Part shown: positions 1 through 64,000 of the stretch, in pieces
How positions within the stretch are numbered: the first letter of the stretch is position 1
Layout: the number at the start of each line of letters is the position of its first letter
Source: Gammaproteobacteria bacterium
GTDB lineage: Bacteria > Pseudomonadota > Gammaproteobacteria > CBDBBL01
Direction of reading: 5' to 3'
NCBI GenBank assembly: GCA_965203125.1
Contig: CBDBBL010000018.1
Span: forward strand, 162,885-226,884
DNA: 64,000 nucleotides
The notes under the pieces: model-generated
Told to the model about the DNA's origin: nothing
What the model saw: the letters and a program-made list of their open reading frames with translations, nothing else
Database searches by the model: none
Program-made: the position numbers and the translations under genes

Positions 1-6
1 GAGAAC

Positions 7-888
7 TCACACGCCTCCACCATGAGCGCATCTTCCACTACTGTCTAAGCGTGAAGCCACAAGATCTCGATTAGGTAATAGTTTTTTATCAATCAGCTTT
101 AATTCAGACAACACCATTAACTTTCCTTGCACAGGAAGCGGTTGCTCAACGACATGCTTCAATTTTCCTTCTGTCAGCACTCTGCCCTGAAAATAAAGCG
201 CAAAGTAACCATCCGAATGATAAGGGGCAACAATAACTTTCGATAATGTCCCGCTGTCATTCATCCGTAAAGGGTAATATTTTATCGTAGGCTGATACCT
301 GCTTTTATTACGACTCACCTGATAAAAATCCTCTACCGATACTGCCAAGGCATAACCAGCTGGAAATCGATCTGACCCTTGCTGAACAGGTGTGGTTATT
401 TTGTAAAACTGGGTCAATCCAGTTGGACTCTCAAATAACGGATACTGCTGCCTCGCTTCTACTACGCGCCATCCTACTCCATGAAAAGCTACTCTCGACT
501 CATCGAGAACACTGGCTGTTAATACAACAAATTCAGGATGAACCCTACTCAACGTATCCAACATTGCTGTAAAAATGCCATGTCTTCGATAACAAGGTTT
601 AACTTCAATGATAGCAACATCGACCGCTTTATGATTACTGTAAGGACTCCATGTCATATAAGCGATAGTCTCGCCTTCACGATTGGTAACAACAAGCGCA
701 TGATACTGATTGAAAGCTCGTATTATATAATTTCTGTTGTGCCAAAAAGATCCGACCCCAAAACCTGATCTCAACTTGTTCATGCATTTCTTTAAAGTAA
801 ACTCACTCCACAACCAAGACAACACAGCGTCCAAGAAATTAATTCTGTTTTCAGGATTGATTGTCTGAATTCTTATTCCTTCCAGCAT
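7..888 (-). CDS. Hypothetical protein with GNAT-like acetyltransferase motif
   Basis: Complete 293-aa ORF (stop TGA at 7-9). Segment VDVAIIEVKPCYRRHGIFTAML resembles the GNAT acetyl-CoA binding motif (R-x-x-G-x-G/A). Assignment by motif only. Confidence 0.4.
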   Translation of the reverse strand: MLEGIRIQTINPENRINFLDAVLSWLWSEFTLKKCMNKLRSGFGVGSFWHNRNYIIRAFNQYHALVVTNREGETIAYMTWSPYSNHKAVDVAIIEVKPCYRRHGIFTAMLDTLSRVHPEFVVLTASVLDESRVAFHGVGWRVVEARQQYPLFESPTGLTQFYKITTPVQQGSDRFPAGYALAVSVEDFYQVSRNKSRYQPTIKYYPLRMNDSGTLSKVIVAPYHSDGYFALYFQGRVLTEGKLKHVVEQPLPVQGKLMVLSELKLIDKKLLPNRDLVASRLDSSGRCAHGGGV

Positions 889-948
889 AACTGATGCAAC
901 CTACTTTATATAGCTAACAATTATTCTAAACCTATTTTTTTAGTTGTT

Positions 949-2136
949 TTATTCCATACGCAACACAAAATACCCTAACAAACCAGAAACTAGTGACCCC
1001 AATAACACACCAATACGTACAAACATTAAATATTGCACATGACTTGCTACGTCCTCAAAGGCCAACTTACCAATAAACAAACTCATCGTAAAACCAACGC
1101 CACATATCAAACTAATGCCGTATATTTTTCGCCATGTTGCATCACTTGGTAAAACAGCTATATTTGTTTTAACCGCTAACCAAACTGCACCAAAAATACC
1201 TATCTGCTTACCAAAAAACAGCCCCAAAGCAATCCCCAGTGGCACAGCATGATATAACTCATGCAATTGCACCCCAGAAAAGGACACGCCTGCATTCGCA
1301 AATGCAAATAATGGCAAAATCAAAAAAGCAACCCAAGGATGCAACATTTTCTCAAACCGTTTCAGTGGAGATCCTTTACTATTCTTTCCTTTCACGGGAA
1401 TTGCCAAGGCAAGTAATACACCAGTCAGTGTTGGGTGCAACCCAGACTTTAAAATGCAAAACCACAGTAAGAATCCCACAGCAACATACAAAGATAATCG
1501 GTCAACACAAAAGCGTGTCATTCCCCATAATAATGCACTGGTTACTGCTGTCGCCAACAAGTAATAATAGTTTAGCGATTCAGAATAAAATAAAGCAATG
1601 ATTAAAATGCCTCCTAAGTCATCAAAAATTGCCAGTGAAGTTAAAAATATTTTCAGGCTAGTGGGAACACGAGAACCCAGCAATGAAAGAATCCCTAAAG
1701 CAAATGCGATATCAGTGGCTGTTGGAATCGCCCACCCACGTACATTCAAAAGATTCGTATGTCCATGATACTGCCCAGACAGTGCATTCACCGCCAGATA
1801 AATCAACGCAGGGACCAGCATACCACCAAAACCTGCGATCGCTGGCAGACTCACTTTCTTCAAAGTATTCAGCTCACCCTCATACAACTCTCGCTTCATT
1901 TCCAAGCCAACCAGCAAGAAGAAAATGACCATCAGTCCATCATTAATAATCAGGTGCAGTGACTCATGAAACGACCACACTCCTAAGTGAAGGTGAATAT
2001 TCGAGTATAATAATGATTGGTACCAACCACTTGCCGACGTATTATCTAAAACAATTGCGAGCACTGCTGCTAAGAACAATAAAATACCACCAGATGATTC
2101 CATCTGCAGGAAATGCTTAATACTAAATCTTGGCAT
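949..2136 (-). CDS. nhaA: Na+/H+ antiporter NhaA
   Basis: 395 aa, multi-TM; NhaA signatures GWAIPTATDIAFALG and LAIFDDLGGI present. Confidence 0.9.
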   Translation of the reverse strand: MPRFSIKHFLQMESSGGILLFLAAVLAIVLDNTSASGWYQSLLYSNIHLHLGVWSFHESLHLIINDGLMVIFFLLVGLEMKRELYEGELNTLKKVSLPAIAGFGGMLVPALIYLAVNALSGQYHGHTNLLNVRGWAIPTATDIAFALGILSLLGSRVPTSLKIFLTSLAIFDDLGGILIIALFYSESLNYYYLLATAVTSALLWGMTRFCVDRLSLYVAVGFLLWFCILKSGLHPTLTGVLLALAIPVKGKNSKGSPLKRFEKMLHPWVAFLILPLFAFANAGVSFSGVQLHELYHAVPLGIALGLFFGKQIGIFGAVWLAVKTNIAVLPSDATWRKIYGISLICGVGFTMSLFIGKLAFEDVASHVQYLMFVRIGVLLGSLVSGLLGYFVLRME

Positions 2137-3062
2137 TAGTTACACTCCTGTTGAGTGTTAGGAGTGCTAAGTTGCTTCTGTCTAATTCGCCACTTGGGGT
2201 CACCCTTGGCAACATGAAGACAATACTGACAAGATTGCCCCTCCACAAATGCATCCAACTGCTGCTCCTCTTGAGTCACCGGTGACGAACATACTTTACA
2301 CTGTGTTGCACCTGTTTCTTGTAAATTAGTATCCAGCACCATACGTTCATCAAAGACAAAACAATCGCCTTCGTAATGAGCACCACCACATTCTTCAAAA
2401 TATTTCAAAATACCCCCATCTAATTGATAAACTTTTTTGAACCCTTTTTTCATCAAAGGGACAGCCGCTTTCTCACAACGCACCCCGCCTGTACAAAACA
2501 TGACTAATGGTTTCTCTTTCGCAGATTGAGGTAATTGATCACTAGCTTGAGGAAAATCAGAAAAATGTTTAATATTTAAATTGACCGCATCTTTAAATGT
2601 ACCAAAACCAATCTCATAATCATTCCGAGTATCCAAAACAGTCATATCAACACCATCATCGTACATTTTTTTGAATGCCTGCGCAGATAAGTGTTCTCCT
2701 GTCATCTGGACAGGTTTAACTTCTGCCTGTTTCATACAAATGATTTCTTTCTTTAAGCGCACGCGCAAACGCTGGAAAGGCACAAAACTAGAATAGCTTA
2801 GCTTAAACTTGATCTGACTAAATCGCTCATCTTTCCTGAAGTTACGCATGAACGACTGAACTCCCCCGTCTTCTCCTGCCAAGTTAATATTAACCCCTTC
2901 ACAACTTAACAAAATGGTACCTTTAAGCTGTAAATCTTGACAGCGCATTTTGAGTGATTTTTGTAATTTTTCAACCTGATCGATATCAACGAATAGATAT
3001 CCTGATATATTCGTAACCTTACTTTCATCTGTCTGGTTAGCTTGATTATGATGCATAGTCAT
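2136..3062 (-). CDS. trhO: Rhodanese-domain tRNA U34 hydroxylase TrhO (YceA/UPF0176 family)
   Basis: 308 aa; CTGGVRCEKA active-site loop and VFDERM motif as in E. coli YceA; C-terminal Cys cluster. Confidence 0.8.
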   Translation of the reverse strand: MTMHHNQANQTDESKVTNISGYLFVDIDQVEKLQKSLKMRCQDLQLKGTILLSCEGVNINLAGEDGGVQSFMRNFRKDERFSQIKFKLSYSSFVPFQRLRVRLKKEIICMKQAEVKPVQMTGEHLSAQAFKKMYDDGVDMTVLDTRNDYEIGFGTFKDAVNLNIKHFSDFPQASDQLPQSAKEKPLVMFCTGGVRCEKAAVPLMKKGFKKVYQLDGGILKYFEECGGAHYEGDCFVFDERMVLDTNLQETGATQCKVCSSPVTQEEQQLDAFVEGQSCQYCLHVAKGDPKWRIRQKQLSTPNTQQECN

Positions 3063-3094
3063 CTCCTGTCTTGTAAAGACTTGACCCGAGCTTT

Positions 3095-3556
3095 TTATCT
3101 TCGAGTATTGCGTTTTTCTTTAAAAAAATCGCTGAGCATTCTACCGCACTTTCCTTCTAAAATACCACCTTCACAACTGATTTTATGATTCAACCAAGTT
3201 AGATCATCTATATTGAACACACTCTCAACAACTCCGGTCTTGGCATCATATGCACCAAAAACAAGACGTTTAATGCGTGCGTGAACTATAGCACCAATAC
3301 ACATCAAACAGGGTTCCAATGTAACATACAGCGTACAATCTGATAGGCGATAATTGTTTAGCACTTTACCTGCCGATCGAATTGCAATTATTTCAGCATG
3401 ACACGTTGCATCATGCTCTTTAATGGGTTGATTGAATCCACTCGCGATCACCTCCCCTGATTTAATCAACACTGCTCCGACAGGAACTTCATCAATCGAT
3501 TGTGCCAACTGTGCTTGTTCCAGCGCTAGCTGCATATAGTCTTGATCACTTTGCAA
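3095..3556 (-). CDS. tadA: tRNA-specific adenosine deaminase TadA
   Basis: 153 aa; CMP/dCMP deaminase zinc motifs HAE (CHAEIIAI) and PCxxC (LEPCLMCIGAI); collinear with E. coli TadA. Confidence 0.85.
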   Translation of the reverse strand: MQSDQDYMQLALEQAQLAQSIDEVPVGAVLIKSGEVIASGFNQPIKEHDATCHAEIIAIRSAGKVLNNYRLSDCTLYVTLEPCLMCIGAIVHARIKRLVFGAYDAKTGVVESVFNIDDLTWLNHKISCEGGILEGKCGRMLSDFFKEKRNTRR

Positions 3557-4785
3557 TCTAACTGCCCCTTTTTTAAACGAATACTAATATCATCACCAAC
3601 TTGTGCTTGCTCTGCACTGGTCATAATGACCTGCTGTTGATTCGTTACCACAGAAAACCCTCTTGAGAGGGTATTAAGCGGACTCAATTGATTCAGACTG
3701 TTCGCTACTTGCTGCACACGATATTGACAACCTATCAGTTTTTTTTCTAGTAAATGTTCCAAGCGTATTTGTAACGCGCTTAAGTCACTTAACTGCTGTT
3801 GTATCTTTCGTTTAGGATGCTGCAAATATAATCGCGTATGATAATTTGTCAATTGCTGTAACTTCGCGGTAACCCATTGCTCTTTTAGCTGCAACAGCTC
3901 ACTCTCCAGTCGATCCAACTGCTGCATCGATTCTTGTATTTTATTTAACATCGACTGCTGTAAGCGATGCAATAAATAATCCAAACGACTACGTACATGC
4001 TGTTTATCAAGTGATGCTTGCTCAGCCGCTGCCGTGGGTGTTGCCGCACGACAATCAGCCACTAAATCCGCAATGGTGATATCAACTTCATGACCAACAC
4101 CACTAATAATTGGCAGCTTGCTGTGAAAAATTGCCGCCGCTACTTTCTCATTATTAAATGCTTGTAAGTCAGCAATATCACCTCCACCACGGGTTAATAT
4201 CAACACATCACAATTACTCTGATTTGCCAACTCAATCGCTTGAACAATCTGCACAGGTGCTTCTTGCCCTTGTACCAAAGTTGGATATAGCTTAACTTCA
4301 ACCCAAGGAGATCTGCGTGCCAACACTTTCAATACATCTTGTAATGCCGCACCACGCTCTGAAGTAATCACACCTATTTTCTCTGGCAACTCACCCCATG
4401 CTTTCTTATATTGCTCATCAAACCATCCTTGTGTTTGTAGCTTCTGCCTGAGCTGCTCAAACTGCTGCCTAAGCAATCCCTCTCCACTGAGTTCTACGCG
4501 ATGAACAAGCAATTGTAAGTCTCCCCTGACTTCATACAAACTTGCACTAGCATATATCAACACTTCATTGCCTTGCGTTAACAACGATTGATTAGTAGGT
4601 TGATTACCACGAAACATCACACAACGCACCTGGGATCGAGAGTCCTTCAAGCTAAAATAACAATGTCCAGAGCTCGCACGCACCAACCCCGATATTTCAC
4701 CTTGAACCCAAATACCTGAAAAATTTTCACCCAACTGCTGTTTGATTTTCGTGTTGAGTGCTGTGATGGTTAAAATGGATTTCAC
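3526..4785 (-). CDS. xseA: Exodeoxyribonuclease VII large subunit XseA
   Basis: 419 aa; N-terminal OB-fold region (IWVQGEISGL...GHCYFSLKD) and central LILTRGGGDIADL...GHEVDITIADLVAD...ATPTAAAE motifs typical of XseA; divergent from guaB as in many Gammaproteobacteria. Confidence 0.85.
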   Translation of the reverse strand: MKSILTITALNTKIKQQLGENFSGIWVQGEISGLVRASSGHCYFSLKDSRSQVRCVMFRGNQPTNQSLLTQGNEVLIYASASLYEVRGDLQLLVHRVELSGEGLLRQQFEQLRQKLQTQGWFDEQYKKAWGELPEKIGVITSERGAALQDVLKVLARRSPWVEVKLYPTLVQGQEAPVQIVQAIELANQSNCDVLILTRGGGDIADLQAFNNEKVAAAIFHSKLPIISGVGHEVDITIADLVADCRAATPTAAAEQASLDKQHVRSRLDYLLHRLQQSMLNKIQESMQQLDRLESELLQLKEQWVTAKLQQLTNYHTRLYLQHPKRKIQQQLSDLSALQIRLEHLLEKKLIGCQYRVQQVANSLNQLSPLNTLSRGFSVVTNQQQVIMTSAEQAQVGDDISIRLKKGQLDCKVIKTICS

Positions 4786-5132
4786 TCACACCCACCTGTC
4801 GCCAACCAAAGCTGGTGTAGTATCTTGTACAATTTCCCACTACCAGATGACTTACTATGATAGTGGTTCATTTTTGCCAATCTTCCCAAAGATTCCCTTA
4901 AATATTCTCTTAACTGGTTACATCTATCATGATCACTGGTTGCATCTGAAAAGTTTTCAACCCTCGCAACAATATAGGCACTAGCCTCTTGCTTTTTCTT
5001 AAACAATCGACCATTTCGAAAGATCAATCGCCTGCTGTCACGATAACTACGCAACCTCTGAAGACAATCAATAAATATCCTTTGGTTAACAACCATCTCA
5101 ACCTCCCACAAAAAGTATGACCACAACTCATA

Positions 5133-5471
5133 TTACAAAACACTATTCAAGTTGAGCTTATTTCTAGCAAGCATAGAAAAAATACAGCGCTCTAACCTTT
5201 TAAACAAAAAGCCTTCTTCATATCGCCTACGGTATTGTAAGTTCAATTTACCTAAATCATGCAAGAAAATCCAAAAATAATAATACAAATAAGTCTGCCC
5301 AACCTCTGCGCCAATAATTAAGATCATATTTTTCAATAATCTATGTTCAGCCTCTAGTCTGAAATCCGTAACTCTCCCGTCATTATAGCTAACACAGCAC
5401 TGATGCGTTTGATCATAATCAACTGCACGTGTCACCCTTCCGTGAAGACCACTACCAATTTTCCAACTCAC
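5133..5471 (-). CDS. Hypothetical protein (weak; may be non-coding remnant in the xseA-guaB intergenic region)
   Basis: 112-aa ORF with no recognisable motif, in the region between xseA and the IS insertion. Confidence 0.2.
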   Translation of the reverse strand: MSWKIGSGLHGRVTRAVDYDQTHQCCVSYNDGRVTDFRLEAEHRLLKNMILIIGAEVGQTYLYYYFWIFLHDLGKLNLQYRRRYEEGFLFKRLERCIFSMLARNKLNLNSVL

Positions 5472-5530
5472 TCCTTAGCTCCATTGTATAAGTTCAGATA
5501 GAAATGAGACAAATTTGCAAAAATAAAAAA

Positions 5531-6605
5531 AGACCTCGAGAATTGAGTTGAAATAAACCAAAACACGAGGTCATTATGCAAATCAAAGGACTGCACAAGT
5601 CGATTTATAAACTATATGGATATGGACGTAAACAAGAAGTTTTAATTGAATACCGAAAAAAATATCAAACGATAGTCAGTCAGTGGGAGCGTCTGAAAAA
5701 AGCAGGCACCAATGAGAAAGAAATCCCTTCATTTGTAGGTTGCTCAAGAGCAACGTATTATCGATCTCGAAAAATATTGATCGATTTAGAACGCGGTAAA
5801 CTACCACCATCAAAAGCTAGGATTAGGCGAAACAAACCGAAATGGGGTGAGGCAGAAAAACAGTTAGTGCTTGGTGTTCGCAGAGAAAACAGCAGCTATG
5901 GCAAGTTTAAAATAACCCATATATTGAAACGAGATCATCAGTTACAGATGAGTGAAAGCACAGTAGGCAGGATATTGAAACACTTACTAAGAAAAGGCGT
6001 GATCACCAAATCTCTATCAGCACAGCGGGCAAAAAAGAAACGTAATTTCACTAAAAGTTATGCTAAGCCTTGGCAGTTCAAAAAATATGAACAAATGAAG
6101 TTAGGTGAGCATGTTCAAGTAGATCATATGACAGTACGCCACAATGGAGTAACGGTGAAGCATTTTCAGGCATGGGAGCGTAAAAGCAAATACATTGGAG
6201 CGCAGATTTACACCAATGCTAGCAGTAAGTCAGCTAGAAAGTTTTTACTCGAGCTGATAGAGCAAGCTCCGTTCGAGATCTTGTCGATACAGGTTGATGG
6301 AGGATCAGAGTTCATGGCTGAATTTGAGGATGCTTGTCGACAGCTGAATATACCGTTGTATGTTTTACCGCCAGCTAGTCCAAAGAAAAATGGAGGTGTT
6401 GAAAGAGGTAACCGAATTTTTAGAGAAGAGTTTTATGCCAAGCCTTCACTTGCAGATTCACTGGGAGCAATTCGTAATGATCTTAAAGATGCTGTGGCTA
6501 AATATAATGATTACAGACCGCATTTTTCTCTTGCAGGCTTAACTCCTTTGGCTTACATTGGGAAACATAATTCTCGAGGTGCTTGTTTGTCTCAAAACAC
6601 CTGAA
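5531..6605 (+). mobile_element. IS element (IS481-like, single DDE transposase ORF) inserted between xseA and guaB
   Basis: Imperfect terminal inverted repeats GACCTCGAGAATT (about 5532-5544) and AATTCTCGAGGTG (about 6568-6580) bracket a single transposase ORF; exact ends uncertain. Confidence 0.55.
5576..6604 (+). CDS. DDE transposase (integrase-core/rve domain; IS481-like)
   Basis: 342 aa; N-terminal HTH-like region, catalytic core with [23 protein letters not shown] and [15 protein letters not shown] (D,D,E integrase-core pattern). Confidence 0.8.
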
Positions 6606-6680
6606 CCTATACACCATACAAATAACACTCAACATTCGCCACAACTTCTTGTACAATGGCAGAGAAAAGTAGACATTATC

Positions 6681-8165
6681 ATGAAAATATCTCACGATGC
6701 ACTCACTTTCGACGACTTACTGCTCATCCCCCGTTATTCTGAAGTCCTTCCTAATGAAGTTGACCTAACTACCCAGTTAACACGTCATATCAGCTTGAAA
6801 ATGCCATTACTATCCGCCGCGATGGATACCGTAACAGAAGCAAAACTTGCCATTACTTTGGCACAAGAAGGCGGCATCGGTATCTTACATAAAAACATGT
6901 CTACTCAGGCACAAGCTGAACAAGTCCGTCAAGTCAAAAAATTTGAGAGCGGCGTGATTCAAGACCCCGTTACCATCTCACCTGAAACAACAGTCGGCAA
7001 ATTAAAAGAACTAACACAGTCTCACGGCTTTTCTGGTATGCCCGTCATGGACTCAACATCAGGCAAAAATCAAGTAGTCGGCATAGTCACTAATCGTGAT
7101 ATTCGCTTTGAGAAGGACATGAGTAAAAAGGTCGCCGATGTCATGACATCTAAAGATCAATTAGTGACTGTTGCTGAAGGAACAGATAAACATACCATCA
7201 TGACGCTGATGCAAGAGCATAGAATTGAAAAAATACTTGTCGTCGACCAGCAGTTTTCTTTACGCGGAATGGTCACAGTCAAAGATATTCTTAAAGCAAA
7301 AGAAAAACCAAATGCAAGCAAAGATGAGCAAGGTCAGTTGCGTGTCGGCGCAGCAGTCGGGGTCGGTGCAGAAACTGAAGAACGCATCGAGCACTTAATT
7401 GTTGCAGGAGTTGATGTCATTATTATCGATACAGCACATGGGCACTCTAAAAAGGTGCTCGAACGTATTCAAGCAACACGCAAGGCTTATCCAAACCTTG
7501 CCATCATTGGTGGCAATATTGCCACTGCCGATGCTGCACAAGCATTAATTGATGCGGGGGTGGATGGGTTAAAAGTCGGCATGGGACCTGGCTCAATTTG
7601 TACAACCAGAATCATTGCAGGTATTGGTGTACCACAGGCGAGCGCCGTTGACCAAGTTGCACGTATTGCTAATCAATATAATATACCCATCATTGCCGAC
7701 GGTGGCATTCGATTCTCTGGGGATATTGGCAAAGCAATTGCTGCAGGTGCATCTAGCGTTATGATTGGTAGCTTGTTAGCAGGAACAGAAGAATCACCTG
7801 GTGAAGTTATTTATTACCAAGGGCGCGCCTATAAAAGTTATCGAGGGATGGGCTCTGTTGGCGCAATGAGCGGCGACCATAGCTCTGCAGACCGTTATTT
7901 CCAAGAAAAACCCAATCATATGAATCATCAACAAAAACTCGTTCCTGAAGGCATTGAAGGTCGAGTACCCTACAAGGGCAGTGCAGTCACGGTACTTCAC
8001 CAATTAATGGGGGGATTACGCTCGACAATGGGCTATACAGGTGCAAAAGATATCAACACGCTACGCACACAAGTTGAGTTTGTTCGCATCTCTAGTGCAA
8101 GCATGAAAGAAAGCCATGTACACGATGTGATGATTACAAAAGAAGCACCAAACTACAGCATTTAG
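6681..8165 (+). CDS. guaB: IMP dehydrogenase GuaB
   Basis: Start taken at internal Met ([22 protein letters not shown]), 494 aa; CBS pair and catalytic loop (GIGVPQ...GPGSICTTR) present. Upstream part of the listed ORF lies inside the IS and is not GuaB. Confidence 0.92.
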
Positions 8166-8338
8166 GAACTATCTATTAATAACTTTTGCAATTGGCGAAT
8201 AAATTGAATTTAGTTTTAAATGTTTTAATTGAGAAAAACCACAGTAACAGCAAGCTATTGCGCGGATTTTTCGATTGAAAAACATTTGAAAATGATTTTA
8301 ATTTAGATGAGAATTGTGAAATTTATTAATAGATACTT
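8166..8338. repeat. MITE-like repeat, family 1 (copy A), filling the guaB-guaA intergenic space
   Basis: About 90% identical to the reverse complement of 42484-42660; imperfect terminal IRs GGAACTATCTATTAATAACT / ATTTATTAATAGATACTTCC; palindromic core CAGCAAGCTATTGCG. Confidence 0.55.
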
Positions 8339-8353
8339 CCCTAGGAGTGCATT

Positions 8354-9886
8354 ATGTCTAACATTCTCATTCTTGATTTTGGCTCACAATATACACAACT
8401 CATTGCTCGACGTATTCGCGAAATCGGCGTGTACTGCGAACTCTACCCTTTTGATTGTGACCCTAAAGATATTCAAGCTTTTAACCCAGCAGGCATCATC
8501 CTCTCAGGTGGACCAGAAAGTGTCACCAGCGACAATGCCCCACAAGCGCCCAGCATTATTTTCGACATGAGCATCCCCATTCTAGGTATTTGTTATGGCA
8601 TGCAAACTATGGCAACCCAACTGGGTGGAAAAGTAGCGGTTAGCGAACATCAAGAGCTAGGCGCGGCAACTTTAAAGGCTCAGCATCCTTGTTTATTATT
8701 AAACACCACCAACACGCTCGATGTATGGATGAGCCACGGCGATCATGTTAGCGAATTACCTCCACAGTTTGCGACCACCGCTACCACAAAATACGCACCG
8801 ATTGCAGCGATGGCACATCAATCTAAACCTTGGTTTGGATTACAATTCCACCCCGAAGTAACACATACACCACAAGGCCTAGAAATATTACAGCGCTTTG
8901 CACTGGATATCTGTCAGTGCCCAATTACCTGGCAGCCTACACAAATGATTCAACAAGCAACTGAAGAAGCAAAAAAATTAGTCGGGGATGACCATGTTAT
9001 TCTTGGTTTATCAGGCGGTGTTGATTCTTCAGTCGTTGCCATGCTTTTACACCAAGCAATTGGCAAGCAATTAACTTGTATTTTTATTGACACTGGCTTA
9101 TTGCGAAAAAATGAAGCCACTGAAGTCATCGCACTTTTTCAACAACACCTGCACCTTAACCTAATTCATATTGATGCAAAGAATCGATTTATTGATGCAC
9201 TAAAAGGTCTTGATGAACCAGAGCTCAAAAGAAAAACGATTGGTCGCATTTTTATTGAAATCTTTGAAGAAGAGTCGAAAAAAATTCCACAAGCAAAATG
9301 GCTCGCCCAAGGGACTATCTATTCAGACGTTATTGAATCCGCAGCAACAAAACATGGTAAAGCACACGTGATTAAATCACACCATAATGTGGGCGGATTA
9401 CCTAAAGAAATGAAGCTTAAAATATTAGAACCTGTACGCCACTTATTTAAAGATGAAGTCAGAAAAGCAGGACTAACACTTGGATTACCTCACAACCTGC
9501 TCTATCGGCACCCGTTTCCTGGACCAGGTCTTGGTGTACGTATTTTAGGCGAGATCAAAACACAGTATGTCAATATACTGCAACAAGCAGATGCGATATT
9601 TATTGAATCCCTCAGAGAGGAAAACCTATACGATCAAGTCAGCCAAGCATTTGCTGTCTTTCTTCCAGTGAAGTCGGTTGGTGTGACGGGAGATCAGCGT
9701 TGTTATGATTACGTCATTGCACTACGAGCCGTAGAAAGCATCGACTTTATGACTGCACACTGGGCAGAGTTGCCTCATTCATTTTTAAGGCAAGTTTCAA
9801 ACCGTATTATTAATGAAGTTTCTGGTGTCTCCCGCGTGGTCTATGATATTTCAGGAAAGCCTCCTGCTACGATTGAGTGGGAGTGA
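8354..9886 (+). CDS. guaA: GMP synthase (glutamine-hydrolysing) GuaA
   Basis: 510 aa; N-terminal class-I glutamine amidotransferase, ATP-PPase loop SGGVDSSV, conserved C-terminal dimerisation region. Confidence 0.95.
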
Positions 9887-10634
9887 ATAATGACCTCTCA
9901 TAACGCACTGCTTCAAAACACAAACCATGTGGTGGCGCAGTCACTCCTGCTTGCTTTCTATCACGACTTTCTAGAACTGTTTTAGCCCAATCTAAAGGCT
10001 GAACCCCTTGCCCAATGTCAATCAGCACTCCGACAATATTACGCACCATGTGATGTAAGAATGCATTGGCTTCGATTTCAAGGGTAATCACATTACCCTC
10101 ACGCTTCACCGCAATCTCTTCGACACAACGCTGGGCAGTATGCGATTGACAACCCGTCGCACGGTAAGCACTAAAGTCATGCAACCCAACAAGGTGTTGC
10201 GCAGCTTCATGCATTTTTTCTGCATCTAGTTGATATGGAATATGTGTCATTTGCTCGAAATCAAGCGCGCTATTAATGCGCTGATTAAAAATTCGATAAC
10301 AATAACGTCGAGATTGCGCTGAAAACCGCGCATGGAAATCATCTACAACAGCGACACTTTTGAGTATACGAATATCACACGGTAACTTTGCATTACCACC
10401 TGTCGTCCACTCTGACAACTCACGTTTTGCACTGCTTTCAAAATGAATGACTTGCCCTATCGCATGAACACCCGCATCAGTGCGCCCAGCACAATATAAT
10501 TTAACCGGATGATTCGCTATCATACTCAATGATTGCTCAAGAAGCCCCTGAACTGTCGGCAGATCACTCGAAGACTGCCGCTGAAAGCCATGATAAGCAC
10601 TACCTTTATAACTAATTAAGCAGGCAATTTTCAC
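9867..10634 (-). CDS. truA: tRNA pseudouridine(38-40) synthase TruA
   Basis: 255 aa; [21 protein letters not shown]-terminus and GRTDAGVHA catalytic Asp motif. Confidence 0.9.
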
Positions 10635-11688
10635 TTCTCTTTAATCTGCTCCAGCAACTGAGCTGCTTGCTCTGCTAGGTCACTCTTTGGAGAATGAAGG
10701 ACTTCTTGCAAAGCATCTCTAGCCGCAGAATAATCACCCATTTCAATATAGGCTCTTGCCAAATCTAGTTTTGCACCAACACCCTCATTAGAACCTAAAT
10801 AATCATAATCATCATCAGGTGATGCGACCTGTGGTGTCTCAACAGAATTCATCGCCACAGGTACTGTTTCCAACGATGCTTTCATACGCCGCGTTTTCAC
10901 CCATAGCATAAGCAACAACAACAATAGGAACCCAATCGCACCACCACCACCATATAGAATTACTTGATGTAACTGCGCCACCTTATCTTGTAATTGCGTC
11001 ATCCTTGGTTGAATAACCATCAGCTTTTTAGCTAATTGATGCCCATGCTGCTTTTGCATCTCCAACTGTGAACGCCAGTTATCTTCCAGCGTATGCACTT
11101 TTGTCATTTGCGAGGATGTCATCTCTTGAATCTTCTCAAGCTGCTGCTGCGTTTGTGCCACACGGTGATGAACTGCCTCCACTTGCACAGATTGCTTGTT
11201 TAATATCAACGTATTGTGCTGTTGCTGGACTAACAATTCAGCGACTTGCGTCTTTAACTGGTTTACAAAACCATCTTCACTATGAAGCAAGCGTTTAACC
11301 ATCGTTTCAAAAGTTGCTGTACCCTTATACCTTGAGGAGGCTTTACTTTTTGAACCGAAGCCTTTCCATTGACGATTTTGCTCACGAATTAAGCGCAATG
11401 CTTGAATATCACTCACCTGTCGAGCTTGTCTTAATGTGGGTATGCGTAGCTGTACATTTTTCTGCAATCCATTAATATTATCTTTCAAAAACAAAGTATG
11501 ATTCAACTTAAACAATGCAACCATCATTTGTTGTGTAGTCACCGCCTTGCTGTTATTCAATTGTGTTGCAATCTGCCACAAGCGATCACTCGGCTTTACC
11601 TGCCAGTATTGAACATCAGCCATACAAGCATTAGCCAGTAATAAAGCAACCCCAAACATACCTACCTTACTTAAAGATGTCGGCATTT
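10631..11688 (-). CDS. FimV-like protein (LysM domain, C-terminal FimV motif), short form
   Basis: Start taken at internal Met giving a signal peptide (MPTSLSKVGMFGVALLLANACMA); LysM-like YWQVKPSDRLWQIA; coiled-coil region; TM segment; C-terminal LDLARAYIEMGDYSAARDALQEVL FimV motif. The fimV-truA adjacency is conserved. Confidence 0.55.
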
Positions 11689-11979
11689 TAACAGGCTTAT
11701 TTAGGTATGATATACACACAATTGTTATCTTTTTTATCGTTTGAGCTAACACGATATTTCTTCCAAGTTAAACTTTCCGACATCATAGCGAAAAACAGTT
11801 CAACTTGAAATCAATTCCAACAACAAAAGATGACATTTTTTAACTAATGAACAAGCAGTCATTAATCATAAAAGCCCCACGGCAATCGCACCGAGATATT
11901 TCGCACAACGACTTGCTTTAGTGATTAAAACCCTGTAAAAATGGTTCTGTCGCAAACAAGAGGCAATGTGCTAAACTGA

Positions 11980-12244
11980 GTGAAAAATCACTGGAGCGAA
12001 CAGATGGCAATCGACTTTGCAGGAAGACATTATCCAAAAGATATCGTGTTATGTGCAGTGCGTTGGTATTTAGCGTACTCGTTGAGCTACAGAGATGTAG
12101 AAGAACTGCTGTCAGAGCGAGGAGCCGCTCCAGATCACTCAACAATTCAGAGATGGGTAGTGAAGTACGCACCACAATTAGAAGCTGAGTTTCGAAAACG
12201 TAAAAAGCAAGTAGGCAACAGCTGGCGAATGGATGAGACGTACA
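11980..12244 (+). CDS. IS6-family transposase, exon 1 (N-terminal part)
   Basis: Translation FAGRHYPKDIVLCAVRWYLAYSLSYRDVEELLSERGAAPDHSTIQRWVVKYAPQLE...WRMDETY is collinear with the IS26 Tnp N-terminus (GRHFQRDIILWAVRWY...HMDETY); ends at the intron 5' splice site. Confidence 0.8.
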
Positions 12245-14524
12245 GTGCGCCCAGCCTTTGGAGGCATCAAGGAAGAAGCTGCCGAAGCTTGAGCATGTTT
12301 GGAATGCGCTCATCAAACTAAGGAGTAAAAAAAAAATGAGTGCCTGAATCCTGTCATGAGGATTGTGTGAGCCGAAGCGGCGGTGATCTGCTGTGCATTA
12401 GCAGAGTGACGGAGCCCGTGGGAAACGGGATGTGAGGCGAGGTCGTTACGCCAAGATGCATCTCTAGGCTGAGTATTGGAAGGTTGAGGAACACGAACCG
12501 ATTAAATCGTATCTATGGGCTGAAACGTCGCCATCACCTACACGATCTAATAGGTGATATTCAAGCTGGTGAAAGAATAGATGTATGATTCTTTCACCCA
12601 AATTCTAGCATAAATGTAGGATGCTGGAAGGGTATCATGAAGAGAGCATGACTAGCTCATGATGCTTGATACAACTTGCAGAGCGCAAGGTTAAAGAATG
12701 CGATCGGCAACCTAACCAGTACACTTGAGTCCAGCATGTGGAATGGGGAAGGTTTATTGAAATGATAAGGGAATGCGACCCCAATGATCAATAAGCTGGC
12801 GGAGCTTTCGTAGTAGTCTGAGACAGGGAGAACCTGTTACATGGCGAAGGAAGGCAGTTTAAGTGATTTGTTTGGCAGATTACCTGCCTATAAAGAGGTG
12901 AAGACCTATGATAATCAGAGAAATGCAAAACAAATTAGCAAAGTGGTCTTTAGAAAATCGCGAGCGAAAGTTTGATCGATTACTAAGGATGATTGCAAAC
13001 CGGTCATGGTTGCAAGAGGCGGCTCGTGTCACGCTAGCATCATCAGGTGCTAGAACAGCAGGAGTTGATGGAGTAAACAAGCAGGTAATGGAGGGAAACC
13101 TCCTAAAAGAGTTGGCATTGATAAGTTCTGAGCTACTAGCAGGGAGCTATCAACCACAACCAGCCAAGCGAGTTTATATTCCCAAAGCTAACGGCAAACA
13201 AAGACCGCTAGGAATTCCGACATTACGAGACCGAATTGTGCAACGTGCTATGTTGATGGTTATGGACCCTATCTGGGAAAGCGACTTTCATCGCTTGTCT
13301 TATGGGTTTCGACCAGAACGCAGTGTTCATCATGCAGTCCGCACACTGAAAATTCAATTACAAGACGGTGGTTACACCTCAGGACGCTGGGTGATCGAAG
13401 GTGATCTGTCCAGCTATTTTGATACGGTGCATCACCGATTGTTAATGAAGTGTGTAAAAAAACGGATACGTGATCAACGCTTTCTGACATTGCTGTGGCG
13501 ATTCATCAAAGCAGGACATATCGACAAGGGTCTATTTAACGCAGCTAGTCGAGGGGTTCCCCAAGGCGGAGTAATCTCGCCATTATTATCCAATTTAATG
13601 CTCAATGAATTTGATCAATGGTTGGATAAAAGGAACTTGTCTAAAAAAGCACGCAAAGACCGTTGGTATTGGAATGATAGTATTAAACGGCAGCGCAACA
13701 TTGCTATCCAAAAAGGACGACAGTGGAAGCCTGCCGTTGCTTACTGTCGCTATGCAGATGATTTTGTTATAGTTGTAAAAGGAAGTAAAGCACATGCTGA
13801 GGATATTCGTAAAATGTGTCAGCAGTTTTTAGAAAGAGATCTCAAACTAACATTAAATATGGATAAAACTCATATTACACATGTTAATGATGGGTTCACT
13901 TTTCTAGGTCACCGCCTGATACGTAAGCGAGGATCCGAAGGAAGAATGCGGACTGTAACAACGATTCCTCAATGTAAGTCTAAAGCATTTGCGTTAAGCG
14001 TGAGCAAAGAGCTTACAAGTAATCATAGCGTGAATAAAACTGCCATGATAGAGAAGCTCAATCGCAAAATTATTGGTTGGGCAAATTTTTACCAACACAC
14101 TGATTTCACAGCTATTGTGTACCAGAAAATTGACAGAATAATATTCTGGAAACTAGCGCACTGGCTAGCTCGGAAATACCGAACTAGTGTCAAGTCGCTA
14201 ATGCGCAAATGGGTGAATCGACCGGAAGAAAGCAAAGCAAAAACTTGGCAGCTGTCTGGTCACAGTGAAAATGGAAAATATATCAAAGTGTCGTTACGAC
14301 GATTGGTAACCAGTCGTAAAATGACATTTCGCTGGCGTAATCCTGAAAGCAACCCGTATTTGATACGGGAAGAAGTCAGGAGCACAGTTACATCACGCTA
14401 TCATGAAATTGCAATGGCGATGCGTCACACTTAAATGGAGAGCCGTATGCGCTGAGAGGTGCACGTACGGTTCGGTGAGGAGAGATAGGGAAATAGTTCG
14501 ACTACGCCCTATCTCTTACTCTAC
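12245..14524 (+). mobile_element. Group II intron (ribozyme plus intron-encoded protein)
   Basis: 5' end GTGCG at 12245; near the 3' end a domain V-like hairpin GAGCCGTATGCG...CGTACGGTTCGG (about 14446-14476) followed by a domain VI-like hairpin; RT/maturase ORF inside. Joining 12244 to 14525 restores an uninterrupted IS26-like reading frame (MDETY-IKARGKWTYLYRAVD). Confidence 0.8.
12908..14434 (+). CDS. Group II intron reverse transcriptase/maturase (intron-encoded protein)
   Basis: 508 aa; RT domains with RPLGIPTLRDRIVQ, FDTVHH, YCRYADDFVIVV (YADD active site), and maturase X domain (IIGWANFYQH). No obvious HNH endonuclease motif at the C-terminus. Confidence 0.9.
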   Translation: MIIREMQNKLAKWSLENRERKFDRLLRMIANRSWLQEAARVTLASSGARTAGVDGVNKQVMEGNLLKELALISSELLAGSYQPQPAKRVYIPKANGKQRPLGIPTLRDRIVQRAMLMVMDPIWESDFHRLSYGFRPERSVHHAVRTLKIQLQDGGYTSGRWVIEGDLSSYFDTVHHRLLMKCVKKRIRDQRFLTLLWRFIKAGHIDKGLFNAASRGVPQGGVISPLLSNLMLNEFDQWLDKRNLSKKARKDRWYWNDSIKRQRNIAIQKGRQWKPAVAYCRYADDFVIVVKGSKAHAEDIRKMCQQFLERDLKLTLNMDKTHITHVNDGFTFLGHRLIRKRGSEGRMRTVTTIPQCKSKAFALSVSKELTSNHSVNKTAMIEKLNRKIIGWANFYQHTDFTAIVYQKIDRIIFWKLAHWLARKYRTSVKSLMRKWVNRPEESKAKTWQLSGHSENGKYIKVSLRRLVTSRKMTFRWRNPESNPYLIREEVRSTVTSRYHEIAMAMRHT

Positions 14525-14976
14525 TCAAGGCACGTGGAAAATGGACTTATTTGTATCGAGCTGTTGATAAGTCAGGTAAGACAATTGACTTTATGCTCAG
14601 TGAAAAACGAGATAAAGAAGCAGTACTAAAGTTCTTCAAAAAAGCGATCAATTCACATGGAAGTCCTGAGACAGTGAACATTGATAAGAGTGGTTCCAAC
14701 ACCTCAGCACTGAATCATATCAATGCACTATATTGGGTTGCTGGCTTATGGATGCTAGTGATTAATATTAGGCAGAATAAGTATCTCAATATTATTGTAG
14801 AGCAAGACCACCGAGGAATTAAGCGAGTTTTGAAAACTTCCACTTGGTTCAAATCATTTTCAAATGCTGCCGATACTTTGGCAGGAATTGAACTTCACCG
14901 TATGCTTAAAAAAGGCCAGATGAAAAACTCTGATGGAATGACTGTTTGGGAGCAATTTTATTCGCTTGCAGCATAA
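14525..14976 (+). CDS. IS6-family transposase, exon 2 (C-terminal DDE part)
   Basis: Translation ...GKWTYLYRAVDKSGKTIDFMLSEKRDKEAVLKFF...VNIDKSG...IEQDHRGIKRV...GIELHRMLKKGQ matches the IS26 Tnp C-terminal catalytic region (YLYRAVD...INTDKAP...ECDHGKLKR...GIEVMRALRKGQ). Confidence 0.8.
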
Positions 14977-15436
14977 TTGCGTCCTCGATATAGTTACCTC
15001 TTCACCTCAGTGTCTTTTTGCGACAGAACCTAATATAGCCTGTGGTGCATTAGTGGATCTATACATATTATCTAGTGTGTCCCTAAAATCGATAAACATC
15101 AACTTCCTTTCTGACCAAGATATTGAAAATGAAATTGCGAAGCTTAAAACATTACAGGACAAAAGTGTAGTGTTCAGTCAGTTACTGAGCATGTGCGGAG
15201 TAATTTTATATAAATTAAAAGAACTTAGTGATGATACAGCTCTGGGTGTAGTAGAAAAAAATATTCACTTCCTTCTATCTGTGATTGAAGGGCTAAATCA
15301 TATCGTTAGCACCTCTCAACGTGATGATATAGTTATGAAATGCAGACAACGTGTTTTATTGTTATCCAATGCTGGTATGAAATTGAAAAGTTACTACCTA
15401 CCAACTTCTAGCGTTGGCTTTGCACCATTAGCATAG
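14966..15436 (+). CDS. Hypothetical protein (5' end overlaps the IS6 right end; possibly truncated by the insertion)
   Basis: 156-aa ORF, no recognisable motif; its first 22 codons lie inside the IS. Confidence 0.2.
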   Translation: MQHNCVLDIVTSSPQCLFATEPNIACGALVDLYILSSVSLKSININFLSDQDIENEIAKLKTLQDKSVVFSQLLSMCGVILYKLKELSDDTALGVVEKNIHFLLSVIEGLNHIVSTSQRDDIVMKCRQRVLLLSNAGMKLKSYYLPTSSVGFAPLA

Positions 15437-15586
15437 CTAGGAAGAACAAATAGCTATGCCATATAATACAGATCAAAACCAAAATGTTGTAAGTACCATG
15501 ACTGGCAGGCATTACAAATGTTCGCTTTAAGGTCTGAAAAACGGATTATATTCGCTTTCACTTTTAAAAGCGAACTTTTGAGACCA

Positions 15587-16681
15587 CTATAATTGCAACT
15601 GGGTGAGTTGATCTATTTGATGCTCTCGTGCCAGTGCTTTGAGCAACTCAGTGATATTACCCTCGATCATTTCTGGTAGCTTATACAGCGTGAGGTTAAT
15701 ACGGTGGTCCGTTACTCGACCTTGAGGATAGTTATAGGTGCGAATTCGCTCGGAACGATCACCACTACCGACTAAGCTCCGTCTTGTGTCTGCTTGTGAT
15801 TGCTGTTGTTTGTTCTGTTCTGCCGCGAGTATTTTTGCATTGAGTAGTGACATCGCTTTGGCTTTATTTTTATGTTGTGATCTTTCGTCTTGGCATTCTG
15901 CAACGACTCCAGTAGGGATATGCGTAATGCGTACAGCAGAGTCAGTTGTATTGACATGCTGTCCACCAGCGCCTGATGCTCGATAAGTATCAATACGCAA
16001 ATCTTCATTTTTTAACTCAATCGCTTCAACCGCTTTCACTTCTGGCATGATTGCCACGGTACATGCCGAGGTGTGCACTCTGCCTTGGGATTCTGTTTCT
16101 GGTACACGCTGTACACGATGTGCGCCTGATTCAAATTTCAATTGTGCATAGACCTTATCACCACTGATTTGGCTGATGATTTCTTTGTAGCCACCGTGAT
16201 CACCTTCGCTTGCGCTGACAACGTCAAGCTGCCAACGCTGTCTTTCGGCATATTTGCTATACATGCGAAATAAATCACCAACGAAGATAGCAGCTTCGTC
16301 ACCGCCTGTTCCTGCGCGAATCTCAAGAAAAATATTACATTCATCGTTAGGATCTTGAGGAAGTAAGAGGCGTTGCAATTCAGTGTTTAGATCATTTTGT
16401 TGAGACTGTAATTGTAGAAGCTCTTCCTTTGCCAGTGCTTTCATCTCCACATCATCACTGGTATCAATGTCACTTAGCATTTCTTCAGTGGAGGCAATTT
16501 CCTCACAGGTTTGTTGATAGTGTGAAAAGCAAGTGACAATAGGTTCTAAGTTTGCATACTCTTTGGATAGTTCACGGAAACGGTTCTGGTCACTCATGAT
16601 TTCTGGTTGGCTCAGTAGGCCGCTGATTTCTTCATGGCGATGTTGAAACTGCTGTAGCTTAAGTTCGATTTTAGGTGTCAT
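15587..16681 (-). CDS. prfA: Peptide chain release factor 1
   Basis: 364 aa; GGQ motif ([25 protein letters not shown]) and RF1-type PxT-region architecture; prfA-hemA adjacency conserved. Confidence 0.95.
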
Positions 16682-17987
16682 GAGCGTCTAATCCCAATAA
16701 TTGTTTCGCGTTTTGTAATAATTGAGCATCGCCAATTTTTGCTGCTTCTTTGAGTGCCAGCGTGGGTGCGTGCAATATTTTGTTTGATAATTGAGTCGAT
16801 AAGTGTTGTATTATGTGAGCTGGATCTGTGCCTTTTTTGAGTGAGCATTGGGCCTTGTTCAAACAATGATTTGCTAATTGACGGACTTGTTGTCGGTAGG
16901 CTTTAATAGTGTCAACAGCATCTAGTGTGCGCAGTTGCATCATATACTGTGTGGCTTCTGCGGCAATCATGCCTTCGGCTTGTTTGGCTGCTCCCGAGCG
17001 ATGTTGTTGTGTTTTTTGGACAATGGCACGTAGGTCGTCGATATTATATAAACTCACATGGTCAATTTCGGTTACTTCAGGTTCAATATCTCGTGGAACA
17101 GCTAAATCAAACAGCATGAGGGGGTGTTGCTTGTCCCGCTGTAGCATGATGCGCTCTAATAACCCTTTACCAAGTAAGGGAAGTTGACTGGCGGTTGCGG
17201 AGCAGACAATGTCGATGACTGGTAATGTGATTGGGATTTCAGCAATTTGAATGGCCTTGGCTTGAATTTCTGCCACTGGTTTTGATTTTGCTTGTGTTGG
17301 ATGCTGAATGGTTTGAGAGAGTTGTTGGGCTTTCTCCAGTGTGCGATTTGCAATGGTGAATTTTCTGATGCCTAGTTTTTTTAAATGGAAGGCGCAAAGC
17401 TCTATGGTATCACCAGCACCAATGAGTAGTGCATGTTTGTTGGCGAGTTGTTTTTCTGTGAGAGGTCCAAATAATTGTTTTGCTTGTAAACTTGCACAAT
17501 AAGCAATCGACATGGGGCAGCGGCTAATATCTGTCTGAGTTCTCACATGTTTGCTGACATTAAAAACAGTTTGCATTAATTGATTAAAGCGTTTTCCAAT
17601 GAGTCCATGTTTTTTTGCCAGTTGTACAGCAGATTTAACTTGCCCAAATATTTGTGGTTCTCCTAATACCATGGAGTCTAAGCCACAAGCAACACGCATG
17701 AGGTGTTCAATAGCAGCTTGATCGCGATGAACATAACTATGAGTAGTTAATAGGCTGGGGTCAAGTTGATGTGTTTTGGCAAGCCATGCAAAGGCAGCCT
17801 CTGGTTCAATGTTGGTGCTATAGAGTTCGGTGCGGTTACAAGTGGATATTAAGACTGCTTCGTTACTTGCGTGAGTTGTTTTGATGGACTCGAGTATAGA
17901 GATCGTGTTGGCCTCATTCATTGAGACTTGCTCCCTTAACTCGATGGGTGCGGTGTTATGATTGATGCCGATGGTGATTAAGTTCAT
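16671..17987 (-). CDS. hemA: Glutamyl-tRNA reductase HemA
   Basis: 438 aa; N-terminal catalytic domain ([11 protein letters not shown]), NADPH-binding GAGDTIE motif. Confidence 0.9.
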
Positions 17988-19873
17988 GTGGGCGCCTGAT
18001 TTTTTCCACTTTGCTTCTTCAGGTAAATCAATAGTAGTGATATTGCCGCAGGCGTCATGCCGGCGATCTGTTTTGCTTGTGCGATGGTTTCTGGCTTCGT
18101 TGTTGTTAATTTCTGCCGCAATTCATTGGAGAGTCCTTTCACTTGGTCATAATTGATGTCTTTAGGCAACTTGAGGGTATGATAGCGCTGCTGTTTGTCG
18201 ATTTCCTCTTGTTGGCGTGCGATGTAGCCTGCATATTTGATTTGAGTTTCAATTTGCTCAATGACGATTGCATCATCTGACATCGTTGCATCTAACAATG
18301 TTGCTAGATTGCTGAGCTTCAGTTCTGGACGACGCAATAGCTCATTGGCAAAGATGGGTTTGGTCAGGGCTTGCCCTAATAGTGGTGTTAGCGCAGCTGC
18401 TAACGGTGAGTCGGGTTGAATGCAATATGCTTTGAGTGTTTCCATGCCGCTTGTGATGGCAGTTTGTTTTTTACAAAAACAACCCCAACGTTGTTGATCA
18501 ATCAGTCCCATTTCGTGAGCAACGGGTGTGAGTCGTTGATCGGCATTATCCTCGCGAAGGAGTAAGCGATATTCTGCTCGAGAGGTAAACATGCGGTAAG
18601 GTTCTTGAGTGCCATTGGTGATTAAGTCATTAATGAGTACACCGATATAAGCTTGATCACGACGAGGAGACCAAGCTGTTTTCTTCTGCACACGATGTGC
18701 TGCATTAATGCCAGCAATGATTCCTTGTGCTGCTGCTTCTTCATAACCTGTTGTACCGTTAATTTGTCCAGCAAAGAACAATCCATCGATGATTTTGGTC
18801 TCTAGACTTTCAGTCAGGTCTCTAGGGTCAAAATAATCATACTCAATGGCGTATCCAGGGCGTGTAATCCAGGCATTTTCAAACCCTTTAATCGATTGTA
18901 CAAACTGTTGTTGTACGTTTAAAGGTAGGCTGGTTGAAATACCATTAGGGTAAATTTCAAAGCGATCTAACCCTTCAGGTTCAATAAAGATCTGGTGTTG
19001 ATCTTTATCTGCAAAGCGATGAATTTTATCTTCAATGGATGGACAGTATCTCGGACCAACCCCTTCGATGTCACCGCTAAACATGGGAGACTGATGCAAA
19101 TTATCAGCAATAATTTGATGAGTGGTTGGGTTGGTATAAGTGATATGACAGTTGACTTGTTGTGGATGATCAGTTGCTTTTCCCATGAAGGAAAACACAG
19201 GGATTGGTTGATCGCCTGACTGTGCTTCTAACGATTGATAGTTAATACTTCTGCTATCAATACGTGGTGGTGTGCCTGTTTTTAAGCGATCGACACGAAA
19301 TGGTAATGCACGCATGCGTTGTGCTAGGGCAATGGCTGGTGGATCTCCAGAACGCCCGCCTGCGCTTTGTTTAAGACCAGTGTGAATACAGCCCCCTAAA
19401 AAAGTACCCACTGTCAGCACAACGCTTGAGGCAGAAAAGGTGATGCCTGTTTGAGTCACAATGCCTGTGACTGTATTTTTTTTGATGTTAATGTCATCAA
19501 CGGCGGCTTGAAAAATCGTTAAATTGGTTTGCTGTTCTAATAGGCGTCGAATGGCACTTTTGTATAAAGATCGATCAGCTTGTGCGCGTGTGGCACGAAC
19601 GGCGGGACCTTTGCGTGCATTGAGTGTTCTGAACTGAATCCCTGCTTGATCAATGGCTTGAGCCATCAGTCCACCGAGCGCATCGACCTCTTTAACTAAG
19701 TGTCCTTTGCCGATCCCGCCAATGGCTGGATTACATGACATCTGTCCGAGCGTGTCAATATTATGGGTGATTAATAGTGTATTAGCACCGATGCGTGCTG
19801 AAGCTGCTGCCGCCTCAATACCAGCATGTCCTCCACCAACAACGATGACGTCAAATTGTGTTTTTTTACGCAT
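17984..19873 (-). CDS. mnmG: tRNA uridine 5-carboxymethylaminomethyl modification enzyme MnmG (GidA)
   Basis: 629 aa; FAD-binding N-terminus [15 protein letters not shown], conserved [18 protein letters not shown] segment. Confidence 0.95.
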
Positions 19874-19928
19874 TGATGTTATTATAAACGAGTATTGGGC
19901 TTTTTTGAATAGAATTGGAGGGGGTATT

Positions 19929-20267
19929 ATGAGGATCGGAAGAAAGGATTTGCTGAGTTTGAGGGGTCAAGCGCAGGATATGTTAGATTTAATCAATTAT
20001 GGGCAGGCTGGGTGCCAACCTCAAAATCATTTGCTAGGGTTAATATACGAATTGCGGCAATTTATTGATGTGGTTAATCATGTTGCGGCTCATATTTTAA
20101 GTATGAGGGAAGAAGTTTATCGTGAGATTGTAGATGGTTTTTCGAGCTCTTATCAAGGTTTTGGGTTATATGGTTCGCAGATGACAGGAGTTTTGAAAGA
20201 AAAAATGAGGTTATTTGTTGGAAGGTGTCAGCAAGTGTTTAATATACCATGCGCGATTACATTCTAA
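19929..20267 (+). CDS. Hypothetical small protein between mnmG and the T6SS genes
   Basis: 113-aa ORF starting MRIGRKDLL; no recognisable motif. Confidence 0.25.
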
Positions 20268-20274
20268 TTATAAG

Positions 20275-21372
20275 TTACTCAACAGATAAAACAATCGGTT
20301 CTAAGGTTGCCGCGGTCTTATCAGTTGTAGCTGTATGCGTATTCCAGCCTAGGCGAGCTGGGTTGTCACTATTTAAATATAAATCATGTGTACTTGCGTA
20401 AGCTTTGATTAGCTCAATGTCAAAACTTAGTTGAGGGCTGATGTAGTGTTTGGTGAGCTCAACCAATGCAGTATAACCTCTCCCTGTGGGTAAGAATTGT
20501 AATAGCCAGTCATCATCCAGTGGCGAAATACGAATGCGGAAATGACTTTGACATTCGGTGTAACTTTCTCCAAGCATGGTATCGACGCCTAGCTGATTGA
20601 ATTGGGCGTTGATATCTGATGTGCTGGGCAGTTTGAGCTGTTGTGTTGTAGGTAAGTTGAGTTGCTTCTCTTGCAGTTCTAGAATTTGAATGCTGATATG
20701 GGAGTGATTGCTGAAGAAGTAATCAGTGAGTAAATCTTGTAACCCTTGTGCAGAATGGATTTCGCTGCTCAGTAAGAAATCGTAGTATAAAAAGGTGTCG
20801 GGGTGGACGATTTTGTCGGGTGATGGCGTTTGCTCATTTTGTGACGTTGTTGTGCCAATTAAACTCTGTAGGGCTACTGTGAACGCATCTGCTTCTAGGG
20901 TGTTAGATTGGCGCCTGGTGGTTTCATAATCGAGAAATACGCGATATTTGCGTTGCGCCAAATGGTAAAAAGAGATGGCGCGATGATTGAATAAATCATA
21001 GAAATTCCTGAGCGCAAACTCATTATAGTGTATGGCAAATAAGAGTTCTTCAGTAGCGTAAATGGGTAGGCTACCATTGACACCTGTTAGCCCCATAAAA
21101 CTTACTTGCATGACATCGGGTCGATTGGCCTGTCGTTTCCTGAGTTTGACAATATCTGTGGGAATACGGGTTAAATTGTTCTCACTGATGAAGTTAAGTT
21201 GTTCTTGTTCGGGTAAGAAATCTCGTCCATTCACTTTCTTTGCAAGCTCAGGGTGTTGTTGTGCTAGATAGAAATGTTGCCAGTCGATTAAACGGATTGC
21301 TTGCAGTAACGAAAATTGTGCAGGCGTTTCGTAGAGTCGGGCTAAAACATGATGATGAGGGAGTTGGGTCAT
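20275..21372 (-). CDS. tssG: Type VI secretion baseplate protein TssG-like
   Basis: 365 aa; N-terminal FSLLQAIRLID resembles the TssG (ImpH/VasB) FxFFQAVRLLE signature; 4-nt overlap with upstream tssF as usual for tssF-tssG. Confidence 0.7.
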   Translation of the reverse strand: MTQLPHHHVLARLYETPAQFSLLQAIRLIDWQHFYLAQQHPELAKKVNGRDFLPEQEQLNFISENNLTRIPTDIVKLRKRQANRPDVMQVSFMGLTGVNGSLPIYATEELLFAIHYNEFALRNFYDLFNHRAISFYHLAQRKYRVFLDYETTRRQSNTLEADAFTVALQSLIGTTTSQNEQTPSPDKIVHPDTFLYYDFLLSSEIHSAQGLQDLLTDYFFSNHSHISIQILELQEKQLNLPTTQQLKLPSTSDINAQFNQLGVDTMLGESYTECQSHFRIRISPLDDDWLLQFLPTGRGYTALVELTKHYISPQLSFDIELIKAYASTHDLYLNSDNPARLGWNTHTATTDKTAATLEPIVLSVE

Positions 21373-23213
21373 AATAATGCTTTACTGCCTAGCCTAGGTG
21401 CCCACTGATACAGTATTTTTCTCTTACCGCGATTTTTAACGGTTAACTGTGTAAAGGAGTTGAGAGTCACAGAAAGTGAGAAAAGTCGTTCTAATACGCT
21501 AGCAATGAGGTATGCAGATTGACCAACGAGTCGCTCTTCATCGAGCTCTAGTATGACTTCAACGCCTTGGCAGAAACTGGTAGTGCCAGCGGTGTTGTTT
21601 GGGTTTCTAGCAACTGTTTGGCGGCTGTCAATGCTGATGAGAGCGTGAGATAGACTTTCTAATAGCGTATTGCTTGGGTGACTGAAGAGGGAGAAAAATG
21701 CTTTTAGCTGTTCAATATCATGGTTGATCAAGAGGCTGTTAAAATTGATTCGTAGCAGTGCAATCGTTGACCATAGACTATTTTGATGGGCGTTGAGTCG
21801 CAAGGTTCTGGTTGGCTTGGTTAGGCACTGAATGTTCACTGACTGCTTGCCTTCACTGAGTTTAAGTCTTGGTTCTGAGCCACCAAAAGGAAGTTGATTG
21901 ACTAAGTCTCGATTGGTGCATAAAGCAGTGGCGGATAGTACGTGAGTTTCTTTATTAGCCAAGTCAAGTTGTGTGTCGACTAATGCAATAGAAACATTGG
22001 AACCGTGATCAATTTCTCCGTCAATGGGTTCTCCTTGTTGGCGATGTGTTTGGTAGAATCGAGTGTTGTCATTGGCTAGATGTTGGAATTTCTGTGCATA
22101 TAGTGGCAACGCTTCTTTGCTTTCGCCTTGTGAGTTCGTAATCTCGACTTGAGTGAGCTGGTGGATTTCTTTGTGAGTTGGATTGTCATGATCTGGGGTG
22201 AGTGGGTAGTCGGGTGTTTGATGTGTGATTGTGATGGGTGTTAAGCGATGCGAGAAAAGATTGATCATGGGGGCGCAGTTTAACGCAAAGTTTTCTTTGC
22301 TAAGATATTGCTCAAGTTCGCTATGTGCCTTTTGGAAATAAAAATGCAGGCAAAATTCATTACTGGAAGATGCTTGATTGAATATTTTGTCTGAGATACT
22401 TTCAGGTAGTGTGATATCTAAGAAGAGAAATTTTTCAGGAAATGTCAGTAGTTCGGTAAGTAGTGTGTGTGCTGCGGGGGTTCGTTTATCATGAGGCAGT
22501 AATAGCGTCTCGTGATCGAGACCGGCTGCTTGCAAATGAGATAGTGTCAGTGGTTCAACTTGTGTTTGTCGCTTATTGCTAATGGCAATCTGCACAGTAT
22601 CCGTTAGTAATGTTTCATAGAGCCGATAGACAAGACTTACTTGACCTTTTAGATGGATTCGTAAGCGAGTGAGCGGTAATGTTTCGAGTTTGATATTGTG
22701 TGAAGTGGCTTGGATTGTGAGGGATAATGTGCTGTTTGCTTGTGTGTAGTTGCCAATCATCGGGGTATGCTGATTGTGTGGAGAGAATAATGCTTGGGAA
22801 ATTGTGAAAGGAATGATGGGTGTATCGAACCCTAATTGAAATCGACAAGGACTGCCATTAACAGGGCGAGATTCAATTTCACTTCCTTTTTTAAGTTGCA
22901 GAACGGTCGTCACGCTAGGCGACGGGTTAAATTGAATGATTGCCATCGGTGGGATCGGGCTGTTAAATTGTGGTGCGAGTGTATTGAGCAAGCTTTCTGC
23001 GACTAGGGGGAATTGATCTTCTAGCACTTCGCGTGTTTTACTATTCATCAGTGCAACGGCTTCAATCAGGCGAGAAATATCTGGGTTCTCAACTTTGTCC
23101 GGAGTCATGTTGAGGTGCCCAGCAAGTTTTGGGTAGGCTTTGGCGAAGCTACTTGCTTGGTGGCGAATGTAGCTCAGTTCTTTGTTGAATAACTTTAATA
23201 ATTGATCGCTCAT
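21369..23213 (-). CDS. tssF: Type VI secretion baseplate protein TssF
   Basis: 614 aa; N-terminus LLKLFNKELSYIRHQASSFAKAYPKLAGHLNM...DISRLIEAVALM matches the TssF (ImpG/VasA) pattern LLxYYxxELxYLRxxGxEFAxxYPKIAxRL...DPxVERLLEGFAFL. Confidence 0.8.
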   Translation of the reverse strand: MSDQLLKLFNKELSYIRHQASSFAKAYPKLAGHLNMTPDKVENPDISRLIEAVALMNSKTREVLEDQFPLVAESLLNTLAPQFNSPIPPMAIIQFNPSPSVTTVLQLKKGSEIESRPVNGSPCRFQLGFDTPIIPFTISQALFSPHNQHTPMIGNYTQANSTLSLTIQATSHNIKLETLPLTRLRIHLKGQVSLVYRLYETLLTDTVQIAISNKRQTQVEPLTLSHLQAAGLDHETLLLPHDKRTPAAHTLLTELLTFPEKFLFLDITLPESISDKIFNQASSSNEFCLHFYFQKAHSELEQYLSKENFALNCAPMINLFSHRLTPITITHQTPDYPLTPDHDNPTHKEIHQLTQVEITNSQGESKEALPLYAQKFQHLANDNTRFYQTHRQQGEPIDGEIDHGSNVSIALVDTQLDLANKETHVLSATALCTNRDLVNQLPFGGSEPRLKLSEGKQSVNIQCLTKPTRTLRLNAHQNSLWSTIALLRINFNSLLINHDIEQLKAFFSLFSHPSNTLLESLSHALISIDSRQTVARNPNNTAGTTSFCQGVEVILELDEERLVGQSAYLIASVLERLFSLSVTLNSFTQLTVKNRGKRKILYQWAPRLGSKALL

Positions 23214-23311
23214 GGTTTGGTATTATATACCTAGCATACGTGAAGACACCAGCTCGATAATTCATTAATTATATGCTATATTTTGCAAGTTGTTTGATTG
23301 GAAGGTTTGTG

Positions 23312-41105: not shown

Positions 41106-42508
41106 TTTTCAGGATGCTTTTTAGGCCGCTGCCAGTTGTCGATTTGCTTTTGCTTACTACGAGTCAGTGCAAGATTGTTTTCTTCAACTGATTGAGTGAT
41201 GACAGAGCCTGCACCGATAGTGCTGTTTTTTTTCAAGGTGATAGGTGCGACGAGTGCACTGTTAGAGCCGACAAAAACTTGATCTTCAATGACAGTTTGA
41301 TGTTTATGTGCGCCATCATAGTTGCAGGTAATCGTGCCCGCACCAATGTTTACTTTTTCTCCAATGGTAGCGTTGCCTAGATAAGCTAGATGATTGGCTT
41401 TGCTGTGAGCGCCCAGTGTGGTTTGCTTGGTTTCTACAAAGTTGCCAATTTTTACTGATTCTTTTAAGTGTGTGTTAGGGCGAATGCGTGCAAAAGGCCC
41501 GACTTCACAATGACTTTCTATGACAGAATCTTCAATGATAGAGAAAGGGTGGATAGTAACATGGTCGCCAATCTGGCTGTTTCTGATGATGCTGTTAGCA
41601 CCAACTTGGCAGTGTGAGCCAATCTGAGTGTTACCGATTAAGATGACGTTGATGTCTAGCATGCTATCTTGCGCTATCTGAATATTGCCTCGAATATCGA
41701 TACGGGTAGGGTCTTGGATGGTGACACCATGGCTCAACCAGTGTTGAGCTTGCGTGCGTTGATAGTGGCGTTCAAGTTCAATCAATTGTTCTCGTGTGTT
41801 GATGCCTTTGACTTCGTGTTGATCTGGGCATGAATAGCTAAATACAGCGGTGTGTTGGGCCGAAAGTGCAATGATATCGGTGAGGTAGTATTCTTGTTGT
41901 GCATTTTGCTTGCTTAAGTTGGGTAGCCATTGCTGTAGTTGTGTTGCAGGGGCGGTAATGATGCCAGTATTGATTTCTTTAATTTCTTTTTGTGCTGTGT
42001 TGGCATCTTTTTCTTCAATAATTGCAGTGATGCAGCTTGCTTTGTTATGGGTTTGGTTGCGGATGATGCGGCCAAATCCTGTGGGTGTATCAACATGGGC
42101 TGTGATTAAGCCAGTGGCTTGATGGTTGCTTGGTTCAGTCGCTATGTTGAGTAGTGCTTGTAGGGTATCAGTGGTGATCAGTGGCATGTCACCAACTAGA
42201 ATTAATACTCGATGATGTGGTGGTATGTGAGGTAATGCTTGTTGTACTGCATGTCCAGTGCCAAGTTGTTGTGCTTGATGAACCCATGTGATGTTAGCTT
42301 GGGTGATTGCTTTTTTTAATTTTGCACCATTATCACCATGGACGATAAACAGATGTTTGCTGAGTGTTTTTGCGGTGTCAACAATGTGCGCGAGCATTGG
42401 TTTTCCTGCTAGCTTGTGTAATACTTTTGGTGTGTCAGATTTCATGCGGGTACCCTGCCCCGCAGCGAGAATGACAATGCTTAGGAACTGTCCATTAATA
42501 ACTTTCAC
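41102..42508 (-). CDS. glmU: Bifunctional GlmU (UDP-GlcNAc pyrophosphorylase / GlcN-1-P acetyltransferase)
   Basis: 468 aa; N-terminal VILAAGQGTRMKSDTPKVLHKLAGKPM (compare E. coli [28 protein letters not shown]); C-terminal left-handed beta-helix hexapeptide repeats. The first 8 codons from the GTG start lie within the terminal IR of MITE copy E. Confidence 0.9.
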   Translation of the reverse strand: MKVINGQFLSIVILAAGQGTRMKSDTPKVLHKLAGKPMLAHIVDTAKTLSKHLFIVHGDNGAKLKKAITQANITWVHQAQQLGTGHAVQQALPHIPPHHRVLILVGDMPLITTDTLQALLNIATEPSNHQATGLITAHVDTPTGFGRIIRNQTHNKASCITAIIEEKDANTAQKEIKEINTGIITAPATQLQQWLPNLSKQNAQQEYYLTDIIALSAQHTAVFSYSCPDQHEVKGINTREQLIELERHYQRTQAQHWLSHGVTIQDPTRIDIRGNIQIAQDSMLDINVILIGNTQIGSHCQVGANSIIRNSQIGDHVTIHPFSIIEDSVIESHCEVGPFARIRPNTHLKESVKIGNFVETKQTTLGAHSKANHLAYLGNATIGEKVNIGAGTITCNYDGAHKHQTVIEDQVFVGSNSALVAPITLKKNSTIGAGSVITQSVEENNLALTRSKQKQIDNWQRPKKHPEK

Positions 42509-42660
42509 AGCTGATCACCTATAATAAATTCACTGTCAAATTTTTTGCAATCGAAAAATCCGCGCAATAGCTTGCTATTACTGTGGTTTTTCTCAATTAA
42601 AAAATTTAAAATTAAATTCATTTTATGCGCCAGTTGCAAAAGTTATTAATGGACAGTTCC
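42484..42660. repeat. MITE-like repeat, family 1 (copy E), with 20-bp terminal inverted repeats, overlapping the glmU start
   Basis: GGAACTGTCCATTAATAACT (42484-42503) and its reverse complement (42641-42660); interior about 90% identical to the reverse complement of 8166-8338. Confidence 0.6.
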
Positions 42661-42665
42661 TTAAG

Positions 42666-43529
42666 TCAGATGCTTGAGCCAATGGATTCTCCCATTTTAA
42701 TTGCCTGTTCACACGTTATAGTGGAATCAAACTGAATAGCATCTTTTTGCCATAAGCATACTGTAGTTGATCCGAGTAAGAATTGTCCCATTTCCTCACC
42801 TTTTTGCAAAGTGATTGCTTGGGATGCTTCTTTGTAATCCCAGGTTTGCATTTGCTTTTTATGCCCATATCCTTCACGAATGAGTCCGTGCCAAGGCACT
42901 TTAATACTAGCAACAATCATGGCGCCAACTAAAATTACAACAAAGGTATGTTGCCCATTATCAAATTCGCAAATTAAACGCTCATTGCGTGCAAATAAAT
43001 TGGGAACATGTCTTGCAGTTGCATGATTCACTGAAAACAATTTCCCAGGAACGTAAGTCATTTTTTTCAGTGTGCCAGTTTCTGGCATATGGACTCGATG
43101 ATAATCTTTTGGAGATAAATAGGTGGTCATGAAGTGACCGCCTAGAAATTTTTCACTTAAGAGTTTATCGTTTCCAAGTAGTGCATTGAGTGTAAAATGT
43201 TGGGCTTTGGCTTGAATCAGTGTGTCGTGATCAATGGAGCCAAACTGGCTGATCTCGCCATCAGCAACACTGACAACACTTCCAGTTTGACTGTCAATAG
43301 GGCGTGCTTCAGGCTTCAGCTGACGAGTGAAGAAATCATTGAAACAGGCATGCTCAGTTGCTTCACTAACCAGTGCTTCGCTCAGATCAATTTTGTAGCG
43401 TTGTTTAAATGAGAGGATGAAGTTATTTTTTAGCCATGGTTGTTCGCTACGAGCCAGTTTTCCCATTAGCCAAGTAATCAGGCGTTGCGGTAAAATGTAT
43501 TGAAGCGCAATAAAACATACTGTTCTCAT
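42666..43529 (-). CDS. psd: Phosphatidylserine decarboxylase proenzyme
   Basis: 287 aa; TTYLSPKDYHRVHMP, PGKLFSVNH, NLFARNERLICEFD and LGSTTV (self-cleavage region) collinear with E. coli Psd. Confidence 0.9.
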   Translation of the reverse strand: MRTVCFIALQYILPQRLITWLMGKLARSEQPWLKNNFILSFKQRYKIDLSEALVSEATEHACFNDFFTRQLKPEARPIDSQTGSVVSVADGEISQFGSIDHDTLIQAKAQHFTLNALLGNDKLLSEKFLGGHFMTTYLSPKDYHRVHMPETGTLKKMTYVPGKLFSVNHATARHVPNLFARNERLICEFDNGQHTFVVILVGAMIVASIKVPWHGLIREGYGHKKQMQTWDYKEASQAITLQKGEEMGQFLLGSTTVCLWQKDAIQFDSTITCEQAIKMGESIGSSI

Positions 43530-43619
43530 AAATTAACATCCCTTATCATCTTCTCGCTGATTGAGAAGATATGTTATATGATTATCCTTGTCCCCGAGAA
43601 ATTGCGAGCATATTTTAGC

Positions 43620-44714
43620 ATGAGTGCAGATGGAATGGAAACTTATTTAGTGGGTGGAGCGGTGAGAGATGAATTGCTTGAGCTACCTGTGAAAGAGCGA
43701 GACTGGGTTGTGGTAGGTAGTGATCCTGCACAGATGATTCAGCAGGGGTATCGCTTGATTGGAAAAGATTTTCCAGTTTTCTTGCACCCTAAAACTCAAG
43801 AGGAATATGCGTTGGCGCGTACAGAGCGTAAGACTTCTCATGGGTATCGAGGGTTCCAGGTGTATGCCGATCAAACAGTAACCTTAGCTGAAGATTTATC
43901 ACGTCGTGACTTAACTATTAATGCGATTGCAAAAGATCAGTATGGACAGCTTATTGATCCTTTTGAGGGAGTAGCTGATCTTAAGCGTAAAAGATTACGT
44001 CATGTTTCTTCTCGTTTTAGTGAGGATCCAGTGAGAATTTTGCGTTTAGCGCGATTTGCAGCGATGTTGCCTGATTTTTCGATAGATGATGAAACATTAG
44101 CTCTGGCAGATTCAATGATTAAGTCAGGTGAGGTTGATGCTCTGGTAGCAGAAAGAGTATGGCAGGAGTGGTATAAGGCACTGGCTATGCCAGCGCCGTG
44201 GCGATTTTTTGAGGTGTTGACGGCTTGTGGGGCGTTGTCTAGGTTAATGCCTGAGTTAAGTTCGCAGATTGATTGGCGGGCAGTGCTGGGTGGTACCACA
44301 AGTGCTGATGATCGTTTTGTTGTGTTAGCAAGCTTGTTAGCTGTCGATCAAATTAAAGCGTTATGCCAACGATTTCGAGTGCCAATCAAACTGACGAAGT
44401 TGGCAAGGTCTGTAGGTCTGGCACAACAGAAACACATGACTATGCAAGCAGAAGTTGTTGAATGGTTGCATCTATTTAATCAATTTTCTGTGTTGAGAGG
44501 GCATGATAATTTCATGACGATGATGCATTTATTGCAATGGAGTGATGAATTGCAAGCCTTGGCAGATGTTTTGTTATTGGCGTATTGCTCGACTGATGTG
44601 AAGAAAATTGTAGCGACAGGTCTGTTGGGAAAAGAGTTACAGCAAGCGATTCTGCAAGCTAGAACACTTAATGTTCAATCTGCCCTAAATTTGCATCGAT
44701 TACAGCACCATTAA
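43620..44714 (+). CDS. cca: CCA-adding tRNA nucleotidyltransferase
   Basis: Start MSADGMETYLVGGAVRDELL (class II nucleotidyltransferase head GGAVRD...RDLTINA); the listed ORF start at 43500 overlaps psd and is rejected. Confidence 0.85.
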   Translation: MSADGMETYLVGGAVRDELLELPVKERDWVVVGSDPAQMIQQGYRLIGKDFPVFLHPKTQEEYALARTERKTSHGYRGFQVYADQTVTLAEDLSRRDLTINAIAKDQYGQLIDPFEGVADLKRKRLRHVSSRFSEDPVRILRLARFAAMLPDFSIDDETLALADSMIKSGEVDALVAERVWQEWYKALAMPAPWRFFEVLTACGALSRLMPELSSQIDWRAVLGGTTSADDRFVVLASLLAVDQIKALCQRFRVPIKLTKLARSVGLAQQKHMTMQAEVVEWLHLFNQFSVLRGHDNFMTMMHLLQWSDELQALADVLLLAYCSTDVKKIVATGLLGKELQQAILQARTLNVQSALNLHRLQHH

Positions 44715-45390
44715 TCACTGGGTTGGTCGCGCAAAAATATAAGCACTTGGCAATTTCTTGTGGTGTGATCAGACGTTGTTGGGTGACACGTTGTTTGATT
44801 TCTTCCAAGCGTGATTGATCATTGCCCATATGTGAGATTAATAGTTCAGTTTCAGTAAAGCCAGGGCAAATACAGGCAGTATGAATGCTGGGATATTTGA
44901 TCAAATCTTGACAGGTGGCGCGCATTTGCCCCAGCGTCGCATGCTTGTTGATAATATAATTTGCTGCGCCTGCAATCGCTTTGTGCGATAAGGTTGAGCC
45001 AACATATAATAAGCTAGATGCTTTCCCCATGTGGTCAATCACGGTTTGATTGAGCAGTGCGGGTGCAATCAAGTTGGCATGTAAGCTATCTGCCATTTGT
45101 GACGCATCTGTTTCAAAGCTGTGATTGCTGTAATAATGGTGTGCGTTATGAATCAAACAAATTTGTTGATTAGGTGTGGCTGATAGCTTTTCCTTTAGGG
45201 TGTTTATGGCGGCATTGATTTGCATGGTGCTGGTAAAGTCAACGCTAACGTTAACTACTGAGCTTTTGAACTGAGGTGGTGAGCAAGCTGAGCGGGAAAG
45301 ATTGATTACTTGCCAGTCTTTCGTCAAAAAATGCTGTGCCGTTGCCAAGCCAATACCGCGGCTGGCACCTGTAATGATGAGTGTTTTCAT
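44668..45390 (-). CDS. Short-chain dehydrogenase/reductase (SDR) family oxidoreductase
   Basis: Start MKTLIITGASRGIGLA (TGxxxGIG NAD(P)-binding motif); about 240 aa; ATGA start/stop overlap with the upstream PTPS-like gene. Confidence 0.7.
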   Translation of the reverse strand: MKTLIITGASRGIGLATAQHFLTKDWQVINLSRSACSPPQFKSSVVNVSVDFTSTMQINAAINTLKEKLSATPNQQICLIHNAHHYYSNHSFETDASQMADSLHANLIAPALLNQTVIDHMGKASSLLYVGSTLSHKAIAGAANYIINKHATLGQMRATCQDLIKYPSIHTACICPGFTETELLISHMGNDQSRLEEIKQRVTQQRLITPQEIAKCLYFCATNPVINGAVIDANLGQIEH

Positions 45391-45884
45391 GATAACTGTT
45401 TCCATTGAGAGTTGCCGCTTTGTCCTGGTCCAGAAAAGATGCTGATATCGATTTGTTGTACGCTATCATCTTGAGTTTGCGAGTCTTGTGAAATCTGCAA
45501 AGTAAACCACCGTGCGAGTTCTTCAACCGTGATATTGCGTATCGGCAGTAATTTGACATCTTTATTGAGAAATGGGATGACTTCATGGTTGAAATGTACA
45601 TAGCAGTGAGATGATGTTTGTTCAATTTGTGTGTGAGGTGAGTTTTCTGCAAGTAATGTGTATTCGTTTAAAAACTTGCAAAGCTCAATGAGTCGTCTTT
45701 TGTAATACTTGTAATTAAAGGTCATACCATTATCATCGATGCCAGCGGTTATTTGGCAACGTACAGTGTAATTATGTCCATGTAGGCGTTCGCGTTCAGT
45801 CGCAGAGAAGATCGTAAAATGAGCAACAGAGAATTTCATAGCTTCTTTTTGCAGCTCAATGGTTGTCGTATTATTCGATGTCAT
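45387..45884 (-). CDS. 6-pyruvoyl-tetrahydropterin synthase / QueD-family protein
   Basis: 165 aa; ERERLHGHNYTV (zinc-binding HGH motif) and overall PTPS-like size. Confidence 0.6.
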   Translation of the reverse strand: MTSNNTTTIELQKEAMKFSVAHFTIFSATERERLHGHNYTVRCQITAGIDDNGMTFNYKYYKRRLIELCKFLNEYTLLAENSPHTQIEQTSSHCYVHFNHEVIPFLNKDVKLLPIRNITVEELARWFTLQISQDSQTQDDSVQQIDISIFSGPGQSGNSQWKQLS

Positions 45885-47023
45885 AATAAATGTCTCAGAT
45901 CATGAGTGGCATTGAGGGTTAATTCGGACAGGTTTTTTGTTAATACCATTGCTTTAAATTTCTCCCCCATTTGATCGGGGAAGATAAGTTGTTTAATGGA
46001 CTGTTGATGATTGTAGGTTTCGATGGTGGTTGAGTCAATTGCGCCTTGATTGATTTCATCTGTGATGCCGCAGTCGAGCAAAAAATGCCCTTGTGTTTGA
46101 TAGCTGGCAACTTGCATGTCAACTGCCAGTGCTGCCTCAGCAACTGCAGTAAAGTTGACAAAGCAAGTGAGGTCTTGTTGTCCAGGGATTGCCAGTAAAT
46201 CATCGTGTGCTTTATGTTGGTAGTGAGCAAGTGCAGTTCCCGAGTGGCGTTCTGGTGCATAAAAGCTTGCTTGCTCAAAGCCGTAGTCAATCAATATGAC
46301 CAGTCCACTGTTGAGCATGTGACTGATGGCTGCAACCCATGGAGCTATGTGAGTGTGAATTTCAGTGTGATAGGGTGACTCAATGGGTTGATGCAGGGTT
46401 GCGGTGATTGTGTTTAATTGTTTTTGCAACTGAGTATCAAGTGGCTGTGTGCTCCACTTCAGATGATCTTTCTCGATTTGTACTACTTTTTCTTTCCACT
46501 GTGATTGTTGATGGGTGATAAGATGAAAAGGTAGGGCATCTAGCACTTCATTGGCGAGTACAATGCCATCAAATTGCTCTGGAAGTGTATCAATCCAGCT
46601 AACAAGCTTGAGCAGTTGGGGTGCGCGATTCTGTAACTGCTTTTGTTGTTGTTGGCGTAAAAATGGGCTGAGTTCCATAATGTAATAATGCGTTGGTAAG
46701 CTTTGTTGTTGTTCTAAGTAAAGTAATAAATCAGTTGCCATGGTTCCCAGGCCAGCTCCGAATTCTAGTATCTTCAAGTGATTGGAGTGGCTTGTTTGTT
46801 TGTGGTCACATAAAGCGTGTTGTTTGATGATGAAGCGAGCGAGTGATTGAGAGAATGTAGGGGATATTTCAGGTGCGGTTGTGAAGTGGCCTTCTTGACC
46901 AATGGGTAGGGCGCCATTGCTATAAAACCCGAGGGTTGGATGATAGAGTGCGGTTTCCATAAAAGTCGAAAAACTAATGCGCTGGTTACCATAGGTTTGG
47001 TAGAGGTGATTTTGTATTGTCAT
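45881..47023 (-). CDS. Class I SAM-dependent methyltransferase, MidA/NDUFAF7-like (COG1565/DUF185)
   Basis: 380 aa; FMETALYHPTLGFYS...GHFTTAPEIS...ILEFGAGLGTMA pattern typical of this family. Confidence 0.65.
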   Translation of the reverse strand: MTIQNHLYQTYGNQRISFSTFMETALYHPTLGFYSNGALPIGQEGHFTTAPEISPTFSQSLARFIIKQHALCDHKQTSHSNHLKILEFGAGLGTMATDLLLYLEQQQSLPTHYYIMELSPFLRQQQQKQLQNRAPQLLKLVSWIDTLPEQFDGIVLANEVLDALPFHLITHQQSQWKEKVVQIEKDHLKWSTQPLDTQLQKQLNTITATLHQPIESPYHTEIHTHIAPWVAAISHMLNSGLVILIDYGFEQASFYAPERHSGTALAHYQHKAHDDLLAIPGQQDLTCFVNFTAVAEAALAVDMQVASYQTQGHFLLDCGITDEINQGAIDSTTIETYNHQQSIKQLIFPDQMGEKFKAMVLTKNLSELTLNATHDLRHLL

Positions 47024-47033
47024 GATGGTTTCA

Positions 47034-47193
47034 TACCCAAATCACATGAAGACACCAAGCTTTAACGGCATGAGTTCGGCAGAATGCAAATCTAAAAATT
47101 CTCGCAATAGCGGTGCTATTGCTCCATCTTTTAAATCTGATTCTGCTCAAACTCATTATGTTAAGGCCTCGGTGTCTTCATGTGGTTTGGGCA
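47034..47193. repeat. MITE-like repeat, family 3 (copy F)
   Basis: Inverted repeats TACCCAAATCACATGAAGACACC / GGTGTCTTCATGTGGTTTGGG; interior nearly identical to copy D (24685-24850). Confidence 0.6.
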
Positions 47194-47281
47194 TATCATA
47201 ACAAAATGGAGGCTTAAAAAATAGTTGACCCTCGTGGTGGTGTGCGTAAAATTGGATTTGAATTTAGTTGGGGGTGCGTTT

Positions 47282-47404
47282 ATGCGTATACTGTTTGTCT
47301 TGTTGGTTTCAGTTTCGATGTTGCTTTTGGTTGGTTGTGGTCGTACAGGTGGGCTATATCTCCCTAAGAACTCTACGCAAAGTAAAGTGATGGTTGGTTC
47401 ATGA
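47282..47404 (+). CDS. Small lipoprotein, LptM/YifL-like (40 aa)
   Basis: MRILFVLLVSVSMLLLVGCGRTGGLYLPK...: lipobox LVGC followed by the GxxGxLYLP motif of this family; ATGA overlap with the next gene. Below the 60-aa ORF-track cutoff. Confidence 0.45.
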   Translation: MRILFVLLVSVSMLLLVGCGRTGGLYLPKNSTQSKVMVGS

Positions 47405-48135
47405 TGCAATGCTTTCTCTTGATTTTCTTGCTTATGAGTATGGTTGTGGTTAGAGCGAGTCATTTACCAGCTGCGTGGAAAGGGTCGACGCTTGGTTTTT
47501 CAGGTGAGCTGGATACTGGCGCATCAAAAAACCGTCAGCTGGAGGTTGATCTTGATTTACAGCAGCAAGAAAAGCAGTGGCAGAATTTCTTGGATTTTAG
47601 CTTTAACATTGCCAATAATGGAGAGCAGCTGACCAAGAAATCTTATCAGACTAAGGGGCAGTCACGTTATCTGCTTGGGCAAAAAATGGAGAACTATCTG
47701 TATGGTCGAGCAGATTTATTGTCAGATCGTTTTAGTGCCTTTGATTATACGCTTCTCACTGCTCTAGGTGCTGGTCGTGCTTTATATCAAAATAAAGAAA
47801 AAGGGATTGAGTGGACAGCTCAATTTGGTTTGGGGGTAAGGCGTACGAAAACAATACAAACTAATGTGATAGAGAATAATTCTGTTCTTGATTTTGATAC
47901 TGCGCTGAACTGGCAGGTGAATCAAGTTGCGAAGTTGAGTCAAACGGTGAGTGTTGATGTTGGTAAGCCAGCAACCTATACAGAAGCTACCACAGCCCTG
48001 ACTACGCAACTAATGCAAAGCTTGTCCGTGCAGTTTTCTTTTCAATTTGAGCACTACAGTAGTCAGCCACCTGAGATTACCAATACTTTCCTGACGAATA
48101 CAGTAACTAAAGTGGCATTGGTCTATAATATCTGA
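47401..48135 (+). CDS. Putative outer-membrane beta-barrel protein (DUF481-like)
   Basis: 244 aa; signal peptide; alternating-hydrophobic beta-strand pattern to the C-terminus (VALVYNI). Confidence 0.45.
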   Translation: MMQCFLLIFLLMSMVVVRASHLPAAWKGSTLGFSGELDTGASKNRQLEVDLDLQQQEKQWQNFLDFSFNIANNGEQLTKKSYQTKGQSRYLLGQKMENYLYGRADLLSDRFSAFDYTLLTALGAGRALYQNKEKGIEWTAQFGLGVRRTKTIQTNVIENNSVLDFDTALNWQVNQVAKLSQTVSVDVGKPATYTEATTALTTQLMQSLSVQFSFQFEHYSSQPPEITNTFLTNTVTKVALVYNI

Positions 48136-48284
48136 CCAGGCATGCTTGCGTATCGATTCTTTTCGCTATAAAGTGTCGCCCCGAGCTGTGTTCATCATGA
48201 TTGGGCGCGAGGTCTTTATTCAGGATGATGTTGAGCAAATAGAGAGGCCTGCTGATACAGGGCTTCTAAAATTGGAGTTAGCTT

Positions 48285-48674
48285 ATGAATAACAAAGTAA
48301 CGACAGAGTATATGGGTGCGGAGCAGAAAGCATATTTCGAAAAGATGCTGTTGGAAAAGCGCCAGCAGTTGATGGAAGACGTTGATCTTACGGTTAAAGA
48401 TATGAAAGATGGTGAGACGGCTTTGCCTGATCCTATTGATCGTGCTGCCGTTGAAGAAGAATTCCGTGTTGAATTGCGAAAAAGAGATCGTGAACGTAAG
48501 TTGTTAAAAAATATTGATGCGGCGTTGAAGCGAATTATAGCGGATGATTTTGGGTATTGTGAGCTGTGTGGTGCTGATATTGGTGTCAAGCGTTTAGAGG
48601 CGCGTCCGACAGCGACGCAGTGTATTGATTGCAAAACGTTTGATGAGCAAAAAGAAAAGAAAGAGCGAGTGTGA
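48285..48674 (+). CDS. dksA: RNA polymerase-binding transcription factor DksA
   Basis: 129 aa; coiled-coil with the conserved acidic tip region and a C4 zinc finger (CELCGADI...CIDCK). Confidence 0.85.
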   Translation: MNNKVTTEYMGAEQKAYFEKMLLEKRQQLMEDVDLTVKDMKDGETALPDPIDRAAVEEEFRVELRKRDRERKLLKNIDAALKRIIADDFGYCELCGADIGVKRLEARPTATQCIDCKTFDEQKEKKERV

Positions 48675-48755
48675 AATTTAGTTTTGTTGGTGTGTGTTGA
48701 AAAAACCAAGTATTATTGTTAGTATGCTCGCGTAATTTTTGTATAGAGGTTCCCT

Positions 48756-48968
48756 ATGTGTAAAAGAATATATCCAGCAGTCATTTTATTTTTGGCAGTG
48801 TTGCTTGCTTTTTTAGGTGTTGTTCTTCCACACCATCTAGCACCGAGTCTAATGGTGGTTGGGCGCTTCCTTGATTTAATGTTGCCTGTTCTAGCAATTG
48901 GTGCACTGTTGAAGTACATTTTTTGTGGGCATCATAAGCATTGTGAGAAATCTTGTCACAAAGACTGA
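48756..48968 (+). CDS. Hypothetical small membrane protein with Cys/His-rich tail
   Basis: 70 aa; two hydrophobic segments, C-terminus FCGHHKHCEKSCHKD. Confidence 0.25.
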   Translation: MCKRIYPAVILFLAVLLAFLGVVLPHHLAPSLMVVGRFLDLMLPVLAIGALLKYIFCGHHKHCEKSCHKD

Positions 48969-49045
48969 TAGGGCTTTAGTTTTTCATATGCCTCAGTGTT
49001 TATGGATGATTTGAGCTGAGGCTTGAGTTTTATAGGGGTGCTCTT

Positions 49046-50854
49046 GTGAGAATAACATCGTCTAAGCGTGTTGCAATTTTGCTAGCATGTGGTGCGACAA
49101 GCATTTTGGCTTCTCCTTTGAGGCCTGAGCTGACTGCGCTTATCCAGGGAGGGAACACAACTACATTTTGGGGTAGTGTGCTTGAGCCTTTGTTTGCGAG
49201 CAAAGATAAAGTCACTTTCTTTGATCTACAGTTGGAACACAATCATTTTTCTCAAACCAAAAACCCCAGTATATTCAGTCTAGGTTTTGGACAAAGAGCC
49301 CTTCGAAATCATCATGTCATTGGTGGATACCTGTTTGCAGATGTTGCAGAAACGGCTGCGAATGAGCGTTATTTTGTATTAAGCCCAGGTGCTGATTATT
49401 ATAAAGGTGCATTCTCTGTGGCTGTGAATGGGTATGTGCCAGTTGGTTCAAGTCACATGGTTGATGGGCGATATGTTCATGATGGTGGGGATGAGGATTA
49501 CCGGGATATCCAGAGTAATGGAGATAACTCTTATAATGTCACCTATGGTTTTTATGACTTCCAAGAGCAGATGCAATATGGAGGAGATTTATCCTTTGGT
49601 TATCATCCTATAAATAGTGATTGGGGTGGTAAAATAGGACTATACCATTTTGGTAGAAGTGATACACGTTCGCGTCAAGGTGAAAAGATGCAGCTTAACT
49701 ATGCAGCTTCTTCTCATGTGCAGGTTCGCTTGGAGGATCGTTTTGATAATTTAGATCACAACCGTGTGCTTGTCGGTGCTGTATTTAGCTTTGGGCATGA
49801 TTTGAAAGATCGTGATTTGAGAGCTCAATTAACAGCGCCAATTTATCGTAATCTAGATGTAAACACAACTGATGCTGGTTTAGGGTCAGGTTATCAACGT
49901 CTTAATAGAATAAGTGATGAGCAGAACTTTGCTCATGCTTATCTTATTGGCTATAGCTCTATTCCTACTGGTGCTGGTGTTGTCTCTACCTACACTCAAG
50001 CTAAGGATCGGGAAGCGCATGATAATAATAACAATGGTTATAATGATGCGGCTTATTTGTTTGAGGGTGGGCGATCCTACAATGTTGATTTCTCGACTAC
50101 AGGGCATGTTTTGACTGGATCTCAGAGTATTATTGGTGTAACCGAAGGGTTTCATTCTATCTCAGATGGTGGGGTGAGTGCTCCGACACTAATCAGTGCT
50201 CAATCTAAAGGAATTGATGTGCAATCCTCAGGGGAAGAAGGCTCTACTGGAGGTGTGCTAGAAGGATTTAAATTAGAGCTAACAAATGCATCTGCGACAG
50301 ATGGAATAACGATTGATGCGACATCTGCTGGAGAGAGGGTGTCTATCAAGAATGTAAGTGTTAGTGATCAAGTTGCTACAGGTGATTTAACAGGAATTGA
50401 AGTGGCAGGAGGGGCTGATGTAGCAATTAATAATGTTACATTGAATCTGTTGACTAAAAAAGAAACACAACCTTTGTTACAGGGTGTTAATGTCACTGGG
50501 AATACTAATGTGGCAATTAGTGGCGGTGTTTTCAACTTGAGAGCGGATAAAGCTGTAGCAAATATTCGGATTAAAGGTGTTGTTAATACAGGAAGCAGTA
50601 ATACAGTTGATGTTGATGGTTTGGCCCTTTCTTTTTATAAAAACACAGGGGGGCTTTATTTTAATAATGCGGTGGGAGGCACGAAGTTTTTCCGAAATAA
50701 TAGCTCAGGGAGTATAACTGTGCGTAATACTACTGCAAAATTATACAGTGATTTGTCTGGCACGCTAGATCCATCGGCTTTGAGTGCTGATTATTTTTCA
50801 TCGGGGAATAATATTATTTCTTCTGGGAATAAGTTTAATGATACTGATGTTTAA
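49046..50854 (+). CDS. Secreted/outer-membrane protein (beta-strand-rich N-terminal half, beta-helix-like C-terminal half)
   Basis: 602 aa; signal peptide MRITSSKRVAILLACGATSILAS; N-terminal half with alternating-hydrophobic strands (VLVGAVFSFG); C-terminal half with parallel-beta-helix-like G/N/T-rich repeats. Family not recognised. Confidence 0.45.
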   Translation: MRITSSKRVAILLACGATSILASPLRPELTALIQGGNTTTFWGSVLEPLFASKDKVTFFDLQLEHNHFSQTKNPSIFSLGFGQRALRNHHVIGGYLFADVAETAANERYFVLSPGADYYKGAFSVAVNGYVPVGSSHMVDGRYVHDGGDEDYRDIQSNGDNSYNVTYGFYDFQEQMQYGGDLSFGYHPINSDWGGKIGLYHFGRSDTRSRQGEKMQLNYAASSHVQVRLEDRFDNLDHNRVLVGAVFSFGHDLKDRDLRAQLTAPIYRNLDVNTTDAGLGSGYQRLNRISDEQNFAHAYLIGYSSIPTGAGVVSTYTQAKDREAHDNNNNGYNDAAYLFEGGRSYNVDFSTTGHVLTGSQSIIGVTEGFHSISDGGVSAPTLISAQSKGIDVQSSGEEGSTGGVLEGFKLELTNASATDGITIDATSAGERVSIKNVSVSDQVATGDLTGIEVAGGADVAINNVTLNLLTKKETQPLLQGVNVTGNTNVAISGGVFNLRADKAVANIRIKGVVNTGSSNTVDVDGLALSFYKNTGGLYFNNAVGGTKFFRNNSSGSITVRNTTAKLYSDLSGTLDPSALSADYFSSGNNIISSGNKFNDTDV

Positions 50855-50898
50855 CTACTAAAGATGGAGGAGGACGGGTGTTATTTACAGGAGAGCTA

Positions 50899-53800
50899 AT
50901 GAAGGGTGTTTGCAGGCTTCTAGTGTCTGTAGTACTGCTGTTCTTTGTTAGTTCTGTATTTGCGACGCCTGAATTTTTTACTGTATCCTCGCAGTCTGTT
51001 CTCGTTGGAGTATCTAAGAATTTCGCAACAGATGGTTTTGTATACTCCAATGATAGCAGTAATATTACGAGTATTACAGCTACTATTTCTGGGAACGGGG
51101 TTAGTGGACAGAGTATACCAAGCACGGGAAATTTTAATGGTCTTTCTTTGAGTGCTTCTCTGGCTGGAAGTTTTTCTTTTAGTTACAGTGGTGCTACAGG
51201 TTTAAGTAATGGCTCTTACACAATTACTGTAACCGCAGTTGATGGGAGTGGTACAGCATCAACGAACTTTACTCTAGTAGTTAGTGGGGCAACATCTGCA
51301 CCGAACATTAGTGCTCCAAGCACACATACCTTTACCAGTGGTAGCTCTGGCAGTTATGTTGTATCTATTAATGGGGTGAGTGGTGTTGCCATTTCTAGTA
51401 TTGACCAAGTAAGACTGACTGAACCAGACAGTAACACTGTTAATTTAAGTACAAATACTTTACCTCCTGCGACTCATAAAGGTTTTTACTACACCATTAC
51501 TGGTCTTGGAACTTCTTCAGCAACGTTGACAGTTCATTATAAGGGCACATTAATAGCTGCTGGCGCTTATCAAGTATTTGTCGTTGCGAATAGCAGTGGC
51601 GCCACAAATAATGGAACAACGAATATCACATTGAACCATACGGGGCTTCCAGTGATCAATGTGCCAGATCCATTGCCAACTGTTGTGAGTGGTACGGCCA
51701 ATACAAGTATGACGGGTGGAACAGTGGAGGCCCCTGCTTCTCCAGATCACAGTGCCCATTTGACGAGTATCACTGTCACGTTGACTTCCCCAAGTGGTAG
51801 TGCATCTGATTTAGGGATTACGGAAAGTAGTGCAAGTAGTAATCAGGGGTTCTACTACAGCACGAGTAGCAGTGTTTCTGGTTCGATTTCACAAACAATT
51901 ACATTAAAGTATGATGGAACTACTACTGATAGTGCAGGAACTTATCAAATAACTATTACTGCTTTAGGGACAGGGGATACAGATAGTGCATCTCAAACTT
52001 ATAATCTAGTTGTATCTCATACTGGGGCGCCAGTAATTACAGTGCCCAGTGACTCTTCGGTAACTATTGGAACTATGTCTTCTAATATCGCAGCAGGTTC
52101 TGTTGATTATGCGGAGGGAACGAATCAGCACAGTACCACTCTTTCTATTAAAGAAAGTGATGAAGATGATGCCAATTATGTGACTATTCCTGCTTGTAAT
52201 GCCACAGAAAAAGGGTTTTGTTATAATAGCAGTGGAGCGGGGGATACGGCTACATTTACGTTGAATTATAATGGCTCGATAATAAATGTAACCAATTATA
52301 CCGTAAAGATAGTTGCGTCTGATAGTGGTGATGGAGTAGATGCTGAAAGTAGTTTTCAGATTGCAGTAGCGCATCAATCAGGAGCGCCGACGGTGACCCT
52401 ATCCCAAGCGTTGACAGACAATAGTGACACCCTCAATCTGACGAATGGAACAGAACTAACAGCAACGACGGTGGCGACAGTGAGTGTGCCCAGTCATGGC
52501 ACACTGGATACCGACGTGAGCGTGACGGCGACGGGTAACATCAGTGGGCTAACGATTACGAAACCGCTGTCAGGAAGTACAGGTGGGAACGTAACGGTTG
52601 CCTATGACCCCAGTGGGAACAATATCATCCCGGATGGAGACCAAACGATTAAGATAGCAGCGACAGGTGTGAATGGAGAATCAACAAGCCGCACCTTCAC
52701 CTTAAACGTAGCGCATCAATCAGGAGCGCCGACGGTGACCCTATCCCAAGCGTTGACAGACAATAGCGACACCCTCAATCTGACGAATGGAACAGAACTA
52801 ACAGCAACAACGGTGGCGACAGTGAGTGTCCCAGTCATGGCACACTGGATACCGACGTGAGCGTGACGGCGACGGGTAACATCAGTGGACTAACGATTAC
52901 GAAACCGCTGTCAGGAAGTACAGGTGGGAACGTAACGGTTGCCTATGACCCCAGTGGGAACAATATCATCCCAGATGGAGAGCAAACGATTACGATAGCA
53001 GCGACAGGAGTGAATGGAGAATCAACAAGCCGCACCTTCACCTTAAACGTAGCGCATCAATCAGGAGCGCCGACGGTGACCCTATCCCAAGCGTTGACAG
53101 ACAATAGCGACACCCTCAATCTGACGAATGGAACAGAACTAACAGCAACAACGGTGGCGACAGTGAGTGTGCCCAGTCATGGCACACTGGATACCGACGT
53201 GAGCGTGACGGCGACGGGTAACATCAGTGGACTAACGATTACGAAACCGCTGTCAGGAAGTACAGGTGGGAACGTAACGGTTGCCTATGACCCCAGTGGG
53301 AACAATATCATCCCAGATGGAGAGCAAACGATTACGATAGCAGCGACAGGAGTGAATGGAGAATCAGCAAGCCGCACCTTCACCTTAAACGTAGCGCATC
53401 AATCAGGAGCGCCGACGGTGACCCTATCCCAAGCGTTGACAGACAATAGTGACACCCTCAATCTGACGAATGGAACAGAACTAACAGCAACGACGGTGGC
53501 GACAGTGAGTGTGCCCAGTCATGGCACACTGGATACCGACGTGAGCGTGACGACGACGGGTAACATCAGTGGACTAACGATTACGAAACCGCTGTCAGGA
53601 AGTACAGGTGGGAACGTAACGGTTGCCTATGACCCCAGTGGGAACAATATCATCCCAGATGGAGACCAAACGATTACGATAGCAGCGACAGGAGTGAATG
53701 GAGAATCAGCAAGCCGCACCTTCACCTTAAACGTAGCGCATCAATCAGGAGCGCCGACGGTGACCCTATCCCAAGCGTTGACAGACAATAGTGACACCCT

Positions 53801-56800
53801 CAATCTGACGAATGGAACAGAACTAACAGCAACGACGGTGGCGACAGTGAGTGTACCCAGTCATGGCACACTGGATACCGACGTGAGCGTGACGACGACG
53901 GGTAACATCAGTGGACTAACGATTACGAAACCGCTGTCAGGAAGTACAGGTGGGAACGTAACGGTTGCCTATGACCCCAGTGGGAACAATATCATCCCGG
54001 ATGGAGAGCAAACGATTACGATAGCAGCGACAGGAGTGAATGGAGAATCAGCAAGCCGCACCTTCACCTTAAACGTAGCGCATCAATCAGGAGCGCCGAC
54101 GGTGACCCTATCCCAAGCGTTGACAGACAATAGTGACACCCTCAATCTGACGAATGGAACAGAACTAACAGCAACGACGGTGGCGACAGTGAGTGTGCCC
54201 AGTCATGGCACACTGGATACCGACGTGAGCGTGACGACGACGGGTAACATCAGTGGACTAACGATTACGAAACCGCTGTCAGGAAGTACAGGTGGGAACG
54301 TAACGGTTGCCTATGACCCCAGTGGGAACAATATCATCCCGGATGGAGAGCAAACGATTACGATAGCAGCGACAGGAGTGAATGGAGAATCAGCAAGCCG
54401 CACCTTCACCTTAAACGTCGCGCATCAATCAGGAGCGCCGACGGTGACCCTATCCCAAGCGTTGACAGACAATAGCGACACCCTCAATCTGACGAATGGA
54501 ACAGAACTAACAGCAACGACGGTGGCGACAGTGAGTGTGCCCAGTCATGGCGAACTGGATAGCGACGTGAGCGTGACGACGACGGGTAACATCAGTGGAC
54601 TAACGATTACGAAACCGCTGTCAGGAAGTACAGGTGGGAACGTAACGGTTGCCTATGACCCCAGTGGGAACAATATCATCCCAGATGGAGAGCCAAACGA
54701 TTACGATAGCAGCGACAGGAGTTAATGGAGAATCAGCAAGCCGCACCTTCACCTTAAACGTCGCGCATCAATCAGGAGCGCCGACGGTGACCCTATCCCA
54801 AGCGTTGACAGACAATAGCGACACCCTCAATCTGACGAATGGAACAGAACTAACAGCAACGACGGTGGCGACAGTGAGTGTGCCCAGTCATGGCGAACTG
54901 GATAGCGACGTGAGCGTGACGACGACGGGTAACATCAGTGGACTAACGATTACGAAACCGCTGTCAGGAAGTACAGGTGGGAACGTAACGGTTGCCTATG
55001 ACCCCAGTGGGAACAATATCATCCCAGATGGAGAGCAAACGATTACGATAGCAGCGACAGGAGTTAATGGAGAATCAGCAAGCCGCACCTTCACCTTAAA
55101 CGTAGCGCATCAATCAGGAGCGCCGACGGTGACCCTATCCCAAGCGTTGACAGACAATAGTGACACCCTCAATCTGACGAATGGAACAGAACTAACAGCA
55201 ACGACGGTGGCGACAGTGAGTGTGCCCAGTCATGGCGAACTGGATAGCGACGTGAGCGTGACGACGACGGGTAACATCAGTGGACTAACGATTACGAAAC
55301 CGCTGTCAGGAAGTACAGGTGGTAACGTAACGATTGCCTATGACCCCAGTGGGAACAATATCATCCCGGATGGAGAGCAAACGATTACGATAGCGGCGAC
55401 AGGTGTGAATGGAGAATCAGCAAGCCGCACCTTCACCTTAAACGTCGCGCATCAATCAGGAGCGCCGACGGTGACCCTATCACAAGCGTTGACAGACAAT
55501 AGCGACACCCTCAATCTGACGAGTGGAACAGAACTAACAGCAACGACGGTGGCGACAGTGAGTGTCCCCAGTCATGGCGAACTGGATACTGACGTGAGCG
55601 TGACGACGACGGGTAACATCAGTGGACTAACGATTACGAAACCGCTGTCAGGAAGTACAGGTGGGAACGTAACGGTTGCCTATGACCCCAGTGGGAACAA
55701 TATCATCCCAGATGGAGAGCAAACGATTACGATAGCAGCGACAGGAGTTAATGGAGAATCAGCAAGCCGCACCTTCACCTTAAACGTCGCGCATCAATCA
55801 GGAGCGCCGACGGTGACCCTATCACAAGCGTTGACAGACAATAGTGACACCCTCAATCTGACGAGTGGAACAGAACTAACAGCAACGACGGTGGCGACAG
55901 TGAGTGTCCCCAGTCATGGCGAACTGGATAGCGACGTGAGCGTGACGACGACGGGTAACATCAGTGGACTAACGATTACGAAACCGCTGTCAGGAAGTAC
56001 AGGTGGGAACGTGACGGTTGCCTATGACCCCAGTGGGAACAATATCATCCCAGATGGAGAGCAAACGATTACGATAGCAGCGACAGGTGTGAATGGAGAA
56101 TCAACAAGCCGCACCTTCACCTTAAACGTAGCGCATCAATCAGGAGCGCCGACGGTGACCCTATCACAAGCGTTGACAGACAATAGTGACACCCTCAATC
56201 TGACGAATGGAACAGAACTAACAGCAACGACGGTGGCGACAGTGAGTGTGCCCAGTCATGGCACACTGGATACCGACGTGAGCGTGACGGCGACGGGTAA
56301 CATCAGTGGACTAACGATTACGAAACCGCTGTCAGGAAGTACAGGTGGTAACGTAACGGTTGCCTATGACCCCAGTGGGAACAATATCATCCCAGATGGA
56401 GAGCAAACGATTACGATAGCAGCGACAGGTGTGAATGGAGAATCAACAAGCCGCACCTTCACCTTAAACGTAGCGCATCAATCAGGAGCGCCGACGGTGA
56501 CCCTATCACAAGCGTTGACAGACAATAGTGACACCCTCAATCTGACGAATGGAACAGAACTAACAGCAACGACGGTGGCGACAGTGAGTGTGCCCAGTCA
56601 TGGCACACTGGATACCGACGTGAGCGTGACGGCGACGGGTAACATCAGTGGACTAACGATTACGAAACCGCTGTCAGGAAGTACAGGTGGTAACGTAACG
56701 ATTGCCTATGACCCCAGTGGGAACAATATCATCCCGGATGGAGAGCAAACGATTACGATAGCGGCGACAGGTGTGAATGGAGAATCAACAAGCCGCACCT

Positions 56801-59127
56801 TCACCTTAAACGTAGCGCATCAATCAGGAGCGCCGACGGTGACCCTATCACAAGCGTTGACAGACAATAGTGACACCCTCAATCTGACGAATGGAACAGA
56901 ACTAACAGCAACAACGGTGGCGACAGTGAGTGTCCCCAGTCATGGCGAACTGGATACTGACGTGAGCGTGACGACGACGGGTAACATCAGTGGACTAACG
57001 ATTACGAAACCGCTGTCAGGAAGTACAGGTGGGAACGTAACGGTTGCCTATGACCCCAGTGGGAACAATATCATCCCAGATGGAGAGCAAACGATTACGA
57101 TAGCAGCGACAGGAGTTAATGGAGAATCAGCAAGCCGCACCTTCACCTTAAACGTAGCGCATCAATCAGGAGCGCCGACGGTGACCCTATCCCAAGCGTT
57201 GACAGACAATAGCGACACCCTCAATCTGACGAATGGAACAGAACTAACAGCAACGACGGTGGCGACAGTGAGTGTGCCCAGTCATGGCACACTGGATACC
57301 GACGTGAGCGTGACGGCGACGGGTAACATCAGTGGACTAACGATTACGAAACCGCTGTCAGGAAGTACAGGTGGTAACGTAACGATTGCCTATGACCCCA
57401 GTGGGAACAATATCATCCCAGATGGAGAGCAAACGATTACGATAGCAGCGACAGGAGTTAATGGAGAATCAGCAAGCCGCACCTTCACCTTAAACGTCGC
57501 GCATCAATCAGGAGCGCCGACGGTGACCCTATCACAAGCGTTGACAGACAATAGTGACACCCTCAATCTGACGAGTGGAACAGAACTAACAGCAACGACG
57601 GTGGCGACAGTGAGTGTGCCCAGTCATGGCACACTGGATACCGACGTGAGCGTGACGACGACGGGTAACATCAGTGGACTAACGATTACGAAACCGCTGT
57701 CAGGAAGTACAGGTGGGAACGTAACGATTGCCTATGACCCCAGTGGAAACAATATCATCCCGGATGGAGAGCAAACGATTACGATAGCGGCGACAGGAGT
57801 TAATGGAGAATCAACAAGCCGCACCTTCACCTTAAACGTAGTGCATCAATCAGGAGCGCCAAATATCAACTTACTTGGTAATATCGGAACATCTGGTGTA
57901 GAGGTGACAACGGGATCTCCTCAAGAAAGTGCATTGAACTTAGCTGATATATCTGTAACACCTCATCAAGCAGATATTACGGAAGTGACATTAACTAATG
58001 GAAGTGGTGGTACTTTATCGGATGATCAAATAGATTCGTTGAGATTTGAGCCAAAATCAGGAGAGAATCGTACAGTGACGCTGAGATATGACGGCACTGT
58101 TCCCTTGCCGGCAGGGACTCATGTTCTGATGATTACGGCAAAAAATGGAAGTGATGAAGCTCATACGACAACAGTGGACTTTGATTTGATTGTTCATGCA
58201 ACCGACTCAATTCCGCCATTAGGTGGTGAGGTAACATATGGAATTTCAAATACGAATGTGGATACAGTAACGATCACCGATGGTGATAACTCGTTAGATT
58301 TGGTGCATACGCGTATCTTGATCAAGAATAGCGCTGGTACTGAAACAGTAGCAACTCTGGCAGGGGCTAATGAACCAGCAAATCATGGATATCATTTTAC
58401 TATGAATAATAAACAGATCACGTTGCATTATAATGGAGATCACGCGGAGGGCTCTTCACTGGCTCCAAATACATATAAAACAGAGATAGAAATACCGCGT
58501 GCTGGTGATTCTACACTAACAAGCCCACTTGGTACTTTAACTGTGTCTTATGCATCTGGGAAACCAACGGTTGATATTCACAACCCACCTCATATTACAA
58601 ATAGAGAAGGTGGCTATAATGAGATAATTGCAACGGTGACACCTGCTGATTTGAATACTATAAAGTCATTAACGATTACTGGTCTACCGTCGGGTATTAC
58701 ACATACTGTTAACGAGGATAAGACATCGCTTTCTATTGCCTATAATGGACAGAATGATTTACATGTGGGTAATCATGATATTACAGTAACAGCTACAGGT
58801 AGTAATGATGAGCAGCGAGTAGCGCAGTTTACACTAGAGGTGCGCTCAGGTGTTGTTTCTAGTCCAATTCATGTGGTTAATAATATGAATTTTTTTCATA
58901 ATCTAAGAATACAGTGGGTTGAACATGGAGTCGATCATAATCATTTGATTTATTATCCAATGCATGTTGGTGGTGGACATAAGGTTGATATTTCTCCAGA
59001 TATTGGAAGTCATATTACGATACAAAATAATCATAATAGTTATGAAGTTACGGCAGCACGTAGTGGGAAAAAATTGCAGTGTGGAGGAAATTCTGTTGGG
59101 AGTGCTCACTGTGCTTGGGTTTCTTAG
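50899..59127 (+). CDS. Giant repetitive surface protein (putative adhesin with about 16 tandem 114-aa Ig-like repeats); reading frame interrupted by two compensating 1-nt indels
   Basis: Strong RBS (GGAGGAGG) and signal peptide MKGVCRLLVSVVLLFFVSSVFA. The three listed ORFs (50878-52860, 52857-54725, 54649-59127) encode one collinear protein; the first and third are in the same frame. Repeat period is 342 nt, except one unit of 341 nt (C-run shortened near 52829-52833) and one of 343 nt (extra C near 54693). Confidence 0.7.
52366..57840 (+). repeat. Tandem array of about 16 near-identical 342-bp coding repeats
   Basis: Unit begins GTAGCGCATCAATCAGGAGCGCCGACGGTGACCCTATC; unit starts read at 52366, 52708, 53049, 53391 ... 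give a 342-nt period; units more than about 95% identical. Confidence 0.9.
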
Positions 59128-59155
59128 TGAATAGTTCTTTATTGCATGTTTTAAA

Positions 59156-59878
59156 TTGGAGGTGTTCAGCATGAAAATGAAAATAGCAGTAATTAGCGGA
59201 CAAGAGGTGGTAGGAGATATTATTACGCTATCTTCTTGGAGATCTGCAGGCGCACTTATGTTAAGTGCATCAAGTTTTGGTGCGTCATCATTGATTGCTG
59301 GATTAACTGCTTCTATCACAGCACCTATTTTGACACCGATAGGTTTGGCAGCTGGCGCTTTATTTGTCCTTGAAAATCTCTGGACTCCTAGAAGGTCTCA
59401 TCAGAACAGTTTTGAGTATGATCAGAATTTTAATGGTAGTTTGCTCAGATCTGGAGGAAATATAAAGTTCGAAGTTTTTCCCTATCATTTTTGGGGTTTT
59501 TGGGGTTGGCAATTAATTTTGAGGGCACATGGTGCCAATCAGAATATCACTAAGTTATGGCCTAATCGTTCTTCCAGTTGGGGGAAGCGAGTGAGTGGTG
59601 ATCGCATAATTACTCGTGAGAACCAGCAAGTTAGCGCGGAAAGATTTCGGGCGAGCATGGTTGGTGTGTGGGGTGTTGATCGTGGAAATATTATGTTTGT
59701 AGAGGAGAGGCAAGATGGGGTTGCTGTGCATGTGGAAACCTATAATAGGTTTGGTTTTTGTGGAACTGATCAGAAAATACGTGATTTTGTTAGCAAACAG
59801 AATGATCCTGAAAATGATCCTTTAGCTTCCCCTTTTGGTGGTGGTATTTACGATATTAACACCCACATGTATGATTAA
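59156..59878 (+). CDS. Hypothetical membrane-associated protein
   Basis: 240 aa; N-terminal hydrophobic/Ser-Ala-rich segment, Trp/Gly-rich middle (FWGFWGWQ); no recognised family. Confidence 0.4.
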   Translation: MEVFSMKMKIAVISGQEVVGDIITLSSWRSAGALMLSASSFGASSLIAGLTASITAPILTPIGLAAGALFVLENLWTPRRSHQNSFEYDQNFNGSLLRSGGNIKFEVFPYHFWGFWGWQLILRAHGANQNITKLWPNRSSSWGKRVSGDRIITRENQQVSAERFRASMVGVWGVDRGNIMFVEERQDGVAVHVETYNRFGFCGTDQKIRDFVSKQNDPENDPLASPFGGGIYDINTHMYD

Positions 59879-59892
59879 GTCAGGTAGAAATA

Positions 59893-60867
59893 ATGGGTAA
59901 GAAAACTCGTATTGCTGAGTTGGAGCGAAAACGTCTAGAGCTTGAAGGTATTATGGCGAGAAAGGATGGCTCTGTTAAAGATTTGTTGGAAGAGTGTTCT
60001 AGGACTTATGGTGGTGAGAGGCAGATGCTTAATTTGTCTGATTTGGCCAGTGTGTTTGCTAAACTGCATGAAAAAGTTGTGAGCATGACAGCGGCTAATG
60101 TTGAATTAACGCATCAGAGAGATACTCTTTTGGTTTCTGAGAGAGCTTTGCATACTAGGCATAAAAGATCACAAGAAAGTATAGCTGCATTACAAAGTGG
60201 GTTGCACACTTTATCCGAGTATAGCCAAGGACAAGACATGGCAGCTCGAGCTTTGCAAGCGCAATACACTTCAGATAAATACCTAGCAGATATTCGTCGA
60301 TCAGTTCAGGAAGGCTTGATACCTTTCGCTTCTGTGCCTAGTTTTCAAAGAAGCAGTTCTTCAGCTATGCGTGAGTTATGTGGGCAGCAGCACTTGGAAG
60401 AGCGTGCGAGTCTTTCTTATAGGCTGGAACAAGAAAATGATCAATTAAAGTCCAGACTTCGTGCGCTATACTCACATCAGCGCAAACTGGGTGATGCAGT
60501 TGTGGCTAGAGATGCAGCTATTGAGAAATTAGAAGAAAGTATCGCCAAAAGAGATGTAGAGATTACAGCACACCAACAGACTCATATCACATTGCAGCGC
60601 TGTGTGGATCGTTATGATGGTGTGGCATCCCATCCTCCAGCTAGGCGAAACACGATGTGTGGTGATGACGATAGTTTTTCAGAGTGGAGAAAGCAGGTAA
60701 GCTCATTATCCCCGTCTCCAGGCAGCAATTTTGCTCGTGGTCAGGGTGCCGAGGAATCAAATTCTGATACTTCCCATTCTTGTTTTGGTGATACTTCGAG
60801 CATTGTGGGGGGGGAGCATATGTCTGGCTTATCGGACCATGACGAGGCAGATAGTGATAGTCAGTAA
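59893..60867 (+). CDS. Hypothetical coiled-coil protein with Ser/acidic C-terminal tail
   Basis: 324 aa; heptad-like charged N-terminus (RIAELERKRLELEGIMARK), C-terminal [11 protein letters not shown]; no recognised family. Confidence 0.4.
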   Translation: MGKKTRIAELERKRLELEGIMARKDGSVKDLLEECSRTYGGERQMLNLSDLASVFAKLHEKVVSMTAANVELTHQRDTLLVSERALHTRHKRSQESIAALQSGLHTLSEYSQGQDMAARALQAQYTSDKYLADIRRSVQEGLIPFASVPSFQRSSSSAMRELCGQQHLEERASLSYRLEQENDQLKSRLRALYSHQRKLGDAVVARDAAIEKLEESIAKRDVEITAHQQTHITLQRCVDRYDGVASHPPARRNTMCGDDDSFSEWRKQVSSLSPSPGSNFARGQGAEESNSDTSHSCFGDTSSIVGGEHMSGLSDHDEADSDSQ

Positions 60868-61245
60868 TACAGTTGGCACCTCGTTAAACCAACGAAAGAA
60901 CACATGACTATGTTGATTATTGTCTTGTCGAAATTGCCACCAATAATATCCGCAAGCAAATTGATAAATCCACAGTAAGCCAACGGTAATTAATTTATAG
61001 ATCATCCAGCTAGCATGAAGATAGTAGTTTAAGTGGGCGCTCAGCAACCACAGTCCAAAGACTGTTGTGAGAATAGCGGCTGGTAATGTAATGCCAAAGT
61101 ACAGCTTTCTTTCCATTACTTTAAATGTTGCAATCGTTTGTTTGTTTTTGCTCATGGCATGATAAACAAACAAACGCGGCAAATAAAAAAGCCCTGCAAA
61201 CCATGCAACCATTGAAATAATATGGAAAGCTAATATCCAACGCAT
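60829..61245 (-). CDS. hemJ: Protoporphyrinogen IX oxidase HemJ-like
   Basis: 138 aa, 4 TM; HemJ signature [16 protein letters not shown] near the N-terminus. Confidence 0.75.
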
Positions 61246-61297
61246 TGGCGAGTTCCTTTTCGTTTGTTATGATGAACTAATAGCTACGAATAGTATC

Positions 61298-61711
61298 ATG
61301 GAAAAGTATATGGCAGAAATGAAAGATATAGACTTGCCTGAAGAAATGCTGAACGCTGAAGAAGAGTCGTTGCATTTAACGTCAGCAGCGACGGATAAGG
61401 TGTTTTCTTTGATGGAAGAAGAAGAGAATTTGGCATTAAAACTTCGAGTCTATATTACAGGCGGAGGTTGCTCTGGATTCCAATATGGCTTTGCCTTTGA
61501 AGAGAAAATCAAAGAAGATGATGAGGTGATAGTGCAAGCTGTATCGGATCATCAAGAACAGAAGGTGACATTGTTAGTCGACCCTCTGAGTTATCAATAT
61601 CTAGCCGATGCGACGATTGACTACCGTGAGGATGCAAATGGGGCGCAGTTTGTGATTAGAAATCCTAATGCGAAAACTACCTGTGGCTGTGGTTCTTCAT
61701 TTTCTATTTAA
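61298..61711 (+). CDS. erpA: Iron-sulfur cluster insertion protein ErpA (A-type carrier)
   Basis: [19 protein letters not shown]...[16 protein letters not shown], near-identical in pattern to E. coli ErpA. Confidence 0.85.
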
Positions 61712-61739
61712 TAGACCCAAACGCAGTTGGGTATGTTGG

Positions 61740-64000: not shown

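Follow-up and report, generated by a model that had tools for sequence, protein, structure and literature searches.

Intergenic palindromes of a gammaproteobacterial contig as probable MITEs with a shared central stem-loop

A 64-kb stretch of DNA (the window) from the MAG of a deep-branching gammaproteobacterium contains repeated palindromes in the gaps between its genes, raising the question of what these repeats are and why they share a centre. Our best explanation, to which we assign a probability of roughly 80%, is that the window elements are MITEs of a modular superfamily – one that combines a common central domain with family-specific arms and ends. MITEs in general are ordinary; what is unusual here is a central domain conserved at the nucleotide level across unrelated ends and differing duplication lengths.

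A sequence-only reading had claimed six repeats with inverted repeats at their ends, a shared palindromic core and three subfamilies. We located all six and refined their limits, leaving out the flanking repeats; the earlier coordinates were off by 1–10 nt. The six elements (c1–c6) are near-perfect palindromes of 155–177 bp, and the window also contains a 53-bp centre-deleted stump, a seventh copy that the count of six had overlooked. All are intergenic. Subfamily C consists of c1 (8165–8340, minus strand, 176 bp), which separates the stop of guaB from the start of guaA and has the terminal repeat GGAACTATCTATTAATAAC, and c5 (42484–42660, plus strand, 177 bp), which lies between the psd stop (42666) and glmU and has the terminal repeat GGAACTGTCCATTAATAACTTTCACAG. 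Subfamily B consists of c2 (24691–24845, plus strand, 155 bp; terminal repeat CCCAGACTACTTGAAGATACTGTGC), between tssA (ImpA_N) and tssB (VipA), and c6 (47036–47190, plus strand, 155 bp), 10 nt upstream of a methyltransferase start (47023, minus strand). In subfamily A, c3 (30013–30179, plus strand, 167 bp) follows an ORF at 29547–30002, with a truncated IS6/group II intron remnant 22 bp beyond it, and c4 (34378–34532, plus strand, 155 bp) separates the stop of a secretin gene (pilQ-like) from aroK; the left terminal repeat of c3 includes a 15-nt indel, ttagtaatcatcaaa, at 30015–30029. The stump (34319–34371, no strand assigned) directly adjoins c4 at a TATATA site. Its left end resembles subfamily A and its right end c6, and in BLAST the right ends of c3 and c4 and the left end of c6 match 34313–34374. 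The flanking genes had been named correctly, with IMPDH/GuaA, ImpA_N/VipA, shikimate kinase/secretin, GlmU/PSD and Methyltransf_28 domains found. The right neighbour of c3, however, is the truncated remnant rather than a gene start.

The terminal inverted repeats (26–31 nt, 89–92% complementarity) are merely part of a palindrome that spans almost the whole element, with arms of 60–87 nt and 70–81% complementarity. The units are non-coding and too short for a transposase gene. Consistent with strong hairpin formation, which the earlier reading had proposed to check, RNA-fold z-scores against dinucleotide shuffles ranged from −7.9 to −14.9 (−13.9 for c2, −14.2 for c3, −12.9 for c4, −9.1 for c5, −13.6 and −14.9 for c6). 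The grouping into three subfamilies was borne out by identities of 86% for c1/c5, 84% for c2/c6 and 79% for c3/c4, as compared with 65–75% between A and B and 55–62% between C and the others. Between A and B, both sides were changed in 14 of 67 pairs – that is, by compensatory change. The apex (G)CAATAGC-loop-GCTATT(A/G)C is common to all three subfamilies. The core pattern CAATAGCN{2,3}GCTRTTRCNNNNNNTTTT had seven matches in the window, all confined to c1–c6 (c6 matches on both strands; that of c1 lies at 8234–8260, with the central domain read on the minus strand), and none of 100 shuffles gave a match. A relaxed search found no cores beyond those of c1–c6.

We examined the flanks of each copy for traces of insertion. 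TATA stands on both sides of c2 (24687–24690 and 24846–24849), c3 (30009–30012 and 30180–30183), c4 (34374–34377 and 34533–34536) and the stump (34315–34318 and 34372–34375). Because this sequence is palindromic, it is indistinguishable from two extra bases of terminal repeat plus a TA duplication, and the sole informative pair in subfamilies A and B is the direct, non-palindromic CATA/CATA of c6 (47032–47035 and 47191–47194). In subfamily C, c5 is flanked by TTA on both sides (42481–42483 and 42661–42663), and the flanks of c1 are unequal (TTA at 8162–8164, CTA at 8341–8343).

We infer that the window's own copies have been mobile. The six copies and the stump sit at unrelated loci. No copy of any of the three subfamilies is known outside this one window, as would be expected if they were immobile products of local duplication or recombination. 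Metagenome, plasmid, phage and E. coli collections likewise yielded no match to the three subfamilies (a metagenome scan for A and B gave merely three chance matches), but such negative results are expected, since the closest GuaA relative is only 66% identical. Moreover, homology ends exactly at the terminal repeats, with unrelated housekeeping genes beyond them; subfamily partners, 79–86% identical, occur in both orientations 4–34 kb apart; c4 and the centre-deleted stump meet at TATATA; and elements of the same architecture are multicopy, with duplications, in many other genomes. We therefore regard local duplication as very unlikely.

The window contains no autonomous IS whose ends match; its sole transposase belongs to an intron-split IS6 with different ends. 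Plasmid searches with the ends of subfamilies A and B found no autonomous IS, and the subfamily C end gave just one solo match (25 of 29 nt). A known partner is missing for many accepted MITEs (PMC10969869). The end sequences by which a partner IS would be recognised are GGAACTGTCCATTAATAAC or CCCA(N)7TSAAGA.

A genome scan with the core pattern returned at least 109 loci. Among the matches listed, we counted at least 67 distinct palindromes of 143–186 bp, none of them intragenic (0 of 67), in at least 28 sequence-distinct groups with unrelated ends. The central domain occurs in palindromic MITEs of ~155–160 bp whose ends belong to five or more unrelated types and whose duplications measure 3, 4 or 5 bp; their carriers are Gammaproteobacteria, Betaproteobacteria, Bacillota and Bacteroidota. 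Its near-invariance is partly built in, since the sample was gathered by the pattern or by a BLAST seed taken from the central domain itself. Plasmids of Cupriavidus, Ralstonia, Mitsuaria and Comamonas carry the same centre with other ends, including a compensatory CCATAGC/GCTATGG variant. Cultured carriers include Cupriavidus basilensis DSM 11853, Ralstonia sp. RRA.1 and Comamonas odontotermitis; carriers in Methylophaga and Thiomicrorhabdus are to date known from MAGs only.

These sister families provide stronger evidence for the MITE reading. In the GAGACC family, the 5-bp flanks were identical in 18 of 28 copies, whereas 5000 permutations averaged 0.75 and never exceeded 5, which shows that these repeats are real target-site duplications. 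The terminal repeat of a second family, starting with GGAAC, is identical over 18 nt to the left end (IRL) of an annotated IS5-family IS of ~1.2 kb on a Methylomonas plasmid (NZ_CP123898), which has a DUF772 N-terminal domain and TTAA/CTAA flanks; the CAATAGC centre is absent from this IS. Subfamily C, with its GGAAC start and TTA/CTA flanks, is compatible with IS5-family ends, direct identity being seen in the GGAAC sister family alone. We identified no parent IS for the TATA-flanked subfamilies A and B, with their CCC... ends, or for the GAGACC family (5-bp duplication). Centre-deleted derivatives with duplications were found in three lineages, as were composite forms with duplications; the centre is thus not needed for insertion. 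The earlier proposal of a non-autonomous transposable element accordingly gains support from the terminal and flanking repeats, the dispersed copies, one insertion nested in or next to another copy, the centre-deleted derivative and the sister families.

What, then, is the centre for? The central domain is ~40 nt long and consists of an A-run, 5–6 nt, an 8-bp stem, a loop of 2–4 nt, another 5–6 nt and a T-run. The domain forms the apex of the family-specific arms and terminal repeats; its stem, (G)CAATAGC/GCTATT(A/G)C, is constant in sequence while the loop varies in length. Folding is polar – of 63 elements, 61 fold more stably from the bottom strand, whether RNA or DNA parameters are used, and the counts of G.U-type mismatches are 386 versus 134. 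Element orientation was even with respect to flanking genes (17 versus 17) and showed no significant bias with respect to the replication strand (31 versus 19). The strand polarity of folding is strong, intrinsic and independent of gene or replication direction. Neither this polarity nor a centre that is conserved yet dispensable is explained by plain DDE cut-and-paste.

One alternative is that the elements, transcribed from a single strand, serve chiefly as structured RNA genes or as cis-regulatory RNA hairpins and only look like transposons. The polarity and its mismatch excess, the conserved stem with its variable loop, the strongly negative fold z-scores and the location within operons are all consistent with this, but the even orientation relative to flanking genes is not, and in the scanned region, which covers c2, c3 and c4, we found no promoter- or terminator-like site within these copies. 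In Rfam, no family reached threshold for the elements; only generic long-hairpin matches appeared below it (such as plant MIR precursors, and WsnRNA46, which scored 37 bits where 65 are required), and the betaproteobacterial copies had no Rfam matches at all. At gathering score, the whole window matched tmRNA and group II intron domain V only. The elements and their sister families have the traits of transposons (terminal repeats, target duplications, an IS5-type end, copies with the centre deleted), and we judge RNA genes to be an improbable account. The small-RNA and protein-binding alternatives raised in the earlier reading may instead be an extra layer on the conserved centre rather than a rival to transposition.

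Similarly improbable, in our estimate, is that the elements are DNA sites selected by the host (nucleoid-, gyrase- or IHF-type, BIME-like) or replication hairpins, which transposed in the past and were kept for their function. A centre conserved though dispensable for insertion and bordered by A- and T-runs, together with a similar unit length (about 155–160 bp) across five unrelated end families, would suit such sites. Spacing between the half-sites, however, varies with the loop (2–4 nt), unlike what a dimer on B-form DNA would suggest; there is no replication-strand association; and inspection recognised no binding-site consensus.

A centre seemingly recognised as a hairpin, and a polarity that hints at a single-stranded stage, could also point to elements of the REP/REPIN type, moved by a REP-associated tyrosine transposase (RAYT) that would act on single-stranded DNA at the central hairpin. 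One carrier genome (L068) has a RAYT-like ORF, but just 2 of 117 loci have a RAYT-like gene, the window has none, and a GTAG-type REP head is absent as read from the sequence. In addition, the sister families have target duplications of 5 bp or 4 bp alongside long terminal inverted repeats, and the duplications persist at centre-deleted copies; we know of no HUH/Y1 enzyme (IS200/IS605, RAYTs) that makes either true target duplications or long terminal inverted repeats. We consider movement by a RAYT very improbable.

Within the MITE explanation, DDE transposases provided in trans would move the elements, which would insert into very short A+T-rich targets – TATA/YATA for subfamilies A and B, TTA/YTAR-like for C. 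The transposase of subfamily C would most likely come from an IS5-family enzyme. Elements in operon junctions would be co-transcribed, giving long RNA hairpins that may alter processing or translation of the neighbours.

An effect on neighbouring genes, proposed in the earlier reading, is legible at glmU. The left arm of c5 contains a GTG start (42506–42508, minus strand) and a Shine-Dalgarno sequence, AGGTGAT (42514–42520). This GTG, at 42508, is the first start of the glmU ORF (41102–42508), and no other canonical start precedes the LAAGxGTR motif. Alignments of GlmU to solved structures begin at query residues 6–12 (chain residues 4–16), indicating that the initial ~8 codons derive from the MITE. 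In the window, glmU now uses a start codon and a ribosome-binding site supplied by c5. At the other subfamily C copy, the guaB stop (TAG, 8163–8165) ends on the first base of c1, the first G of its terminal repeat. Removing c1 and one flank copy in silico restores ...ATT TAG GAG TGC ATT ATG, in which the guaB stop overlaps the guaA Shine-Dalgarno sequence.

The recurrence of a ~40-nt stem-loop at the centre of otherwise unrelated MITEs suggests that it is a functional module. We found no description of this centre in Rfam or in the databases and papers searched. Because the stem is constant in sequence while the loop varies from 2 to 4 nt, the centre may be cargo, a module that is recognised as a single-stranded hairpin. 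We tentatively propose, as a possibility that we rate below even odds, that the stem-loop has spread horizontally, having been joined repeatedly to different transposon ends in at least three phyla (four lineages, counting Beta- and Gammaproteobacteria apart), and has been retained because a conserved factor recognises its hairpin on one strand, as RNA or single-stranded DNA. Were the centre functional, it would represent a new kind of mobile structured module and would explain the tolerance of some MITEs within essential operons.

Several known systems stand close to these elements. REPINs are likewise hairpin-forming, non-autonomous, intergenic and built on a conserved short palindrome, and are recognised in single-stranded form (PMC3116915), but consist of two REPs, whereas the present elements have a single central palindrome, long terminal repeats, target duplications (as seen in the sister families) and no RAYT linkage. 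Correia elements of Neisseria are likewise MITEs of roughly 100–200 bp, with terminal repeats, a TA-containing target and intergenic positions; they differ in having inverted repeats at their ends only and in being limited to a single genus. They are co-transcribed, have a functional internal IHF site and affect neighbouring genes, and their sequence is, we take it, unrelated to that of the window elements. Their length has been given as 204 bp (PMC10969869). Subfamily C and the GGAAC sister family start with GGAAC and have TTA, TTAA or CTAA flanks, which fit the YTAR-type targets of 3–4 bp of the IS5 family, although no IS5-family IS with the window elements' own ends was found. ERIC (IRU) and YPAL/RU-2 of Enterobacteriaceae are imperfect palindromes over their whole length (127–168 bp), non-coding, multicopy and intergenic, often within operons; they have no identified autonomous partner and are presumed to act as long RNA hairpins after co-transcription (PMC10969869; PMC2759123). 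The window elements resemble them in being whole-length palindromes that are multicopy, intergenic and non-coding, but differ in ends and hosts, and a central module common to elements with other ends is not known for ERIC or YPAL. ERIC occurs in E. coli (PMC10969869), and a blastn search (word size 11) of 5,426 complete E. coli genomes with c2, the one copy tested, gave no match and thus no sequence similarity to ERIC; the published 168-nt Yersinia RU-2 sequence lacks both CAATAGC and GCTATT (PMC2759123). A further parallel, by analogy only, is with the CORE, Deu, V and other SINE superfamilies of animals, which are described as non-autonomous elements having a highly conserved central domain of unknown function, different mobilisation modules and multiple autonomous partners (PMC11481361) – these are eukaryotic retrotransposons, as opposed to bacterial DNA elements with inverted-repeat ends. 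If the centre is indeed a horizontally spread module, MITEs would be vehicles for a mobile structured element, like these conserved-core SINEs, and the working of that module would account for both the strand polarity and the unit length of ~157 bp.

A first, sequence-only reading had described six MITE-like elements with terminal inverted repeats at gene boundaries, grouped into three subfamilies with a common palindromic core. Site reading together with an unbiased repeat search bore out all six, with refined limits at 8165-8340 (c1), 24691-24845 (c2), 30013-30179 (c3), 34378-34532 (c4), 42484-42660 (c5) and 47036-47190 (c6), and Pfam agrees with the gene names given in that reading. Palindromy spans nearly the entire length of each element: the arms measure 60-87 nt at 70-81% complementarity, the terminal repeats 26-31 nt at 89-92% complementarity, and the z-scores of the predicted folds range from -7.9 to -14.9. 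The proposed subfamilies are reflected in pairwise identities of 79% for c3/c4 (subfamily A), 84% for c2/c6 (subfamily B) and 86% for c1/c5 (subfamily C). A and B are 65-75% identical to each other, and C is 55-62% identical to either, in essence at the apex only. The common core, a central stem-loop at this apex, was equally upheld: the pattern CAATAGCN{2,3}GCTRTTRCNNNNNNTTTT matches all six elements and nowhere else in the window, with no match in 100 shuffles, and a relaxed search of the window returned no additional cores.

A 53-bp centre-deleted copy (the ‘stump’, 34319-34371) adjoins c4 at a TATATA site; its left end resembles subfamily A and its right end resembles c6. The stump, c2, c3 and c4 are flanked by TATA/TATA, a palindromic sequence that is uninformative for duplication. 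The flanks of c6 (CATA/CATA) are direct and non-palindromic, and those of c5 and c1 are TTA/TTA and TTA/CTA. The C-type end, GGAACTGTCCATTAATAACTTTCACA, starts like the ends of IS5-family elements; insertion sequence (IS) ends that would match the window elements are GGAACTGTCCATTAATAAC or TATA followed by CCCA. No autonomous partner for c1-c6 is present within the window, where the sole transposase is an intron-split IS6-family gene. This gene (11943-15000) is interrupted by a complete group II intron with an RT/maturase ORF (12908-14434) and a domain V match (14438-14524), and its C-terminal part (14551-14976) matches DDE_Tnp_IS240. At 30205-30870, 22 bp from c3, the 5' part of the IS6 gene and ~360 nt of the intron 5' end recur as a truncated, inverted duplicate (90-98% identity).

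To place these elements among other genomes, we ran the core pattern against 185,579 species genomes, which yields a sample seeded on the centre. The scan returned at least 109 loci; by our own arithmetic, about 35 chance matches would be expected in the entire collection. Extending outward from each match identified at least 67 distinct palindromes of 143-186 bp, and among the matches listed none of the 67 falls inside a long ORF, all being intergenic. The other listed core matches fall in coding sequence or represent simple terminators. The 67 palindromes form at least 28 groups with between-group 8-mer sharing below 25%, and arms and ends are unrelated from group to group. Group i (end GAGACCTTTGCACGAAAG..., 5-bp flanks) occurs in Thiotrichaceae, Piscirickettsiaceae, Thiomicrorhabdus, Arenicellales, Poriferihabitaceae, Alcanivoracaceae and Methylophaga. 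Group ii (end (TTAA)GGAACCTCTGATCAA..., 4-bp flanks) occurs in Chromatiales, Sedimenticolaceae, Methylomarinum, Methylophaga, Endoriftia and four Bacillota MAGs. Group iii (TATA followed by CCC, flank TATA) comprises subfamilies A and B of the window and is also present in one further gammaproteobacterial MAG, and group iv (end TTAAGTAGCTGGACA...) is found in Saprospiraceae.

When a group ii element was compared with plasmids by BLAST, the match was limited to its central 47 nt (83%); through it we reached a fifth group, carried by cultured Betaproteobacteria: Cupriavidus basilensis DSM 11853, Cupriavidus sp. P-10, USMAHM13 and USMAA2-4, Ralstonia sp. RRA.1, Mitsuaria sp. 7 and Comamonas odontotermitis. 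In Cupriavidus and Ralstonia the ends read CTAG followed by TCCACTGAATCACTGAAATTGG and the centre GCGTCGTTGCAAATGCTCGCAATAGCCGTGCTATTGCTGCGCTTTGCGCC; in Mitsuaria, Comamonas and Cupriavidus USMAA2-4 the match covers the centre only and the arms differ. The Mitsuaria copy carries a compensatory stem, CCATAGC/GCTATGG. Unit lengths are alike across groups (157-160, 158-161, 154-155 and 157-158 bp), with the window's subfamily C longer at 176-177 bp. Separately, three loci from Marivirga and Cytophagales (L075, L100 and L109) place the apical stem GCAATAGC..GCTATTGC in a different conserved palindrome of ~90 bp, which recurs in three Cytophagales genomes with the same upstream sequence context.

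Clear evidence for transposition comes from the GAGACC family, a sister family with the common centre. Its 5-bp flanks are identical in 18 of 28 copies and agree at four or more of five positions in 24 of 28; when flanks were permuted among copies, a mean of 0.75 and a maximum of 5 were identical (5000 permutations). These flanks are true target-site duplications. One Thiotrichaceae MAG contains a 159-bp full form, a 77-bp centre-deleted form and a 212-bp form with a nested 53-bp insert, each with its own 5-bp duplication, and in Cupriavidus KK10 a copy that has lost its centre measures 60 bp and has CTAG/CTAG flanks. Together with the stump in the window, these centre-deleted copies indicate that the centre is not required for insertion.

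The nested insert is a second small repeat (TATAGCAAGCTTAATAATTGAGTTGACCGTTTTGATAAAACGGCAAGCTCACTA); in many GAGACC-type elements of the Thiotrichaceae MAG JALXAX01 and a Thiothrix MAG it sits at one constant site within the left arm (L103:3550-3605; also L007, L039, L083, L086, L089 and L093). The composites bear 5-bp duplications of their own, so insert and surrounding element moved together. Variant left halves in the Thiotrichaceae MAG were considered as a possible IS end; we rejected this reading, as they represent the nested 53-bp insert among housekeeping genes.

In the GGAAC family, a second sister family, the flanks are TTAA, CTAA/CTAA (twice) and TTAT/TTAT, a weak test because the target is itself a preferred sequence. 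An annotated IS5-family IS of ~1.2 kb on the Methylomonas sp. UP202 plasmid pUP202 (DUF772 N-terminal domain; IRL TTAAGGAACCTCTGATTAATTCC; flanks TTAA/CTAA) has the GGAAC terminal repeat as its left end and lacks a CAATAGC core. Neither TIR-pair spacing nor all-against-all BLAST revealed an autonomous IS among the loci compared. The suggestion that c1-c6 are MITEs, a known kind of element, is well supported, in part by extension from the sister families.

We then considered the central domain itself. The apical stem hardly changes across 31 representatives, a constancy owed in part to seeding the sample on the core. Alignment columns 27-44 pair as U.G in 21 and C-G in 10, and columns 28-43 as A-U in 29 and C-G in 2. 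Next to the apical stem are an internal loop of 5-6 nt and an A-run/T-run stem. Three observations are independent of the seeding: the core is present in unrelated end families of a single genome (the Thiotrichaceae MAG and a Methylophaga MAG), copies retrieved via their ends also carry it, and the BLAST-retrieved betaproteobacterial copies deviate from the core pattern. The loop ranges from 2 to 4 nt in length over a constant stem sequence, which suggests that the centre may be recognised in hairpin form and not through two half-sites in B-form DNA. No Rfam family was matched, with generic long-hairpin matches only, all sub-threshold. The literature consulted, including a 2024 review of prokaryotic MITEs, contains no description of the core and none of MITE families that share a central domain.

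Orienting the elements by their centre uncovered a strand polarity of folding. The bottom strand, the complement of the core pattern, is the more stable in 61 of 63 elements under both RNA parameters (mean 19.8 kcal/mol) and DNA parameters (mean 7.6 kcal/mol), and in 4 of 5 betaproteobacterial copies. G.U-type mismatches number 386 on the bottom strand versus 134 on the top strand, and C outnumbers G on the top strand (2317 versus 1622). A GAGACC-type copy (L054:647-807), one of just two elements with reversed polarity, carries its central ~70 nt in the opposite orientation to its arms.

An RNA function tied to host transcription would link polarity to the direction of flanking genes; we found no association (17 versus 17) and rejected it. 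A replication-strand rule was also considered. GC skew in the window switches near ~12000, negative before and positive after, and c1, on the negative-skew side, is oriented opposite to c2-c6. The rule holds for 5/5 in the window but only 31 versus 19 overall (p = 0.12; 26 versus 19 without the window), which is not significant. Mutation bias was likewise rejected as the cause, with a weak trend only, among GAGACC copies. The absence of a link to gene direction or GC skew indicates that polarity is intrinsic to the element, a property that does not follow from a simple model of double-strand cut-and-paste.

Within the window, the elements impinge on neighbouring genes. A boundary of c5 lies 5 nt past the psd stop, and the sole canonical glmU start (GTG, 42506-42508, minus strand) and its Shine-Dalgarno sequence (AGGTGAT, 42514-42520, minus strand) both fall in the c5 left arm. 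Alignments to solved GlmU structures start at about query residue 6-12, implying that about the first eight codons of glmU are MITE sequence. The guaB stop (TAG, 8163-8165) takes its last base from the first position of c1; without c1 and one of its flank copies, the sequence reads as a compact junction in which the guaB stop overlaps the guaA ribosome-binding site. The four operon-internal copies (c1, c2, c4 and c5) would be co-transcribed; in the mRNA, c1, c4 and c5 would be present as their better-folding strand and c2 as its weaker one. Among the copies in the scanned region (c2, c3 and c4), none contains a consensus promoter or terminator.

Two further features of the window were recorded. 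A tmRNA gene (36958-37331, 173 bits) directly precedes the block of pilus and secretin genes. At 52300-57900, there are 16 tandem 342-bp (114-codon) repeats, 96-100% identical, with a local GC of 0.52 versus ~0.41 elsewhere; they sit within very large ORFs (50878-59127) with apparent frame breaks between them, probably encoding a giant repeat adhesin.

Nothing above chance matched the window's three subfamilies in metagenomes, plasmids, phages or E. coli genomes. An A/B-specific pattern gave three metagenome matches, all chance, and whole A/B elements or their ends had no BLAST match in plasmids, phages or E. coli genomes; a gammaproteobacterial centre used as a BLAST query likewise had none. 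The core pattern gave two chance matches in viral sequences, both within coding sequence. The C-type end has a solo 25/29 nt match on a Paraburkholderia plasmid, with no corresponding IS identified. This scarcity is expected for so isolated a host lineage: the window's GuaA has its next best relative among Vibrio, Rheinheimera and Methylococcales, at no more than 66% identity.

Among known elements, ERIC and YPAL/RU-2 are closest to the window elements in architecture and placement but have no sequence relationship to them; identity with YPAL/RU-2 or with Thiomargarita MITEs was rejected because the sequences differ. REP/REPIN identity was rejected because duplications and terminal repeats are present and RAYT linkage is absent. 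REP-associated tyrosine transposase-like ORFs do occur in two carrier genomes (L068:7504-7998, minus strand; L021:5744-5914), not adjoining the elements. By their ends, the window elements are nearest to the IS5 family. What is new relative to known MITEs is the combination of a common central domain, uniform length and strand polarity, for which the nearest conceptual parallel is the conserved-core SINE superfamilies of animals (PMC11481361).

Follow-up and report, generated by a model that had tools for sequence, protein, structure and literature searches.

We put at about 85% the probability that a complete and seemingly active group II intron of the little-studied class A (E.c.I4-like) lineage entered the transposase gene of an IS6-family insertion sequence (IS) by retrohoming in the sense orientation. 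Both lie in the 64-kb window, by which we mean the whole stretch of DNA analysed here. The intron occupies positions 12245 to 14524 of the plus strand (2280 nt). The preliminary description had placed a group II intron within an IS6-family (IS26-like) transposase gene, and the ribozyme fold, the match to Rfam RF00029, the intron-encoded protein (IEP) and the match of the transposase to the profile NF033587 agree with that reading. Insertion sequences that harbour group II introns are a textbook instance of a parasite within a parasite, so that the kind of arrangement is already known; what is new is the host family, IS6, for a nested class A intron. The nesting is also less unusual than first implied, because this intron lineage was already known from IS3-family transposase genes (PMC3522654).

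The ribozyme, its encoded protein and their lineage

The intron begins with GTGCGCC at 12245 and ends with CTTACTCTAC (final letters CTAC) at 14524, and the conserved GUGYG 5' and AY 3' ends are present in it as in all members of the family. Together with these ends we find the other features of a group II intron: domains V and VI with a bulged A, a six-domain fold and a reverse transcriptase/maturase encoded in domain IV. Folding of the 5' region as domains I to IV had been named as a check on the earlier claim, and the RNAalifold consensus of 18 family members gives 175 base pairs, 95 of them with compensatory changes, arranged as domains I, II, III and IVa; the Rfam group II model covers domains V and VI only, and domains I to IV were judged by this covariation consensus. 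On the plus strand, domain I spans 12250-12747, with its closing helix at 12250-12253/12744-12747 and many compensatory pairs, and is followed in the same consensus by domain II (12748-12800) and domain III (12804-12855). The domain IVa hairpin GAGGUGAAGACCU (12895-12908, plus strand) covers both the Shine-Dalgarno sequence of the IEP and its start codon, is invariant in 18 of the 18 aligned members, and lies where known group II introns have the site at which the IEP binds and autoregulates its translation.

At the 3' end of the intron, where hairpins resembling domains V and VI had been noted, RF00029 matches positions 14438-14524 over the whole model (63.7 bits against a gathering score of 40, E = 3.4 × 10-10), and the match stops precisely at the proposed 3' splice site. 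Domain V (14440-14473, plus strand, 34 nt) has the AGC triad and a 2-nt bulge in both the Rfam match and the consensus fold, and domain VI (14476-14522, plus strand) carries the bulged branch-point A at 14518, the seventh base from the 3' splice site. Both domains, with the bulged A, are conserved in the consensus and contain compensatory pairs.

The IEP (12908-14434, plus strand) is intact and, at 508 aa, has the same length as in the rest of the family. It consists of a reverse transcriptase with the YADD motif, a maturase X domain and a C-terminal extension of about 70 aa, and its earlier reading as a reverse transcriptase/maturase is upheld by matches to RVT_1 (E = 6.5 × 10-38, residues 91-337), GIIM (E = 3.7 × 10-12, residues 367-435) and TIGR04416 group_II_RT_mat (357 bits, cut-off 300). 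No endonuclease (En) domain was found in the IEP, RVT_1 and GIIM being the sole domain matches and the C-terminal 70-73 aa containing neither Cys nor an HNH motif. It is true that fragments are common among the group II intron copies of bacteria (PMC3522654), and a second copy in the window, copy B, is one such; yet it is very improbable that the intron is a decaying relic unable to splice or move, in an IS that is a dead pseudogene, given the intact open reading frame of family-standard length, the retention of all catalytic motifs, the stop-free transposase exons, the perfect inverted repeats at both ends of the IS, and the presence of intron copies 100% or 99.87% identical at three further loci in differing host genes (four host genes in all).

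The IEP is 59-79% identical to those of 64 loci in species-representative genomes and 65.7% identical to the IEPs of introns on E. coli and Klebsiella plasmids, and at the DNA level the intron matches, with 66% identity across 81% of its length, an E. coli intron that lies inside ISEc31 and other IS3 transposase genes. Against LtrA (ML) and GsI-IIC (class C) the IEP scores only about 195 bits each, compared with 1160 bits against itself. We equate the E. coli relative with E.c.I4 from the names of its host ISs (PMC3522654), and E.c.I4 is a class A intron (PMC3552965). As judged by similarity to this one annotated E. coli intron and from the literature, the window intron probably belongs to the bacterial class A (E.c.I4-like) lineage. 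Its host is an IS6 transposase gene whereas the known class A members live in IS3-like transposase genes, but residence in IS3 is a habit of those members, not a defining character, and is no bar to membership. Class A IEPs have been described as lacking the En domain (PMC3552965) and the class A ribozyme has been labelled a hybrid IIA/B (PMC7923331); a IIA-like trait of the window intron is the delta-like A found directly 5' of both of its EBS1-like loops, which pairs with the invariant T at position +1 of the downstream exon.

E.c.I4 and S.f.I1, the class A introns of E. coli and Shigella found in the IS3-family elements IS629, IS911, ISEc16 and ISEc31, resemble the window intron in their En-less IEP of about 502-508 aa with RT and X domains, in their domain V/VI structure and domain IVa hairpin, and in their insertion one base into the codon that comes after D-x-T-Y, with T at +1. 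The window intron differs from them in its IS6-family host (D-E-T-Y-I) where theirs is IS3, is distant enough in sequence to be a different intron, and, being present in IS3 genes of the same population too, is a generalist across IS families. The class A introns in the literature are two to three near-identical ones (PMC3552965, PMC7306698), whereas the class so described from E. coli and Shigella is a large lineage, widespread across Proteobacteria and beyond.

The IS6-family host and the movement of the composite

The complete IS with its intron measures 3088 bp (11943-15030, plus strand), or 808 bp without the intron (3088 - 2280). Comparison of its ends gives 14-bp terminal inverted repeats, GGTTCTGTCGCAAA, that are identical at 14 of 14 positions, the left one at 11943-11956 on the plus strand and the right one at 15017-15030 on the minus strand; of the span 11943-15029 given in the preliminary description, the left end stands and the right end needs correction to 15030. 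IS26 and other IS6-family elements are likewise about 0.8 kb long without an intron and have a single DDE transposase, 14-bp inverted repeats and an 8-bp target duplication, and the window repeat is of the IS26 type, GGNNCTGTNGCAAA.

Exon 1 of the transposase gene (12004-12244, plus strand; start codon ATG at 12004, alternatively GTG at 11980) ends with W-R-M-D-E-T-Y and the first base of an Ile codon (ATG GAT GAG ACG TAC A at 12244), and exon 2 (14525-14976, plus strand) begins with TCAAGGCACGTGG at 14525, continues as …IKARGKWTYLYRAVD… through the stop codon, and carries the last two residues of the DDE triad, its second Asp and its Glu. The frame is thus broken and resumed where it had been said to be, after MDETY at 12244 and at 14525, with 2280 nt starting GTGCG in between, and joining 12244 to 14525 does restore a collinear transposase. 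The conceptually spliced protein is a stop-free 230 aa from the ATG at 12004 that matches NF033587 (IS6 family transposase) over its full length (237 bits, cut-off 125) and Pfam DDE_Tnp_IS240 (PF13610) with 128 bits; these IS6-type matches were obtained solely after conceptual splicing. An intron-less copy of the same IS, which had been proposed as something to search for, did not turn up: none is present in the 64-kb window, and among 5.8 billion protein clusters, the organism's own proteins included, the best uninterrupted IS6 transposases are only 70-76% identical to the window transposase, whose own gene a 2.3-kb retroelement interrupts.

No target-site duplication flanks the window copy (GTAAAAAT against TAATATAG), which points to rearrangement, and not simple insertion, in its past; IS6 elements often lack such duplications after cointegrate or recombination events. 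On a contig from a sister strain (L001) the whole 3088-bp IS with its intron, differing by 1 nt, is found at another site, flanked on both sides by the 8-bp duplication AAAAAAAC, and this target is present and empty in the window at 29068-29075 on the minus strand. Because the L001 copy has duplicated a target that the window retains in its unoccupied form, the composite is still transposable, IS and intron having moved as one unit.

The intron, transcribed from the IS, would fold, bind its own reverse transcriptase/maturase and splice by branching at A14518, and this would rejoin 12244 to 14525 in an mRNA for the 230-aa IS6 transposase. The transposase for the L001 insertion would then have come from spliced mRNA, its supply in trans being the alternative. 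The earlier proposal that transposase expression should depend on splicing gains indirect support from this transposition of the IS together with its intron. The latter would apply if the intron, though mobile, splices so poorly that the IS is in effect silenced, the sister-strain insertion having been catalysed by the transposase of another IS6 copy. There is a precedent in RmInt1, which splices in ISRm2011-2 with an efficiency of about 0.07% and for which restraint of the host IS has been suggested (PMC3035460), and further IS6 copies may exist since the window is only 64 kb of a contig of at least 237 kb. We consider such silencing possible but unlikely: no uninterrupted copy of the IS occurs in the window and none above 76% identity in the protein clusters, the sole other copy seen, copy B, is an intron-bearing pseudogene, and the features of the ribozyme and the IEP are all intact and visibly constrained.

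RmInt1 of Sinorhizobium meliloti, like the window intron, is an En-less group II intron lying in the sense orientation within an IS transposase gene (PMC3035460, PMC4238363), and both raise the issue of whether the IS can transpose thanks to splicing or is held back by the intron. [quoted passage not shown] IStrons, in which a group I intron is fused to an IS200/IS605-type element, also combine a self-splicing RNA with a DNA transposon, one of the two mobile elements cushioning or carrying its partner (PMC4227781). An IStron is, however, a single chimeric element whose ribozyme renders the IS insertion harmless to host genes, whereas the window holds two autonomous nested elements and, unlike in an IStron, the intron interrupts the transposase gene itself.

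Target sites in IS3 and IS6 transposase genes

About 37 junctions of the lineage were mapped and all conform to GAY NNN ACN TWY N|T, these relatives being located in IS3-family transposases at the equivalent codon, D-x-T-Y|[I/V/L]; 10 of the 10 spliced hosts tested are IS3 transposases of the NF033516 type. The window intron itself occurs, 100% and 99.87% identical at the nucleotide level, in two distinct IS3 orfB genes on the sister metagenome contigs L003 and L002, with junctions at W-V-T-D-I/T-T-Y|I. This is a clear natural case of one intron sequence that inhabits two IS families of unrelated appearance, in their transposase genes and at the homologous codon of a catalytic motif.

In the window the intron is inserted one base into the codon next to D-E-T-Y, a motif in which the DDE transposase has its first catalytic Asp, and we propose that the whole lineage recognises, by base pairing, DNA or RNA that encodes this conserved motif, GAY-NNN-ACN-TAY-N|T. 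The usual hosts are IS3 transposases (W-x-x-D-[I/V/F/L]-T-Y), and because the motif D-x-T-Y-I is common to IS6 and IS3 transposases, IS6 offers a near-cognate site. The excised lariat-protein particle would invade new sites, and since the IEP has no endonuclease domain, the primers may be DNA ends at replication forks, an En-independent route of retrohoming. Mobility is retained at two levels, through fresh identical intron copies in IS3 and IS6 genes and through transposition of the IS with its intron, leaving an 8-bp duplication.

EBS2 (ACGUC, 12525-12529, plus strand), in the loop of a 3-bp hairpin at 12518-12532, would pair with exon positions -13 to -9, the IBS2 (GATGA, 12232-12236, plus strand), with which it covaries across the family. 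Four pair types are seen, AUGUC/GAYAU (17 pairs), ACGUC/GAYGU, AGGUC/GACCU and, in IS6-hosted introns, UCGUC or UCAUC/GAYGA, which include a double switch from AU to UC opposite AU to GA in the IS6 hosts. In the window 4 of the 5 positions pair, leaving one mismatch to the IS6 site, and the other IS6-hosted introns pair perfectly. This covariation shows how the lineage retunes to a new host.

For exon positions -6 to -1, the IBS1 assigned by sequence pairing (CGTACA, 12239-12244, plus strand), the partner would be one or both of two adjacent loops on the plus strand. The first, H1 (UGUAUG, 12582-12587), in a hairpin at 12571-12595 with the delta-like A at 12581, forms five Watson-Crick pairs and one G.U pair with the IS6 IBS1 CGUACA and covaries with exon position -1 in the Halomonas clade and in E. 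coli. The second, H2 (UGUAGG, 12615-12620), in a hairpin at 12602-12630 and preceded by an A at 12614, is fully complementary to the IS3-type IBS1 CCUACA of L002 and L003 and has one mismatch to the IS6 site, and its first base covaries with exon position -1 (permutation P = 0.0014). The assignment of EBS1 is ambiguous, being split between the two loops; in either, the preceding A could pair with the invariant +1 T. It is tempting, though doubtful, to see in them a dual target specificity, H1 suiting the IS6 site and H2 the IS3 sites, as part of the reason why class A introns, as specialised parasites of DNA coding for D-x-T-Y, the first catalytic-Asp motif of DDE transposases, cross from IS3 to IS6. 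If true, such a double exon-binding site would provide a ribozyme-guided retroelement with a novel means of widening its target range. The pair of EBS1-like loops might also serve in targetron design.

Copy B and repeated invasion of the IS6 site

A diverged and truncated copy of the IS with part of its intron lies at 30205-30870 on the minus strand and was absent from the preliminary description. This copy B comprises a left inverted repeat (30857-30870), an exon 1 with a TGG-to-TGA stop, an exon/intron junction (30568/30569) identical to that of the copy at 12244/12245 (copy A), and only the first 364 nt of the intron, which align to positions 1-367 of the copy A intron before the sequence breaks off. 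Its exon part is 87.4% identical to copy A and its intron part 97.0% (Fisher P = 2 × 10-6). Junctions of other class A introns with IS6 genes are found in metagenomes (L096, L116, L148, L154, L157, L159, L191 and L198), and the nearest intron relatives of these IS6-hosted introns are different IS3-hosted introns. Because the exon of copy B is far more diverged than its intron and because of these independent metagenomic junctions, the IS6 site appears to have been hit more than once, and the sequences point to several independent invasions.

In L157 and L191 a class A intron has an IS6 exon on its 5' side but an IS3-type flank on its 3' side, an arrangement suggestive of recombination among intron copies. 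Such exchange could also explain copy B, if an ancestral IS with its intron gave rise to two copies and gene conversion, or recombination with other intron copies, afterwards made their intron parts alike, so that its intron was not independently gained; the two copies share the exact junction, and multicopy introns are substrates for recombination. We regard this history as improbable, in view of the large gap between the divergence of the exon part (12.6%) and that of the intron part (3.0%) and of the independent invasions of IS6 elsewhere by different class A sublineages, with which repeated homing is the simpler reading.

Structure of the intron-bearing IS6 element

The element at 11943-15030 (copy A) is best explained, with a probability of roughly 0.85, by retrohoming of a class A group II intron into an IS6-family transposase gene. 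Direct reading of the region shows that the exon 1 frame runs ...W-R-M-D-E-T-Y into the first base of the next codon at 12244, after which an insert of 2280 nt starts with GTGCGCC at 12245 and finishes with ...CTTACTCTAC at 14524, and exon 2 begins TCAAGGCACGTGG at 14525; the homing site in this IS6 gene is ATGGATGAGACGTACA/TCAAGG (a slash marks the insertion point throughout). When 12244 is joined conceptually to 14525, the predicted ligated-exon junction is ...GAGACGTACA/TCAAGGCACG and an unbroken frame of 230 codons results, from the ATG at 12004 to the stop at 14974-14976, whose product matches NCBIfam NF033587 (IS6-family transposase) over its whole length (237 bits, cut-off 125) and also Pfam DDE_Tnp_IS240. 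The insert encodes a 508-aa group II intron reverse transcriptase/maturase (12908-14434; TIGR04416 at 357 bits, RVT_1 and GIIM, with YADD present), in which a domain profile search detected no endonuclease domain, and the Rfam group II DV/DVI model matches 14438-14524 at full length (63.7 bits against a gathering score of 40), the match stopping precisely where the 3' splice site is proposed. These results confirm two claims of the preliminary description, namely that an IS6-type transposase frame is interrupted after MDETY between 12244 and 14525, and that the insert has a GTGCG start, a YADD reverse transcriptase/maturase and a DV/DVI-like end. Its left bound of 11943 also stands, but its right bound of 15029 is one base short, because the perfect 14-bp inverted repeats that bound the element (GGTTCTGTCGCAAA) lie at 11943-11956 and 15017-15030.

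We aligned the pre-ORF segments of 18 diverse relatives and derived an RNAalifold consensus, which contains 175 pairs, 95 of them with compensatory double changes among these family members. The consensus has a domain I that is large and multi-branched, its closing helix formed by 12250-12253 and 12744-12747, then domain II at 12748-12800, domain III at 12804-12855, and a small invariant hairpin at 12895-12908. This hairpin spans the ORF's Shine-Dalgarno sequence and start codon, in the position that DIVa has in known introns. The failure of domains I-IV to fold, which the preliminary description had named as part of what would speak against a group II intron, is therefore not what we see. Within the 3' 100 nt, DV is 34 nt long with an AGC triad, and the A at 14518 is bulged in DVI, at the seventh position counted from the splice site. 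The start codon of the intron-encoded protein (IEP) is ATG in the window (GACCTATG, 12905-12910) and TTG in 16 of the 18 aligned members (GACCTTTG); one aligned member, L010, has ATG like the window, and the annotated E. coli IEP starts at the corresponding TTG.

In a promoter and terminator scan of 11800-15200, sites were no more numerous than in shuffled sequence. A 156-aa ORF at 14966-15436 (+), with no family match, begins inside the right end of the IS and extends outward into the flank, and it may be the remnant of an IS-truncated gene or a spurious ORF.

Lineage and homing site of the intron

IEP homologues number in the thousands, the best 120 being 503-508 aa long and 70-78% identical. 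In a contig scan that covered a single representative genome of each species, 64 loci were found at 59-79% IEP identity, from Halomonas, Nitrosomonas, Methylobacter, Endozoicomonas, Desulfarculaceae, Rhodothermales, Acetobacter and others, and no copy was closer than 79%. Relatives at 66-70% reside on plasmids of Burkholderia, Novosphingobium, Brucella, Bradyrhizobium, Klebsiella, Enterobacter and E. coli. The group II reverse transcriptases of known structure (LtrA, GsI-IIC and others) score about 195 bits and are only distantly related. Complete E. coli genomes contain an intron, annotated ltrA, to which the window intron DNA aligns at 66% identity over 81% of its length; the E. coli intron splits IS3-family transposase genes in two, those of ISEc31 and ISEc15 among them. 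According to Leclercq and Cordaux (PMC3522654), every E.c.I4 copy occupies a specific position within an IS3-like transposase, the hosts being IS629, IS911, ISEc16 and ISEc31. E.c.I4 and S.f.I1 were assigned to class A, a class of only three near-identical members without an En domain (Toro and Martinez-Abarca, PMC3552965), which has been called rare (PMC7306698) and whose RNA has been described as a IIA/B hybrid (PMC7923331). We file the window intron as a putative new member of this E.c.I4-like lineage, because of the likeness of its IEP and DNA to the E. coli IS3-resident intron and the published class A status of E.c.I4.

The literature knows the lineage from two or three near-identical introns, whereas the 64 E.c.I4-like loci cover several phyla and many of the genomes are multi-copy, with 10 of the returned loci coming from one Rhodothermales MAG and 4 from one Desulfarculaceae MAG. 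Most contigs in the homologue list are about 2.3 kb long, so assemblies break at the intron. Judged by these loci, class A would be a large and diverse lineage and not a curiosity.

To locate both intron ends in each retrieved locus we used their similarity to the ends of the window intron, and we read the junction where the contig included the 5' end. In all of the approximately 37 loci of this kind the exon reads ...TGG NNN NNN GAY NNN ACN T(A/T)Y N/T, which encodes W-x-x-D-x-T-Y/F followed by I, V or L; insertion is always after the first base of the codon following D-x-T-Y/F, and the +1 base is always T. The E. coli junction is ...GAT TTT ACT TAC G/TC. All 10 of the host genes that were spliced, from different organisms, exceed the cut-off of NF033516 (IS3 family transposase). 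Across the homing-motif stretch the IS6 protein aligns to IS3 proteins, and the conserved Asp that follows (YLxxxxD) lies a short way into exon 2. By what is established for DDE transposases, the Asp of the motif is the first residue of the DDE triad. The copy A insertion point is thus homologous to the usual IS3 site of the lineage. Unoccupied sites of the form TGG-N6-GAY-NNN-ACN-TWY-NT are absent from the window.

On Novosphingobium sp. EMRT-2 plasmid pABRDHK22 (L071), a family member lies at ...ACG GAC TTC TCG TAC A/, a mimic of the GAY-NNN-NCN-TAY-N target in a reading frame that is not transposase-like, and this may be an ectopic retrotransposition event.

Exon recognition

A 3-bp hairpin at 12518-12532 shows the loop UGAA-ACGUC, and loop bases 281-285 pair with exon positions -9 to -13 across 40 family members. 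AUGUC is found with GAYAU (exon -13 to -9) in 17 perfect cases, ACGUC with GAYGU and AGGUC with GACCU are also perfect, and UCGUC or UCAUC occurs with GAYGA in five IS6-hosted introns, all paired. Since four pair types occur at one position together with a double compensatory switch between IS3 and IS6 hosts, we identify these bases as the exon- and intron-binding sites EBS2 and IBS2. Hairpin H1 occupies the position of EBS2 in IIA-type introns; we rejected it for that role, as it shows no covariation with exon -7 to -13 while 281-285 covaries. The window EBS2, ACGUC, pairs at 4/5 positions with its own IS6 site GAUGA, at 4/5 with the IS3 site of sister contig L003 and at 3/5 with that of sister contig L002, and it looks like a generalist that would be yet to be tuned to IS6.

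Comparing exon and intron columns one at a time gave no informative covariation; this changed once loops were compared in register. For EBS1, two adjacent covariation-supported hairpins, H1 and H2, each present a loop A-N-G-U-A-K-G. The H1 loop UGUAUG (12582-12587) forms five Watson-Crick pairs and one G.U with the IS6 IBS1 CGUACA, and the H2 loop UGUAGG (12615-12620) pairs perfectly with the IS3 IBS1 CCUACA of L002 and L003. Exon-shuffling permutations that ignore phylogeny gave P = 0.009 for H1, 0.002 for H2 and 0.0002 for the better of the two with 26 intron/exon pairs, and 0.09, 0.005 and 0.004, respectively, with 34 pairs. When the invariant core is used to fix the register, exon -1 is paired with the first base of H2 in 22/31 cases (P = 0.0014, phylogeny again ignored), its covariation with H1 is not significant, and exon -5 is paired with H1 more often. 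The matching loop is clearly H1 in the Halomonas clade and E. coli, and H2 in loci L010, L031, L035 and L116. The presence of two EBS1-like loops, each a candidate EBS1, is a puzzle. We considered pairing of an EBS1-like loop with the internal CCUACA of hairpin H0 or with CUAC at the intron 3' end; the H0 motif is invariant, and half of it lies inside a helix.

Movement of the intron and of the composite element

Group II introns nested in IS transposase genes have been known in E. coli since the 1990s. To these the window case adds a new host IS family, and a search of open-access text found no published report of an IS6-family element that carries a group II intron. It also provides direct evidence that one intron uses the conserved D-x-T-Y coding sequence across IS families, and it adds the retuning of EBS2 in IS6-hosted relatives, the natural transposition of the composite, the apparent size of class A and the puzzling pair of EBS1-like loops. 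Three metagenome contigs encode an IEP identical to that of the window, as an exact-protein look-up showed. The L003 intron matches at 100% over all 2280 nt and the L002 intron at 99.87%, and on these two contigs the host genes are two different IS3-family orfB genes, with the junctions ...GTA ACT GAC ATT ACC TAC A/TT and ...GAC ACT ACC TAC A/TC.

A second, truncated IS6 copy in the window (copy B, 30205-30870, -) retains the left inverted repeat, exon 1 with a TGG-to-TGA stop, the same junction as copy A, and the first 364 nt of the intron up to a break; these 364 nt align to positions 1-367 of the copy A intron. The exon part is 87.4% identical to copy A and the intron part 97.0% (Fisher P = 2 × 10-6), and on the simplest reading two already diverged IS6 isoforms would each have acquired the intron. 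Directly adjoining the intron break at 30205 is a near-perfect palindrome (30029-30176; 73-nt arms, 81% complementary, 2 nt apart), also present in sister contig L001; it may represent a small hairpin or an element of MITE type, or mark the event by which copy B lost its remaining part.

We scanned JGI metagenomes with the degenerate junction pattern GAYGARACNTAYN/GTGYGCC and kept only loci with an IS6 exon ending at the junction. The pattern GAYGARACNTAYNGTGYGCC gave more than 120 metagenome matches, about 110 of them chance matches with no IS6 or reverse transcriptase signal, as were all three on viral contigs. Eight loci (L096, L116, L148, L154, L157, L159, L191 and L198) have an IS6-family exon 1 whose end coincides with the junction; a class A-like IEP (62-66% identity) is present in the four with enough sequence (L116, L157, L191 and L198), and IS6 exon 2 is also present in L116 (...DETY/IKVKGKWKYLYRAID) and L198 (...DETY/IKIKGKWHYLYRAID). 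A protein search with the exon 1 plus intron read-through ORF, less sensitive than the DNA pattern, found no other such ORF. IS6 has been colonised several times by class A introns, because the closest domain I belongs to different IS3-hosted introns (L074 for L096, L071 for L116 and L078 for L148).

In L157 and L191 a class A intron has an IS6 exon (...HMDETY) on its 5' side and an IS3-type flank (...GFLYLVAIMDW) on its 3' side, the flank being the same in the two loci and the IS6 exons different, which suggests recombination between intron copies in different IS families. The TARA scaffold L117 has IS6 exon 1 (...RMDETY) followed by about 22 nt resembling the intron 5' end (GTGCGCCCATCC), and IS6 sequence picks up again at about residue 136; an imprecise deletion of the intron may have left this structure as a scar, or the resemblance may be due to chance.

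In L001 the whole 3088-bp IS and intron, with one substitution, forms an insert at a place where the window sequence is uninterrupted, and the L001 sequence to either side of it is about 98% identical to the window. AAAAAAAC occurs on each flank of the insert and once in the window, at 29068-29075, which is the classic 8-bp target duplication of IS6 elements together with the corresponding empty site. The IS and its intron have therefore moved by transposition as one unit after the two strains separated, and this required a working IS6 transposase. Intron-less copies of the IS, which the preliminary description had envisaged, did not turn up: the visible IS6 genes are all intron-bearing, and a protein database that includes the organism's own proteins holds no uninterrupted IS6 copy of more than 76% identity. 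The most economical source of the transposase would for this reason be translation of spliced mRNA, supply in trans from an unseen IS6 copy being a possible alternative. In RmInt1, a well-studied case of a group II intron nested in an IS transposase gene (ISRm2011-2), splicing is about 0.07% and the intron has been proposed to restrain the IS (PMC3035460). Copy A itself is flanked by GTAAAAAT and TAATATAG without a target duplication, so its history includes a recombination or cointegrate-type event. The IS target site adjoins a VipB/EvpB-type contractile sheath gene (type VI secretion-like; PF05943 and PF18945) at 27651-28892 (-), and the insert in L001 lies 183 bp upstream of that gene.

The source bacterium (42% GC; guaBA, prfA-hemA and ssrA present) is without a close sequenced relative. 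Nine housekeeping-type window proteins (guaA, prfA and others) are the sole members of their 90%-identity clusters among about 15 billion proteins, and the nearest named IS6 relatives are from Legionella and Yersinia. A full-length tmRNA gene (ssrA) lies at 36958-37331 (+; RF00023, 173 bits, E = 6.9 × 10-69). Just upstream of the guaB ORF, and overlapping it, is a 342-aa ORF (5576-6604, +) with an rve_3 and a weak HTH_32 match and no strict-form D-x-T-Y homing site; over its 3' part (6159-6613) it shares 96.7% identity with L002 7404-7858, and it probably represents a further mobile element of transposase or integrase type. An N-terminally truncated IS256/Mutator-family transposase at 32574-33442 (ORF 32607-33398, -) covers positions 140-377 of the 379 in the PF00872 profile and is 97% identical to a piece in L002, and it is therefore another repeated IS of the population.

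Follow-up and report, generated by a model that had tools for sequence, protein, structure and literature searches.

Our analysis provides good evidence, at a probability of roughly three in four, that insertion of a short palindromic repeat (element E) severed glmU from its native initiation region, and that the end of this element replaced both the start codon and the Shine-Dalgarno (SD) sequence of the gene. In the window, i.e. the whole stretch of 64,000 nucleotides (64 kb) that was analyzed, the element, its ends, its target-site duplication, a unique candidate start codon and, upon excision, a putative older start can be read base by base. The features at the locus are as follows.

42484..42660, minus strand: element E, a 177-bp palindromic MITE-like element, recognized by its inverted-repeat arms, its likeness to copy A (see below) and its hairpin
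42484..42505: glmU-proximal arm of the terminal inverted repeat, 22 nt, perfect; most of GlmU codons 2-8 plus the first base of codon 9
42639..42660: psd-proximal arm of the terminal inverted repeat, 22 nt, perfect
42481..42483: left target-site duplication TTA, read from the sequence; on the minus strand the last two bases of codon 9 (CTA, Leu) and the first base of codon 10 (AGC, Ser)
42661..42663: right target-site duplication TTA, read from the sequence; 2 nt downstream of the psd stop codon
41102..42508, minus strand: glmU coding sequence, 468 aa (TIGR01173, 598 bits); residues 1-8 (MKVINGQF) element-encoded
42506..42508, minus strand: GTG, predicted present start codon of glmU; the same start is given in the public annotation (P0001, 468 aa)
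42513..42520, minus strand: AGGTGATC, SD-like octamer within element E, 4 nt ahead of the GTG; fully complementary to the 16S 3' tail GAUCACCU
42666..43529, minus strand: psd, phosphatidylserine decarboxylase (TIGR00163, 243 bits), stop codon TGA at 42666-42668; untouched by the insertion
42680..42682, minus strand: TTG, putative pre-insertion start of glmU, now left behind in the 3' end of psd, 180 nt ahead of the remaining gene
42689..42693, minus strand: GGGAG, putative pre-insertion SD, 6 nt before the TTG; with -7.3 kcal/mol one of the strongest in the window

The inverted repeat of element E is perfect over 22 nt and extends over 31 nt at 90% complementarity. The 20-mer GAACTGTCCATTAATAACTT occurs without mismatch at 42485-42504 (+) and 42640-42659 (-) and with 2 mismatches at 8166-8185, and none of 100 dinucleotide-preserving shuffles contained a match to it. 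The repeat is confirmed as real and lies far beyond chance; the original prediction was right about the perfect inverted second copy, which it had located at 42641-42660. As described for MITEs (small, about 100-400 bp, no transposase gene), element E is 177 bp long with a sole internal open reading frame (ORF) of 44 codons, for which no family match was found, and it carries terminal inverted repeats and a TTA/TTA target-site duplication. A 3-bp TTA/TAA duplication is typical of the IS5/PIF-Harbinger lineage (‘Tourist’-like MITEs). The ‘sense’ orientation of the element, i.e. the minus strand, was set by the shared core and the better-folding strand. Two copies in the 64-kb window have the end type of element E, and four more have the same core and other ends; a search of the window with the terminal 20-mer (up to 3 mismatches) found no partner insertion sequence with GGAACTGTCC ends. 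No Rfam family covers element E. Scanning genome and metagenome contig collections for the terminal inverted repeat pattern TRTCYATTAATAAMTTTYRCA gave 19 and 41 single hits, respectively, in unrelated organisms, and blastn of all six elements against these loci returned matches of pattern length only. Element E classifies as mobile-type DNA by its terminal inverted repeats, its TTA duplication and the presence of another copy (copy A, 86% identical) at a different place.

Across the junction the minus strand reads GTG AAA GTT ATT AAT GGA CAG TTC C/TA AGC, the stroke marking the end of the element. The original prediction had read the codons from GTG to TTC correctly but misplaced them, since the 24 nt occupy 42485-42508 and not 42484-42503. 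Its central claim, that the element end supplies the GTG and the first eight codons of glmU, is supported: this GTG is the sole in-frame ATG, GTG or TTG between a TGA three codons upstream and Met22, and the residues it adds fall outside the region conserved in the family. Met22 itself is part of the invariant, indispensable LAAGxGTRM loop. The GTG is located just inside the perfect repeat (the corresponding triplet of the other arm is GCA), and it counts as element sequence because copy A has a GTG at the equivalent position (8316-8318). We infer that this codon is used as the glmU start. The predicted N-terminal peptide of a GTG-initiated GlmU is (M)KVINGQFLSIVILAAGQGTR.

The SD-like octamer forms an anti-SD duplex of -13.2 kcal/mol, the strongest among the 33 gene starts in the window. 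At the same place copy A has AGATGA-G, with about -2.5 kcal/mol, and we infer that the strong SD was sharpened after insertion. The three differences specific to element E within the octamer show a weak enrichment (p = 0.08); a reading of these changes as adaptation was not adopted, the value being suggestive only.

Comparison with the GlmU family supports the view that residues 1-8 lie outside the conserved region and are foreign to the family. The TIGR01173 alignment begins at residue 10 and alignments to GlmU chains in the PDB at residue 6-12; the AlphaFold model places the beginning of the first strand at residue 9 and has a mean pLDDT of 65 over residues 1-10 vs 91 overall. Ahead of the LAAG motif there are 13 residues in this GlmU vs 7 in 93 of 117 homologues. 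The conserved LS of the family consensus MxLS(V/I)(V/I)ILAAG falls exactly on the duplicated TTA. A check for the 20-mer as native sequence of other glmU 5' ends, as proposed along with the original prediction, came out in its favor: a start resembling MKVINGQF was found in 0 of 119 GlmU homologues. Since the eight new residues precede the first beta-strand, in a tail that is variable among GlmU proteins, the function of the enzyme is expected to be unaffected.

The course of events we propose begins with element E, a non-autonomous palindromic element, which would have transposed into a TTA and duplicated it. This TTA would have been located 2 nt past the psd stop codon and would have formed codon 7 of an older glmU frame, one that ran from a TTG with a GGGAG SD in the psd 3' end and made psd and glmU overlap by 20 nt. 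The insertion would have put 180 nt between glmU and its old start codon and ribosome-binding site. The gene would have stayed translatable because the element end carries an outward GTG in the matching frame after the SD-like AGGTGATC; that the frames match would be happenstance. Accordingly worded at the protein level, GlmU would now read MKVINGQF + LSIVILAAG..., and its ancestor probably MAQASD + LSIVILAAG...

RNA of element E is predicted to form a hairpin of -74.9 kcal/mol on the minus strand vs -55.4 kcal/mol on the plus strand, with a folding z of -11 against shuffles. In a computed read-through transcript from psd the unpaired probability is 0.00 for the GTG and 0.14 for the region -20..+15, so translation from such an mRNA should be poor. 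The psd-proximal arm contains a promoter-like site:

42620..42649, minus strand: TTAATA-18-TAAAAT, 9/12 matches

According to the computed accessibility, a transcript beginning just after this site would no longer contain the pairing partner of the SD and the GTG. Two promoter-like sites, each with 9/12 matches, are present on the glmU strand of element E, and such sites are no commoner within the element than in shuffles. Because the read-through transcript locks the SD and the GTG in the hairpin, the glmU mRNA presumably either begins within element E or is processed.

Full sequestration of the start region in a -75 kcal/mol hairpin of the read-through mRNA also speaks for a quite different situation, in which glmU is disabled or crippled: a very recent and still undecayed pseudogene, backed by another copy or representing an insertion polymorphic in the population, or a gene that starts beyond the element at a non-canonical ATT (codon 11 or 13), with the GTG being irrelevant in either case. 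The perfect TTA duplication and the perfect 22-nt ends are compatible with a recent event, and the survey of the genome covers 64 kb only. On the other side, the 468-codon frame is intact and every invariant GlmU residue is present; an 8-nt perfect SD stands at the right distance from the GTG, unlike in copy A; and no SD-like sequence could be read ahead of ATT codons 11 or 13. glmU is essential in peptidoglycan-making bacteria, and murF is apparently present in this organism. Also, element E differs from copy A at 24 of 177 positions, and therefore the family is not newly active. Altogether we regard a crippled glmU as unlikely.

The empty site that the insertion scenario implies was reconstructed by deleting element E plus one TTA in silico. 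This restores TTG GCT CAA GCA TCT GAC TTA AGC ATT GTC, i.e. MAQASDLSIV, a start within 12 codons with an SD of a strength that random positions offer in 1.2% of cases. The reconstructed psd-glmU junction contains TCTGACTTAAGCATTG. We consider an older start at this TTG, beyond the element and served by the GGGAG SD, credible; the evidence for it is the in-silico excision, because no related genome with an empty site was found (the closest GlmU is 55% identical). At the loci of the best GlmU matches (53-54% identity) the gene upstream is atpC, an unannotated ORF or an ORF6N-domain gene and never psd, which is uninformative on the empty site. That psd precedes glmU in no relative examined would also fit a psd-glmU junction created by rearrangement, either through recombination between elements or through an adjacent deletion, with the native glmU 5' end lost elsewhere and the older start a coincidence. 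Dispersed repeats are known as recombination substrates. The same TTA on both flanks is what transposition predicts, however, and the joined flanks not only yield the in-frame start with its strong SD but also continue the consensus ...LS(I/V)VILAAG without a gap. A rearrangement is thus somewhat less likely still than a crippled gene, and insertion of element E remains the preferred reading.

An assembly artefact, i.e. a repeat collapsed or misplaced at a junction of a probable metagenome-assembled genome, deserves mention as repeats are classic sites of misassembly and the source appears to be a single-member lineage, with contigs of 237 kb and 126 kb only. We judge it very improbable: the junctions are exact, the 3-bp duplication and the reading frame are preserved, the contig is long with a coherent gene order around the site, and, at a divergence of 14% between element E and copy A, reads from one would not be mistaken for reads from the other. 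The least probable alternative of all is that the 20-mer is native glmU 5' sequence that was copied elsewhere, the element having been born at the glmU locus and nothing having been rewritten; it has the overlap itself in its favor and nothing further, and it runs against the presence of the same sequence at the two ends of E and, between guaB and guaA, at the two ends of copy A, against the starts of the 119 homologues and against a family profile that begins at residue 10.

Copy A allows a comparison of the outcome at a second locus.

8165..8340, plus strand: copy A, 176 bp, between guaB and guaA; flanks TTA (8162-8164) and CTA (8341-8343)
8163..8165, plus strand: guaB stop codon TAG, its TA stemming from the duplicated target and its G from the start of the element
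8343..8347, plus strand: AGGAG, guaA SD, composed of the duplicated A (last base of CTA) and native GGAG; not element sequence

Copy A lies in the orientation opposite to element E, and its flanks differ by one mismatch. The right end of this copy had been thought to carry the ribosome-binding site of guaA, AGGAG, which proved wrong given the composition of this motif. guaA has its own ATG, 13 nt beyond copy A, and its own SD, and the reconstructed empty site (...ATT TAG GAG TGC ATT ATG) has the same stop and SD as now. The sole contribution of copy A to the guaB-guaA region is the G that completes the guaB stop codon. The broader claim that insertions rewrote the 5' ends of essential genes is consequently upheld for glmU, where excision restores a credible older start, and dropped for guaA.

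The four elements with other ends are distributed over the window as follows.

24687..24849, minus strand: element B, between tssA and tssB; shared core AATAGCACCGCTATTG, TACCCA...TGGGTA ends, TA flanks
30029..30190, minus strand: element C
34372..34537, minus strand: element D, between pilQ and aroK
47033..47194, minus strand: element F, ending 10 nt upstream of the ATG of a methyltransferase gene (45881-47023)

The plural in ‘essential genes’ gains an independent case from MurF P0121, encoded on another contig that apparently belongs to the same or a sister genome. This protein has an in-frame insert of 55 aa (residues 228-283) that is 78% identical to translated element F. The alignment with E. 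coli MurF covers the sequence to either side of the insert and skips the insert itself; likewise, the alignments of the top MurF representatives are split in two pieces at this point, the insert being absent from them. The MurF case supports the view that the element family tolerates residence inside essential genes, and with a related element in-frame inside MurF the family would behave like the Rickettsia palindromic elements (RPEs). NCBIfam holds RPE domain models. The element-encoded peptides (n=7), compared with NCBIfam and Pfam at E-values up to 10, gave no RPE-domain, DUF1658 or other credible match. A general rule of frame neutrality, with the combined length of element and duplication always divisible by 3, was discarded: E (177+3) and F (160+2) fit, and A (176+3) and B and D (159+2) do not.

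A further reading goes beyond insertion and asks whether the elements are built to survive inside genes, with copy E domesticated as a regulated initiation module for glmU. It centers on the internal ORF:

42505..42639, minus strand: 44-codon ORF within element E, from TTG (42637-42639) in the psd-proximal arm to TGA (42505-42507), this stop overlapping the predicted GTG of glmU (GTGA)

The shared core keeps an open frame in 6 of 6 copies, and one end carries an SD plus GTG facing outward. The hairpin is held by G.U pairs on one strand only, which points to selection on RNA. Ribosomes leaving psd might re-initiate on the 44-codon ORF, open up the hairpin and then pass to glmU. The ORF is continuous up to the GTGA overlap in E and not in copy A, where codon 31 of this frame is a stop (TGA in place of the TGC of E). 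A selection on RNA at each locus was considered in the form that the better-folding strand is always co-directional with the flanking genes; only 4 of 6 elements fit, and it was abandoned. If true, such a relay would be translational coupling through a mobile element, making GlmU synthesis dependent on psd translation and linking phospholipid and cell-wall precursor synthesis. We consider domestication doubtful, if slightly less so than a crippled glmU, and return to the insertion scenario for comparison with known repeats.

RPEs (Ogata et al. 2000, as summarized in PMC10969869 and PMC3184786) are described as hairpins of ~150 bp with open frames that reside within housekeeping genes without destroying them. 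The elements reported here are likewise palindromic hairpin repeats in genes, in-frame in MurF and fused to the N-terminus of GlmU, and the MurF P0121 insert corresponds to the definition of a palindromic repeat of about 100-150 bp lying in-frame in a protein-coding gene. Unlike RPEs, they occur in a gammaproteobacterium-like host and not in Rickettsia or its relatives (the nearest named GlmU relatives are labelled Gammaproteobacteria, and the gene content includes T6SS, pilQ-aroK and guaBA), and their peptides match no NCBIfam or Pfam model. Moreover, E and A have clear terminal inverted repeats, E has a 3-bp TTA duplication, and E would replace a start codon and ribosome-binding site without adding an internal peptide.

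Neisseria REP2 (Morelle et al. 2003) and Borrelia IR repeats (Dunn et al. 1994) are reviewed in PMC3184786, where REP2 is described as lacking terminal inverted repeats and as having its own promoter and ATG. The comparison with REP2 was made by description. In REP2 as in E a ribosome-binding site and initiation codon inside the repeat would feed a host ORF, in E by AGGTGATC (42513-42520) and the predicted GTG (42506-42508). Unlike REP2, E has long terminal inverted repeats, its start is a GTG in a MITE-like element end, its promoter is putative, and it would have taken the place of a start that a conserved essential gene already had. The pneumococcal repeats BOX, RUP and SPRITE overlap annotated genes (Croucher et al. 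2011, PMC3049150). Stop codons of well-known genes frequently come from BOX, and in three transcribed cases the start codon comes from boxC; the BOX-supplied starts belong to hypothetical ORFs without a good SD (PMC3049150). Copy A resembles BOX in supplying the last base of the guaB stop. The start in E differs from those of BOX in going to GlmU and in having an excellent SD.

In Coxiella burnetii, also a gammaproteobacterium, the MITEs QMITE1 and QMITE2 (150-400 bp) form very stable hairpins and overlap the ends of functional genes, altering terminal residues (Wachter et al. 2018, PMC5896051). Wherever a functional gene is affected in that species, it is the 3' end that carries the insertion; insertion at the 5' end is disfavored, as the authors argue (PMC5896051). 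A length of 300-400 bp, direct repeats of 2-4 bp and DUF1658 peptides characterize QMITE1; QMITE2 measures 150-190 bp and has direct repeats of 7-11 bp (PMC5896051). Element E is similarly a stable-hairpin MITE at a gene end, in a host with a G+C content similar to that of Coxiella; it differs in the replacement of a 5' end, and the size of 177 bp, the duplication of TTA or TA and the lack of a DUF1658 match set the present elements apart from QMITE1/QMITE2. Finally, the Correia elements of Neisseria are about 150 bp long, have terminal inverted repeats and are co-transcribed with their neighbors; their hairpin is cut by RNase III, and their ends can carry promoters (PMC3184786, PMC3049150). 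By description, element E is like them in size and terminal inverted repeats.

The glmU case is a clean example of something known for such repeats. It offers a base-by-base view of a selfish repeat in the first codons of an indispensable gene, which would be tolerated by virtue of its own start codon and ribosome-binding site. Overlaps of repeats with functional genes are mostly at 3' ends, namely all of them in Coxiella (PMC5896051) and 36 of 58 BOX overlaps in pneumococcus (PMC3049150). Repeat-supplied starts have been shown only for hypothetical ORFs, and a conserved enzyme with a repeat-derived start would therefore make a useful textbook-style example. It also calls for caution in annotation, because orthology with other GlmU proteins does not extend to the ribosome-binding site and first eight residues of this one. 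Taken together, the glmU and MurF cases point to a family of RPE-like repeats beyond Rickettsia, in a gammaproteobacterial lineage that branches deeply and is otherwise unsampled.

In element E, the 177-bp palindromic, MITE-like element at the psd-glmU junction, we see an insertion that, at odds of about three to one judging from sequence, replaced the translation-initiation region of glmU. The terminal 20-mer of E recurs inverted at its other end without mismatch, as originally predicted, and again with two mismatches at 8166-8185 in copy A, its relative between guaB and guaA; none of 100 dinucleotide-preserving shuffles yielded a single match to this 20-mer. The inverted repeat of E reaches 31 nt at 90%. 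E and A are 86% identical (24 differences in total) and lie in opposed orientations.

Element copies and features within them (window coordinates)
42484-42660: element E, palindromic, 177 bp
42484-42505 and 42639-42660: perfect inverted repeat of E, 22 nt
42481-42483 and 42661-42663: TTA flanks of E, one on each side
42649-42620: candidate promoter-like TTAATA-18-TAAAAT in E
42505-42639, minus strand: 44-codon ORF in E, from TTG (42639) to a TGA overlapping the glmU start as GTGA
8165-8340: copy A, between guaB and guaA, flanks TTA and CTA
24687-24849: element B, full copy
30029-30190: element C, full copy
34372-34537: element D, full copy
47033-47194: element F, full copy

The left end of E, taken on the minus strand, is GTG AAA GTT ATT AAT GGA CAG TTC C|TA AGC ATT GTC and begins a 468-codon ORF (41102-42508) encoding GlmU (TIGR01173, 598 bits), for which the public record (P0001) chooses the identical start. 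The sequence and the GTG start had been read correctly in the original prediction, but the 24 nt occupy 42485-42508 and differ in extent from the 20-mer. The perfect repeat stops one base short of the GTG, and the other arm has GCA at the matching place; the GTG is nevertheless element sequence, because copy A carries GTG at the equivalent place. The frame running outward from this GTG is open in both copies, and this end of the element is therefore able as such to donate a start; a match to the frame of the downstream gene exists in E only. Three codons upstream of the GTG, the glmU frame is closed by a TGA, and the first ATG, GTG or TTG downstream of the GTG encodes Met22 within the invariant L-A-A-G-x-G-T-R-M loop. 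A GlmU initiated at Met22 would be without its nucleotide-binding loop.

Among 117 close-scoring homologues having the LAAG motif, 93 have exactly seven residues before it (consensus M-x-L-S-(V/I)-(V/I)-I-LAAG); this GlmU has 13. The family profile begins to align at residue 10 and solved GlmU structures at residues 6-12, and in the AlphaFold model (mean pLDDT 91, first ten residues 65) the first strand comprises residues 9-14, all of which argues that the eight element-encoded residues make up a tail preceding the fold. It is precisely the duplicated TTA that encodes the conserved Leu-Ser, normally two codons after the start.

The empty site was reconstructed by in-silico removal of E plus one TTA. 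Excision joins the end of psd (...ATG GGA GAA TCC ATT GGC TCA AGC ATC TGA) to the body of glmU, and in the glmU frame the junction reads TTG GCT CAA GCA TCT GAC TTA AGC ATT GTC, or M-A-Q-A-S-D-L-S-I-V. Six nucleotides upstream of this TTG is a GGGAG with -7.3 kcal/mol to the anti-Shine-Dalgarno (SD) sequence, among the best in the window. Of random window positions, 1.2% have both an in-frame start at most 12 codons away and an SD no weaker than -7 kcal/mol, and given this low chance we read the TTG and GGGAG as the true earlier initiation region of glmU. Before the insertion, psd and glmU would have shared 20 nt, with the point of entry of E at glmU codon 7, 2 nt beyond the psd stop; the psd coding sequence is left intact by E. 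The prediction that insertion rewrote the 5' end and initiation region of glmU is supported: the sole canonical in-frame start ahead of Met22 lies in the element, family homology begins after it, and an older start becomes readable upon excision. No genome carrying the empty psd-glmU site was found; hardly any sampling exists of the source lineage, the closest non-self GlmU among 5.8 billion proteins being 55% identical, and relatives of that protein have genes other than psd upstream of glmU.

E also carries a candidate new ribosome-binding site. Four nucleotides upstream of the GTG, AGGTGATC is complementary over all 8 nt to the conserved tail of 16S rRNA, GAUCACCU, and its predicted duplex (-13.2 kcal/mol) is the strongest among 33 gene starts in the window. 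Copy A has AGATGA-G at this position (about -2.5 kcal/mol). The octamer holds three of the 24 positions at which E and A differ (p = 0.08), which fits, but does not prove, a tuning of the SD after insertion.

As RNA on the glmU strand, E is predicted to fold, at -75 to -81 kcal/mol (z = -11), into an almost perfect hairpin covering this start. In a transcript reading through from psd the computed unpaired probability is 0.00 for the GTG and 0.14 for the region -20 to +15; in transcripts starting within E it rises to as much as 0.55-0.57. The candidate promoter would yield such a transcript, although promoter-like sites in E are not more numerous than in shuffles; no terminator is predicted. 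Alternatively, ribosomes on the 44-codon ORF would unfold the hairpin, bringing themselves to the glmU GTG. In copy A the frame of this ORF is closed at codon 31 (TGA vs TGC in E).

At guaA the prediction, namely that the right end of copy A carries the stretch just before the start including the AGGAG, is not supported. Both the ATG (8354) and the SD of guaA are the gene's own: AGGAG (8343-8347) consists of the final base of the right-hand duplication, an A, plus the native GGAG. The reconstructed empty site (...AGC ATT TAG GAG TGC ATT ATG) has the stop and SD as now. The sole contribution of copy A is its first G, which with two bases of the duplicated target completes the guaB stop TAG (8163-8165); the empty site has the identical TAG, because the native flank also starts with G.

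In total, the window contains six full copies of the element and one fragment. All copies have the central core AATAGC(AAG/ACCG)CTATTG in common. A and E have GGAACTGTCC... ends and TTA flanks; the ends of B, C, D and F (TACCCA...TGGGTA, with TA flanks) are unrelated to these, and it looks as if one hairpin core may have been mobilised by two different transposase systems. In all six copies one strand, constant relative to the core, folds markedly better as RNA (E, -74.9 vs -55.4; D, -85.7 vs -61.0 kcal/mol), because stem mismatches are G.U there and A.C on the opposite strand (43 vs 18 G.U pairs summed across the MFE structures). This suggests selection on the family in single-stranded form, as RNA or ssDNA. 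The better-folding strand agrees with the direction of the flanking gene in only four of the six copies.

An N-S-K-L-L frame through the core is open over most of each copy. A search with all element-encoded peptides returned one protein, P0121, a 500-aa MurF on another contig (126 kb), apparently from the same genome or a sister genome. At residues 228-283 this MurF has an in-frame 55-aa insert with 78% identity to the translation of F (47034-47198, plus strand) and 73% to that of B. E. coli MurF covers residues 19-223 and 285-497 and not the insert between, and the top MurF representatives likewise align in two pieces. This in-frame insert argues that the family behaves like Rickettsia palindromic elements (RPEs), which are inserted in frame in many metabolic genes (PMC10969869); the present host, however, is not a Rickettsia, and the element-encoded peptides matched no RPE, DUF1658 or other model. 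Rfam gave no match to the element.

Further observations concern the surroundings of the copies. Only 10 nt separate the end of F from the ATG of a minus-strand gene of the Methyltransf_28 family at 45881-47023 (junction at 47023-47034), and the end of F therefore occupies the ribosome-binding region of that gene. An element-end fragment (…GATTTGGGTATA) directly adjoins D at 34310-34370, between pilQ and aroK, which suggests that one site was hit repeatedly or that insertions are nested. B separates tssA (ImpA_N) from tssB (VipA), both type VI secretion genes (23273-25443). Adjoining C is an inverted repeat copy (30205-30870, 90-98% identity) of the presumed 5' ribozyme part (11943-12611) of a group II intron at about 11940-14525, which has a reverse transcriptase/maturase ORF (12908-14434, TIGR04416) and an Rfam Intron_gpII match (14438-14524). 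The window also holds a tmRNA gene (36958-37331, plus strand; RF00023, 173 bits) and an inverse-autotransporter (intimin/invasin-like) gene (49046-59127, plus strand). The latter is read as four consecutive ORFs. Its IAT_beta domain is in the ORF 49046-50854, and farther on, at 52300-57900, come 16 Ig-like repeats in tandem, each of 342 bp (114 aa); repeat spacings are 341 and 343 at the frame breaks, for which frameshifting, phase variation or an assembly error in the repeats could account.

Fusions of dispersed repeats with host ORFs are known from reviews, whether inside the ORF or at its 3' or 5' end (PMC3184786), and the Neisseria REP2 and Borrelia IR repeats have promoter, RBS and ATG on board (PMC3184786). 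Pneumococcal BOX elements supply stop codons for genes such as folE and dnaJ, and start codons for hypothetical ORFs only, without good SDs (PMC3049150). Every functional gene touched by Coxiella QMITE is touched at its 3' end, and its authors hold 5' insertions to be disfavoured (PMC5896051). The glmU case, a repeat fused to a host ORF, is a known type of event and establishes no new principle. It is notable in that a conserved essential enzyme received the repeat, that the old and new initiation regions are both legible in the sequence, and that the hairpin of the element encloses the new one. The insertion at glmU is a clear and instructive example, in an unsampled lineage.

Follow-up and report, generated by a model that had tools for sequence, protein, structure and literature searches.

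The plus-strand region from position 50899 to position 59127 of the window (the whole analyzed 64-kb stretch of DNA) is one gene of 8,229 nt, 2,742 codons once two single-base indels are repaired in silico, and its predicted product is a Sec-exported protein of 2,742 amino acids. In the public annotation, this locus appears as three separate proteins (P0005, P0006, and P0007). Both indels are probably residual consensus errors in a repeat spanned by long reads, with the gene intact in the organism; this explanation is preferred to that of a genuine pseudogene of recent origin. When one base is added at 52830 and one C is deleted at 54693, a single open reading frame (ORF) with no internal stops results, and the single-gene reading follows from this stop-free 8,229-nt ORF. 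Two consecutive repeat units contain no stop codons in the correct frame, compared to 26 and 8 stops in the other two frames. The two indels are the only disruptions in the 8.2 kb of the gene, in which neither in-frame stops nor larger deletions were found.

The ATG at 50899 follows an AGGAGAG sequence located 3 nt upstream; an alternative GTG start is found at 50878. Inspection of the translation revealed a putative Sec-type signal peptide, MKGVCRLLVSVVLLFFVSSVFA (50899 to 50964), with a positively charged n-region, a hydrophobic core, a V-F-A cleavage motif, and predicted cleavage before TPEFF. Internal alignment delineated four unique, putatively Ig-like domains, D1 to D4, of approximately 105 to 127 aa each (50965 to 52365; GC content at third codon positions [GC3], 0.25 to 0.29), followed by a tandem array of 16.07 copies of a 342-bp (114-aa) unit (52366 to 57860; GC3, 0.52 to 0.54), in which each unit would represent one Ig/cadherin-like domain, and by three more unique Ig-like domains, C1 to C3 (57838 to 58866; GC3, 0.24 to 0.30). 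The D1 to D4 domains show 18 to 35% identity to the repeat unit and share with it the motif Y-x-G...Y-x-I-T-A...F-T-L-x-V. The C terminus is a His-rich orphan domain of 86 aa (58867 to 59124) with two Cys residues near its end (CGGNSVGSAHC), which had no match in Pfam or NCBIfam and no homologue in an exhaustive HMMER search. All these features, as well as those described below, are on the plus strand. The protein can thus be predicted to comprise 23 Ig/cadherin-like β-sandwich domains of ∼115 aa (4 unique, 16 amplified, and 3 unique) and the orphan domain. Such an architecture would suit a rod-like adhesin of great length, either secreted or displayed at the surface, which fits the adhesin-like character ascribed to the protein in the original prediction.

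Tandem Repeats Finder detected a single array at 52366 to 57860 with a period of 342, 16.1 copies, 98% matches, and a score of 10330, far beyond chance expectation. The original prediction of one signal-peptide-bearing gene of ∼8.2 kb with ∼16 near-identical 342-bp repeats is borne out by this array and by the repaired ORF, as is its suggestion of recombination between the repeats. The units differ at 23 variable sites, 13 of them synonymous and 10 nonsynonymous, a pattern compatible with coding constraint. Their variants are strongly mosaic, with all four combinations present at 102 of the 153 informative site pairs, which argues for recombination within the array. The array would be expected to vary in length as its units undergo unequal recombination and gene conversion. 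Only 2 indels and 5 substitutions are private to a single unit. Each unit contains 12 runs of at least 3 nt; none of the 16 units has a change in the longest homopolymer, CCCC at unit column 243.

No real homologues of the giant protein were found among 1.84 billion representative proteins. An exhaustive HMMER search of this set returned the protein itself and four weak Ig-domain matches, and remote matches were only to proteins with HYR, He_PIG, Big_9, or cadherin-like repeats. Word-indexed searches with P0004 (the product of the upstream gene, described below), its barrel half, or a composite of the N terminus, one repeat unit, and the C terminus retrieved only the queries themselves. Sequence searches against PDB gave nothing significant, with a profile search producing E values of ∼0.4 or worse. 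The repeat unit matched the Ig-like folds of Pfam families Big_3_3 and FixG_C significantly only when summed over the repeats, with no single stretch passing. An AlphaFold model of the unit was all-β but of low confidence (pLDDT of 53), and a Foldseek search with this low-confidence model gave E values of ∼0.01 or worse, with cadherin, dystroglycan, Rib, PKD, and SraP domains dominating the matches. Taken with the internal alignment, the remote HMMER hits, the summed Pfam scores, and the weak Foldseek matches are suggestive of an Ig/cadherin-like fold for the unit.

Independent copies of the locus were also sought. Eight of the 10 proteins submitted were present in the collection, each without a sequence from another organism in its 90%-identity cluster and all on one contig. 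No contigs encoding P0005 or P0004 were found. A DksA search of genome contigs returned only distant relatives, with identity of 63% or less, the best being from Legionellaceae and Legionellales MAGs, and the giant gene was absent downstream of dksA at all three of the relatives' loci examined. No second sequence of the array was found against which the indels could be judged.

The gene immediately upstream, P0004 (49046 to 50854), which was overlooked in the original prediction, codes for a 602-aa inverse-autotransporter β-barrel protein. Its residues 43 to 254 match positions 65 to 253 of the 279-position IAT_beta profile (Pfam accession number PF11924) with 33.7 bits (gathering score, 22.3) and an E value of 3.6e-8, a match that is also found in the precomputed Pfam annotation. 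Sequence inspection suggests either a signal peptide or possibly a lipobox (LLAC) at its N terminus, whereas the C-terminal ∼350 aa belong to no recognized family; a single-sequence AlphaFold model had a pLDDT of 33.5 and was unusable. P0004 has the layout of type Ve inverse autotransporters, a signal peptide (as read from the sequence) followed by the IAT β-barrel. The giant protein is not a fused passenger of this barrel, the two being separate polypeptides: P0004 ends with a TAA at 50852 to 50854, and the giant gene lies 44 nt downstream in another frame, with its own Shine-Dalgarno sequence and signal peptide. Mutational splitting of an ancestral fused IAT-passenger gene was ruled out, as the giant gene begins with a canonical signal peptide.

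Two-partner inverse autotransporters, ZirT/ZirS and SinH/Rat, have been described previously (Heinz et al. 2016, PMC4943183). The locus has the ZirTS-like layout, with a downstream, co-oriented gene for a barrel-less, putatively IgSF-domain protein that has a signal peptide, and P0004 and the giant protein resemble the published two-partner type Ve arrangement. As in ZirT/ZirS/ZirU and in SinH or Yfr4 with RatA/RatB (PMC4943183), an IAT barrel gene precedes a same-strand gene for a barrel-less, apparently IgSF protein that is very large, repetitive, and equipped with its own signal peptide. Unlike those systems, P0004 and the giant protein are both sequence orphans. The ZirT/ZirS and SinH/SinI partners also share IgSF domains, whereas the C-terminal part of P0004 has no detectable similarity to the domains of the giant protein (hhalign probability of 0.1; BLASTP E value of 0.72). 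The giant protein is predicted to be exported by Sec and then to reach the cell surface, perhaps with the aid of the neighboring barrel. Given the ∼350 aa that follow its barrel, P0004 may simply be an independent adhesin.

Tandem-repeat adhesins with near-identical DNA repeats and variable copy number include the alpha C/Rib family of streptococci, SasG/Aap, Bap/Esp, and Lcl of Legionella. The giant gene is similar to these in apparently having one Ig-like domain per repeat, in the 98% DNA identity of its units, and in the mosaic pattern of inter-unit recombination, and the Rib domain is among the weak fold matches of the unit. By sequence it belongs to none of these families, with no Pfam match to Rib, G5, or Bap above a per-domain threshold, and its product has no LPXTG motif; the host is Gram negative, as indicated by the β-barrel outer membrane protein and type VI secretion system (T6SS) genes in the window. 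Gram-negative bacteria have giant RTX/BIg adhesins secreted by type I secretion systems (T1SS), such as LapA, SiiE, MpIBP, and RtxA of Legionella. Adhesins of the LapA/SiiE type lack a Sec signal peptide, end in RTX repeats and a T1SS signal, and are encoded next to an ABC/MFP/OMP gene set. The very long chain of apparently Ig-like domains, the amplified central array, and the Gram-negative host are common to LapA/SiiE-type adhesins and the giant protein. However, the latter has a putative N-terminal Sec-type signal peptide and no RTX (HemolysinCabind) repeats, and no T1SS genes (ABC transporter, membrane fusion protein, or TolC) were found nearby or elsewhere in the window.

The anchored spacings between unit starts are 342, 341, 342, 342, 342, 342, and 343 nt, followed by nine spacings of 342 nt. 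These values and the ORF coordinates agree with the original description of one 341-nt and one 343-nt unit whose indels of opposite sign split the gene into three ORFs (50878 or 50899 to 52860 in frame 1, 52857 to 54725 in frame 0, and 54649 to 59127 in frame 1). Unit 2 (52708 to 53048) is one base short at 52829 to 52830: its sequence is GTGAGTGT^CCCAGT, whereas in the other 15 units the CCC is preceded by G (11 units), C (3 units), or A (1 unit). The original prediction was right about the missing base but took it for a contraction of CCCC to CCC. Unit 3, which otherwise differs from unit 2 by only one substitution, has G at this position, so that the lost base was, most parsimoniously, a G beside the CCC run, a contraction of CCCC being less likely. 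Unit 7 (54417 to 54759, 343 nt) carries an extra C at 54693 to 54694, reading GAGAGCCAAACG in place of the GAGAGCAAACG of other units; here a lone C has become CC, outside any homopolymer. A distance of 1,863 nt separates the two indels. They have been called compensating, which is correct for their signs but only as arithmetic: the frame-1 reading stops at a TGA (52858 to 52860) 28 nt past the deletion, so the second indel cannot rescue translation. Past the insertion, the frame-0 reading stops at 54723 to 54725.

Several lines of evidence point to errors of assembly, in which case both indels would be residual in the consensus and the gene would be intact in the organism. Only long reads could span 5.5 kb of 342-bp units that are 98% identical, and short reads would not be uniquely placeable for correction of the array. 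None of the ∼40 other ORFs scanned in the window is frameshifted, so that both frame disruptions fall in 8.6% of its length, and a generally poor, indel-rich assembly was ruled out on this ground. Where an ORF has a family match, the Pfam or NCBIfam profile is in most cases covered over its full length; the few shorter matches are insertion sequence (IS) remnants and one VipB paralogue. The stretches around the two indel sites match the following unit without a difference for 357 and 380 bp, respectively; 380 bp is the longest such match in the array, and the sites rank at the 74th and 87th percentiles of its positions. Short-read polishing cannot work in such stretches. In neutral bacterial evolution, indels and substitutions occur at roughly 1:10 to 1:20, and the much higher share of indels among the private changes (2 indels versus 5 substitutions) favors an artifact. 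No Logan (public read-run) source is listed for any of the 8 window proteins found in the collection, a weak hint that public short reads may not exist. Errors that persist after polishing are known to concentrate in repeats and to result in frameshifts (Wick & Holt 2022, PMC8812927). The locus resembles those cases of long-read and hybrid assemblies in having single-base indels and apparent frameshifts confined to a repeat that is not uniquely mappable, with the rest of the sequence clean. It differs from them in that neither indel is in a long homopolymer: both are outside the CCCC at column 243, and one is a C-to-CC change rather than the classic long-read homopolymer-length error. The suggestion of a homopolymer sequencing or assembly error is plausible, and favored, as regards error, but an error of homopolymer length specifically is not demonstrable.

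The same departure from the classic long-read error type speaks for the main alternative, according to which both indels are real and the gene was inactivated very recently, becoming a pseudogene, with the second indel arising neutrally after the first. Its product would be cut to ∼650 aa, consisting of the signal peptide, the four unique domains, and ∼1.4 repeats. Such an origin is possible but doubtful. Genuine pseudogenes do occur in this genome, since the window contains a 5′-truncated IS256-family transposase and a fragment of an IS6-family one; dispensable genes for large surface proteins offer a big target for mutation, and the public annotation has three separate proteins. However, the 8.2 kb contain no other lesion, two independent indels would be needed with almost no substitutions alongside (5 private ones in the array), both sites are among the least mappable stretches of the array, and the frames of the other ORFs checked are all undisturbed.

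More elaborate versions of this alternative are still less probable. It is unlikely that the indels are real and belong to an unseen two-partner type Ve system of a deep-branching Legionellales-like gammaproteobacterium, in which an orphan barrel exports the orphan Ig-repeat protein, whose giant gene is OFF until a crossover excises both frameshifts, and in which the GC3 jump of the array (0.54 versus ∼0.27 in all other domains of the gene) is a footprint of long-running GC-biased gene conversion. The OFF state alone, reversible by recombination and a subcase of genuine indels, appears quite improbable. If a unit located 5′ of 52830 recombined with one located 3′ of 54694, by one unequal crossover or gene conversion, both indels would be lost together and a shorter but intact gene would result, making the array a high-frequency ON switch. 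Sequence exchange between the units, which share 98% identity, is evident (the four combinations at 102 of 153 site pairs), and, the signs being opposite, any deletion of both indels restores the frame. However, the OFF state would not be regenerated by any mechanism at a similar rate, and the switch would therefore not amount to true phase variation; moreover, each of the 8 collection proteins is alone in its 90%-identity cluster, with no other organism represented.

Classical phase variation of an adhesin by slipped-strand mispairing at short C tracts, put forward in the original prediction, is very improbable and was not upheld. C residues are present at both indels, CCC(C) and C to CC, but these tracts are only 3 to 4 and 1 to 2 nt long, whereas known contingency tracts are usually at least 7 nt. 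They are no longer than dozens of other runs in the array (12 runs of at least 3 nt per unit, including the unaffected CCCC) and are located 1.9 and 3.8 kb inside the gene, where two switches would both have to flip for the frame. Contingency genes have a hypermutable tract (a homopolymer of at least ∼7 nt or several short-unit repeats), and their expression is switched by one such tract, located as a rule close to the 5′ end or in the promoter; neither feature is seen at the two indel sites. Programmed recoding, with a −1 shift at 52830 and a +1 shift at 54693 that, being of opposite sign, would restore the frame and yield the full-length protein, is scarcely credible, as the X_XXY_YYZ heptamer is absent from 52767 to 52860, the only segment where a −1 shift could work, the second site has no stop or rare-codon context and nothing distinctive in 54646 to 54725, and the flanking sequence is, indels aside, the same as in units that need no shift.

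Whether intact or frameshifted, the locus should be entered in annotations as a single gene for a giant surface protein rather than as three hypothetical proteins. Draft genomes commonly contain giant repeat adhesins whose repeats show apparent frameshifts; the present finding, although real, is fairly ordinary and would not greatly surprise a specialist. If P0004 and the giant protein do form a two-partner type Ve system, this arrangement would extend to a distant lineage, with the length of the substrate tuned by the 16-unit array.

Two more orphan ORFs follow the giant gene. The first (59156 to 59878; up to 240 aa, with hydrophobic segments and no family match) starts 28 nt after its stop codon and is possibly in the same operon; the counts of promoter-like and terminator-like sequences were at the level of shuffled sequence and uninformative on this point. 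The second (59893 to 60867; 324 aa) is coiled-coil-like, with an acidic Ser-rich tail and only subthreshold coiled-coil matches.

The amplified unit also stands out in its codon usage, with a GC3 of 0.54 versus 0.24 to 0.30 in every other domain of the giant gene, and this break coincides exactly with the array. High expression was ruled out as its cause, given that rplM and rpsI have GC3 values of 0.23 to 0.32, compared to 0.52 for the array. The break provides a natural test of whether bacterial tandem repeats have undergone biased gene conversion or are of foreign origin.

The locus at positions 50899-59127 is a real giant tandem-repeat gene of a known kind, coding for an Ig-like surface protein, and is located beside an inverse-autotransporter gene. 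It is split into three ORFs on the forward strand, of which ORF1 (50878/50899-52860) and ORF3 (54649-59127) share a common frame and ORF2 (52857-54725) is shifted by one. The tandem array occupies positions 52366-57860 (TRF period 342, 16.1 copies, 98% matches, score 10330). Anchored on the unit start, the unit lengths are 342, 341, 342, 342, 342, 342, and 343 nt, and 342 nt from there onward. In silico repair, with one base added at the first site and one removed at the second, yields a single ORF of 8,229 nt (2,742 codons) that has no internal stops. TRF, the unit spacing, and this repair all bear out the anatomy described in the original prediction: a giant gene with a repeat array, 341- and 343-nt units, and three ORFs.

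The two indel sites had also been placed correctly, and their nature calls for two refinements. In the unit alignment, unit 2 lacks a base at position 52830 (GTGAGTGT^CCCAGT), where G, C, or A precedes CCC in the other units. Because unit 2, apart from one substitution and the deletion, matches unit 3, which carries G at this position, the lost base was most parsimoniously a G beside the CCC run, which is likelier than the proposed contraction of CCCC to CCC. Unit 7, which is identical to unit 8 except for an additional C at 54693/54694 (GAGAGCCAAACG versus GAGAGCAAACG elsewhere), has this C outside any homopolymer. Every 342-bp unit also carries an in-frame AGGAG-N8-GTG (in the SGAPTV codons, e.g., 54774-54789), noticed on reading the sequence. 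This Shine-Dalgarno-like arrangement probably explains why P0007, the publicly annotated third piece of the gene (1,446 aa), starts inside unit 8; internal initiation could occur at such sites.

The most likely source of the three-ORF split is an assembly artefact; failing that, the gene would have been inactivated very recently. When ∼40 other ORFs of the window were compared with Pfam or NCBIfam (about ten had no family match), none was found to be frameshifted and nearly all of those with a match spanned their profiles end to end; both disruptions are therefore confined to the 5.5-kb array, which counts for an artefact. So does the otherwise pristine state of the 8.2-kb reading frame. Also in favor of an artefact, the changes found in one unit only are 2 indels and 5 substitutions; this share of indels is far above that usual for neutral bacterial evolution. 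An array of 98%-identical 342-bp units inside a contig must have been bridged by long reads or clones, and short reads used for polishing are not uniquely placeable among such units. Around the two indel sites, the sequence matches the adjacent unit exactly for 357 and 380 bp (74th and 87th percentiles of array positions, with 380 bp being the array maximum), which adds to the case for an artefact. Short-read polishing is known to leave most residual errors in repeats, and such errors cause frameshifts (Wick & Holt 2022, PMC8812927). On balance, the two indels are probably artefacts of the assembly. The original prediction had listed sequencing or assembly error as one alternative, and that alternative is favored here, though not specifically as a homopolymer-length error.

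That the indels are real and the gene is a genuine recent pseudogene is a distinctly less probable reading, to which several observations nevertheless point. Both indels lie away from the longest homopolymer of the unit, and one of them is a C-to-CC change. Pseudogenes are frequent among large surface-protein genes, and the window itself contains decayed genes: a 5′-truncated IS256-family (Transposase_mut) ORF at 32607-33398, which covers profile positions 140-377 of 379 and whose N-terminal part was not found upstream, and a 141-aa IS6/IS240 DDE fragment at 14551-14976. From these insertion-sequence remnants it is clear that genes in this genome do decay. Any recombinational deletion that takes out both indel sites would restore the frame, and a pseudogene in such a recombination-reversible variant is very improbable.

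The split is neither phase variation nor recoding. Slipped-strand phase variation, suggested by the original prediction, finds no support: the tracts are 1 to 4 nt long, while each unit has a dozen runs of at least 3 nt, including an untouched CCCC, and the sites lie deep within the gene, where two switches would need to flip simultaneously. Programmed frameshifting is likewise unsupported: no slippery heptamer is present in 52767-52860, the sole interval where a −1 shift could work, and the sequence around the indels does not differ from that of units read without any shift. The indels, described as compensating, are so only arithmetically: the original frame meets a TGA 28 nt past the deletion, and translation is therefore not rescued by the second indel.

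Of the 23 sites that vary among the sixteen units, 13 are synonymous and 10 are non-synonymous, and all four allele combinations are present in 102 of the 153 informative site pairs. This makes the units mosaics, a structure that repeated gene conversion or unequal crossing-over is expected to produce; a chimeric assembly could also be the source of such a pattern. The predicted recombination-driven change of the array is thus supported by these pairs in a single sequence, where copy-number variation is not observable. The array is also set apart by its codon usage. The amplified unit has a GC content of 0.53, GC3 of 0.54, and T3 of 0.19, and the array almost never uses T-ending codons for Thr, Ala, Ser, Pro, or Leu, whereas outside it (50965-52365 and 57838-59124) GC3 is 0.24-0.30 in all seven unique Ig-like domains and 0.19 in the C-terminal domain. 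The neighboring genes have GC3 of 0.28-0.43, and the ribosomal-protein genes, with 0.23-0.32, are also unlike the array. The boundary in codon usage coincides with the array edges (52366-57860). This jump could reflect GC-biased gene conversion as the array recombines, or the amplified module may have come from a foreign source.

The N terminus of the giant protein, MKGVCRLLVSVVLLFFVSSVFA followed by TPEFF, reads by eye as a typical Sec signal peptide. It is followed by four unique modules, sixteen copies of the amplified module, three unique modules, and an 86-aa His-rich tail with two cysteines. The modules are ∼115 aa long and have a recurring motif in common, with the unique ones being 18-35% identical to the amplified one. 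Judged by its sequence, the predicted protein is an orphan. Among 5.8 billion proteins, two word-indexed searches retrieved only the protein itself, and an exhaustive HMMER search of 1.84 billion representatives with one unit and the C-terminal part added four weak matches (E values from 2e-10 to 3e-4), all to HYR, He_PIG, Big_9, or cadherin-like repeat proteins. In Pfam, Ig-like families were reached only by scores summed over repeats, and sequence and profile searches of the PDB gave nothing significant. AlphaFold models the unit as all-beta with low confidence (pLDDT 53); Foldseek searches with this model gave weak matches to cadherin, dystroglycan, Rib, PKD, and SraP domains. These data point to a chain of 23 Ig/cadherin-like β-sandwich domains, a fold not settled by any single test, and to the architecture of a long surface or secreted adhesin.

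The 602-aa inverse-autotransporter protein P0004 is encoded at 49046-50854, 44 nt upstream of the giant gene. Its signal peptide may include a lipobox (LLAC), and the protein scores 33.7 bits against the Pfam inverse-autotransporter beta-barrel family (IAT_beta; gathering score, 22.3); the remaining ∼350 C-terminal residues match no family. Like the giant protein, P0004 is an orphan, with no homologues in two word-indexed searches. A 21-nt duplication lies within its gene at 50792-50832. The giant gene is followed immediately, in the same orientation, by two orphan ORFs (59156-60867) without family matches, one of up to 240 aa with hydrophobic segments and the other of 324 aa, coiled-coil-like, with an acidic Ser-rich C terminus. 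These four genes are flanked by dksA (48285-48674) and housekeeping genes, including anmK. For the inverse autotransporters ZirT, SinH, and Yfr4, the downstream barrel-less Ig-superfamily proteins, namely, ZirS/ZirU and giant Rat-like proteins, are the shown or proposed substrates (Heinz et al. 2016, PMC4943183). The order of P0004 and the giant gene fits that pattern. However, unlike the translocators of those systems, P0004 has no detectable domain similarity in its C-terminal part to the giant protein, and for this reason two-partner type Ve secretion is put forward only tentatively, as the best candidate for how the giant protein would reach the surface and with no claim of family membership. 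A type I-secreted RTX adhesin is ruled out by the Sec signal and by the absence of RTX repeats and of T1SS genes within the window.

Eight window proteins, including DksA, were matched by exact-sequence look-up and belong to 90%-identity clusters without any other organism. The best DksA relatives, from Legionellaceae and Legionellales MAGs, are only 60-63% identical; the source therefore represents a poorly sampled gammaproteobacterial lineage. Other features of the window include the T6SS genes tssG, tssF, tssA, tssB, and tssC (20275-28892). This region also carries, in the opposite orientation, another VipB-like ORF (27651-28892), a shorter one whose match extends over only part of the N-domain profile. 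An insertion-sequence ORF with an rve_3 integrase core is found at 5576-6604, and a group II intron is represented by a reverse-transcriptase/maturase ORF (12908-14434) and, after it, an Rfam Intron_gpII match (14438-14524). The tmRNA gene at 36958-37331 encodes the tag peptide ANESDYGVMAQAA.
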